Under the pieces are notes generated by a model. It did no database searches, had not been told where the DNA came from, and worked only from the letters and a program-made list of their open reading frames with translations. A DNA stretch of 64,000 nt from Narcine bancroftii. Taxonomy: Eukaryota. The stretch spans positions 298,902,001 through 298,966,000 of the forward strand of contig NC_091471.1 of the NCBI RefSeq assembly GCF_036971445.1, in the 5' to 3' direction. Below are positions 1-64,000 of the stretch, piece after piece. The first letter of the stretch is position 1, and every line of letters begins with the position of its first letter. A program made the translations under genes and the position numbers.

Positions 1-159
1 TTGTATACCTAAAATGGATGAGAGGGGGGGGTGGGGGGGTGGTTTGGGAGGAAAGGGGGGGGGAGAAAAAGTCACTGTATATGTGTGAAAAGAAATAGTG
101 TATATCATGGCTAATGTGATTTATGGTGTGAAAAATAAAAAAATTAAAAAAAAAAAAAA
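1..159 (+). mobile_element. 3' end of a polyadenylated non-LTR retroposon (L1-like 3'UTR) joined to a mucin-array intron
   Basis: G-rich tracts, then AATAAA and a poly(A) run ending at 159. This abuts CATGATATTATTGTATTTC, which in other units is the middle of the type-B intron. Confidence 0.6.
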
Positions 160-230
160 CATGATATTATTGTATTTCAAAAGCACTCATGGCGTTAAAC
201 TTCTGTAACATGTCCATTTCACACTTCCAG

Positions 231-386
231 AAACAACTGGGACAACAAGTACAGAGGCAACGACTGTGGCCACCACAACATCTACAGAGACCACATCAGC
301 GGCAGGATCGTCAACTTTAGGCAGTTCAAGTGCAATTACAACAGAAATTACATCAGCTTCAACATCGACACCAACTGCAAGTACGG
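231..386 (+). CDS. Representative PTS exon type A (156 nt, phase 1-1): ETTGTTSTEATTVATTTSTETTSAAGSSTLGSSSAITTEITSASTSTPTAST
   Basis: Acceptor CACTTCCAG at 222-230, donor GTAAGT at 387; length is a multiple of 3. Confidence 0.92.
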
Positions 387-3300
387 GTAAGTCTACTAAA
401 GAGGACAGACATAAATTCAGGTTCAGTTTGTCTGATAAATGTGAAATAATGTGGATGTTATCATCAAACAAGCATTTTCATGATTTTCCAGACAATATCA
501 CAACAGTCTTGAAAAAAGCGTAAAGTAGTGTGTAATATTGTTGATTGCACATGAGCAGAAATGTTAGAGACATCTTATCATGTCAATTTATTTGTGGAAA
601 AGGACTCCCAGTCTTTGAACTTTCTTAAACAATTCACTTTCACATTGACAGAAACATCTGGAACCACATCAAGTACAGAGGAGATGACTGTTGCCCCCTC
701 AACCACTGAAGTGATCTCAGCTATGGCACAAACGTCAACTGCAGGCAGTTCAACTTCATTAACACCTGAAGTTACATCGACAACAACTGCAATCACCGGT
801 TAGTCTTCTTTAAAGAGGAAAAGACATAAATGTAGCGTATATTTCGCCAATATATCTGAAATTATTTGGATATTATCATTAAGGAAGGAATATACTGAAT
901 TTCCAGATAATATCGCACAGGAATTGAAAAGAAAAATAAAGTACCAGGAAATATTGGTCATTCTTCAAACTCTGAAGATTACAAAATGTATAAAAATGAT
1001 ATTATCGTATGTCAAAAAGCACTCATGACTTTAAACTTCTGTAACATGTCCCTTTCACACTTCCAGAAACAACTGGGACAACAAGTACAGAGGCAACAAC
1101 TGTGGCCACCACAACATCTACAGAGACCACATCAGCGGCAGGATCGTCAACTTTAGGCAGTTCAAGTGCAATAACAACAGAAATTACATCAGCTTCAACA
1201 TCGACACCAACTGCAAGTACGGGTAAGTCTACTAAAGAGGACAGACATAAATTCAGGTTCTGTTTGTCTGATAAATGTGAAATAATGTGAATGTTATCAT
1301 CAATCAAGCATTTTATTATTTTCCAGACAATATCACAACAGTCTTGAAAAAAGCATAATGTGGCGTGTAATATTGTTGATTGCTCATGCGCAGAAATGTT
1401 CCAAATGTCTTTTCGTGTCAATTTATTTGTGGAAAAGGACTCCCAGTCTTTCAACTTTCTTAAAAAATTTACTTTCACACTTCCAGAAACATCTGGAACC
1501 ACATCAAGTACAGAGGAGATGCCTGTGGCCCCCTCAACAACTGAAGTGATCTCAACTACAGCGCAAACGTCAACTGCAGGCAGTTCAACTTCATTAACAC
1601 CTGAAGTTACATCGACAACAACTGCAATCACCGGTTAGTCTTCTTTTAAGAGGAAACGAGATAAATGTAGCATATCTTTCGCCAATAAATCTGAAATTAT
1701 TTGGATATTATCATCAAGCAAGGAATATACTGAATTTCCAGATAATATCGCACAGGAAATGAAAAGGAAAATGAAGTACCAGGAAAAATTGGTCATTCTT
1801 GAAACTCAGAAGATTACAAAACGTATAAACATGATATTATTGTATTTCAAAAGCACTCATGGTGTTAAACGTCTGTAACATGTCTCTTTACACTTCCAGA
1901 AACAACTGGGACAACAAGTACAGAGGCAACGACTGTGGCCACCACAACATCTACAGAGACCACATCAGCGGCAGGATCGTCAACTTTAGGCAGTTCAAGT
2001 GCAATAACAACAGAAATTACATCAGCTTCAACATCGACACCAACTGCAAGTACGGGTAAGTCTACTAAAGAGGACAGACATAAATTCAGGTTCAGTTTGT
2101 CTGATAAATGTGAAATAATGTGGATGTTATCATCAAACAAGCAGTTTCATGATTTTCCAGACAATATCACAACAGTCTTGAAAAAAGCGTAAAGTAGTGT
2201 GTAATATTGTTGATTGCTCATGAGCAGAAATGTTAGAGACATCTTATCATGTCAATTTATTTGTGGAAAAGGACTCCCAGTCTTTGAACTTTCTTAAACA
2301 ATTCACTTTCACATTGACAGAAACATCTGGAACCACATCAAGTACAGAGGAGATGACTGTGGCCCCCTCAACCACTGAAGTGATCTCAGCTATGGCACAA
2401 ACGTCAACTGCAGGCAGTTCAACTTCATTGACACCTGAAGTTACATCGACAACAACTGCAAGCACCGGTTAGTCTTCTTTAAAGAGGAAAAGACATAAAT
2501 GTAGCGTATATTTCGCCAATATTTCTGAAATTATTTGGATATTATCATCAAGGAAGGAATTTAATGAATTTCCATATAATAATGCACAGGAATTGAAAAG
2601 AAAAATAAAGTACCACGAAATATTGGTCATTCTTCAAACTCAGAAGATTACAAAATGTATAAAAATGATATTATTGTCTGTCAAAAAGCACTCATGACTT
2701 TAAACTTCTGTAACATGTCCCTTGCAAACCTACAGAAACAACTCGGACAACAAGTACAGAGGCAACGACTGTGGCCACCACAACATCTACAGAGACCACA
2801 TCAGCGGCAGGATCGTCAACTGTAGGCAGTTCAAGTTCAATAACAACAGAAATTACATCAGCTTCAACATCGACACCAACTGCAAGTACGGGTAAGTCTA
2901 CTAAAGAGGAACAGACATAAGTTCAGGTTCTGTTTGTCTGATAAATGTGAAATAATGTGGATGTTATCATCAAACAAGCATTTTCATGATTTTCCAAAAA
3001 ATATCACAACAGCCTTGAAAAAAGCATAAAGTGGCATTTAATATTGTTGATTGCTCATGCGCAGAAATGTTCCAAATGTCTTTTCGTGTCAATTTATTTG
3101 TGGAAAAGGACTCCCAGTCTTTCAACTTTCTTAAAAAATTTACTTTCACACTTCCAGAAACATCTGGAACCACATCAAGTACAGATGAGATGACTGTGGC
3201 CCCCTCAACAACTGAAGTGATCTCAACTACGGCGCAAACGTCAACTGCAGGCAGTTCAACTTCATTGACACCTGAGGTTACATCGACAACAACTGCAATC

Positions 3301-6300
3301 ACCGGTTAGTCTTCTTTTAAGAGGAAACGAGATAAATGTAGCATATCTTTCGCCAATAAATCTGAAATTATTTGGATATTATCATCAAGCAAGGAATATA
3401 CTGAATTTCCAGATAATATCGCACAGAAATGAAAAGAAAAATGAAGTACTAGGAAATATTGGTCATTCTTCAAACTCAGAAGATTTCAAAACATATAAAC
3501 ATGATATTATTGTATTTCAAAAGCACTCATGGTGTTAAACTTCTGTAACATGTCTCTTTCACACTTCCAGAAACAACTGGGACAACAAGTACAGAGGCAA
3601 CGACTCTGGCCACCACAACATCAGCGGCAGGATCGTCAACTTTAGGCAGTTCAAGTGCAATAACAACAGAAATTACATCAGCTTCAACATCGACACCAAC
3701 TGCAAGTACGGGTAAGTCTACTAAAGAGGACAGACATAAGTTCAGGTTCTGTTTGTCTGATAAATGTGAAATAATGTGGATGTTATCATCAAACAAGCAT
3801 TTTCAAGATTTTCCAAAAAATATCACAACAGTCTTGAAAAAAGCATAAAGTGGCGTGTAATATTGTTGATTGCTCATGCGCAGAAATGTTCCAAATGTCT
3901 TTTCGTGTCAATTTATTTGTGGAAAAGGACTCCCAGTCTTTCAACTTTCTTAAAAAATTTACTTTGACACTTCCAGAAACATCTGGAACCACATCAAGTA
4001 CAGAGGAGATGACTGTGGCCCCCTCAACAACTGAAGTGATCTCAACTACAGCGCAAACATCAACTGCAGGCAGTTCAACTTCATTAACACCTGAAGTTAC
4101 ATCGACAACAACTGCAATCACAGGTTAGTCTTCTTTTAAGAGGAAACGAGATAAATGTAGCGTATCTTTCGCCAATAAATCTGAAATTATTTGGATATTA
4201 TCATCAAGCAAGGAATATACTGAATTTCCAGATAATATCGCAAAGGAAATGAAAAGAAAAATAAAGTACCATGAAATATTGGTCATTCTTCAAACTCAGA
4301 AGATTACAAAATGTATAAAAATTATATTATTGTCTGTCAAAAAGCACTCATGACTTTAAACTTCTGTAAATTGTCCCTTGCAAACTTACAGAAACAACTG
4401 GGACAACAAGTACAGAGGCAACGACTATGGCCACCACAACATCTACAGAGACCACATCAGCGGCAGGATCGTCAACTTTAGGCAGTTCAAGTGCAATAAC
4501 AACAGAAATTATATCAGCTTCAACATCGACACCAACTGCAAGTACGGGTAAGTCTACTAAAGAGGACAGACATAAATTCAGGTTCAGTTTGTCTGATAAA
4601 TGTGAAATAATGTGGATGTTATCATCAAACAAGCATTTTCATGATTTTCCAGACAATATCACAACAGTCTTGAAAAAAGCGTAAAGTAGCGCGTAATATT
4701 GTTGATTTCTCATGAGCAGAAATGTTAGAGACATCTTATCATGTCAATTTATTTGTGGAAAAGGACTCCCAGTCTTTGAACTTTCTTAAACAATTCACTT
4801 TCACACTGACAGAAACATCTGGAACCACATCAAGTACAGAGGAGATGACTGTGGCCCCCTCAACAACTGAAGTGATCTCAACTACGGCACAAACGTCAAC
4901 TGCAGGCAGTTCAACTTCATTAACAACTGAAGTTACATCGACAACAACTGCAAGCACTGGTTAGTCTTCTTCAAAGAGGAAAAGCATAAATGTAGCGTAT
5001 ATTTCGCCGATATTTCTGAAATTATTTGGATATTATCATCAAGGAAGGAATTTAATGAATTTCCAGATAATAATGCACAGGAATTGAAAAGAAAAATAAA
5101 GTACCACGAAATATTGGTCATTCTTCAAACTCAGAAGATTACAAAATGTATAAAAATGATATTATTGTCTGTCAAAAAGCACTCATGACTTTAAAATTCT
5201 GTAACATGTCCCTTGCAAACTTACAGAAACAACTGGGACAACAAGTACAGAGGCAACGACTGTGGCCACCACAACATCTACAGAGACCACATCAGCGGCA
5301 GGATCGTCAACTTTAGGCAGTTCAAGTGCAATAACAACAGAAATTACATCAGCTTCAACATCGACACCAACTGCAAGTACGGGTACGTCTACTAAAGAGG
5401 AACAGACATAAATTCAGGTTCTGTTTGTCTGATAAATGTGAAATAATGTGGATGTTATCATCAAACAAGCATTTTCATGATTTTCCAAAAAATATCACAA
5501 CAGTCTTGAAAAAAGCATAAAGTGGCGTGTAATATTGTTGATTGCTCATGCGCAGAAATGTTCCAAATGTCTTTTCGTGTCAATTTATTTCTGGAAAAGG
5601 ACTCCCAGTCTTTGAACTTTCTTAAAAAATTTACTTTCACACTTCCAGAAACATCTGGAACCACATCAAGTACAGAGGAGATGACTGTGGCCCCCTCAAC
5701 AACTGAAGTTATCTCAACTATAGCGCAAACGTCAACTGCAGGCAGTTCAACTTCATTAACACCTGAGGTTACATCGACAACATCTGCAATCACCGGTTAG
5801 TCTTCTTTTAAGAGGAAACGAGATAAATGTAGCATATCTTTCACCAATAAACCTGAAATTATTTGGATATTATCATCAAGCAAGGAATATACTGAATTTC
5901 CAGATAATATCGCACAGGAAATGAAAAGAAAAATGAAGTACCAGGAAATATTGGTCATTCTTGAAACTCAGAAGATTACAAAACGTATAAACATGATATT
6001 ATTGTATTTCAAAAGCATTCATGACTTTAAACTTCTGTAACATGTCCCTTTCACACTTCCAGAAACAACTGGGACAACAAGTACAGAGGCAACGACTGTG
6101 GCCACCACAACATCTACAGAGACCACATCAGCGGCAGGATCGTCAACTTTAGGCAGTTCAAGTGCAATAACAACAGAAATTACATCAGCTTCTACATCGA
6201 CACCAACTGCAAGTACGGGTAAGTCTACTAAAGAGGACAGACATAAATTCAGGTTCTGTTTGTCTGATAAATGTGAAATAATGTGGATGTTATCATCAAA

Positions 6301-9300
6301 CAAGCATTTTCATGATTTTCCAGACAATATCACAACAGTCTTGAAAAAAGCATAATGTGGCGTGTAATATTCTTGATTGCTCATGCGCAGAAATGTTCCA
6401 AATGTCTTTTCGTGTCAATTTATTTGTGGAGAAGGACTCCCAGTCTTTCAACTTTCTTAAAAAATTTACTTTCACACTTCCAGAAACATCTGGAACCACA
6501 TCAAGTACAGATGAGATGACTGTGGCCCCCTCAACAACTGAAGTGATCTCAACTACAGCGCAAACGTCAACTGCAGGCAGTTCAACTTCATTAACACCTG
6601 AGGTTACATCGACAACAACTGCAATCACCGGTTAGTCTTCTTTTAAGAGGAAACGAGATAAATGTAGCATATCTTTCACCAATAAACCTGAAATTATTTG
6701 GATATTATCATCAAGCAAGGAATATACTGAATTTCCAGATAATATCGCACAGGAAATGAAAAGGAAAATGAAGTACCAGGAAATATTGGTCATTCTTGAA
6801 ACTCAGAAGATTACAAAACGTATAAACATGATATTATTGTATTTCAAAAGCACTCATGGCGTTAAACTTCTGTAACATGTCCCTTTCACACTTCCAGAAA
6901 CAACTGGGACAACAAGTACAGAGGCAACGACTGTGGCCACCACAACATCTACAGAGACCACATCAGCGGCAGGATCGTCAACTTTAGGCAGTTCAAGTGC
7001 AATAACAACAGAAATTACATCAGCTTCAACATCGACACCAACTGCAAGTACGGGTAAGTCTACTAAAGAGGACAGACATAAATTCAGGTTCAGTTTGTCT
7101 GATAAATGTGAAATAATGTGAATGTTATCATCAAACAAGCATTTTCATGATTTTCCAGACAATATCACAACAGTCTTGAAAAAAGCGTAAAGTAGTGTGT
7201 AATATTGTTGATTGCACATGAGCAGAAATGTTCCAAATGTCTTTTCGTGTCAATTTATTTGTGGAAAAGGACTCCCAGTCTTTGAACTTTCTTAAACAAT
7301 TCACTTTCACATTGACAGAAACATCTGGAACCACATCAAGTACAGAGGAGATGACTGTTGCCCCCTCAACCACTGAAGTGATCTCAGCTATGGCACAAAC
7401 GTCAACTGCAGGCAGTTCAACTTCATTAACACCTGAAGTTACATCGACAACAACTGCAATCACCGGTTAGTCTTCTTTAAAGAGGAAAAGACATAAATGT
7501 AGCGTATATTTCGCCAATAAATCTGAAATTAATTGGATATTATCATCAAGCAAGGAATATACTGAATTTATAGATAATATCGCACAGGAAATGAAAAGAA
7601 AAATGAAATACCAGGAAATATTGGTCATTCTTGAAACTCAGAAGATTACAAAACGTATAAACATGATATTATTGTATTTCAAAAGCACTCATGGTGTTAA
7701 ACGTCTGTAACATGTCTCTTTACACTTCCAGAAACAACTGGGACAACAAGTACAGAGGCAACGACTGTGGCCACCACAACATCTACAGAGACCACATCAG
7801 CGGCAGGATCGTCAACTTTAGGCAGTTCAAGTGCAATAACAACAGAAATTACATCAGCTTCAACATCGACACCAACTGCAAGTACGGGTAAGTCTACTAA
7901 AGAGGACAGACATCAATTCAGGTTCAGTTTGTCTGATAAATGTGAAATAATGTGGATGTTATCATCAAACATGCATTTTCATGATTTTCCAGACAATATC
8001 ACAACAGTCTTGAAAAAAGCGTAAAGTAGTGTGTAATATTGTTGATTGCTCATGAGCAGAAATGTTAGAGACATCTTATCATGTCAATTTATTTGTGGAA
8101 AAGGACTCCCAGTCTTTGAACTTTCTTAAACAATTCACTTTCACACTGACAGAAACATCTGGAACCACATCAAGTACAGAGGAGATGACTGTGGCCCCCT
8201 CAACAACTGAAGTGATCTCAACTACAGCGCAAACGTCAACTGCAGGCAGTTCAACTTCATTAACACCTGAAGTTATATCGACAACAACTGCAATCACCGG
8301 TTAGTCTTCTTTTAAGAGGAAACGAGATAAATGTAGCATATCTTTCGCCAATAAATCTGAAATTAATTGGATATTATCATCAAGCAAGGAATATACTGAA
8401 TTTCTAGATAATATCGCACAGGAAATGAAAAGAAAAATGAAATACCAGGAAATATTGGTCATTCTTGAAACTCAGAAGATTACAAAACGTATAAACATGA
8501 TATTATTGTATTTCAAAAGCACTCATGGTGTTAAACGTCTGTAACATGTCAATTTACACTTCCAGAAACAACTGGGACAACAAGTACAGAGGCAACGACT
8601 GTGGCCACCACAACATCTACAGAGACCACATCAGCGGCAGGATCGTCAACTTTAGGCAGTTCAAGTGCAATAACAACAGAAATTACATCAGCTTCAACAT
8701 CGACACCAACTGCAAGTACGGGTAAGTCTACTAAAGAGGACAGACATAAATTCAGGTTCTGTTTGTCTGATAAATGTGAAATAATGTGGATGTTATCATC
8801 AAACAAGCATTTTCATGATTTTCCAGACAATATCACAACAGTCTTGAAAAAAGCATAAAGTGGCGTGTAATATTGTTGATTGAACATGCGCAGAAATGTT
8901 AGAGACGTCTTATCATTTCAATTTATTTGTGGAAAAGGACTCCCAGTCTTTCAACTTTCTTAAACAATTCACTTTCACACTGACAGAAACATCTGGAACC
9001 ACATCAAGTACAGAGGAGATGACTGTGGCCCCCTCAACAACTGAAGTGATCTCAACTACAGCGCAAACGTCAACTGCAGGCAGTTCAACTTCATTAACAC
9101 CTGAAGTTATATCGACAACAACTGCAATCACCGGTTAGTCTTCTTTTAAGAGGAAACGAGATAAATGTAGCATATCTTTCGCCAATAAATCTGAAATTAA
9201 TTGGATGTTATCATCAAGCAAGGAATTTACTGAATTTCCAGATAATATCGCACAGGAATTGAAAAGAAAAATAAAGTACCAGGAAATATTGGTCATTCTT

Positions 9301-12300
9301 CAAACTCAGAAGATTACAAAATGTATAAAAATGATATTATCGTATGTCAAAAAGCACTCATGACTTTAAACTTCTGTAACATGTCCCTTTCACACTTCCA
9401 GAAACAACTGGGACAACAAGTACAGAGGCAACGACTGTGGCCACCACAACATCTACAGAGACCACATCAGCGGCAGATTCGTCAACTTTAGGCAGTTCAA
9501 GTGCAATAACAACAGAAATTACATCAGCTTCAACATCGACACCAACTGCAAGTACGGGTAAGTCTACTAAAGAGGACAGACATAAATTCAGGTTCTGTTT
9601 GTCTGATAAATGTGAAATAATGTGGATGTTATCATCAAACAAGCATTTTCATGATTTTCCAGACAATATCACAACAGTCTTGAAAAAAGCATAAAGTGGC
9701 GTGTAATATTGTTGATTGAACATGCGCAGAAATGTTAGAGACGTCTTATCATGTCAATTTATTTGTGGAAAAGGACTCCAGTCTTTCAACTTTCTTAAAC
9801 AATTCACTTTCACACTGACAGAAACATCTGGAACCACATCAAGTACAGAGGAGATGACTGTGGCCCCCTCAACAACTGAAGTGATCTCAACTACAGCGCA
9901 AACGTCAACTGCAGGCAGTTCAACTTCATTAACACCTGAAGTTATATCGACAACAACTGCAATCACCGGTTAGTCTTCTTTTAAGAGGAAACGAGATAAA
10001 TGTAGCATATCTTTCGCCAATAAATCTGAAATTAATTGGATATTATCATCAAGCAAGGAATATACTGAATTTCTAGATAATATCGCACAGGAAATGAAAA
10101 GAAAAATGAAATACCAGGAAATATTGGTCATTCTTGAAACTCAGAAGATTACAAAACGTATAAACATGATATTATTGTATTTCAAAAGCACTCATGGTGT
10201 TAAACGTCTGTAACATGTCTCTTTACACTTCCAGAAACAACTGGGACAACAAGTACAGAGGCAACGACTGTGGCCACCACAACATCTACAGAGACCACAT
10301 CAGCGGCAGGATCGTCAACTTTAGGCAGTTCAAGTGCAATAACAACAGAAATTACATCAGCTTCAACATCGACACCAACTGCAAGTACGGGTAAGTCTAC
10401 TAAAGAGGACAGACATCAATTCAGGTTCAGTTTGTCTGATAAATGTGAAATAATGTGGATGTTATCATCAAACATGCATTTTCATGATTTTCCAGACAAT
10501 ATCACAACAGTCTTGAAAAAAGCGTAAAGTAGTGTGTAATATTGTTGATTGCTCATGAGCAGAAATGTTAGAGACATCTTATCATGTCAATTTATTTGTG
10601 GAAAAGGACTCCCAGTCTTTGAACTTTCTTAAACAATTCACTTTCACATTGACAGAAACATCTGGAACCACATCAAGTACAGAGGAGATGACTGTTGCCC
10701 CCTCAACAACTGAAGTGATCTCAGCTATGGCACAAACGTCAACTGCAGGCAGTTCAACTTCATTAACACCTGAAGTTACATCGACAACAACTGCAATCAC
10801 CGGTTAGTCTTCTTTAAAGAGGAAAAGACATAAATGTAGCGTATATTTCGCCAATATATCTGAAATTATTTGGATATTATTATTAAGGAAGGAATATACT
10901 GAATTTCCAGATAATATTGCACAGGAAATTAAAAGAAAAATGAAGTACCAGGAAATATTGGTCATTCTTGAAACTCAGAAGGTTACAAAACGTATAAACA
11001 TGATATGATTGTATTTCAAAAGCACTCATGGCGTTAAACTTCTGTAACATGTCCCTTTCACACTTCCAGAAACAACTGGGACAACAAGTACAGAGGCAAC
11101 GACTGTGGCCACCACAACATCTACAGAGACCACATCATCGGCAGGATCATCAACTTTAGGCAGTTCAAGTGCAATAACAACAGAAATTACATCAGCTTCA
11201 ACATCGACACCAACTGCAAGTACGGGTACGTCTACTAAAGAGGACAGACATAAATTCAGGTTCTGTTTGTCTGATAAATGTGAAATAATGTGGATGTTAT
11301 CATCAAACATACATTTTCATGATTTTCCAGACAATATCACAACAGTCATGAAAAAAGCGTAAAGTAGCGTGAAATATCGTTCATTGCTCTTGCGCAGAAA
11401 TGTTCGAGACGTCTTATCATGTCAATTTATTTGTGGAAAAGGACTCTCAGTCTTTGAACTTTCTTAAACAATTTACTTTCACACTTCCAGAAACATCTGG
11501 AACCACATCAAGTACAGAGGAGATGACTGTGGCCCCCTCAACAACTGAAGTGATCTCAACATCGGCACAAACGTCAACTGCAGGCAGTTCAAGTTCATTA
11601 ACAACTGAAGTTACATCGACAACAACAGCAAGCACTGGTTAGTCTTCTTCAAAGAGGAATACAGATAGCCTATCTTTCTCAAATAAATCTGAAATTATGT
11701 GGATGTTATCATCAAGCAAGGAATTTACTGAATTTCCAAATAATATCGCACAGGAATTGAAAAGAAAAATAAAGTACCAGGAAATATTGGTCATTCTTCA
11801 AACTCAGAAGATTACAAAATGTATAAAAATGATATTATCGTATGTCAAAAAGCACTCATGACTTTAAACTTCTGTAACATGTCCCTTTCACACTTCCAGA
11901 AACAACTGGGACAACAAGTACAGAGGCAACGACTGTGGCCACCACAACATCTACAGAGACCACATCAGCGGCAGGATCGTCAACTTTAGGCAGTTCAAGT
12001 GCAATAACAACAGAAATTACATCAGCTTCAACATCGACACCAACTGCAAGTACGGGTAAGTCTACTAAAGAGGACAGACATAAATTCAGGTTCTGTTTGT
12101 CTGATAAATGTGAAATAATGTGGATGTTATCATCAAACAAGCATTTTCATGATTTTCCAGACAATATCACAACAGTCTTGAAAAAAGCATAAAGTGGCGT
12201 GGAATATTGTTGATTGACCATGCGCAGAAATGTTAGAGACGTCTTATCATGTCAATTTATTTGTGGAAAAGGACTCCCAGTCTTTCAACTTTCTTTAACA

Positions 12301-15300
12301 ATTCACTTTCACACTGACAGAAACATCTGGAACCACATCAAGTACAGAGGAGATGACTGTGGCCCCCTCAACAACTGAAGTGATCTCAACTACAGCGCAA
12401 ACGTCAACTGCAGGCAGTTCAACTTCATTAACACCTGAAGTTATATCGACAACAACTGTAATCACCGGTTAGTCTTCTTTTAAGAGGAAACGAGATAAAT
12501 GTAGCATATCTTTCGCCAATAAATCTGAAATTAATTGGATATTATCATCAAGCAAGGAATATACTGAATTTCTAGATAATATCGCACAGGAAATGAAAAG
12601 AAAAATGAAATACCAGGAAATATTGGTCATTCTTGAAACTCAGAAGATTACAAAACGTATAAACATGATATTATTGTATTTCAAAAGCACTCATGGTGTT
12701 AAACGTCTGTAACATGTCAATTTACACTTCCAGAAACAACTGGGACAACAAGTACAGAGGCAACGACTGTGGCCACCACAACATCTACAGAGACCACATC
12801 AGCGGCAGGATCGTCAACTTTAGGCAGTTCAAGTGCAATAACAACAGAAATTACATCAGCTTCAACATCGACACCAACTGCAAGTACGGGTAAGTCTACT
12901 AAAGAGGACAGACATAAATTCAGGTTCTGTTTGTCTGATAAATGTGAAATAATGTGGATGTTATCATCAAACAAGCATTTTCATGATTTTCCAGACAATA
13001 TCACAACAGTCTTGAAAAAAGCATAAAGTGGCGTGTAATATTGTTGATTGATCATGCGCAGAAATGTTAGAGACGTCTTATCATGTCAATTTATTTGTGG
13101 AAAAGGACTCCCAGTCTTTCAACTTTCTTAAACAATTCACTTTCACACTGACAGAAACATCTGGAACCACATCAAGTACAGAGGAGATGACTGTGGCCCC
13201 CTCAACAACTGAAGTGATCTCAACTACAGCGCAAACGTCAACTGCAGGCAGTTCAACTTCATTAACACCTGAAGTTATATCGACAACAACTGCAATCACC
13301 GGTTAGTCTTCTTTTAAGAGGAAATGAGATAAATGTAGCATATCTTTCGCCAATAAATCTGAAATTATGTGGATGTTATCATCAAGCAAGGAATTTACTG
13401 AATTTCCAGATAATATCGCACAGGAATTGAAAAGAAAAATAAAGTACCAGGAAATATTGGTCATTCTTCAAACTCTGAAGATTACAAAATGTATAAAAAT
13501 GATATTATCGTATGTCAAAAAGCACTCATGACTTTAAACTTCTGTAACATGTCCCTTTCACACTTCCAGAAACAACTGGGACAACAAGTACAGAGGCAAC
13601 GACTGTGGCCACCACAACATCTACAGAGACCACATCAGCGGCAGGATCGTCAACTTTAGGCAGTTCAAGTGCAATAACAACAGAAATTACATCAGCTTCA
13701 ACATCGACACCAACTGCAAGTACGGGTAAGTCTACTAAAGAGGACAGACATAAATTCAGGTTCTGTTTGTCTGATAAATGTGAAATAATGTGGATGTTAT
13801 CATCAAACAAGCATTTTCATGATTTTCCAGACAATATCACAACAGTCTTGAAAAAAGCATAAAGTGGCGTGTAATATTGTTGATTGATCATGCGCAGAAA
13901 TGTTAGAGACGTCTTATGGTGTCAATTTATTTGTGGAAAAGGACTCCCAGTCTTTCAACTTTCTTAAAAAATTTACTTTCACACTTCCAGAAACATCTGA
14001 AACCACATCAAGTACAGAGGAGATGACTGTGGCCCCCTCAACAACTGAAGTGATCTCAACGACAGCGCAAACATCAACTGCAGGCAGTTCAACTTCATTA
14101 ACACCTGAAGTTACATCGACAACAACTGCAATCACCGGTTAGTCTTCTTTTAAGAGGAAACGAGATAAATGTAGCGTATCTTTCGCCAATAAATCTGAAA
14201 TTATTTGGATATTATCATCAAGCAAGGAATATACTGAATTTCCAGATAATATCGCACAGGAAATGAAAAGAAAAATAAAGTACCACGAAATATTGGTCAT
14301 TCTTCAAACTCAGAAGATTACAAAATGTATAAAAATTATATTATTGTCTGTCAAAAAGCACTCATGACTTTAAACTTCTGTAAATTGTCCCTTGCAAACT
14401 TACAGAAACAACTGGGACAACAAGTACAGAGGCAACGACTGTGGCCACCACAACATCTACAGAGACCACATCAGCGGCAGGATCGTCAACTTTAGGCAGT
14501 TCAAGTGCAATAACAACAGAAATTACATCAGCTTCAACATCGACACCAACTGCAAGTACGGGTACGTCTACTAAAGAGGACAGACATAAATTCAGGTTCA
14601 GTTTGTCTGATAAATGTGAAATAATGTGGATGTTATCATCAAACAAGCATTTTCATGATTTTCCAGACAATATCACAACAGTCTTGAAAAAAGCATAAAG
14701 TGGCGTGTAATATTGTTGATTGATCATGCGCAGAAATGTTCGAGACGTCTTATCATGTCAATTTATTTGTGGAAAAGGACTCCCAGTCTTTCAACTTTCT
14801 TTAACAATTCACTTTCACACTGACAGAAACATCTGGAACCACATCAAGTACAGAGGAGATGACTGTGGCCCCCTCAACAACTGAAGTGATCTCAACTACA
14901 GCGCAAACGTCAACTGCAGGCAGTTCAACTTCATTTACACCTGAAGTTATATCGACAAAAACTGCAATCACCGGTTAGTCTTCTTTTAAGAGGAAACGAG
15001 ATAAATGTAGCATATCTTTCGCCAATAAATCTGAAATTAATTGGATATTATCATCAAGCAAGGAATATACTGAATTTCTAGATAATATCGCACAGGAAAT
15101 GAAAAGAAAAATGAAGTACCAGGAAATATTGGTCATTCTTGAAACTCAGAAGATTACAAAACGTATAAACATGATATTATTGTATTTCAAAAGCACTCAT
15201 GGTGTTAAACGTCTGTAACATGTCTCTTTCACACTTCCAGAAACAACTGGGACAACAAGTACAGAGGCAACGACTGTGGCCACCACAACATCTACAGAGA

Positions 15301-18300
15301 CCACATCAGCGGCAGGATCGTCAACTTTAGGCAGTTCAAGTGCAATAACAACAGAAATTACATCAGCTTCAACATCGACACCAGCTGCAAGTACGGGTAA
15401 GTCTAATAAAGAGGACAGACATAAATTCAGGTTCTGTTTGTCTGATAAATGTGAAATAATGTGGATGTTATCATCAAACAAGCATTTTCATGATTTTCCA
15501 GACAATATCACAACAGTCTTGAAAAAAGCGTAAAGTAGCGTGTAATATTGCTGATTACTCATGCGCAGAAATGTTAGAGACGTCTTATCATGTCAATTTA
15601 TTTGTGGAAAAGGACTCCCAGTCTTTCAACTTTCTTAAACAATTCACTTTCACACTGACAGAAACATCTGGTACCACATCAAGTACAGAGGGGATGACTG
15701 TGGCCCCCTCAACAACTGAAGTGATCTCAACATCGGCACAAACATCAACTGCAGGCAGTTCAAGTTCATTAACAACTGAAGTTACATCGACAACAACAGC
15801 AAGCACTGGTTAGTCTTCTTCAAAGAGGAAAACAGATAGCCTATCTTTCTCAAATAAATCTGAAATTATGTGGATGTTATCATCAAAAAAGGAATTTACT
15901 GTATTTCCAGATAATATAGCACAGGAATTGAAAAGAAAAATAAAGTACCAGGAAATATTGGTCATTCTTCAAACTCTGAAGATTACAAAATGTATAAAAA
16001 TGATATTATCGTATGTCAAAAAGCACTCATGACTTTAAACTTCTGTAACATGTCCCTTTCACACTTCCAGAAACAACTGGGACAACAAGTACAGAGGCAA
16101 CAACTGTGGCCACCACAACATCTACAGAGACCACATCAGCGGCAGGATCGTCAACTTTAGGCAGTTCAAGTGCAATAACAACAGAAATTACATCAGCTTC
16201 AACATCGACACCAACTGCAAGTACGGGTAAGTCTACTAAAGAGGAACAGACATAAATTCAGGTTCTGTTTGTCTGATAAATGTGAAATAATGTGAATGTT
16301 ATCATCAATCAAGCATTTTATTATTTTCCAGACAATATCACAACAGTCTTGAAAAAAGCATAAAGTGGCGTGTAATATTGTTGATTGATCATGCGCAGAA
16401 ATGATAGAGACGTCTTATCATGTCAATTTATTTGTGGAAAAGGACTCCCAGTCTTTCAACTTTCTTAAAAAATTTACTTTCACACTTCCAGAAACATCTG
16501 GAACCACATCAAGTACAGAGGAGATGACTGTGGCCCCCTCAACAACTGAAGTGATCTCAACTACAGCGCAAACGTCAACTGCAGGCAGTTCAACTTCATT
16601 GACACCTGAGGTTACATCGACAACAACTGCAATCACCGGTTAGTCTTCTTTTAAGAGGAAACGAGATAAATGTAGCATATCTTTCGCCAATAAATCTGAA
16701 ATTATTTGGATATTATTATCAAGCAAGGAATATACTGAATTTCCAGATAATATCGCACAGAAATGAAAAGAAAAATGAAGTACAGGGAAAAATTGGTCAT
16801 TCTTCAAACTCAGAAGATTTCAAAAAGTATAAACATGATATTATTGTATTTCAAAAGCACTCATGGTGTTAAACTTCTGTAACATGTCTCTTTCACACTT
16901 CCAGAAACAACTGGGACAACAAGTACAGAGGCAACGACTGTGGCCACCACAACATCTACAGAGACCACATCAGCGGCAGGATCGTCAACTTTAGGCAGTT
17001 CAAGTGCAATAACAACAGAAATTACATCAGCTTCAACATCGACACCAACTGCAAGTACGGGTACGTCTACTAAAGAGGACAGACATAAATTCAGGTTCTG
17101 TTTGTCTGATAAATGTGAAATAATGTGGATGTTATCATCAAACAAGCATTTTCATGATTTTCCAGACAATATCACAACAGTCTTCAAAAAAGCGTAAAGT
17201 AGCGTGAAATATCGTTCATTGCTCATGCGCAGAAATGTTCGAGACGTCTTATCATGTCAATTTATTTGTGGAAAAGGACTCTCAGTCTTTGAACTTTCTT
17301 AAACAATTCACTTTCACACTGACAGAAACATCTGGAACCACATCAAGTACAGAGGAGATGACTGTGGCCCCCTCAACAACTGAAGTGATCTCAACTACAG
17401 CGCAAACGTCAACTGCAGGCAGTTCAACTTCATTAACAACTGAAGTTACATCGACAACAACTGCAAGCACTGGTTAGTCTTCTTCAAAGAGGAAAAGCAT
17501 AAATGTAGCGTATATTTCGCCGATATTTCTGAAATTATTTGGATATTATCATCAAGGAAGGAATTTAATGAATTTCCAGATAATAATGCACAGGAATTGA
17601 AAAGAAAAATAAAGTACCACGAAATATTGGTCATTCTTCAAACTCAGAAGATTACAAAATGTATAAAAATGATATTATTGTCTGTCAAAAAGCACTCATG
17701 ACTTTAAAATTCTGTAACATGTCCCTTGCAAACTTACAGAAACAACTGGGACAACAAGTACAGAGGCAACGACTGTGGCCACCACAACATCTACAGAGAC
17801 CACATCAGCGGCAGGATCATCAACTTTAGGCAGTTCAAGTGCAATAACAACAGAAATTACATCAGCTTCAACATCGACACCAACTGCAAGTACGGGTACG
17901 TCTACTAAAGAGGAACAGACATAAATTCAGGTTCTGTTTGTCTGATAAATGTGAAATAATGTGGATGTTATCATCAAACAAGCATTTTCATGATTTTCCA
18001 GAAAATATCACAACAGTCTTGAAAAAAGCATAAAGTGGCGTGTAATATTGTTGATTGCTCATGCGCAGAAATGTTCCAAATGTCTTTTCGTGTCAATTTA
18101 TTTATGGAAAAGGACTCCCAGTCTTTGAACTTTCTTAAAAAGTTTACTTTCACACTTCCAGAAACATCTGGAACCACATCAAGTACAGAGGAGATGACTG
18201 TGGCCCCCTCAACAACTGAAGTGATCTCAACTACAGCGCAAACGTCAACTGCAGGCAGTTCAACTTCATTAACACCTGAGGTTACATCGACAACATCTGC

Positions 18301-21300
18301 AATCACCGGTTAGTCTTCTTTTAAGAGGAAACGAGATAAATGTAGCATATCTTTCACCAATAAACCTGAAATTATTTGGATATTATCATCAAGCAAGGAA
18401 TATACTGAATTTCCAGATAATATCGCACAGGAAATGAAAAGAAAAATGAAGTACCAGGAAATATTGGTCATTCTTGAAACTCAGAAGATTACAAAACGTA
18501 TAAACATGATATTATTGTATTTCAAAACAGTCATGGCGTTAAACTTCTGTAACATGTCCCTTTCACACTTCCAGAAACAACTGGGACAACAAGTACAGAG
18601 GCAACGACTGTGGCCACCACAACATCTACAGAGACCACATCAGCGGCAGGATCGTCAACTTTAGGCAGTTCAAGTGCAATAACAACAGAAATTACATCAG
18701 CTTCAACATCGACACCAACTGCAAGTACGGGTAAGTCTACTAAAGGGGACAGACATAAATTCAGGTTCTGTTTGTCTGATAAATGTGAAATAATGTGGAT
18801 GTTATCATCAAACAAGCATTTTCATGATTTTCCAGACAATATCACAACAGTCATGAAAAAAGCGTAAAGTAGCGTGAAATATCGTTCATTGCTCATGCGC
18901 AGAAATGTTCCAAATGTCTTTTCGTGTCAATTTATTTGTGGAAAAGGACTCTCAGTCTTTGAACTTTCTTAAACAATTTACTTTCACACTTCCAGAAACA
19001 TCTGGAACCACATCAAGTACAGAGGAGATGACTGTGGCCCCCTCAACAACTGAAGTGATCTCAACAATGGCACAAACGTCAACTGCAGGCAGTTCAAGTT
19101 CATTAACAACTGAAGTTACATCGACAACAACAGCACGCACTGGTTAGTCTTCTTCAAAGAGGAAAACAGATAGCCTATCTTTCTCAAATAAATCTGAAAT
19201 TATGTGGATGTTATCATCAAGCAAGGAATTTACTGAATTTCCAGATAATATCGCACAGGAATTGAAAAGAAAAATAAAGTACCAGGAAATATTGGTCATT
19301 CTTCAAACTCTGAAGATTACAAAATGTATAAAAATGATATTATCGTATGTCAAAAAGCACTCATGACTTTAAACTTCTGTAACATGTCCCTTTCACACTT
19401 CCAGAAACAACTGGGACAACAAGTACAGAGGCAACGACTGTGGCCACCACAACATCTACAGAGACCACATCAGCGGCAGGATCGTCAACTTTAGGCAGTT
19501 CAAGTGCAATAACAACAGAAATTACATCAGCTTCAACATCGACACCAACTGCAAGTACGGGTACGTCTACTAAAGAGGAACAGACATAAATTCAGGTTCT
19601 GTTTGTCTGATAAATGTGAAATAATGTGGATGTTATCATCAAACAAGCATTTTCATGATTTTCCAGAGAATATCACAACAGTCTTGAAAAAAGCGTAAAG
19701 TAGCGTGTAATATTGTTGATTGCTCATGAGCAGAAATGTTAGAGACATCTTATCATGTCAATTTATTTGTGGAAAAGGACTCCCAGTCTTTGAACTTTCT
19801 TAAACAATTCACTTTCACACTGACAGAAACATCTGGAACCACATCAAGTTCAGATGAGATGACTGTGGCCCCCTCAACAACTGAAGTGATCTCAACTACA
19901 GCACAAACGTCAACTGCAGGCAGTTCAACTTCATTAACAACTGAAGTTACATCGACAACAACTGCAAGCACCGGTTAGTCTTCTTTAAAGAGGAAAAGAC
20001 ATAAATGTAGCGTTTATTTCGCCAATATATCTGAAATTATTTGGATATTATCATCAAGGAAGGAATTTAATGAATTTCCAGATAATATCGCACAGGAAAT
20101 GAAAGGAAAAATGAAGTACCAGGAAATATTGTTCATTCTTCAAACTCAGAAGATTACAAAACGTATAAACATGATATTATAGTATTTCAAAAGTACTCAT
20201 GGCGTTAAACTTCTGTAACATGTCCCTTTCACACTTCCAGAAACAACTGGGACAACAAGTACAGAGGCAACGACTGTGGCCACCACAACATCTACAGAGA
20301 CCACATCAGCGGCAGGATCGTCAACTTTAGGCAGTTCAAGTGCAATAACAACAGAAATTACATCAGCTTCAACATCGACACCAACTGCAAGTACGGGTAA
20401 GTCTACTAAAGAGGACAGACATAAATTCAGGTTCTGTTTGTCTGATAAATGTGAAATAATGTGGATGTTATCATCAAACAAGCATTTTCATGATTTTCCA
20501 GACAATATCACAACAGTCTTGAAAAAAGCATAAAGTGGCGTGTAATATTGTTGATTGACCATGCGCAGAAATGTTAGAGACGTCTTATCATGTCAATTTA
20601 TTTGTGGAAAAGGACTCCCAGTCTTTCAACTTTCTTTAACAATTCACTTTCACACTGACAGAAACATCTGGAACCACATCAAGTACAGAGGAGATGACTG
20701 TGGCCCCCTCAACAACTGAAGTGATCTCAACTACAGCGCAAACGTCAACTGCAGGCAGTTCAACTTCATTAACACCTGAAGTTATATCGACAACAACTGC
20801 AATCACCGGTTAGTCTTCTTTTAAGAGGAAACGAGATAAATGTAGCATATCTTTCGCCAATAAATCTGAAATTAATTGGATATTATCATCAAGCAAGGAA
20901 TATACTTAATTTCTAGATAATATCACACAGGAAATGAAAAGAAAAATGAAATACCAGGAAATATTGGTCATTCTTGAAACTCAGAAGATTACAAAACGTA
21001 TAAACATGATATTATTGTATTTCAAAAGCACTCATGGTGTTAAACGTCTGTAACATGTCAATTTACACTTCCAGAAACAACTGGGACAACAAGTACAGAG
21101 GCAACGACTGTGGCCACCACAACATCTACAGAGACCACATCAGCGGCAGGATCGTCAACTTTAGGCAGTTCAAGTGCAATAACAACAGAAATTACATCAG
21201 CTTCAACATCGACACCAACTGCAAGTACGGGTAAGTCTACTAAAGAGGACAGACATCAATTCAGGTTCAGTTTGTCTGATAAATGTGAAATAATGTGGAT

Positions 21301-24300
21301 GTTATCATCAAACATGCATTTTCATGATTTTCCAGACAATATCACAACAGTCTTGAAAAAAGCGTAAAGTAGTGTGTAATATTGTTGATTGCTCATGAGC
21401 AGAAATGTTTGAGACATCTTATCATGTCAATTTATTTGTGGAAAAGGACTCCCAGTCTTTGAACTTTCTTAAACAATTCACTTTCACATTGACAGAAACA
21501 TCTGGAACCACATCAAGTACAGAGGAGATGACTGTGGCCCCCTCAACAACTGAAGTGATCTCAACATCGGCACAAACGTCAACTGCAGGCAGTTCAAGTT
21601 CATTAACAACTGAAGTTACATCGACAACAACAGCAAGCACTGGTTAGTCTTCTTCAAAGAGGAAAACAGATAGCCTATCTTTCTCAAATAAATCTGAAAT
21701 TATGTGGATGTTATCATCAAGCAAGGAATTTACTGAATTTCCAGATAATATCGCACAGGAATTGAAAAGAAAAATAAAGTACCAGGAAATATTGGTCATT
21801 CTTCAAACTCTGAAGATTACAAAATGTATAAAAATGATATTATCGTATGTCAAAAAGCACTCATGACTTTAAACTTCTGTAACATGTCCCTTTCACACTT
21901 CCAGAAACAACTGGGACAACAAGTACAGAGGCAACGACTGTGGCCACCACAACATCTACAGAGACCACATCAGCGGCAGGATCGTCAACTTTAGGCAGTT
22001 CAAGTGCAATAACAACAGAAATTACATCAGCTTCAACATCGACACCAACTGCAAGTACGGGTAAGTCTACTAAAGAGGACAGACATAAATTCAGGTTCTG
22101 TTTGTCTGATAAATGTGAAATAATGTGGATGTTATCATCAAACAAGCATTTTCATGATTTTCCAGACAATATCACAACAGTCTTGAAAAAAGCATAAAGT
22201 GGCGTGTAATATTGTTGATTGATCATGCGCAGAAATGTTAGAGACGTCTTATGGTGTCAATTTATTTGTGGAAAAGGACTCCCAGTCTTTCAACTTTCTT
22301 AAAAAATTTACTTTCACACTTCCAGAAACATCTGAAACCACATCAAGTACAGAGGAGATGACTGTGGCCCCCTCAACAACTGAAGTGATCTCAACGACAG
22401 CGCAAACATCAACTGCAGGCAGTTCAACTTCATTAACACCTGAAGTTACATCGACAACAACTGCAATCACCGGTTAGTCTTCTTTTAAGAGGAAACGAGA
22501 TAAATGTAGCGTATCTTTCGCCAATAAATCTGAAATTATTTGGATATTATCATCAAGCAAGGAATATACTGAATTTCCAGATAATATCGCACAGGAAATG
22601 AAAAGAAAAATAAAGTACCACGAAATATTGGTCATTCTTCAAACTCAGAAGATTACAAAATGTATAAAAATTATATTATTGTCTGTCAAAAAGCACTCAT
22701 GACTTTAAACTTCTGTAAATTGTCCCTTGCAAACTTACAGAAACAACTGGGACAACAAGTACAGAGGCAACGACTGTGGCCACCACAACATCTACAGAGA
22801 CCACATCAGCGGCAGGATCGTCAACTTTAGGCAGTTCAAGTGCAATAACAACAGAAATTACATCAGCTTCAACATCGACACCAACTGCAAGTACGGGTAC
22901 GTCTACTAAAGAGGACAGACATAAATTCAGGTTCAGTTTGTCTGATAAATGTGAAATAATGTGGATGTTATCATCAAACAAGCATTTTCATGATTTTCCA
23001 GACAATATCACAACAGTCTTGAAAAAAGCATAAAGTGGCGTGTAATATTGTTGATTGATCATGCGCAGAAATGTTCGAGACGTCTTATCATGTCAATTTA
23101 TTTGTGGAAAAGGACTCCCAGTCTTTCAACTTTCTTTAACAATTCACTTTCACACTGACAGAAACATCTGGAACCACATCAAGTACAGAGGAGATGACTG
23201 TGGCCCCCTCAACAACTGAAGTGATCTCAACTACAGCGCAAACGTCAACTGCAGGCAGTTCAACTTCATTTACACCTGAAGTTATATCGACAACAACTGC
23301 AATCACCGGTTAGTCTTCTTTTAAGAGGAAACGAGATAAATGTAGCATATCTTTCGCCAATAAATCTGAAATTAATTGGATATTATCATCAAGCAAGGAA
23401 TATACTGAATTTCTAGATAATATCGCACAGGAAATGAAAAGAAAAATGAAGTACCAGGAAATATTGGTCATTCTTGAAACTCAGAAGATTACAAAACGTA
23501 TAAACATGATATTATTGTATTTCAAAAGCACTCATGGTGTTAAACGTCTGTAACATGTCTCTTTCACACTTCCAGAAACAACTGGGACAACAAGTACAGA
23601 GGCAACGACTGTGGCCACCACAACATCTACAGAGACCACATCAGCGGCAGGATCGTCAACTTTAGGCAGTTCAAGTGCAATAACAACAGAAATTACATCA
23701 GCTTCAACATCGACACCAGCTGCAAGTACGGGTAAGTCTAATAAAGAGGACAGACATAAATTCAGGTTCTGTTTGTCTGATAAATGTGAAATAATGTGGA
23801 TGTTATCATCAAACAAGCATTTTCATGATTTTCCAGACAATATCACAACAGTCATGAAAAAAGCGTAAAGTAGCGTGTAATATTGCTGATTACTCATGCG
23901 CAGAAATGTTAGAGACGTCTTATCATGTCAATTTATTTGTGGAAAAGGACTCCCAGTCTTTCAACTTTCTTAAACAATTCACTTTCACACTGACAGAAAC
24001 ATCTGGTACCACATCAAGTACAGAGGGGATGACTGTGGACCCCTCAACAACTGAAGTGATCTCAACATCGGCACAAACATCAAATGCAGGCAGTTCAAGT
24101 TCATTAACAACTGAAGTTACATCGACAACAACAGCAAGCACTGGTTAGTCTTCTTCAAAGAGGAAAACAGATAGCCTATCTTTCTCAAATAAATCTGAAA
24201 TTATGTGGATGTTATCATCAAAAAAGGAATTTACTGTATTTCCAGATAATATAGCACAGGAATTGAAAAGAAAAATAAAGTACCAGGAAATATTGGTCAT

Positions 24301-27300
24301 TCTTCAAACTCTGAAGATTACAAAATGTATAAAAATGATATTATCGTATGTCAAAAAGCACTCATGACTTTAAACTTCTGTAACATGTCCCTTTCACACT
24401 TCCAGAAACAACTGGGACAACAAGTACAGAGGCAACAACTGTGGCCACCACAACATCTACAGAGACCACATCAGCGGCAGGATCGTCAACTTTAGGCAGT
24501 TCAAGTGCAATAACAACAGAAATTACATCAGCTTCAACATCGACACCAACTGCAAGTACGGGTAAGTCTACTAAAGAGGAACAGACATAAATTCAGGTTC
24601 TGTTTGTCTGATAAATGTGAAATAATGTGAATGTTATCATCAATCAAGCATTTTATTATTTTCCAGACAATATCACAACAGTCTTGAAAAAAGCATAAAG
24701 TGGCGTGTAATATTGTTGATTGATCATGCGCAGAAATGATAGAGACGTCTTATCATGTCAATTTATTTGTGGAAAAGGACTCCCAGTCTTTCAACTTTCT
24801 TAAAAAATTTACTTTCACACTTCCAGAAACATCTGGAACCACATCAAGTACAGAGGAGATGACTGTGGCCCCCTCAACAACTGAAGTGATCTCAACTACA
24901 GCGCAAACGTCAACTGCAGGCAGTTCAACTTCATTGACACCTGAGGTTACATCGACAACAACTGCAATCACCGGTTAGTCTTCTTTTAAGAGGAAACGAG
25001 ATAAATGTAGCATATCTTTCGCCAATAAATCTGAAATTATTTGGATATTATTATCAAGCAAGGAATATACTGAATTTCCAGATAATATCGCACAGAAATG
25101 AAAAGAAAAATGAAGTACAGGGAAAAATTGGTCATTCTTCAAACTCAGAAGATTTCAAAAAGTATAAACATGATATTATTGTATTTCAAAAGCACTCATG
25201 GTGTTAAACTTCTGTAACATGTCTCTTTCACACTTCCAGAAACAACTGGGACAACAAGTACAGAGGCAACGACTGTGGCCACCACAACATCTACAGAGAC
25301 CACATCAGCGGCAGGATCGTCAACTTTAGGCAGTTCAAGTGCAATAACAACAGAAATTACATCAGCTTCAACATCGACACCAACTGCAAGTACGGGTACG
25401 TCTACTAAAGAGGACAGACATAAATTCAGGTTCTGTTTGTCTGATAAATGTGAAATAATGTGGATGTTATCATCAAACAAGCATTTTCATGATTTTCCAG
25501 ACAATATCACAACAGTCATGAAAAAAGCGTAAAGTAGCGTGAAATATCGTTCATTGCTCATGCGCAGAAATGTTCGAGACGTCTTATCATGTCAATTTAT
25601 TTGTGGAAAAGGACTCTCAGTCTTTGAACTTTCTTAAACAATTCACTTTCACACTGACAGAAACATCTGGAACCACATCAAGTACAGAGGAGATGACTGT
25701 GGCCCCCTCAACAACTGAAGTGATCTCAACTACAGCGCAAACGTCAACTGCAGGCAGTTCAACTTCATTAACAACTGAAGTTACATCGACAACAACTGCA
25801 AGCACTGGTTAGTCTTCTTCAAAGAGGAAAAGCATAAATGTAGCGTATATTTCGCCGATATTTCTGAAATTATTTGGATATTATCATCAAGGAAGGAATT
25901 TAATGAATTTCCAGATAATAATGCACAGGAATTGAAAAGAAAAATAAAGTACCACGAAATATTGGTCATTCTTCAAACTCAGAAGATTACAAAATGTATA
26001 AAAATGATATTATTGTCTGTCAAAAAGCACTCATGACTTTAAAATTCTGTAACATGTCCCTTGCAAACTTACAGAAACAACTGGGACAACAAGTACAGAG
26101 GCAACGACTGTGGCCACCACAACATCTACAGAGACCACATCAGCGGCAGGATCATCAACTTTAGGCAGTTCAAGTGCAATAACAACAGAAATTACATCAG
26201 CTTCAACATCGACACCAACTGCAAGTACGGGTACGTCTACTAAAGAGGAACAGACATAAATTCAGGTTCTGTTTGTCTGATAAATGTGAAATAATGTGGA
26301 TGTTATCATCAAACAAGCATTTTCATGATTTTCCAGAAAATATCACAACAGTCTTGAAAAAAGCATAAAGTGGCGTGTAATATTGTTGATTGCTCATGCG
26401 CAGAAATGTTCCAAATGTCTTTTCGTGTCAATTTATTTATGGAAAAGGACTCCCAGTCTTTGAACTTTCTTAAAAAGTTTACTTTCACACTTCCAGAAAC
26501 ATCTGGAACCACATCAAGTACAGAGGAGATGACTGTGGCCCCCTCAACAACTGAAGTGATCTCAACTACAGCGCAAACGTCAACTGCAGGCAGTTCAACT
26601 TCATTAACACCTGAGGTTACATCGACAACATCTGCAATCACCGGTTAGTCTTCTTTTAAGAGGAAACGAGATAAATGTAGCATATCTTTCACCAATAAAC
26701 CTGAAATTATTTGGATATTATCATCAAGCAAGGAATATACTGAATTTCCAGATAATATCGCACAGGAAATGAAAAGAAAAATGAAGTACCAGGAAATATT
26801 GGTCATTCTTGAAACTCAGAAGATTACAAAACGTATAAACATGATATTATTGTATTTCAAAACAGTCATGGCGTTAAACTTCTGTAACATGTCCCTTTCA
26901 CACTTCCAGAAACAACTGGGACAACAAGTACAGAGGCAACGACTGTGGCCACCACAACATCTACAGAGACCACATCAGCGGCAGGATCGTCAACTTTAGG
27001 CAGTTCAAGTGCAATAACAACAGAAATTACATCAGCTTCAACATCGACACCAACTGCAAGTACGGGTAAGTCTACTAAAGGGGACAGACATAAATTCAGG
27101 TTCTGTTTGTCTGATAAATGTGAAATAATGTGGATGTTATCATCAAACAAGCATTTTCATGATTTTCCAGACAATATCACAACAGTCATGAAAAAAGCGT
27201 AAAGTAGCGTGAAATATCGTTCATTGCTCATGCGCAGAAATGTTCCAAATGTCTTTTCGTGTCAATTTATTTGTGGAAAAGGACTCTCAGTCTTTGAACT

Positions 27301-30300
27301 TTCTTAAACAATTTACTTTCACACTTCCAGAAACATCTGGAACCACATCAAGTACAGAGGAGATGACTGTGGCCCCCTCAACAACTGAAGTGATCTCAAC
27401 AATGGCACAAACGTCAACTGCAGGCAGTTCAAGTTCATTAACAACTGAAGTTACATCGACAACAACAGCACGCACTGGTTAGTCTTCTTCAAAGAGGAAA
27501 ACAGATAGCCTATCTTTCTCAAATAAATCTGAAATTATGTGGATGTTATCATCAAGCAAGGAATTTACTGAATTTCCAGATAATATCGCACAGGAATTGA
27601 AAAGAAAAATAAAGTACCAGGAAATATTGGTCATTCTTCAAACTCTGAAGATTACAAAATGTATAAAAATGATATTATCGTATGTCAAAAAGCACTCATG
27701 ACTTTAAACTTCTGTAACATGTCCCTTTCACACTTCCAGAAACAACTGGGACAACAAGTACAGAGGCAACGACTGTGGCCACCACAACATCTACAGAGAC
27801 CACATCAGCGGCAGGATCGTCAACTTTAGGCAGTTCAAGTGCAATAACAACAGAAATTACATCAGCTTCAACATCGACACCAACTGCAAGTACGGGTACG
27901 TCTACTAAAGAGGAACAGACATAAATTCAGGTTCTGTTTGTCTGATAAATGTGAAATAATGTGGATGTTATCATCAAACAAGCATTTTCATGATTTTCCA
28001 GAGAATATCACAACAGTCTTGAAAAAAGCGTAAAGTAGCGTGTAATATTGTTGATTGCTCCTGAGCAGAAATGTTAGAGACATCTTATCATGTCAATTTA
28101 TTTGTGGAAAAGGACTCCCAGTCTTTGAACTTTCTTAAACAATTCACTTTCACACTGACAGAAACATCTGGAACCACATCAAGTTCAGATGAGATGACTG
28201 TGGCCCCCTCAACAACTGAAGTGATCTCAACTACAGCACAAACGTCAACTGCAGGCAGTTCAACTTCATTAACAACTGAAGTTACATCGACAACAACTGC
28301 AAGCACCGGTTAGTCTTCTTTAAAGAGGAAAAGACATAAATGTAGCGTTTTTTTCGCCAATATATCTGAAATTATTTGGATATTATCATCAAGGAAGGAA
28401 TTTAATGAATTTCCAGATAATATCGCACAGGAAATGAAAGGAAAAATGAAGTACCAGGAAATATTGTTCATTCTTCAAACTCAGAAGATTACAAAACGTA
28501 TAAACATGATATTATAGTATTTCAAAAGTACTCATGGCGTTAAACTTCTGTAACATGTCCCTTTCACACTTCCAGAAACAACTGGGACAACAAGTACAGA
28601 GGCAACGACTGTGGCCACCACAACATCTACAGAGACCACATCAGCGGCAGGATCGTCAACTTTAGGCAGTTCAAGTGCAATAACAACAGAAATTACATCA
28701 GCTTCAACATCGACACCAACTGCAAGTACGGGTACGTCTACTAAAGAGGAACAGACATAAATTCAGGTTCAGTTTGTCTGATAAATGTGAAATAATGTGG
28801 ATGTTATCATCAAACAAGCATTTTCATGATTTTCCAGACAATATCACAACAGTCTTGAAAAAAGCGTAAAGTAGCGTGTAATATTGTTGATTACTCATGC
28901 GCAGAAATGTTAGAGACGTCTTATCATGTCAATTTATTTGTGGAAAAGGACTCCCAGTCTTTGAACTTTCTTAAACAATTCACTTTCACACTGACAGAAA
29001 CATCTGGAACCACATCAAGTACAGAGGAGATGACTGTGGCCCCCTCAACAACTGAAGTGATCTCAACTACAGCGCAAACGTCAACTGCAGGCAGTTCAAC
29101 TTCATTAACACCTGAAGATACATCGACAACAACTGCAAGCACTGGTTAGTCTTCTACAAAGAGGAAAAGACATAAATGTAGCATATATTTCGCCTATATA
29201 TCTGAAATTATTTGGATATTATCATCAAGCAAGGAATATACTGAATTTCCAGATAATATCGCACAGGAAATGAAAAGAAAAATGAAGTACCAGGAAAGAT
29301 TGGTCATTCTTCAAACTCTGAAGATTACAAAATGTATAAAAATGATATTATTGTATTTCAAAAGCACTCATGGCGTTAAACTTCTGTAACATGTCCCTTT
29401 CACACTTCCAGAAACAACTGGGACAACAAGTACAGAGGCAACGACTGTGGCCACCACAGCATCTACAGAGACCACATCAGCGGCAGGATCGTCAACTTTA
29501 GGCAGTTCAAGTGCAATAACAACTGAAATTACATCAGCTTCAACATCGACACCAACTGCAAGTACGGGTACGTCTACTAAAGAGGAACAGACATAAATTC
29601 AGGTTCTCTTTGTCTGATAAATGTGAAATAATGTGGATGTTATCATCAAACAAGCATTTTCATGATTTTCCAGACAATATCACAACAGTCATGAAAAAAG
29701 CGTAAAGTAGCGTGAATTATTGTTCATTGCTCATGCGCAGAAATGTTCCAAATGTCTTTTCATGTCTATTTATTTGTGGAAAAGGACTCCCAGTCTTTGA
29801 ACTTTCTTAAATAATTTATTTTCACACTTCCAGAAACATCTGGAACCACATCAAGTGCAGAGGTGATGACTGTTGCCCCCTCAACCACTGAAGTGATCTC
29901 AGCTATGGCACAAACGTCAACTGCAGGCAGTTCAACTTCATTAACACCTGAAGTTACATCGACAACAACTGCAATCACCGGTTAGTCTTCTTCAAAATGG
30001 AAAGGACATAAATGTAGCATATTTTTCGCCAATATATCTGAAATTATTTGGATGTTATCATCAAGTAAGGAATTTACTGAATTTCTAAATAATATCGCAC
30101 AGGAATTGAAAAGAAAAATAAAGTACCAGAAAATATTGGCCATTCTTCAAAGTCAGAAAATTACAAAATGTATAAAAATGATATTATTGTATGTCAAAAA
30201 GCACTCATGACTTTAATCTCCTGTGACATGTCCCTTTCACACTTCCAGAAACAACTGGAACACCAAGTACAGAGGCAACGTTTGTGGCCACCACAACATC

Positions 30301-33300
30301 TACAGAGACCACATCAGCGGCAGGCTCGTCAACTGTAGGCAGTTCAAGTTCAATAACAACAGAAATTACATCAGCTTCAACATCGACACCAATTGCAAGT
30401 ACGGGTAAGTCTACTAAAGAGGAACAGACATAAATTCAGGTTCTGTTTGTCTGATAAATGTGAAATAATGTGAATGATATCATCAAACAAGCATTTTCAT
30501 GATTTTCCAGACAATATCACAACAGTCTTGAAAAAGCGTAAAGTAGCGTGTAATATTGTTGATTGCTCATGAGCAGAAATGTTCGAGACGTCTTATCATG
30601 TCAATGTCATTTGTGCAAAAGGAATCTCAATCATTGAACTTTCTTTTACAATTCACTTTCACACTTCCAGAAACATCTGGAACCACATCAAGTACAGAGG
30701 AGATGACTGTGGCCCCCTCAACAACTGAAGTGATCTCAACATCGGCACAAACGTCAACTGCAGGCAGTTCAAGTTCATTAACAACTGAAGTTACATCGAC
30801 AACAACAGCAAGCACTGGTTAGTCTTCTTCAAAGAGGAAAACAGATAGCCTATCTTTCTCAAATAAATCTGAAATTATGTGGATGTTATCATCAAGCAAG
30901 GAATTTACTGAATTTCCAGATAATATCGCACAGGAATTGAAAAGAAAAATAAAGTACCAGGAAATATTGGCCATTCTTCAAACTCAGAAGATTACAAAAT
31001 GTATAAAAATTATATTATCGTATGTCAAAAAGCACTCATGACTTTAAACTTCTGTAACATGTCCCTTTCACACTTCCAGAAACAACTGGGACAACAAGTA
31101 CAGAGGCAACGACTGTGGCCACCACAACATCTACAGAGACCACATCAGCGGCAGGATCGTCAACTTTAGGCAGTTCAAGTGCAATTACAACAGAAATTAC
31201 ATCAGCTTCAACATCGACACCAACTGCAAGTACGGGTAAGTCTACTAAAGAGGAACAGACATAAATTCAGGTTCTGTTTGTCTGATAAATGTGAAATAAT
31301 GTGGAAGTTATCATCAAACAAGCATTTTCATGATTTTTCAGACAATATCACAACAGTCTTGAAAAAAGCATAAAGTAGCGTGTAATATTGTTGATTACTC
31401 ATGCGCAGAAATGTTAGAGACGTCTTATCATGTCAATTTATTTGTGGAAAAGGACTCCCAGTCTTTGAACTTTCTTAAACAATTCACTTTCACACTGACA
31501 GAAACATCTGGAACCACATCAAGTACAGAGGAGATGACTGTGGCCCCCTCAACAACTGAAGTGATCTCAACTACAGCGCAAACGTCAACTGCAGGCAGTT
31601 CAACTTCATTAACACCTGAAGATACATCGACAACAACTGCAAGCACTGGTTAGTGTTCTACAAAGAGGAAAAGACATAAATGTAGCATATATTTCGCCAA
31701 TATATCTGAAATTATTTGGATATTATCATCAAGCAAGGAATATACTGAATTTCCAGATAATATCGCACAGGAAATGAAAAGAAAAATGAAGTACCAGGAA
31801 AGATTGGTCATTCTTCAAACTCTGAAGATTACAAAATGTATAAAAATGATATTATTGTATTTCAAAAGCACTCATGGCGTTAAACTTCTGTAACATGTCC
31901 CTTTCACACTTCCAGAAACAACTGGGACAACAAGTACAGAGGCAACGACTGTGGCCACCACAGCATCTACAGAGACGACATCAGCGGCAGGATCGTCAAC
32001 TTTAGGCAGTTCAAGTGCAATAACAACTGAAATTACATCAGCTTCAACATCGACACCAACTGCAAGTACGGGTACGTCTACTAAAGAGGAACAGACATAA
32101 ATTCAGGTTCTCTTTGTCTGATAAATGTGAAATAATGTGGATGTTATCATCAAACAAGCATTTTCATGATTTTCCAGACAATATCACAACAGTCATGAAA
32201 AAAGCGTAAAGTAGCGTGAATTATTGTTCATTGCTCATGCGCAGAAATGTTCCAAATGTCTTTTCATGTCTATTTATTTGTGGAAAAGGACTCCCAGTCT
32301 TTGAACTTTCTTAAATAATTTATTTTCACACTTCCAGAAACATCTGGAACCACATCAAGTGCAGAGGTGATGACTGTTGCCCCCTCAACCACTGAAGTGA
32401 TCTCAGCTATGGCACAAACGTCAACTGCAGGCAGTTCAACTTCATTAACACCTGAAGTTACATCGACAACAACTGCAATCACCGGTTAGTCTTCTTCAAA
32501 ATGGAAAGGACATAAATGTAGCATATTTTTCGCCAATATATCTGAAATTATTTGGATGTTATCATCAAGTAAGGAATTTACTGAATTTCTAAATAATATC
32601 GCACAGGAATTGAAAAGAAAAATAAAGTACCAGAAAATATTGGCCATTCTTCAAAGTCAGAAAATTACAAAATGTATAAAAATGATATTATTGTATGTCA
32701 AAAAGCACTCATGACTTTAATCTCCTGTGACATGTCCCTTTCACACTTCCAGAAACAACTGGAACACCAAGTACAGAGGCAACGTTTGTGGCCACCACAA
32801 CATCTACAGAGACCACATCAGCGGCAGGCTCGTCAACTGTAGGCAGTTCAAGTTCAATAACAACAGAAATTACATCAGCTTCAACATCGACACCAATTGC
32901 AAGTACGGGTAAGTCTACTAAAGAGGAACAGACATAAATTCAGGTTCTGTTTGTCTGATAAATGTGAAATAATGTGAATGTTATCATCAAACAAGCATTT
33001 TCATGATTTTCCAGACAATATCACAACAGTCTTGAAAAAGCGTAAAGTAGCGTGTAATATTGTTGATTGCTCATGAGCAGAAATGTTCGAGACGTCTTAT
33101 CATGTCAATGTCATTTGTGCAAAAGGAATCTCAATCATTGAACTTTCTTTTACAATTCACTTTCACACTTCCAGAAACATCTGGAACCACATCAAGTACA
33201 GAGGAGATGACTGTGGCCCCCTCAACAACTGAAGTGATCTCAACATCGGCACAAACGTCAACTGCAGGCAGTTCAAGTTCATTAACAACTGAAGTTACAT

Positions 33301-36300
33301 CGACAACAACAGCAAGCACTGGTTAGTCTTCTTCAAAGAGGAAAACAGATAGCCTATCTTTCTCAAATAAATCTGAAATTATGTGGATGTTATCATCAAG
33401 CAAGGAATTTACTGAATTTCCAGATAATATCGCACAGGAATTGAAAAGAAAAATAAAGTACCAGGAAATATTGGCCATTCTTCAAACTCAGAAGATTACA
33501 AAATGTATAAAAATTATATTATCGTATGTCAAAAAGCACTCATGACTTTAAACTTCTGTAACATGTCCCTTTCACACTTCCAGAAACAACTGGGACAACA
33601 AGTACAGAGGCAACGACTGTGGCCACCACAACATCTACAGAGACCACATCAGCGGCAGGATCGTCAACTTTAGGCAGTTCAAGTGCAATTACAACAGAAA
33701 TTACATCAGCTTCAACATCGACACCAACTGCAAGTACGGGTAAGTCTACTAAAGAGGAACAGACATAAATTCAGGTTCTGTTTGTCTGATAAATGTGAAA
33801 TAATGTGGAAGTTATCATCAAACAAGCATTTTCATGATTTTTCAGACAATATCACAACAGTCTTGAAAAAAGCATAAAGTAGCGTAAAATATTGTTGATT
33901 GCTCATGCGCAGAACAATTATAGATGTATTATCATGTCAATGTCATTTGTGCAAAAGGAATCTCAATCTTTGAACTTTCTTTTACAATTCACTTTCACAC
34001 TTCCAGAAACATCTGGAACCACATCAAGTACAGAGGAGATGACTGTGGCCCCCTCAACAACTGAAGTGATCTCAACGACAGCGCATACGTCAACTGCAGG
34101 CAGTTCAACTTCATTAACACCTGAGGTTACATCGACAACAACTGCAAGCACCGGTTAGTCCAAGAGGAAAAGAGATAAATGTAGCATATCTTTCTCCAAT
34201 AAATCTGAAATTATTTGGATATTATCATCAAGCAAGGAATTTACTGAATTTCGAGATGATATCGCAAAGGAATTGAAAAGAAAAATAAAGTCCCATGAAA
34301 TATTGGTTATTCTTCAAACTAAGAAGATTACAAAACGTATAAACATGATATTATTGTATGTCAAAAAGCACTCATGACTTTAAACTTCTGTAACATGTCC
34401 CTTTCACACTCCCAGAAACAACTGGAACACCAAGTACAGAGGCAACGTTTGTGGCCACCACAACATCTACAGAGACCACATCAGCGGCAGGATCGTCAAC
34501 TTTAGGCAGTTCAAGTGCAATAACAACAGAAATTACATCAGCTTCAACATCGACACCAACTGCAAGTACGGGTAAGTCTACTAAAGAGGAACAGACATAA
34601 ATTCAGGTTCTGTTTGGCTGCATATGGAAAGTCACAAGGCCTCATTTTATTATTCAGCCTTAACACAAATCTCAGGTGATAAACTTCTGTTGCATCTTAA
34701 AAGAGGTTGGAAAATAGACCTGAGTGTGGTTTTTGAGATGGAAAAAACTTGTAAAAATAACAAAGTACTGTCAAGAGACCTGAGAGTGTGTCTAATTCAG
34801 TTTAAGATTTTGCACAATTTTTATTGGACCAGCAAGATTGGGGTTAAAAAAGACCCCTGAATGCTCATGTTGTGAAGCAGATAAAGGGGACTTAGTACAT
34901 GTGCTGAGGGCTTGCCCCAGAATTCAAGTATTTTGGATAATGATACGCAAGTATTTTGGTGAAGTTTCAGATCTTAAAATTCTATTTTGCACACTTGGGT
35001 TATTTGGGGATAAATAATCTCAAAACTGGATTCAGACAAGTATATGGTAGGCAGACAAATCATACTTCGAGGTTGGAAGATTTTTTTGGGGGATCATCAA
35101 TTCAGGAGTGGGCCTCAGAAATGGTCGAAGTGGCAGCGTTTGAACGCACGTCTTTCAAACAGTTTGATGAATTGGGCATCTCTATCCAAAGATGGGGCAA
35201 AGATCTAGGTTTCTGGGGGGGGGGTGGGTTCGATGTCAGGGGGACATCTGTGGGAATTGCCCCCAAAGTGAGGTGCTGTGCCACCCCATATGGTCACGTC
35301 TATTGCTCGCCATCAAACCCATCCTCACCCTCTGGCATCACTAGCGAGCACCCTTCCCCCCCAGCTAAGTAAATTTTGAGCTTTGCACTGTGCCCCCCCC
35401 CCAACATGTCACTGCTGGTGGTGGTTGATGTTGTGGTGAAGCATATTAATGAACGGCGGGCTTTTTTCTGTTATTAGAGGGCTAAAGAGAAACATATGGT
35501 TAATATATTGATTTTTTTTGCTGCCATGTTTGTTTCAATTTTATGGATAAGGTTATGTTTTGTTACATGACTATGATTTACATAAACTTTTACACTGACT
35601 CAAGAGTTTGGGGAAATTTTTTAAAGAATAAAATTTAAATCATAAAAAAACTGAAATAATTAAGATGTAATCGCATCACAAGCAATTAAAGTAGCTGATT
35701 TTCCCACCAAAATCACTCCAGATTTTCCCAAAAGAATAATCTTCCAGTAGCCATTGTTCATGAAGTGACACAGCATCGTTCAAAATATATTTTGATGAAC
35801 TAATTGTCTTCCAACATGAGATTGCATTGAAAGATCAATGCCATTGCTGCAAAAACACTCCTATCTTCAACACATTCACAACTGCAGAAACGCCTGAAGC
35901 ATCCACAAGTACAGAGGCAACCCCTGTACTGACCACAAGTGCAGCAGAAATCACAGCTGCAGGCAGTACGAGCGCTTCGACACCTAAAACTGCATCTGCT
36001 CCAACAAGTCAAATCATAATCAATGGTGAGAATTCTTGAAAGAGGAACAAGTTATAAATTCAATTAATTTAATGCACATTAAATCCGAAATAATTAAGAT
36101 GCAATCACCTTCAAAGCAATTAGCTGACTTTCCCACCAAAATGGCAGCAGATTTCACAGAAAGAATAATCTCCAGTGGCCATTGTTCATGAGGCTATACT
36201 GCATTATTCAAAATGCATTTTTATGAAATAATCATCTTCTAACATGTAATTGTACTGATAGATCAATACCATTTCTGAAATAACACTCACAATCTTCATG

Positions 36301-39300
36301 CCGTAACATGACACTTCCACACTTCCAGAAACAACTAAAGCATCAAGTACAGAGGCCCCCACTGCGGCAAAGACGACAACTGCACTGAAAACACTGGAAG
36401 CAGAAACAACTGCAGGCATTACCAGTGCTTTGACACCTGAAACTACATCAGCTCCAATTACACCTTCAACCTCTGGTGAGTATTCTGGAAAGAGTGATGA
36501 GATCATGTCCAATAAATATGAAATTATTTGGATGCAAAAATTCACAGGGAACTAGGATATTTTTCTACATAACTTGCATTGCATTTGATCACGAAAATCA
36601 TTTTGCAGTATCTGCTGTTCTAAATGACACTCAGATCATTCTAAAGTATTTTTAAAATTGTTGACTTTCGCAATGAAATTGCCACATCAAAGCATTTTCT
36701 GCATTTATTCTTCCAATTGTGTAACACTTCCTTCAACAAAACATCTCCACTGTTCTCAAAATAACTGAAGCATCAACAAATGCAGAAGCAACCTCCATTG
36801 CAACAACCACAACAGGTCAAACATCAACAACAGCTGAAGCAATAACTATAGGAATCACCAATGACCCATCACACTTGAAACTCCACCTACTTTCATGACC
36901 ACACCAGGTTCAACCATTGGAGAGTATTCTGGAATTTAATTTTTAATATAATTTTTTAATTTGGACATACAGTATGGTAACAGGCCATTTTGGCCCACGA
37001 GTCCATGGCGTCCAATTTACACCCAAATCACTGACAGAGGGAGGAAACCGGAGACCCTGGGGAAAATCCATGCAGACACGGGGAGACTGTACCAACTCCT
37101 TACAGATTGGGCGGGATTTGAACCGCGGTCTCAATCACTCGCACTGTAAAGGCTTTGTGCTAACTGCTATGCTAACTGTACCGTCCAAATATCAGGATAA
37201 TTTGGTTCATGGTCAATGAATCTGAAATAATTAAAATGCAAAATCTCAACAAGATATTCATTTGTTTGCAGCATGACTTACACTGAAATTGTCATCAAGT
37301 GTCATCTTTACATATCCATTATTTTTAAAAAAACTAATCAGCATTATTCAATAAGTATTTATAAATGTCTTGTACCATGAAATTGCCAATGTAGATCAAT
37401 GCATTTTCCACAGTCCACTTCCAATCTTTGCACTTCCTTCTAACTGATATCTTTGCTATTCTAGAAACAACTGAAGCATCATTAAGTACAGAGATGACCA
37501 GGGTTGCAACTATTACAATAGGACCTACATCAACAACAGCTGAAACAACAACTACAATTGCTTCCATAACAACAGCAGGTGCAAACATCAGTGAATATTG
37601 TACAACGGAGTAATGGGAAACAAAATAAATTATTTTGTCGAGATTAGTATAGAGTACTAATCCAACTGTGTCACAGCAACAATAGTCATTATTATCTGCC
37701 CATCATTCACCTTACCTTGTTTCTATCCCCTACTGTATATGCGAGGACGTTGGTCTGTTGAAATCATCCCAATGTTTATGCTTCTGCCATTACTTTACCA
37801 CTAAAAATTACTTCCAATATGCAGCCGGAGCTGAGACTTGGAAGTGCAGATTCACTGCAGTTAGATGTGTGTAAATTGGAGGAGTGGAGGTTCAGTACAG
37901 CTGGAATATAGACCAACATTATATTCACATAGTTATCAGTACATTTATAGGCAAAGTCTACCTTCCAGTTCCATGGTCATTGGTGTAACAATGTGAATTA
38001 ACTATTTTGTGCTGCAGAATTAACATCCATTTCAACACCACCCGTAACGGAAATCTCTTCCTCATCAATTCAAACATTTACAAATATACATGGATCAAGC
38101 TCATCAACAATAGCGACCACTAGCGAAGCATCCAGCCTAATAACAGGTGAAGAAAAAATTTCTGGAGAGATGTTACCATTACCTTGGTTTTTCTGCCTAG
38201 ACGCACATTTTTATTGCATCATTTAAAATTCTTATTTGAATTGCATTATTCCTTCAGTTTGCAAGTATATAGGTCAAGATCAAACCATGCTCCCTGGAGC
38301 TATGAAGCAAGGGCATTAATTGTACTTCATGATATCATTATGGGGGAATATGCCATATAATAATCCCAATAGATTTAAAGTGACAACTGATTCATTTGAA
38401 AGACTGAGTCTCATTTGTTTTGGGAAAGTGAACTGCAGTCTGCTGATCCAGACCATACACCCTGGGCCAGAAAGAAACAAGAATGCATAGTCTTTCTGTG
38501 GAAATTGAATGAATGTCTTATCGTGATATTTTGAAGGCTGGGCCACATTTATGAGGTGGGCATACTGACAATTTTGAATGAAATTAAATGGGGAAGTTTT
38601 GCACATTTCCAGTGAAGCCAAATACATTCTTGGGATTATAGGAAGATCTGACAAATTTACTGACCTTTTCGGAAAGTAAAAAGGAAGGTTCTTCTTTGGA
38701 TCTCCTTTAATTTTCATTATCCTTATTTGAACAAAGTTTTTAATTTAAACTTAATTTTATTTTGTATCTCTTTCTATTTTAGTGGAACCCCCGATTGTTC
38801 CTAAGACCGTCAAACCAATCGAAACTCAGAGAAAACTATTTAACATCACATTCAATGTGCTCACACTACCATTCACACCAAGTCTACAAAATCTGAGCTC
38901 CCCATTATATCAGAATGAAGCACGGAACGTCCTTAATGAGGTAAACCTAGTATGTATGATATGGATAGAAAATGTGATACTTCATTTTAAATTTTATACT
39001 AAAATGTGAAATTTTAATTTCCTACAGCTCAATAATCTGTATGCCAACAGCAATGTGAAATTGACATTCTCAAAATGTCAGACTGTGTCTTTCAGGTGAG
39101 TGATTATTATTTTGAATGTTCCAAATTTAGCAGTCTGTATTTTGAATATTATTATTCTCAAGCCACACTACCCTCTCTGCCACAGTCCTTATGAGATAAC
39201 TTCCTAAGTGCATTATCTTACTCAAGAATCGATTTATATCATGATTAATGCTGACAGCAGCCTCAGACAAACCCGGACATTCTGGATATAGACAGGTTTG

Positions 39301-42300
39301 GAAAGTCCAAATTTGTCAATTCACTCCAACATTCATCTCAATGTGGAGTTTATTGGAGCCAGTTTTGCTAAGAGATGCCAGTTTTTATGCTGGCCAGTAG
39401 TCTCCTAGATGCTGTAGAAGTTTAAACCTGGGACAGGACTTGAGAACCAGTTGATAACATTGGGAGTTGTAGGGCTAGAGAACAGGAAATGGGAAAAGTT
39501 TGTTATGATTCATTTAATGAACCATTTTCCATATTTAAAATATTATAATTTTTTTACAAATCATTTGCATTATTTTTCATTAATTTTAAATATCTTGGGA
39601 GAACACAAAAATACAGTTTTTACAGCCAGCATCACAACAGCCAGTACTGTCAGTTGCCGTGGTGCTTTGCAGACAGGGCTTGCTCACTGTGTCAGGTGAG
39701 GCCCCACCACCATTTGGACCAGGCTGACAAGAGTCCTGGGATTCCTCAGCCCAACCAGACCTGAGAAGAATGGAAGTGGGCAGATAACAGGCAGTGATGC
39801 CAGGCTAGTGGATTGGTTCACTAGTGGATTGGTCCAACAAGACCTGAACCACCATGTAATATCATCTTATTGGAGAAAAATAATCATACAGAAAATTGAA
39901 AGCATTGAAAATACTCAGCAGATTACCCAAAAGGTATAAAGAGAGAAACGATATCAACATTTCAGATAGATTACTGAATAAATGTTCAGTTGATTTTAGA
40001 AATCTATCCTTTGTATGATGTCTATAATAATATATCTTGATACCATTATCTGGTATTCAAATATTTGGTTTTGGTTTAAAAGTTTAAAACAAATTAACCA
40101 CTTGCTCTTTGTTCTTGACAGATCTGCCAGTGACGGTAATAGCACAGTTGAGGCAATATGTATTTTCAAAATTCCTGCTTTTGGCCAGGAAGTGAATAAA
40201 GTTCAACTCTATCGTGAATTTCAAAACAACTCAGAGGATATCACCATCTTGGGATCATATACATTGGACACCAACAGTCTTTTTGTGGATGGTATAGTCA
40301 CATTAATTAAATATCTATTTATTTATACACTGTTACCTATTGGTATTTTTCTTTTCATGTACGCCTCTCCCAAATTGTTATTCCCAATTATCACTCTTTT
40401 GCTTGTGATGGTCTCACCTGCTTGCTTCTCATTCCTGGTCTTCAGGGCTGCCATTTTTGTTTTGGTGCCTGTCCCTCCCGATCTGCTACTGTCTTTCTGC
40501 CTACCTCTCTTGTTCAGGAGCATGTCCCTCCCTGACTGCTGCCTGTCCCTCCCTGCCTGCTGCCTGACCCTTCCTGTGTGCTACCTCATTCATCGACTAC
40601 AGCTCAACCTTCAATACCATTATTTCCTCAGTGCTGGTCGAGGAACTATAAACACTGGGCTTCTGTACCCTACTCTGTAACTGGATCCTTGACTTTCTCA
40701 TCAGAGACCACAGCCCAGTACAAATTGGAAGCAATGTCTTCACACCTCCTACTCACTGATTATGAACACAGGCGCACCCCAAGGATGCATGCTTAGCCTG
40801 CTGCTCTACCCATGACTGTGTGGCCAGGCATAATTCCAATGCTATCTACGTTTGTCAAGGACACCACAGTTGTCAGAAGAATCACAAACAGCAATGAGGA
40901 AGCGTGCAGGAGGGAGAGCGATCAACTCATTGAGTGGTGTCACATGATCCATTCCTCATCGAAGGCTCAGTAGTGGAGAGGGTCAAGAACTTAAAATTCC
41001 TGGGTTTCAACGTCTCCAAGGATATGTCCTGGAGCCATGTTTTAAAAAAATATATTTTATTTATAATCAACACATGCGAAAATACAGTTTTCATATATCA
41101 CAATGTAACAGTCAATTAGACATGTTAATTTTATATAAAAAAGAAAGAAAAAAAGAAAAAAGTCCCACAGGAGTCATGAGGTTACATCTGTCTCTCACGG
41201 CATCACGTGATGAACCCCGAGCCTTCATGATGATGCAATCACAAAGAAGGCCCACCAGCAGCTATGCTTCGTGAGATTTGGTGTCACAGGTGTACTGTGA
41301 AGAGCATTCTGGCTGGTTGTATCACTGCCTGATATGAAAGCGCCAAATCTCAGGACAAGAATAAACTCCACAGGGTTGTTAACTCGACCTGTGACATCAT
41401 TGGGCATCAGACTCCACTCCATCAGGAATATCCACATGAGGCAGTCTTAAAAAAGCAACCTCTATCCTCAAAGACCCCCTACCATCCAGACCATTATCTC
41501 TTCACTCTGCTACTATTGGGAAAAGGTACAGGAGCCTAAAGATGAACAACAAGGACAGCTTCTTCCCCTCTGCCATCAGATGCTTCAGTATTCAGTGAAC
41601 AAAAGATACTGCTTGCAGTACTATTTTTAATTTTTTTATATATATTATTGTTGTAGATGGTTCATAATATGAATGTTTAAACTATGATGTTACCGCAAAA
41701 CACTTGTTCATTACAATAAGTTCTGAATCTGATTCCCTTGTTTGCTGCCTGTCCGTCCCTGTCTGCTGCCTATCTCTTCCCGTCTGTTGCCTGTCCCTCT
41801 TGTTCAAGTGTCTGTCCCTCTTATTCTGGAGCCTTTCCTTCCTGCCTGCAACCTGTCTTCTAAGGCTGAGCTGAAAATAAATTTCCTCTCTCAAACTTTT
41901 GAATTTTTTCCCTCTCATCTCCTATCATTGAATACATTGAAGAATTTGATTAATAGATACTTGAATACTACATGAATCAAGAAGAGAGTGATTAGGTAAA
42001 TAAATGGAGTTGACATGAATCATCAGACCATGGTTCAATAAGAATGGCAGCGGTTACTGAAAAGGCTCAGCCATTCCTTTCATTGCCGCTGGATCAGTTG
42101 ACTTCTCTCTGACTCTGATATCTCATGCTTGTTTAGTCCAGACCTGTTGCCAGATATTCATACCAGAGTTGCTATCTCTGCTTTTCTATTGCTCCCTTGA
42201 CCTTGAGTACATGTGAATCTGGCAACATTCTCCGCATCAAATTCATAATTAATTGCTACTTATTGAAAAACAGTTTAATGAACTTAAGTCATGCTTTTCA

Positions 42301-45300
42301 ACTAAGGTTTGTTTTTTTCAGGTTACCACGAGTCATCTGTTTTAACCAGTACTGGTAAGTGTAATCATTTGATCTCCCTTTAGTTAACATTAACTGAATA
42401 AAAATAAAAATAGACTTGGACAATACTTCTCCACAAAATTGAAAGTGGATAAGTCATGCAAATAATTTCACAGTAGCCTAGTCTTAGACAGGGATCATGT
42501 TCTTTGTTTGGAGGCTTAGTTAAATCTTACACATGTATCTCAATCATGGAAAATGTATCTGAATCTCAACACCATGTTATGTGGAGCAGCTTCTACAAAC
42601 TGATGCAGACAATTCCATCCCGACAAGGGGAGTTATGGTTCAAATTACATGAATAATGGACAAACTACAGGATTTTAACACAATACAATATAATTTAACA
42701 ACATATAATAGAGACCAACAACATGCTAAATTAGACTCCAACATGATAGAAATTCCCAGCTCAACTACTTTCTGGATGGGTTACAAAAATATCGGGAACA
42801 GGAATTTTTATCATAATTGTTTGAACATTTTCTCCTTAATGTTAACAGCAAAACCACAAATTCAGACTACAACTCCAGTTTTCCAAGTGAATCCTTTTGA
42901 ATTTAACGTGACCTTCATTCTAACTAACTTGGCCTCAACAGAAGACTTAAAAAATCCAAATTCTTTGGATGCTTCACATCTTATTGTTACCCAGGTCAGT
43001 TGACAATTTAATGACTGAGGGAATTTAATGATTACTTGTAGTTTATTTCATTAAAATACTAACAGTTATTTTTCCACAGCTCAGCCAAATCTACAACAAC
43101 AGTAACATCAAAGAAACGTTCTCAAGCTGCAAGGTTATCTCATTCAGGTAAGGGATCTCGCTAATAATCTTGGAGAAACACAGCAGGTCAAAGAGTGCCT
43201 TTAAATAGCAAAGGTAAAGAGAGATCATCAATGTTTCGGGCTTGAGTCCTTCATCAAGGTGAGGGGGAACATGAGAGAGGTCCGAACAAGAGGGGGTAGA
43301 GGGAAGACGGGGGTTTAATGAGGGAGGGAGATGAAATTTGGGGGTGTGGTGGGGGGGGAAGGTGGGAAAGGACCACAGGAAGACTGTGGGAGGAATATAG
43401 GCTAGGTGAAGAGAGAAAGAAAGTAGGAAATGGAAAATCTAGTTAAGATGGGGCCGGAAGAGAAAGGGAAGCTGTGTAGTGGAATTCAATGTACTCAATG
43501 TTCATAGGCCGTCGTCGGATAAGTACTCAGTTCAACGGTGCGCTTAACTTACATAAAAGGCTTGACAAAGCTAATGCTTTCCCATTTCCCCATGATAATT
43601 GCACTGTAAAAGTGCAAGGTTAATTAAGATGCAATTCAGTGAAAATTAAATCCCAAAGCAAAATTGTACATTTGCCAAGTGTTACACAAAGTCCATGCTG
43701 ATGCATGCAAATTCCTCTTACACCAATGTATAATAGTTTGCACGAGAGTGGACGTGCACTGCCACATCCCAAGGCATTAAGTTAACGTCAGCTCTGCAAT
43801 TCCATATTCCACTGAATATCTGAATGTTCCCAAGATATCATGCTCTGCTCAGGCAAGTGCTGCCCTTGAGAGCTTGTAATTCCTGCTACACCATTACTTG
43901 AGACCAACAGACTCCTGGCCATAGATAACCATGCCTGAAATTTACATCCAATTCTGTGGCATGTAATGTACATTCCCAATATCGTACCTCATTCTTGTGC
44001 AAATGTACTTTTTTTCTGAGCAAATAACTTTTCCGAACAAGTTAATTCCTCAGAAACACGACAGCACTAGAAGGCATGGACTTATTTGGCAAAAGTAATT
44101 CAAAGCAATAAATCAATATTTCAGGCAACGGCAATTGATATTATCTGCAATAAATTGCTAACGTGGTTGATATTTATGCCCTAACATTTCAAAATCTATC
44201 CAGAAATATCATAAGTCATGCATTTTGCTTCTTACTTGAATGGTCTCTCCGTCTATTCCACAGCTCAGGAAATGCACAAAGCACCAGAGTGTATGCAAAC
44301 TGCACTTTCAGCATTGACTCTGATCCTCAGCAGGTTAACAGTGTTACAGTGTACAATGCGTTTAGAGAGAACACCAACGGCATCACCACCTTTCCACCAT
44401 ATTCGCTGGACAGTAACAGCCTCTATGTGAACGGTATTTATCACCAAAAGGATTTTCTGATTTATAGCAACAAAGGCAAAAATATTAATGAAACTCACAA
44501 TTTTATTCCTTTCCTTAACGATATTCCACCTGTTACATGAAGACTATCCTTTATTGTTTCAGGTTACCACGAATCCACACTCTCAACCAGTGAGTACTGC
44601 TTTGTTTCTATATTTCACTACATCTTCCCTGTTTATCAGTAGGTGATCACTTGAAATATCCTGCATTAAATGCTCTGTAAATATGATCAAATACAGACTC
44701 TCCTTGGTCATGATGTTTGATGTCAAATGTCTAACAATAGAAAGACAATGTGATGTGACCCTACCCTTTGCCAACAATATTTGCAGCACCATTGCTGGCC
44801 ATACATTCCTTCCTGAATCATAAAACAGTGACCATTATCACCGTCCCAGAATGGTGCAATACGGCAGCCACTCCCTCCATCTGACTTTGTGCTATGCTCA
44901 ACTGCTTAAGGGCCTTCTTGCTCTGCAAAATGCAAAGGTAATGAACGATGCATAATGGCTGCATTTCCTGCCAGGACTTTGGGTGATTTGCTTGCTCTGA
45001 TTTAACAGCTGGCAATGTGTCCAAACTATTAGAATAAATGGGGAACAGTGATTTGGTTGTGGGCTCTTGAAATGCTTGCCCGAGGGCTTCTGACAGAGAT
45101 TGCCAGGTGACTGATGAATGTCCAATGTCTTGAGCAGTGTGTCAGCCCAGTGATGCTCTGAGTGGGTGACGACATTTGATGATTTACTCAAAGTTGGAAT
45201 GACATGAGAGCACAAAACTTAAGAGGTATGGCTGTGCCTTTGAAGCTTGCCTTGTGTGAAGAGGACCAGCAACTTCTCCTGTGAGGCAGAGAGAGACACA

Positions 45301-48300
45301 AATGCATGTTTGTTGCATGTAATGCATTTGAGTGAGATACTTGATTTGCTTGAATAGCTGGCTATTATGTGTGAAATCTAAGAACAGGTGCGTTGCAACA
45401 ATAATTCATTGTTTAAATGTCAGCTAATTTGTAGCTGGTGTAATCGTCATACCAAGTCACATAGCTGTAGGTGTAAAGTGAGAAGAGCAGGGGGATAACA
45501 AAGCAGCCCTGTGCTGCTCCAGTATCAGGGGAGCTGTACGTATCAGACCTCACTGATTGTAGTCTGGAGGTGAGGATCCATGATCCAGTTACACAGTGGG
45601 ATGTTGAGTCCCAGGTCTTGGAGTTTGTGATCAGTTTTCTGGGTATCATGGTGTTAAATGCCAAACTAAATTGCAAGGAGTGTCTGTAAACTGGTCATTC
45701 AAGCTTGTATTGTGCTGTGGCTGGGACTTGTGTTCTTTTCCCCAACGGGAAATAAGAGTGGGTCATTTTGTTTGAACAGTGATATTGTGAATGTTAGGAA
45801 GCAGTAGAAAATTTGTACTCTCCGTTTACTATGTTGAATTGCACAACAAGTGGCATTGCTTGTTTCCCAGTTCAATCCACTGAAAACTTAAAATGTGTGG
45901 TTTTCAATTCAAGCATGATAATTATCCTCATGTCAGGCATGCTCTAGGAATGCTGATAGACTGATGCATATCTCAATCAAAAGGGCCAAAAAAAAGAAAT
46001 AAGTGCTACAAAGCCATTTGGAGAAATGTTCAAGACTGCAACTAGTTCTCAATCGCATCCTTCTCAGAGTCCGGATACAGACAATTCCATGCTCCTCGTT
46101 AGACCAATCGCAAATCCAATAATAAATGCAGTGGTCAAAATTGTTGAATTCCAACACTATCTCTGCTCTTTGCATCAAATTTGCTTCCAATAAGGTGGAA
46201 CAAGAGCAATAAATATTCAGTTGTCATCACACTAATGGTTAACCTACCCTCTGACCACAGGATACAAATGATTCAGCAACAGGAATCTTTATCTGTCAGG
46301 TTAACACTTTTAGTAATTTTTCTCAACAGCATCTCCAATCCAGACCACATCTCCAATCTCCCCAGTGAATCCTTTTGAATTTAACGTGACCTTCGTTCTA
46401 ACTAACTTGGCCTCAACAGTGGATTTACAGAATTCAAATTCTTCGTTGTTCAAATCTGCTTCAAGTCTTATTGTTGCCCAGGTCAGTTGACAATTTAATG
46501 ATTGAGGGAATTTAATGATTACTTGTAGTTTATTTCATCCAAAACACTAACGGTTATTTTTCCACAGCTCAGCCAAATCTATAACGACAGTAACATCAAA
46601 GAAACGTTCTCAAGCTGCAAGGTTATCTCGTTCAGGTAAGGGATCTTGCTAATAATCCTGGAGAAACTCAACAGGGCAAACAGTGGTTTTAAGTAGCAAA
46701 TGTAAACATACATCATCATCGTTTCAGGTGAGGGGGAACATGAAAGATGTCCGAACAAAAGGAGGAAGAGGGAAGGGTAGTTTGGGAGTTGATATTTTGG
46801 GGTGTGGTGGGGGGGTGAGGTGAGGGGGGTGAAGGACCACAGGAAGATGGTGGGAAGAGTATAGGCTAGGTAGCGAGGGAAAGGAAGTAGGAACTGGAAA
46901 ATCTAGTTAAGGTGGGGCCGGAGGAGAAAGGGAAGCTGTGTAGTGGAATTCAATGTACTCAATGTTCATAGGCTGTCGTCGGATAAGTACTCAGTTCAAC
47001 GGTGCGCTTTACTTACATAAAAGGCTTGACAAAGCTAATGCTTTCCCATTTCCCCATGATAATTGCATTGTAAAAGTGCAAGGTTAATTAAGATGTAATT
47101 CAGTGAAAATTAAATCCCAAAGCAAAATTGTACATTTGCCAAGTGTTACACAAAGTCCATGCTGATGCATTCAAATTCCTCTTACACCAATGTATAATAG
47201 TTTGCACGAGAGTGGACGTGCACTGCCACATCCCAAGGCATTAAGTTAACGTCAGCTCTGCAATTCCATATTCCACTGAATATCTGAATGTTCCCAAGAT
47301 ATCATGCTCTGCTCAGGCAAGTGCTGCCCTTGAGAGCTTGTAATTCCTGCTACACCATTACTTGAGAGCAACAGGCTCCTGGCCATAGATAATCATGCCT
47401 GAAATTTACATCCAATTCTGTTGCATGTAATGTACATTCCCAATATCGTACCTCATTCTTGTGCAAATGTACTTTTTTTCTGAGCAAATAACTTTTCCGA
47501 ACAAGTTAATTCCTCAGAAACGCGACAGCACTAGAAGGCATGGACTTATTTGGCAAAAGTAATTCAAAGCAATAAATCAATATTTCAGGCAACGGCAATT
47601 GATATTATCTGCAATAAATTGCTAACGTGGTTGATATTTATGCCCTAACATTTCAAAATCTATCCAGAAATATCATAAGTCATGCATTTTGCTTCTTACT
47701 TGAATGGTCTCTCCGTCTATTCCACAGCTCAGGAAATGCACAAAGCACCAGAGTGTATGCAAACTGCACTTTCAGCATTGACTCTGATCCTCAGCAGGTT
47801 AACAGTGTTACAGTGTACAATGCGTTTAGAGAGAACACCAACGGCATCACCACCTTTCCACCATATTCACTGGACAGTAACAGCCTCTATGTGAACGGTA
47901 TTTATCACCAAAAGGATTTTCTGATTTATAGCAACAAAGGCAAAAAAATTAATGAAACTCACAATTTTATTCCTTTCTTTAATGATATTCCACCTGTTAC
48001 ATGAAGACTATCCTTTATTGTTTCAGGTTACCACGAATCCACACTCTCAACCAGTGAGTACTGCTTTGTTTCTATATTTCACTACATCTTCCCTGTTTAT
48101 CAGTAGGTGATCACCAGAAATATCCTGCATTAAATGCTCTGTAAATATGATCAAATACAGACTCTCCTTGGTCATGATGTTTGATGTCAAATGTCTAACA
48201 ATAGAAAGACAATGTGATGTGACCCTACCCTTTGCCAACAATATTTGCAGCACCATTGCTGGCCATACATTCCTTCCTGGATCATAAAACAGTGACCATT

Positions 48301-51300
48301 ATCACCATCACAGAATGGTGCAATACGGCAGCCACCCCTTCCATATGACTTTATGCTATGCTCCACTGCTTAAGGGCCTTCTTGCTCTGCAAAATGCAAA
48401 GGTAATGAACAATGCATAATGGCTGCATTTCCTGCCAGGACTTTGGGTGATTTGCTTGCTGTGATTTAACAGCTGGCAATGTGTCCAAACTATTAGAATA
48501 AATGGGCAACAGTGATTTGGTTGTGGGCTCTTGAAATGCTTCCCCCAGGGCTTCTGACAGAGATTGCCAGATGACTGATGAATGTCCAATGTCTTGAGAA
48601 GTGTTTCAGCCCAGTGATGCTCTGAGTGGGTGACGACATTTGATGATTTACTCAAAGTTGGAATGACATGAGAGCACAAAACTTAAGAGGTATGGATGTG
48701 CCTTTGAAGCTTGCCCTGTGTGAAGAGGACCAGCAACTTCTCCTGTGAGGCAGAGAGAGACACAAATGCATGTTTGTTGCATGTAATGCATTTGAGTGAG
48801 ATGCTTGATTTGCTTGAATAGCTGGCTATTATGTGTGAAATCTAAGAACAGGTGCATTGCAACAATAATTCATTGTTTAGATGTCAGCTAATTTGTAGCT
48901 GATGTTATCGTCATACCAAGCCACACAGCCGTAGGTGTAAAGTGAGAAGAGCAGGGGGATAACAAAGCAGCCCTGTGGTGCTCCAGTATCAGGGGAGCTG
49001 TACTTATCAGTCCTCACTGATTGCAGTCTGGAGGTGAGGATCCATGATCCAGTTACACAGAGGGATGTTGAGACCCAGGTCTTGGAGTTTGTGATCAGTT
49101 TTCTGGGTATCATGGTGTTAAATGCCAAACTAAATTGCAAGGAGTGCCTGTAAACTGGTCATTCAAGCTTGTATTGTGCTGTGGCTGGGACTTGTGTTCT
49201 TTTCCCCAACGGGAAATAAGAGTGGGTCATTTTGTTTGAACAGTGATATTGTGAATATTAGGAAGCAGTAGAAAATTTGTACTCTCCGTTTACTAGGTTG
49301 AATTGCACAACAAGTGGCATTGCTTGTTTCCCAGTTCAATCCACTGAAAACTTAAAATGTGTGGTTTTCAATTCAAGCATGATAATTATCCTCATGTCAA
49401 GCACGCTCTAGGAATGCTGATAGACTGATGCATATCTCAATCAAAAGGGCCAAAAAACAGAAATAAGTGCTACAAAGCAATTTGGAGAAATGTTCAAGAC
49501 TGCAACTAGTTCTCAGTCGCATCCTTCTCAGAGTCCGGATACAGACAATTCCATGCTCCTCGTTAGACCAATCACAAATCCAATAATAAATGCAGTGGAC
49601 AAAATTGTTGAATTCCAACACTATCTCTGCTCTTTGCATCAAATTTGCTTCCAATAAGGTGGAACAAGAGCAATAAATATTCAGTTGTCATCACACTAAT
49701 GGTTAACCTACCCTCTGACCACAGGATACAAATGATTCAGCAACAGGAATCTTTATCTGTCAGGTTAACACTTTTAGTAATTTTTCTCAACAGCATCTCC
49801 AATCCAGACCACATCTCCAATCTCCCCAGTGAATCCTTTTGAATTTAACGTGACCTTCGTTCTAACTAACTTGGCCTCAACAGCGGATTTACAGAATTCA
49901 AATTCTTCGTTGTTCAAATCTGCTTCAAGTCTTATTGTTGCCCAGGTCAGTTGACAATATAATGATCGAGGGAATTTAATGATTACTTGTAGTTTATTTC
50001 ATCCAAAACACTAACGGTTATTTTTCCACAGCTCAGTCAAATCTATAACAATGGTAACATCAAAGAAACGTTCTCAAGCTGCAAGGTTATCTCGTTCAGG
50101 TAAGGGATCTTGCTAATAATCCTGGAGAAACACAGCAGGTCAAACAGTGCCTTTAAATAGCAAAGGTAAAGATACATCATGAACGTTGCGGGCTTGAGCC
50201 CTTCATCAAGGTGAGGGGGATCATGAGAGAGGTCCGAACAAGAGTGGGTAGAGGGAAGAGGGGGGTTTAGTGTGGGTGGAAGATGATATTTGGGGGTGTG
50301 GTGGGGGGGGGGAAGGTGGGAAAGGATCACAGGAAGACTGTGGGACGAGTCTAGGCTGGGTGAAGAGTGAAAGAAAGTAGGAAATGGAAAATCTAGTTAA
50401 GGTGGGGCCGGAGGAGAAAGAGAAGCTGTGTAGTGGAATTCAATGTACTCAATGTTCATAGGCTGTCGTCAGATAAGTACTCAGTTCAACAGTGCGCTTA
50501 ACTTACATAAAAGGCTTGACAAAGCTAATGCTTTCCCATTTCCCCATGATAATTGCATTGTAAATGTTAAAGTTTATTTAGGATGTTAATTCTGAGAAAG
50601 TTGATTCCCAAAACAAAATTGTACATTTGCAGAGTGTAGCACAAAGTCCATTATGAGGCTTGCAAAATCCTTATTTGCCAAATGCTTAATTTTGTGCAGG
50701 AGAGTAGATGTGCACCTGCCACATACTGAAGATGTAAGCAGACATCAGTAGTGTTTCCGGATTTCACAGGACATCCTGTGAACAAAGATACACAAGTGCC
50801 TAACCTTTTAACTGGGATTCTGAATACCGGCAAAGTCCAAAAACTGGCTCCTTTTCAGTTGCTGACATCTGGTCATCAAAATCATGTTTGGGACCAAATA
50901 CGCCCCTCGCTTAACTCCCATGTATCCCGTCACATTCTGTACTGGTATTCGGTGGTATCGTTACTTTATAAGTACACTACCCATGGACCATGACCCTCGC
51001 TCAACTTACGATGAATATTCCGTGTCTGTCCGCTACTTTATAAGCACCTCCAAATTACCTATACTGATGCCATTCCAGCATCATGGCACTTTCACACAGC
51101 TCAGCAGTGGATCTATGCGGGATCAATGGCGGCTGTTGTCACTACCCATAATCCCGCACACAGCTAATACCACTGTATCAGTGCCAGCACAGGGAACCGA
51201 GAAGAAGGCCATTTCCATGGCGCTGATAGAATGGTGGGGCTGGGGGGGGGGATGGGAATAGGGAGCAGAGAGGGAGAGAGAAAGAGAATGAGAGAGATGG

Positions 51301-54300
51301 CAGTGCATCTCAGGCAAGCGGGCAGGTGGGGGGTGGCGAGAGATGGCAGCATGATGGGCAGGTAAGCGAGCGAGGAGGGGGGGTGTGGGAGAGACAGCAG
51401 TGCGACTCGAATGGGGAGAGAGGAAGAGACGGCAGCACAACTTGATCAGGTTCAAAGGGCCGGCCATTTTTAAATGATTCTGAAATCTGGAAAATTCTGA
51501 ACCATGGCAGGTGTCTGGTCCCAATGTTCCCAGATAAAAGGTTATGGTCCTGTAGCACTCTACTCAGGCAAATGCTGCCCTTGTGTTCTTGTAAATCTAG
51601 CCACAAGATTACTTGAGAGGAACAGGCCCCTGCTCCATCAATAACAAAGCCTGAAATTTGTATCCGATTCTCTGATCAGATTAATTTCTCAGAAACAGAA
51701 GAACATGAGAAGGCATGGTCTTATATGACAAATCTAATTCAAACTAATGCTTTGAACTATTTCAAGCAATAGAAATTGATATTACCTGTAATAAATTGAA
51801 AATATGGATGATATCTAAGTCCCAACATTTTAATTCAATGCAGAAAATTGTATTAAATCATATATGATACATTTGCATGAATTGTCTCTCCATTAATTCC
51901 ACAGCTCAGTAAATGTACAAAGTACCAGAGTGTATGCAAATTGTTCTTTCCGCAATGATTCTGATCCTCAGGAGGTTAACAGTGTTACAGTGTACAATGC
52001 GTTTAGAGAGAACACCAACGGCATCACCACCTTTCCACCATATTCGCTGCACAGTAACAGCCTCTATGTGAACGGTATTTATCACCAAAAGGATTTTCTG
52101 ATTTATAGCAACAAAGGCAAAAAAAATTAATGAAACTCACAATTTTATTCCTTTCTTTAACGATATTCCACCTGTTACATGAAGACTATCCTTTATTGTT
52201 TCAGGTTACCACGAATCCACACTCTCAACCAGTGAGTACTGCTTTGTTTCTATATTTCACTACATCTTCCCTGTTTATCAGTAGGTTATCACTAGAAATA
52301 TCCTGCATTAAATGCTCTGTAAATATGATCAAATACAGACTCTCCTTGGTCATGATGTTTGATGTCAAATGTCTAACAATAGAAAGACAATGTGATGTGA
52401 CCCTACCCTTTGCCAACAATGTTTGCAGCACCATTGCTGGCCATACATTCCTTCCTGGATCATAAAACAGTGACCATTATCACCATCCCAGAATGGTGCA
52501 ATACGGCAGCCACCCCCTCCATCTGACTTTGTGCTATGCTCCACTGCTTAAGGGCCTTCTTGCTCTGCAAAATGCAAAGGTAATGAACGATGCATAATGG
52601 CTGCATTTCCTGCCAGGACTTTGGGTGGTTTGCTTGCTGTGATTTAACAGCTGGCAATGTATCCAAACTATTAGAATAAATGGGGAACAGTGATTTGATT
52701 GTGCGCTCTTGAAATGCTTCCCCCAGGGCTTCTGACAGAGATTGTCAGGTGACTGATGAATGTCCAATGTCTTGAGCAGTGTGTCAGCCCAGTGATGCTC
52801 TGAGTGGGTGATGACATTTGATTATTTACTCAAAGTTGGAATGACATGAGAGCACAAAACTTAAGAGGTATGGCTGTGCCTTTGAAGCTTGCCTTGTGTG
52901 AAGAGGACCAGCAACTTCTCCTGTGAGACAGAGAGAGACACAAATGCGTGTTTGTTGCATGTAATGCATTTGAGTGAGATGCTTGATTTGCTTGATTAGC
53001 TGGCTATTATGTGTGAAATCTAAGAACAGGTGCGTTGCAACAATAATTCATTGTTTAAATGTCAGCTAGATTTTCTGTTATAATTCGGTTATTGTCATAC
53101 CAAGCCACATAGCCGTAGGTGTAAAGTGAGAAGAGCAGGGGGATAACAAAGCAGCCCTGTGGTGGTCCAGTATCAGGGGAGCTGTACTTATCAGTCCTCA
53201 CTGATTGTAGTCTGGAGGTGAGGATCCATGATCCAGTTACTGTTGGAATCTAGGGGTTAAAACAGTATGAAATAAATGATAAATTAATAAGTGTATATTT
53301 ACTGCATGGAATCTAGGGGTTAAAACAGTAAGAAATAAATGATTAATTAATAAGTGTATATTTACTGCATGGTTCAGGGAAAGAGGAATGTGGCTAAGTG
53401 GCTGTCACAGCATGGAGCAAAGTTGGCTGAACAAAATTGGCTGCTCCCAAGATACAGGGAGAGGATATGCATAAAACGATTTAGGAGGAATGCTCAACTG
53501 AAGGAGGTGGGAAGTAGCACAGGAGACACAGGCCAGATCAGAACAAAGAATGGCCCACAAGAATCAAAGGGAATGGAAAACCAGTCTAGGAGGAAGATTA
53601 AGGCAGGAGGAGGTGTTAAAGAGAACAGCAGAAATTGGCAGGACAAGAACAGAATGGTGATTAGAGATATCTGGGGATGAAGTAATTTCTGATCAACACA
53701 ACGGGATAGTCTGGCCAGGAGGATTAACATGGGAGTGCTACACCCCAGATATCTGCAAAACAGGAGATGACTTGTGATAACCCTTATGCAAAAAGATCTA
53801 GCAAAGGAAGACAACTTTTGTTCTGTATGATAAGGTTGACCTATATAAACTGAACCAACTGGACAATAGGGGTCAGTCTCGGGGAGTAGCTCACTGGCAG
53901 GTGACCTATGAACTAACAGACTGACCCAGAGCTCTGTTAAGTTTTATTCTTGTGCTGTGTAATAAATTGACTGGAAGATGTGTGCTGATGTATGTGAGTA
54001 TCACACTAGACCCAACGGAAGACAGACACCCACCATGTACGAGACATGCAGCGGGAGTAGCAAAGATTTTACAAAAGGTGGCACACATAGTAATGGGACA
54101 TGGCCTGACAGTATTAACAACTCCCATGAAGTAAGTACGAGTAAGTGTCGTTAGTTGTGCGATAAATGTTAGGCAGTACATTAATTGTATGTATTCCTCA
54201 ACTAAAAAGTGTCATGGGGCTCCTGACGTCCAACAGACAGACCCTGGTTTAACATCTCATCCAAAATCCAATATCACAAGTCATCTCCTGTTTTGCAGAT

Positions 54301-57300
54301 ATCTGGGGTGTAGCACTCCCATGTTAATCCTCCTGGCCAGACTATCCCGTTGTGTTGATCAGAAATTACTTCATCCCCAGATATCTCTAATCACCATTCT
54401 GTTCTTGTCCTGCCAATTTCTGCTGTTCTCTTTAACACCTCCTCCTGCCTTAATCTTCCTCCTAGACTGGTTTTCCATTCCCTTTGATTCTTGTGGGCCA
54501 TTCTTTGTTCTGATCTGGCCTGTGTCTCCTGTGCTACTTCCCACCTCCTTCAGTTGAGCATTCCTCCTAAATCGTTTTATGCATATCCTCTCCCTGTATC
54601 TTGGGAGCAGCCAATTTTGTTCAGCCAACTTTGCTCCATGCTGTGACAGCCACTTAGCCACATTCCTCTTTCCCTGAACCATGCAGTAAATATACACTTA
54701 TTAATTAATCATTTATTTCTTACTGTTTTAACCCCTAGATTCCATGCAGTAAATATACACTTATTAATTTATCATTTATTTCATACTGTTTTAACCCCTA
54801 GATTCCAACAGTCCCCCTTTTGGTCTCATGAAAATGAGACCAATCACCAGTTAATTTATTAGATAGTAAAGAGCCCTTATTGAATTTAACATCATACACT
54901 TGTCCATTATGCACACACTTACGTCCTGTGTGAGTCCCCACACAGTGTTCAGGAAAGTTAGTCCAATCAGTAAAGTACTGTTCTTTTTCGTTGTGCGACC
55001 CCCAGGCCGAGTGCACACACTTTGTACAGTGGTTTTCTACCCCAGCCCCTTCAAGGGCTCGGAATACCAGTACCCATAGTCCCCACATAGTATTCATCCC
55101 AGCTTCTTTCGTTGTTTTGATGCCAATAACTTGATTATGCCGTCAACCACTGATACACAGTCACTGTAGTCCAATAGTCTCTTTAAAAAAAGGACTTTAA
55201 GTGTTCTTAGTCCGTGGTTGCTTCACAGGTTCTCAGTCACCTCCGTTCGAATCTGTTCCAGTGTCCGTGTCGGTGGGTCCGTTGCTGCACACTGACTCCA
55301 ATGATACCACGTCTCGCCTTTTCCTTGTAGTCGAACCGCGTGGGACGTCCTCTCCACCCCTCGGTAGGGTCCTGTCCACCTGGGCTCCGACCACTTTCTC
55401 TTGATGACCTTTAGCAGAATCCACTCCGCGACTGAAGGTATCGGTGTTTCCCCTTCTCTGTTGGGACTTGTGACCTGTTGTGAAAAATCTGACACCAGAG
55501 CCGTTAGTTTATCATAATACAGCTTGCATCCCATTGAACTTACCCCATTCTTCGTAGTCTGACTTCTGGCTCCCGGTCCCGGGAACTGGTGCCCCGTTCG
55601 TAGTTCATATGGAGTGAATCCTGTCACAGAACTTACCGAACTCCTTATTGACATTAATGCCAGAGGCAACGCATCCACCCAATTTAGTTTGGTCCGTGCC
55701 TGTACTTTCCCGATCTTACCTTTTATTGTTTGGTTCATCCTCTCCACTATTTTCTGCCATGTTAATGCCTTCATGGGTAAACGTAACATTTGGAGCATTC
55801 AGGATCTTTTCTAGTCTCGTCTGCCTTAACGAAGTCATTGTAAATGCTGTGGAGCTCACAAATGCTACAATACTATGTGTTGTTAATACTGTCAGGCCAT
55901 GTCCCATTACTATGTGTGCCACCTTTTGTAAAATCTTTGCTACTCCCGCTGCATGTCTCGTACATGGTGGGTGTCTGTCTTCCGTTGGGTCTAGTGTGAT
56001 ACTCACATACATCAGCACACATCTTCCACCCCCTTTTTTCTGAAAAAGAACACCAACAATTGTGTGTGCTTTTTCAGAAACATCCAAAAAGAAAGGTAGT
56101 TATAATTTGGAATCGCCAAATCTATAGCTGTTGTAAGAGCTTGCTTCAATAGAATAAAACTCATCTCAGCCTGTGCAGTCCAATCCAGTGTAGCTCCCAG
56201 ATTTCTCATCCCCTGCTCATTCACCAAAGTTCGCAGTGGATGTGTCAACTCACCATACGATGGGATAAACTGCCTACTATAACCTGACAAACCCAAAAAC
56301 GAAAGCATCTCTTTAACTGTCTTTGGTTTTGGATGATGTAGTATTGCATCTGCCAAATAGGGGTGTAATCTGATAGTTCGAAGGTCATGGGATCAACCTG
56401 CTGACAAAAACCCACATCTGCTGATCCCACTGACCACAGGTTCTCAGGGAGAGAGTCTAGCATAGGGCTGAGTCGGGGTGATCCATCTTCTCCCTACCAT
56501 GAAATCGTTCAATCTGTCTATGCTCAAGGAGGACTTGATCATGTGTCGGAGACAAAATTCTGTATGCCTGACCAGATGAGGAGAACTGCACTGTCGGTAT
56601 TTGGGTGTCAGACCAGTCCCTTAGGGACTTCAAGTTCCGACACATCGGTCCCAAATCTTTTGCCTGATGAGTAGTGCCAATTGCAAGGGTGACATGAGGA
56701 ATGGCCTCACCTGCCATCTCATACCATTCCAGCTGCTCAGATGTCAGTGCCACCGCAGCGGCCACTCCCTACTTTCCTATCACTATGTAGTCCGAATTAA
56801 TTTCCCATTGCCTGCCCTCTACCTCTTCATAAAAGGCATGCTGATACATTTCATCCCCATCCCTATCGTAAAAGAGGGTCATATGGGGAGGGTCCGAGGG
56901 AGGGGTATACGGGTGTAACGTCTGGATCCACGGCTTCCATTGATTATAAAGCTTTAGCAGCCCTCCCTTCTGTGGGTCCTCAGGTTGCAGCAGCCCCCAG
57001 TAAATGTCAGCCCATTGTCCCTCAGACACGGATCCTCCAGCTGCCGCCAACAACATCTGAGAACTGGAATGCAGTGTAGTTAATGAACAGTTCATAGAAT
57101 ATCCATTTGGAAAGGTGACCTCTATTCCGCTGGGTCCACAAAGGATGGATGCTCCGCACTTGAACAACAAGTCTCTGCCCAAAAGATTGGTAGGGCACCT
57201 GGCTGACAAAATGTACTGATGTGTAAAAGTCTGTCCTGCCACAGAAGTGACTAGTGGTGTAGAAAACGGCAGATTTTCTGGTGTACCCGAGAACCCTATC

Positions 57301-60300
57301 AGCTGGACGCTAGAGGATGATGTTTTATCTTGAAACTCAGCGCCAGTGAGTGTTGAAAACCTGGCTCCCGTATCCACTAAAAAGGATACTTTCATGTCCA
57401 TAACTTTAATCTGCAGGAAAGGGTCTGCCAACCTAGCCTGCTCATGGGTGCTCGGGCTCCGTCACTGTGGGCAATATTGCTCCTCCTCTGTCAGCAAAGG
57501 GAATTGTCTCTTTGGAGCTAAAGCCGCATGGGGTGCCTGATGTACCGGGGGTGGCACTGACGATCTCTGGGACTGGACCCAATGCTCCTGTTGTGGTGGT
57601 CCATAGCCCCTTGCCCCCGGGTCCCGAGGCTCCCAAACTAGGGGACAGTCTCTCTTCAAGTGTCCTGGCTGACCGCATCCAAAACATACGGCTGGCTGCC
57701 TTCGTGGAGCACTCCAAACTCTCCCTCTTACTCGGAATTCCCCCATTGGACCTCCCATTCTGGCCACATAGGTGGGACCCGGTGCCCAATATGGGGCCGG
57801 GTGCCAACTCATATTATTCCCTTGTGGTGGCTGCGTTGGCTGCTGAATCATCTGGTTTGCACCCTTTGAGGAAATCTTTTTTACCTCGTTTGCCTTTTGC
57901 CTAGCCTCTGCCAATTGAAGCTTAAGGAGTTGCACTTGTGCCGACTCCATAGTATGTTTGTCCTCCTTTTGCTTAGCCCTGTAACGTTTCATGTGATGGG
58001 TCAAATGTTTTTCCCATTGCTCACTCGAGCAGCCAGGAATATCAGGGTTATTCTCTAATGCCTCCCTAACTACAGCTGGCAGTCCACTCGTTACTGCAGC
58101 CCTAAAGAGTGTAGTCTGCAAGGGATCTGTGGCTGGGTGTACTCCTGCCTTATCAGTCCAACTCTCCCTACACTGACTCAAAAAAGTCGAGATCTCCTCA
58201 TCCTCCTTTATGGAAAAGGTCAGGGACTGCATGACACCGGGGGAAAGGGGACTGGACTGTGATTTAACTGTGTGTTGCAGCTTGTCTGCTAACATTAGCA
58301 TATGTATCATTGAACTTGTGAGTTGCAGCCTGTCTGTGTACATTAGCATATGTATTAACTCTCTCTCTCTCTGTTACATGTACAATCCTGACTACCATTC
58401 TGTCTGTCTTTGTCCCACCATGTCCTTTGTGCTATCGCTTCAAAACTCCTGTCTTTAATACCTGTGTAGGCTAAGATACAAATTAGATGTACTCCACTAA
58501 AGCTGTTTAATTCCCCTGGTCCGTATTGGGATCCCTTATATCCCATTATGACTATACATTAAATCTATGCCCTGTCTACATTCTAAAGGAGCTGAATTGT
58601 AACCTCTGCTGCCCCTATTCCAGGGGGGCTTAAAACATTAACGAACAATATTCCAAAGAAATTAGTAAACAACAATGAACCATACATGTAAAGCTCATTA
58701 AAAACAGCATTAAAATACAATAAGAACTGAATAAAGCACAATAAATGTCAAGCTCATTGAAAACTGCAATAAAATACAACAATAACTGAATAATCAAAAG
58801 ACAAGTAAAATGCAACAATAACTGAGGAAAACTGCAATAAAATACAACAATAACTGAATAATCAAAAGACAAGTAAAATACAACAATAACTGAATAAACC
58901 ATTAAAGAAACGAAAAAAATGTTAAATTACGGCACTTTGTAACAATCTGACTTTCCTTTGTGTTAGTGTAAAAATTGTAAAATGAAACACAAACCATATT
59001 TGCATGGGTTTTGAATATGTTAGACCTTATTAAAATGCAGTTGGAGCTGCTTGTCTGTATGGGGCACAACCCTCCAATTTGTTAGATTGAGTACATAACA
59101 GACATTGCAGCACAAGAGCCCCTGCAAGAGAACTTGAAACATATTCAACCTTTAGTTCTGCCTTAAGTAAAATGCCTTGTGCCACAGCTCACAGGAGCTG
59201 GCCTTATTTAAAACAGTCTGTAAAACAGGCACCAAAAAAAGTTAAAAGATGTTCTTATGAAGATTGCACACACAATAATTTAAGTACAGGCTAGTTTCTA
59301 TAATATTCCACTTAAAAGTTCTGCTGCATGAATCCTGGAGCTTGTGGAGTCATTATTGAATCAAGAAATATTGGTGCCCTGCCACTCTCATTCTAACATG
59401 CCAATTTCTCCAGTCCTTAAGTCAAGATGTACTGAATAGCATCTGGTACAAGATCTGTGAGTTCTTAATGATATTATTATTCTTATGCACCCAATTGTTC
59501 TGAACTATGCCACCAATTTAAATCATATTCCACCTATTGCAGTACTCACACAGCACCATAGACCCGTTCGCAGGTTTATTTCTCCATTAAGCTGAATCCA
59601 GTTGCGCAGGGTTTACCTCCGTGATTATTTACAATGTAACTTCCGCACTACCGGATTTAAATATAAACCTGATGAATGGGGGAAAATTATCATGAATTAA
59701 ATAACAGCGGCAATACAGAGAAATTGTGCTGAGGCATTAATTTCACTCCGGAGGAAAATGCACCAGAGAAATGAATGATTAAACTTATAGGAATCCCCAT
59801 AGGAATCCCCAGAGGTATCTTTATTCTCCAGAGGTGGGTGATCTTTAAACTCACGGACCTTGACTGCTGAATATGTAGAAGAAATGTATTAAATGTGTTG
59901 ATAGGGCTCCATACCTCTAACTGCAAGACAAGAGCCTGAAGCCTCAATTTCAAGTGCCACAGTGCACTTAAAGGGACATGCACACTCCCCCTTCAACTGG
60001 CTGAACCAGCCACTTTACACATCAGATCCTTGTCCTTTTGCCTCATGTTCCTGCACCTCCTTGGCTGCTTCCCTCTCTGCTTCTCCTAAGTACCGTACCA
60101 GTCGGATTTTTTCAAACCCTCGTGGCACCTTCCCCTGATTCTGCAGCTCTCTCCATATCTGTTCGTATCGTGCCATAGCCTGTACCTCCTCTCCCTTCGG
60201 TAATCCTCCCAGTAATTGATCCCTTGTTTTCTCCCACTGTCGGTTTACAGATAGGGGAACCCCTCTGTCTCCCCCGAGCTCTTGCCCTACATCCCTATTT

Positions 60301-63300
60301 ACTCCTTCCATCTCCGTTCTGATCTTTAACCCTTTAGACTTCGTGATTCTGACACCCTGCAATCTACTTCGTCCCTTCCCACGTTGTATAACCACTAGAT
60401 GACCAGCAGCTCCCTGAAAACAGGTGTTCCCCTTCAGGGATGATCAGAGAGAGAGCCAGCTGGGGGATTATGTGTCTCATGGTTGTGTGAAGTGTCTGTT
60501 TGTTTTGCGGTTAGCTTGTTAGTTTCCCCCTTTGTGTGAAATGTACATTGTTTGTTTTGCGGTTAGTCTGTGTACACAGGTGCCTCACTGTGTGACTGCC
60601 TATCCCCACTGTGTTTCCCTGATCCGTATTCTAAATACCTTGCCTCTATGCCCTCTCTACCCTGTAAAACAGTACAATCTGTAACCTCTGCTACCCCTTT
60701 TTCAGAAGTACTTAAAACATCGTGAGTAATACAGTGATATACACAGCAACAATACCAGCGTGCATGAAAAAACAGTTAAATGCCGAACACCTTATACAGA
60801 TACTTATTACTATTATGGTACACGATTCTTAAACAAATACTTATTATACACTACTATGGTACACGATTCTTAAACAAATACTTATTATACACTACTATGG
60901 TACACGATTCTTAAACAAATACTTATTACACACTATAGAAACAAATAACTATAACACAATACACCTTATACTACTTGGCCAAGTGTCTAAATCTACCTCT
61001 CGAGATTGCTACAAGGGGCTCCAACCCCGTTCTACTAGATGGACCTCAACCTCCTTAGAGGGATTCCAACCGGACCTCAACCTCCTTAGAGGGATTCCAA
61101 CCTTTTCCTAGAGGGACCTCAACCTCCGTAGAGGGATTCCAACCTCCTTTTCCTAGAGGGACCTCAACCTCCGTAGAGGGATTCCAACCTCCTTTTCCTA
61201 GAGGGACCTCAACCTCCTTAGAGGGATTCCAACCGGACCTCAACCTCCTTAGAGGGATTCCAACCTTTTCCTAGAGGGACCTCAACCTCCGTAGAGGGAT
61301 TCCAACCTCCTTTTCTTCGAGGGACCTCAACCTCCGTAGAGGGATTCCAACCTCCTTTTCTTCGAGGGACCTCAACCTCCGTAGAGGGATTCCAACCTCC
61401 TTTTCTTCGAGGGACCTCAACCTCCGTAGAGGGATTCCAACCTCCTTTTCTTCGAGGGACCTCAACCTCCGTAGAGGGATTCCAACCTCCTTCTACTACA
61501 GGGGACTCCAACCCCGTTCTACTAGGGGGACTCCAACCCCCTTTTACTACAGGGGACTCCAACCCCGTTCTACTAGGGGGACTCCAACCCCCTTTTTGTT
61601 TTATTTTTTGGCTTTAACGAGGGCTTTTGCAGAGTAGTGACAACACACAATTTATCTTTGCCAATAGCAGAACTTCGTTAAAACAGGCGTCTGCTTACCT
61701 CCCTTTGTAGGATGGTCACTTGTTGTTATCACCACACCACAATCGACCGGTGTTTCGTATCTTTTTCTTCCGTCACTTCTCCATCTTCATCACGTCGGGG
61801 TCACCAAATTGTTGGACTCTGGCTTTAACTTACTCTTAATTTTAGTCTATGTGTAGTCTGAGTCCAGCGCGTTCTTTGAATGAAGTGATAGGAGAAGGTA
61901 TTCGGTTCAACAGTCAATTTATTACACAGCACAAGAATAAAACTTAACAGAGCTCTGGGTCAGTCTGTTAGTTCATAGGTCACCTGCCAGTGAGCTACTC
62001 CCCGAGACTGACCCCTATTGTCCAGTTGGTTCAGTTTATATAGGTCAACCTTATCATACAGAACAAAAGTTGTCTTCCTTTGCTAGATCTTTTTGCATAA
62101 GGGTTATCACAAGTCATCTCCTGTTTTGCAGATATCTGGGGTGTAGCACTCCCATGTTAATCCTCCTGGCCAGACTATCCCGTTGTGTTGATCAGAAATT
62201 ACTTCATCCCCAGATATCTCTAATCACCATTCTGTTCTTGTCCTGCCAATTTCTGCTGTTCTCTTTAACACCTCCTCCTGCCTTAATCTTCCTCCTAGAC
62301 TGGTTTTCCATTCCCTTTGATTCTTGTGGGCCATTCTTTGTTCTGATCTGGCCTGTGTCTCCTGTGCTACTTCCCACCTCCTTCAGTTGAGCATTCCTCC
62401 TAAATCGTTTTATGCATATCCTCTCCCTGTATCTTGGGAGCAGCCAATTTTGTTCAGCCAACTTTGCTCCATGCTGTGACAGCCACTTAGCCACATTCCT
62501 CTTTCCCTGAACCATGCAGTAAATATACACTTATTAATTAATCATTTATTTCTTACTGTTTTAACCCCTAGATTCCATGCAGTAAATATACACTTATTAA
62601 TTTATCATTTATTTCATACTGTTTTAACCCCTAGATTCCAACATTACACAGTGGGATGTTGAGACCCAGGTCTTGGAGTTTGTGATCAGTTTTGTGGGTA
62701 TCATGGTGTTAAATGCCAAACTAAAGTGCAAGGAGTGTCTGGAAACTGGTCATTCAAGCTTGTATTGTGCTGTGTCTGGGACTTGTGTTCTTTTCCCCAA
62801 CGGGAAATAAGAGTGGGTCATTTTGTTTGAACAGTGATATTGTGAATATTAGGAAGCAGTAGAAAATTTGTAATCTCCGTTTACTAGGTTGAATTGCACA
62901 ACAAGTGGCATTGCTTGTTTCCCAGTTCAATCCACTGAAAACTTAAAATGTGTGGTTTTCAATTCAAGCAGGATAATTATCCTCATGTCAGGCACGCTCT
63001 AGGAATGCTGATAGACTGATGCATATCTCAATCAAAAGGGCCAAAAAACAGAAATAAGTGCTACAAAGCAATTTGGAGAAATGTTCAAGACTGCAACTAG
63101 TTCTCAATCGCATCCTTCTCAGAGTCCGGATACAGACAATTCCATGCTCCTCGTTAGACCAATCGCAAATCCAATAATAAATGCAGTGGACAAAATTGTT
63201 GAATTCCAACACTATCTCTGCTCTTTGCATCAAATTTGCTTCCAATAATGTGGAACAAGAGCAATAAATATTCAGTTGTCATCACACTAATGGTTAACCT

Positions 63301-63690
63301 ACCCTCTGACCACAGGATACAAATGATTCAGCAACAGGAATCTTTATCTGTCAGGTTAACACTTTTAGTAATTTTTCTCAACAGCATCTCCAATCCAGAC
63401 CACATCTCCAATCTCCCCAGTGAATCCTTTTGAATTTAACGTGACCTTCGTTCTAACTAACTTGGCCTCAACAGTGGATTTACAGAATTCAAATTCTTTG
63501 TTGTTCAAATCTGCTTCAAGTCTTATTGTTGCCCAGGTCAGTTGACAATTTAATAATCGAGGGAATTTAATGATTACTTGTAGTTTATTTCATCCAAAAC
63601 ACTAACAGTTATTTTTCCACAGCTCAGCCAAATCTATAAAAACAGTAACATCAAAGAAACGTTCTCAAGCTGCAAGGTTATCTCGTTCAG
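231..63690 (+). CDS. MUC16: Partial multi-exon MUC16-like mucin: ~87 PTS exons followed by at least 5 SEA modules
   Basis: All predicted exons have AG/GT boundaries and compatible phases and splice into one frame with no stop seen. The Thr/Ser-rich region is followed by SEA repeats with MUC16-type motifs (FNVTFVLTNL, CKVISF, STRVYANC, YTLDTNSLFVDGYHE). Orthology to MUC16 is inferred, not tested. Confidence 0.8.
652..798 (+). CDS. Representative PTS exon type B (147 nt, phase 1-1): ETSGTTSSTEEMTVAPSTTEVISAMAQTSTAGSSTSLTPEVTSTTTAIT
   Basis: Acceptor TTGACAG at 645-651, donor GTTAGT at 799; length is a multiple of 3. Confidence 0.92.
34416..34571 (+). CDS. Last type-A PTS exon of the homogeneous array
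   Basis: CCCAG acceptor, GTAAGT donor, 156 nt; array homology stops about 50 nt later. Confidence 0.9.
34622..35650 (+). mobile_element. 5'-truncated degenerate L1-type LINE (ORF2 C-terminus plus 3'UTR)
   Basis: Translation LIQFKILHNFYWT...KKDP followed by a C-x2-C...GDL-x-H...CP remnant, typical of the fish L1 ORF2 C-terminal Cys region. Ends in AATAAA/A-rich tail, after which mucin-intron homology resumes. Confidence 0.7.
35888..36025 (+). CDS. Diverged PTS exon (138 nt, phase 1-1) ETPEASTSTEATPVLTTSAAE...
   Basis: TGCAG acceptor, GTGAG donor, homology to the array exons. Confidence 0.8.
36329..36475 (+). CDS. Diverged PTS exon (147 nt, phase 1-1) ETTKASSTEAPTAAKTTT...
   Basis: CACTTCCAG acceptor identical to the array, GTGAGT donor. 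Confidence 0.85.
36759..36919 (+). pseudogene. Dead PTS exon (pseudoexon)
   Basis: Homologous to neighbouring exons, but the acceptor lacks AG (CTCAAAATA), the donor reads GAGAGT instead of GTGAGT, and an apparent 1-nt deletion near 36870 gives an in-frame TGA. Confidence 0.7.
36935..37186 (-). mobile_element. tRNA-derived SINE (V-SINE/HE1-like)
   Basis: Minus strand has an A-box-like head, B box GGTTCAAATCC (37114-37124), the V-SINE-like core (plus strand GGAGGAAACCGGAG...CAGACACGGGGAGA) and an A-rich tail. Confidence 0.75.
37465..37590 (+). CDS. Diverged PTS exon ETTEASLSTEMTRVAT... (126 nt; alternative in-phase donor after 37578)
   Basis: CTAG acceptor; donor GTGAAT at 37591 is homologous to neighbouring GTGAGT donors; phase 1-1. 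Confidence 0.7.
38018..38146 (+). CDS. Last PTS exon (129 nt) ELTSISTPPVTEISSSS...
   Basis: TGCAG acceptor, GTGAAG donor, open Ser/Thr-rich frame, phase 1-1. Confidence 0.75.
38783..42354 (+). CDS. SEA module 1: exons 38783-38940, 39028-39095, 40122-40291, 42322-42354
   Basis: Sizes 158/68/170/33 nt, end phases 0, 2, 1, 1. Encodes LFNITFNVLTL...LNNLYANS...KCQTVSFR SASDGNSTVEAIC...LGSYTLDTNSLFVDGYHE. Confidence 0.9.
40600..41735 (+). mobile_element. Degenerate Rex1/Babar-like LINE 3' portion
   Basis: Frameshifted RT motifs CNWILDFL, TGAPQGC, DTTVV, VERVKNLKFLG; ends in a TTCTGAATCTGATTC-type tail; sits within a CTGCCTGTCC-rich tract. Confidence 0.7.
42849..44589 (+). CDS. SEA module 2: exons 42849-42994, 43080-43147, 44264-44433, 44563-44589
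   Basis: 146/68/170/27 nt, canonical splice sites, FEFNVTFILTNL...CKVISFS...STRVYANC...YSLDSNSLYVNGYHE. Confidence 0.9.
43165..43480 (-). mobile_element. Penelope-like element remnant with degenerate hammerhead-like motif (copies at ~46655, ~50120, ~63710)
   Basis: Minus strand CCTTGATGAAGGACTCAAGCCCGAAACATTG...GACCTGCTGTGTTTCTCCA preceded by a pyrimidine-rich tract. Confidence 0.5.
45413..45676 (-). mobile_element. Rex1/Babar-like LINE RT fragment (copies at 48877-49140 and ~53060-62730, the last split by the ERV)
   Basis: FSLAFNT...KLI...WILT.RLQSVR...TGAPQGC...PLLFSLYT...KLAD motif series. Confidence 0.7.
46330..48053 (+). CDS. SEA module 3: exons 46330-46481, 46568-46635, 47728-47897, 48027-48053
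   Basis: 152/68/170/27 nt, intact frame and splice sites. Confidence 0.9.
49794..52231 (+). CDS. SEA module 4: exons 49794-49945, 50032-50099, 51905-52074, 52205-52231
   Basis: 152/68/170/27 nt, intact frame and splice sites. Confidence 0.9.
50793..51552. mobile_element. Probable MITE (Tc1/pogo/Tigger-like), present only in unit 4
   Basis: Imperfect TIRs CAAGTGCCTAACCTTTTAACTGGG / CCCAGATAAAAGGTTATGGTCCTG followed by TA; absent from the paralogous introns of units 2 and 3. Confidence 0.55.
53241..53973 (+). repeat. Inverted LTR copy (first 733 bp of the LTR), with TATATAAA at 53842 and AATAAA at 53961
   Basis: Reverse complement of 61911-62643; identical 108 aa ORF translations in all three LTR copies. 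Confidence 0.92.
54272..54810 (-). repeat. Truncated 3' LTR (539 bp)
   Basis: Direct repeat of 62105-62643, immediately following the PPT on the minus strand. Confidence 0.92.
54811..54827 (-). promoter_or_regulatory. Polypurine tract
   Basis: Minus strand GAGACCAAAAGGGGGAC directly before TGTTGGAATC of the 3' LTR. Confidence 0.8.
54828..55097 (-). pseudogene. env: Probable env N-terminal remnant
   Basis: Lies between IN and PPT; hydrophobic signal-like start (MWGLWVLVFRALEG) then a Cys-rich stretch; no TM subunit. Confidence 0.4.
55223..57431 (-). pseudogene. pol: Defective pol: protease, 2H-like domain, RT N-terminus, RT thumb/connection, integrase C-terminal half
   Basis: FLVDTGA and NLLGRDLL (PR); LWSVGSADVG (RT start); PKTVKEMLSFLGLSGYSRQFIPSY (thumb); VERMNQTIK, WVDALPLAL, TPYEL, PRWTGPY (IN). 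Stop at 56769, frameshifts, and deletions at ~56350 and ~55760. Confidence 0.9.
57462..58349 (-). CDS. gag: Gag C-terminal part (capsid C-terminus and nucleocapsid); N-terminus probably missing
   Basis: 295 aa ORF with CCHC knuckle CFGCGQPGHLKRDC, directly upstream of and in frame with the protease. Confidence 0.85.
   Translation of the reverse strand: MLMYTDRLQLTSSMIHMLMLADKLQHTVKSQSSPLSPGVMQSLTFSIKEDEEISTFLSQCRESWTDKAGVHPATDPLQTTLFRAAVTSGLPAVVREALENNPDIPGCSSEQWEKHLTHHMKRYRAKQKEDKHTMESAQVQLLKLQLAEARQKANEVKKISSKGANQMIQQPTQPPQGNNMSWHPAPYWAPGPTYVARMGGPMGEFRVRGRVWSAPRRQPAVCFGCGQPGHLKRDCPLVWEPRDPGARGYGPPQQEHWVQSQRSSVPPPVHQAPHAALAPKRQFPLLTEEEQYCPQ
58750..58900. repeat. AT-rich ~68 bp tandem duplication with subrepeats
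   Basis: AAACTGCAATAAAATACAACAATAACTGAATAATCAAAAGACAAGTAAAAT at ~58761 and ~58829. Confidence 0.8.
59300..59620 (+). pseudogene. Decayed retroviral RT fragment, antisense to the surrounding ERV
   Basis: Frame from 59341 reads LVESLLNQEILVPCHSHSNMPISPVLKSRCTE*HLVQDL*VLNDIIILMHPIVLNYATNLNHIPP, then frameshifted TID and YFSIKLNPVAQ. Confidence 0.75.
60015..60395 (-). CDS. Uncharacterised 126 aa charged ORF in the ERV leader (Gag N-terminal fragment or accessory ORF)
   Basis: Open, purine-rich, helical-looking sequence on the viral sense strand; no motif recognised. Confidence 0.3.
   Translation of the reverse strand: MVIQRGKGRSRLQGVRITKSKGLKIRTEMEGVNRDVGQELGGDRGVPLSVNRQWEKTRDQLLGGLPKGEEVQAMARYEQIWRELQNQGKVPRGFEKIRLVRYLGEAEREAAKEVQEHEAKGQGSDV
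60800..60930. repeat. ~41 bp tandem repeat, about 3 copies
   Basis: ACTTATTATACACTACTATGGTACACGATTCTTAAACAAAT repeated. Confidence 0.85.
61015..61595. repeat. Leader minisatellite: 45 bp units with shorter variants, plus ~25 bp GGGGACTCCAACCCC units
   Basis: GAGGGACCTCAACCTCCGTAGAGGGATTCCAACCTCCTTTTCTTC repeated; 15 aa periodicity in the ORF track. Confidence 0.9.
61789..61806 (-). promoter_or_regulatory. Primer binding site complementary to tRNA-Trp
   Basis: Minus strand TGGTGACCCCGACGTGAT, 3 nt after the LTR end; matches the tRNA-Trp PBS of avian sarcoma/leukosis viruses as I recall it. Candidate major splice donor AGGTAAG at 61694-61700. Confidence 0.88.
61810..62643 (-). repeat. Complete 5' LTR (834 bp)
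   Basis: Minus strand TGTTGGAATC...AGTCCAACA; TATA at 62035-62042; AATAAA at 61918-61923; ~62 bp tandem duplication at the U3 start. Confidence 0.93.
63385..63690 (+). CDS. SEA module 5, first two exons: 63385-63536, 63623-63690
   Basis: 152/68 nt, near-identical to modules 3 and 4. Confidence 0.9.
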
Positions 63691-64000
63691 GTAAGGGATC
63701 TTGCTAATAATCCTGGAGAAACTCAGCAGGGCAAACAGTGGTTTTAAGTAGCAAATGTAAAGATACATCATCAACGTTTCAGGTGAGGGGGAACATGAAA
63801 GATGTCCGAACAAAAGGAGGAAGAGGGAAGGGTAGTTTGGGAGATGATATTTGGGGGTGTGGTGGGTGGGTGAGGTGGGGGGGGTGAAGGACCACAGGAA
63901 GATGGCAGGAGGAGTATAAGCTAGGTAGAGAGAGAAAGGAAGTAGGAACTGGAAAATCTAGTTAAGGTGGGGCCGGAGGAGAAAGGGAAGCTGTGTAGTG

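Follow-up and report, generated by a model that had tools for sequence, protein, structure and literature searches.

An array of 135 predicted exons for a Thr/Ser-rich stalk in a MUC16-like gene of the electric ray Narcine bancroftii

In mucins of the MUC1, MUC2, MUC4 and MUC5AC type, the PTS repeats lie inside one large exon. A locus of the electric ray Narcine bancroftii raises the question of whether a mucin stalk is instead assembled there from many small spliced exons, and whether its length is then set by splicing or by copy number. We analysed a window of 64,000 nt (contig NC_091471.1, forward strand), together with the sequence flanking it.

Anatomy of the exon array

The window contained 83 exons in strict ABAB alternation, in agreement with a preliminary description of about 83 tandem symmetric exons whose introns (262-268 nt by our measurement) belong to the repeat unit. 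The main features were as follows:

231..34571, + strand: in-window part of the array, 42 A and 41 B exons, 4,188 codons of Thr/Ser-rich stalk, dimer period ~834 bp
231..386, + strand: example A exon, 156 nt, 52 codons
652..798, + strand: example B exon, 147 nt, 49 codons
1..140, + strand: 3' end with A-rich tail of a LINE-1-like insertion, a 2.4-kb element within one of the B-A array introns

The A exons in the window measured 156 nt in 41 cases and 141 nt in one, and the B exons 147 nt in 41/41. All 83 were preceded by AG and followed by GT, were of phase 1-1 and had lengths divisible by 3; joined, they gave 12,564 nt (4,188 codons) with 0 stops, matching the open frame of ~4,190 aa described earlier, and it follows from the sequence that any subset of exons can be skipped in frame, as had been proposed. 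Retention of an intron would introduce an in-frame stop in 82/82 in-window introns. The A donors were GTAAGT (29/42) or GTACGT (13/42), and the B donor was GTTAGT in 41/41. The in-window stalk consisted of 37.5% Thr, 22.7% Ser, 11.1% Ala, 8.7% Glu, just 2.7% Pro and no Cys; it would probably be O-glycosylated.

The preliminary description placed the start of the array at position 231 and thereby understated it: 52 further exons precede the window, the first at G000:C8:298869659. The whole array comprised 135 exons (68 A, 67 B; 20,424 nt, 6,807 aa, 0 stops) spread over 67 kb, with 59 distinct exon sequences and with AG and GT intact in 135/135. Of the 135 donors, 55 agreed with the 9-letter consensus at 8 positions and the other 80 at 7, a margin that would permit skipping; the weaker class comprised 65/67 B exons and 15/68 A exons. 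Searching the whole genome with a single repeat unit gave matches at the array locus only, a lower bound given that 3/6 candidates were scored. LINE-1-like copies were present in three array introns (after exons 4, 28 and 52), all on the sense strand with A-rich tails, two of them upstream of the window.

Splice junctions and identity of the gene

The exon model was compared with contigs from three runs (X1-X3) of one study, whose RNA status is a guess, none being recorded as RNA. In the contigs, the B-to-A, A-to-B and SEA-exon joints fell exactly at the predicted GT..AG sites, which supports the earlier exon model, for which spliced A/B junctions were the stated test. An A-to-B contig (X3 record 11) carried 121 and 114 letters on either side of the joint with nothing in between, and a B-to-A GT..AG joint occurred in 3/3 runs (shorter side only 26-30 letters). 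The contig for the first SEA repeat showed 0 differences over 605 bases, and at 4/4 diagnostic sites checked the contig letters equalled the majority of internal copies, unlike the terminal copies. The contigs spanned single junctions only, none running through many consecutive array exons; 12 consecutive exons (~1.8 kb of cDNA) would suffice for unique read placement. In the three runs, array exons had ~11-14x the depth of the contig for single-copy SEA1, compared to 68 assembled A copies; this ratio was dropped, as contig depth is no guide to the ranking of gene parts, and 3' bias, variant splitting or a shorter allele would each give such a value.

Downstream of the array, the following features were identified:

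35888..36025, + strand: diverged, intact-looking Thr/Ser exon copy, 138 nt, phase 1-1 (from sequence only)
36329..36475, + strand: diverged 147-nt Thr/Ser exon, joined straight to 38018 in contigs
36760..36919, + strand: decayed exon copy that has lost its acceptor AG, its donor GT and its frame and is skipped in contigs
37465..37578, + strand: diverged exon copy, acceptor intact, frame open, donors weak (37578 or 37590)
38018..38146, + strand: last Thr/Ser exon ahead of the SEA region, 129 nt (contigs and sequence)
38783..42354, + strand: SEA repeat 1, four exons, 38783-38940, 39028-39095, 40122-40291 and 42322-42354 (contigs and sequence)
42849..44589, + strand: SEA repeat 2, four exons, of which exon 3 matches solved MUC16 SEA domains (contigs and sequence)
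46330..48053, + strand: SEA repeat 3, four exons (sequence)
49794..52231, + strand: SEA repeat 4, four exons (sequence)
63385..63690, + strand: SEA repeat 5, first two exons (sequence)

Exon copy 35888-36025 had no contig cover in 3/3 runs and no contig listed joined across it; no joint from an array exon to exon 36329 was found among the joints listed. Exon 37465-37578 was skipped in contigs of 3/3 runs, yet it is present in the NCBI model P0001 (1,832 aa), so one or more cassette exons may exist in this gene.

SEA repeats 5-12, one transmembrane segment (exon L011:7124-7233) and a short basic, Tyr-containing tail (exon from L011:9951) extend past the window. The first 10 of the 12 SEA repeats joined into 1,371 aa without a stop, and the tail stop came ~9 codons earlier than in relatives. 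The four single SEA exons tested against Pfam SEA all matched, with scores under the curated cut-off as is usual for fragments, and P0001 carries PF01390. All three PDB matches were Mucin-16 (8GKL and 7SA9 among the MUC16 structures; E 2.9e-5 to 0.002), and among 42 homologs every specific gene name was mucin-16 or mucin-16-like, the others being unnamed or generic. The gene is thus a ray MUC16-like cell-surface mucin, its large N-terminal domain Thr/Ser-rich and Pro-poor (60% Thr+Ser in the window), and the SEA repeats and transmembrane exon uphold the mucin identity assigned earlier. A candidate signal-peptide exon (70 nt, phase 1, L002:9675-9744), picked by eye from three scan candidates, sits 18 kb upstream. 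Candidate L030:9005, within an interspersed repeat, was rejected by eye; one more scan candidate lay far upstream (-95072). P0001 contains 0 array exons and no signal peptide, leaving the public model without ~80% of the predicted protein.

Origin and integrity of the array

Over the full array, variable columns were fewer in exons (70/303) than in introns (185/533; Fisher P = 0.0004, only indicative because array copies are not independent), and indel events were in frame in 2/2 cases in exons and 2/12 in introns (P = 0.066). Mean pairwise difference among copies was 1.6% for A and 4.9% for B, with dN/dS of 0.8-1.0, so no amino-acid-level constraint was seen beyond frame and absence of stops. 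A dN/dS near 1 and the lack of any array exon in P0001 are what would be expected of a non-coding satellite, open by chance, in an intron upstream of the NCBI-predicted gene. The spliced A-B and B-A junctions largely refute this reading, which we consider exceedingly improbable in view of the 135/135 intact splice sites, the lower variability of exons, the missing signal peptide of P0001 and the 53-57-aa Thr/Ser repeats at the same place in relatives' models. The exon pattern of the array is not due to chance.

The A and B exons were 68% identical and their introns 65%; this homology indicates that one exon-plus-intron unit was probably duplicated. Higher-order duplications were also present:

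14406..31079, + strand: higher-order tandem duplication, an 8.3-kb block occurring twice, 97.9% identical

Other blocks measured 12.45 kb (99.9%) and 2.5 kb (99.2%), and a single LINE insertion site occurred three times in the array. These recent block duplications point to copy-number change. The 12.45-kb block, 99.9% identical to its neighbour and including a 3.9-kb exact match, could alternatively reflect a haplotype mis-join, in which case the true array would be shorter and still multi-exonic. Such a partial assembly artefact is highly improbable: within 8.5 kb, even the two copies of this block are separated by 6 base differences and 2 gaps, the other blocks differ by 0.8-2.1%, the exon sequences are diverse, no N occurs in 554 kb, and more than 100 exons remain even without this block.

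The array can be accounted for by a sequence of steps. A phase 1-1 exon (~150 nt) with a 265-nt intron would have been duplicated, the copies diverging into A and B; the AB dimer would then have been amplified and homogenised through in-register unequal crossing-over, which preserves the frame and the ABAB alternation irrespective of the breakpoint. Copies at the edges may have escaped homogenisation, decayed and come to be spliced out; decayed exon copies were found at both array edges. The predicted signal-peptide exon would begin a protein of ~8,600 aa, a very long glycocalyx rod.

The upstream neighbour is a MUC16-like tandem paralog whose stalk lies in one 9,495-nt exon (3,164 residues), so that the giant-exon VNTR design, absent in the array gene, is present next to it. 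A C-terminal tree (34 segments, midpoint-rooted, without outgroup, omitting 11/44 proteins without a usable C-terminus) showed two elasmobranch lineages. The tandem paralogs predate the shark-ray split, and their opposed designs (135 small exons versus one 9.5-kb exon) imply at least one remodelling of the mucin domain inside the family. Relatives were compared as predicted proteins only. In the skate protein P0047, a 53-aa unit aligned gap-free to A (0/300 shuffles reached the score); by shuffling, homology to A or B reached P ≤ 0.025 in 2/24 tests of one set and in 1/4 of another (P0047), P0045 being too short. The Thr/Ser repeat periods of 53-57 aa at the stalk position in shark and skate models are only suggestive.

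Stalk length and known repeat-exon genes

Mucin domains with one exon per repeat have been published before, as has the idea of length control by splicing, and the novelty implied by the preliminary description was overstated. Lang, Hansson and Samuelsson (2006; PMC1552070) described chicken Muc13 with one PTS repeat per nearly identical exon and EST support, proposed length control by splicing, and suggested the design to be ancestral, zebrafish Muc13 being similar. The ray gene shares with chicken Muc13 a membrane SEA mucin in which the repeat is the exon, and combines near-identical exons with A-B and B-A joints in probable RNA contigs. Chicken Muc13, however, lies beside HEG and carries a single SEA domain and 12 or more repeats of 20 aa (PMC1552070). 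In the ray gene, exons of 49-52 codons, 135 in number, are arranged as A/B dimers and 12 SEA domains follow; the Pfam hits of P0001 include no EGF family, unlike MUC13 with its EGF modules, the upstream neighbour is MUC16-like, and the gene belongs to the MUC16 family. According to the accessible text of two sources (PMC10829539, PMC13345508), mammalian MUC16/CA125 likewise has tandem SEA repeats, a transmembrane segment, a short tail and a large N-terminal Thr/Ser region; the human pangenome preprint puts human mucin repeats in a large exon and describes MUC16 repeats as degenerate and nearly invariant in length. The ray gene differs in its homogenised exon array; with two or more paralog lineages present in elasmobranchs, the name "MUC16-like" implies no one-to-one orthology.

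From the accessible parts of the respective papers, Xenopus tropicalis MucXS/Otogl (34 PTS repeats; PMC5789918) and chicken MUC2 (10 repeat cassettes, exons 32-44; PMC3549977) are also vertebrate genes with a multi-exon central mucin domain, but are secreted VWD gel-forming mucins with Cys-rich interruptions. In Schistosoma mansoni SmPoMuc, as the accessible text reports, an exon with flanking introns occurs in tandem copies that concerted evolution has homogenised, but the exon is of 27 nt, with at most ~20 copies, in a parasite multigene family (PMC2576457). The portions available of PMC4948705 and PMC10707392 contained nothing on exon structure or shark MUC16. What is new here is the scale, the MUC16 family and the adjacent tandem paralog with a single-exon (9.5 kb) stalk.

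Two readings in which processing of the message alters the stalk were weighed. Shorter secreted stalks could arise if the message ended at the A-rich 3' ends of the three sense-strand intronic LINE copies or at retained-intron stops, before the SEA and transmembrane exons. One intron-containing contig, found in 1/3 runs, would fit this reading. It is very unlikely all the same: that contig may be pre-mRNA or DNA, contigs cannot reveal 3' ends, and nonsense-mediated decay would probably destroy retained-intron messages. A splicing rheostat, as suggested in the preliminary description, in which cells would include varying selections of the 135 cassettes and one animal would have a range of stalk lengths, perhaps differing by tissue, is a tentative possibility that we regard as doubtful. 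Symmetric repeat exons of this kind have precedents: titin PEVK has many symmetric exons for a low-complexity segment whose length is altered by demonstrated skipping, its exons being diverged and individually regulated, and Xenopus FIM-B.1 has repeat exons with demonstrated skipping that changes segment length. In the ray gene every skip stays in frame, B donors are mostly of the weaker class, and the open-frame flanking exon 37465-37578 was skipped in all runs. SmPoMuc transcripts are reported with differing repeat number, exceeding the genomic number (PMC2576457), and Xenopus FIM-C.1 is called polymorphic via alternative splicing (PMC7177656), both in the accessible text. Against this reading, no A-A or B-B joints were found among 15 joints and 25 pieces listed, and near-identical exons and introns should give exon-specific regulators few handles. 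A symmetric phase is a precondition for any tandemly duplicated exon, so exon symmetry is explained by duplication alone and is no argument for regulation. In chicken MUC2, the accessible text reports a single PTS splice variant, in frame, and no alternative splicing on a massive scale (PMC3549977). An A-B junction after an even-numbered skip looks identical to a consecutive one; by differences between exon copies, 71% of the 4,422 even skips that could occur would be recognisable.

We therefore favour, as the probable reading, an array of 135 spliced exons for a MUC16-like stalk that likely arose by unit duplication and is likely included mostly in order, so that length would be set mainly by copy number and not by regulated skipping; some stochastic in-frame skipping would likely be tolerated, and regulation is not required. 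That each epithelial cell or tissue sets its glycocalyx height by the number of the 135 cassettes included, up to ~6,800 residues, while the sister gene is fixed at its 3,164-residue stalk, is unlikely. If true, it would be the largest case of splice-set mucin length in a vertebrate found in the literature searched, and the paralog pair would form a natural experiment on one giant exon versus many small ones for mucin domains. The question of splicing-varied mucin length within an individual, open since 2006, becomes directly testable at this locus.

Extent, coding capacity and amplification of the array

Window coordinates were used throughout; negative values and those above 64000 lie on either side of the window, numbered along one continuous axis, and the whole-contig position (G000:C8) equals 298902000 plus the coordinate. 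The preliminary description had placed about 83 PTS exons at 231-34571, with the introns belonging to the repeat unit. All 83 were present, A exons (156 nt, one of 141 nt) and B exons (147 nt) alternating strictly in the window, and introns of 262-268 nt recurred between array exons as part of the unit. Retained AG/GT, phase 1-1 and an open frame held for every one of them (4,188 codons, 0 stops). The exon count therefore stood within the window; the start at 231 did not, since the array reached upstream to -32341. The full array comprised 135 exons (68 A, 67 B; 20,424 nt; 6,807 aa) without a stop, and the AG and GT splice dinucleotides were intact in 135/135. The product of the 83 exons inside the window was 60% Thr+Ser and 9% Glu, with less than 3% Pro and no Cys.

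Exons made up only 31% of the 67-kb array. Across the full array, introns were more variable than exons (185/533 vs 70/303 variable columns), and indel events kept the frame in 2/2 cases in exons and 2/12 in introns. The dN/dS between array copies was 0.8-1.0, indicating that the visible constraint acts on reading frame and splice sites rather than on individual residues. The array is real and larger than first described, and a non-coding satellite is an exceedingly improbable reading of these open, splice-competent exons.

A and B exons were 68% identical and their introns 65%, suggesting that the ancestor was likely a single exon-plus-intron unit. Block duplications of 12.45 kb (99.9% identity), 8.3 kb (97.9%) and 2.5 kb (99.2%) were detected, and a LINE-1-like insertion occurred three times at an identical intron position. 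Judged from sequence, these features suggest that the array was amplified by unequal crossing-over that kept the AB dimers in register. Array-edge copies were decayed on both sides. That blocks this similar reflect an inflated assembly is, in our view, very improbable. The LINE-1-like insertions within the array landed in introns, leaving the frame unbroken, and a further copy lay elsewhere:

-30733..-24747, -14721..-12292 and -2271..140, sense-oriented: LINE-1-like copies in B-A introns
L004:1440-7340 (neighbouring stretch), sense-oriented: fourth LINE-1-like copy, followed by a truncated B-exon end

The 6.0-kb copy was 93.5% identical to two internally deleted 2.4-kb copies, themselves mutually 99.9% identical. 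Upstream of the array, on the way to the candidate signal exon, there were further decayed Thr/Ser exon copies (L003:5329-5390, 6110-6205 and 6497-6630), one interrupted by an insertion and one carrying a stop and lacking a donor.

Splicing of the array

Contigs of three runs from one study (X1-X3; their RNA status is a guess) were aligned to 33800-46300, which contains one B and one A copy. The spliced A/B junctions expected under the exon model were found in these contigs of probable RNA: A-B in X3, where 121 letters of A were directly followed by 114 of B with nothing intervening, and B-A in 3/3 runs, where 262 nt bounded by GT..AG were omitted, the shorter side spanning only 26-30 letters. 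The contigs matched the array-majority letter at 4/4 checked sites where the terminal copies deviate, indicating that internal copies are spliced. Among the contig joints listed, a subset of those in this interval in the three runs, there was no A-A or B-B joint and none from the array to exon 36329. A 797-nt contig linked 36329-36475, 38018-38146 and SEA1 exons with 0 differences over 605 aligned bases, passing over two exon copies. One of these, 36760-36919, no longer has either splice site; the other, 37465-37578, retains its acceptor and an open frame and forms part of the NCBI model.

We favour, as the probable reading, a long stalk that is O-glycosylated, whose exons are mostly joined in order and whose length depends on copy number. 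Considerable variation in the splicing of the array is possible but doubtful. An exon-plus-intron unit can multiply only if its start and end phases agree, so symmetric exons are expected with or without regulation. That stalk length is tuned by exon skipping in this gene, as hypothesized for chicken Muc13 (Lang et al. 2006, PMC1552070), is unlikely.

Membrane-proximal region of the gene

The array was followed by five diverged Thr/Ser exon copies (35888-38146) and then by 12 SEA repeats, most of which comprise four exons. The other parts of the gene were:

-50325 to -50256: candidate signal exon (prediction)
101124-101233: transmembrane exon
from 103951 (L011:9951 to L012:40): tail exon

With the candidate signal exon, the predicted protein would have about 8,600 aa. 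That the gene also yields truncated secreted forms is very improbable. One SEA exon matched only MUC16 in the PDB (3/3) and was 100% identical to part of P0001, the NCBI "mucin-16-like" model of Narcine bancroftii. P0001 (1,832 aa) begins at exon 36329, has no signal peptide and includes 0 array exons; its relatives span sharks, rays, chimaera, coelacanth, frog and mammals. In several shark models (P0006, P0007, P0010, P0012, P0013, P0046), Thr/Ser blocks occur N-terminally and also between the SEA domains, an arrangement that the window's gene does not share.

SEA repeats were duplicated along with their introns (43450-52900; 63385 onward) in 3.5-5 kb units whose exons reach 100% identity; this is the exon-plus-intron amplification of the array with a bigger unit. 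In the tail exon, a TGA replaced a codon that is sense in relatives, and the bases 3' of it still resembled the relatives' last residues; about 9 aa, including a conserved Tyr motif, appear to be missing from the tail, which may reflect an allele, a recent change or an assembly error. An LTR-type insertion, retrovirus-like in appearance inside, occupied 53237-62646 in the intron 3' of SEA repeat 4. The element is probably young and holds short minisatellites of 41, 45 and 26-nt units (60809-61596). Its three LTR-like copies were 99.8-100% identical over 541-563 nt:

53238-53800 (+): LTR-like copy
54272-54812 (-): LTR-like copy
62084-62646 (-): LTR-like copy

Upstream paralog and known systems

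A second MUC16-like gene was located upstream:

G000:C8:298673969-298683463 (PTS exon, L049-L050) to about 298791750 (L025), same strand: paralog

It has about 38 SEA repeats (36 plus 2 weaker), 31 of them within a homogeneous 2.2-kb array, and its own transmembrane exon (-112365) plus tail. Its Thr/Pro-rich domain is predicted to be a single open exon of 9,495 nt (3,164 aa; Thr 48%, Pro 33%) with a 6-8-aa period. A midpoint-rooted tree built from 34 C-terminal segments grouped the paralog with proteins of skate, sawshark and catshark (100/99), and placed the window's gene among 19 further elasmobranch proteins (97/97); two supported elasmobranch groups suggest that the duplication likely predates the shark-ray split. 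Among predicted proteins, those from sharks and skates that belong to the window's lineage showed Thr/Ser periods of 53-57 aa. The unit of skate P0047 aligned gap-free with exon A (0/300 shuffles), and shuffle tests of other shark and skate units against the array unit were mostly non-significant.

In chicken Muc13, each PTS repeat is encoded by an exon of its own (Lang et al. 2006, PMC1552070). Multi-exon mucin domains are described for MucXS (PMC5789918) and for chicken MUC2, with repeat cassettes over exons 32-44 and one in-frame variant detected (PMC3549977). The SmPoMuc repeat unit is an exon plus introns, its number differing among transcripts (PMC2576457). A 2026 human pangenome preprint portrays mucins with one large VNTR exon (PMC13345508), and possible splice variants of human MUC16, whose transcripts lack entire SEA repeats, have been noted (PMC10829539). 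No exon structure of any elasmobranch MUC16-like gene was listed in the literature searched, a set with few subscription journals. The architecture is already known; what is new is its scale, its occurrence in the MUC16 family and the adjoining single-exon paralog. The window's gene is well suited to a test of the hypothesis that exon skipping tunes stalk length.
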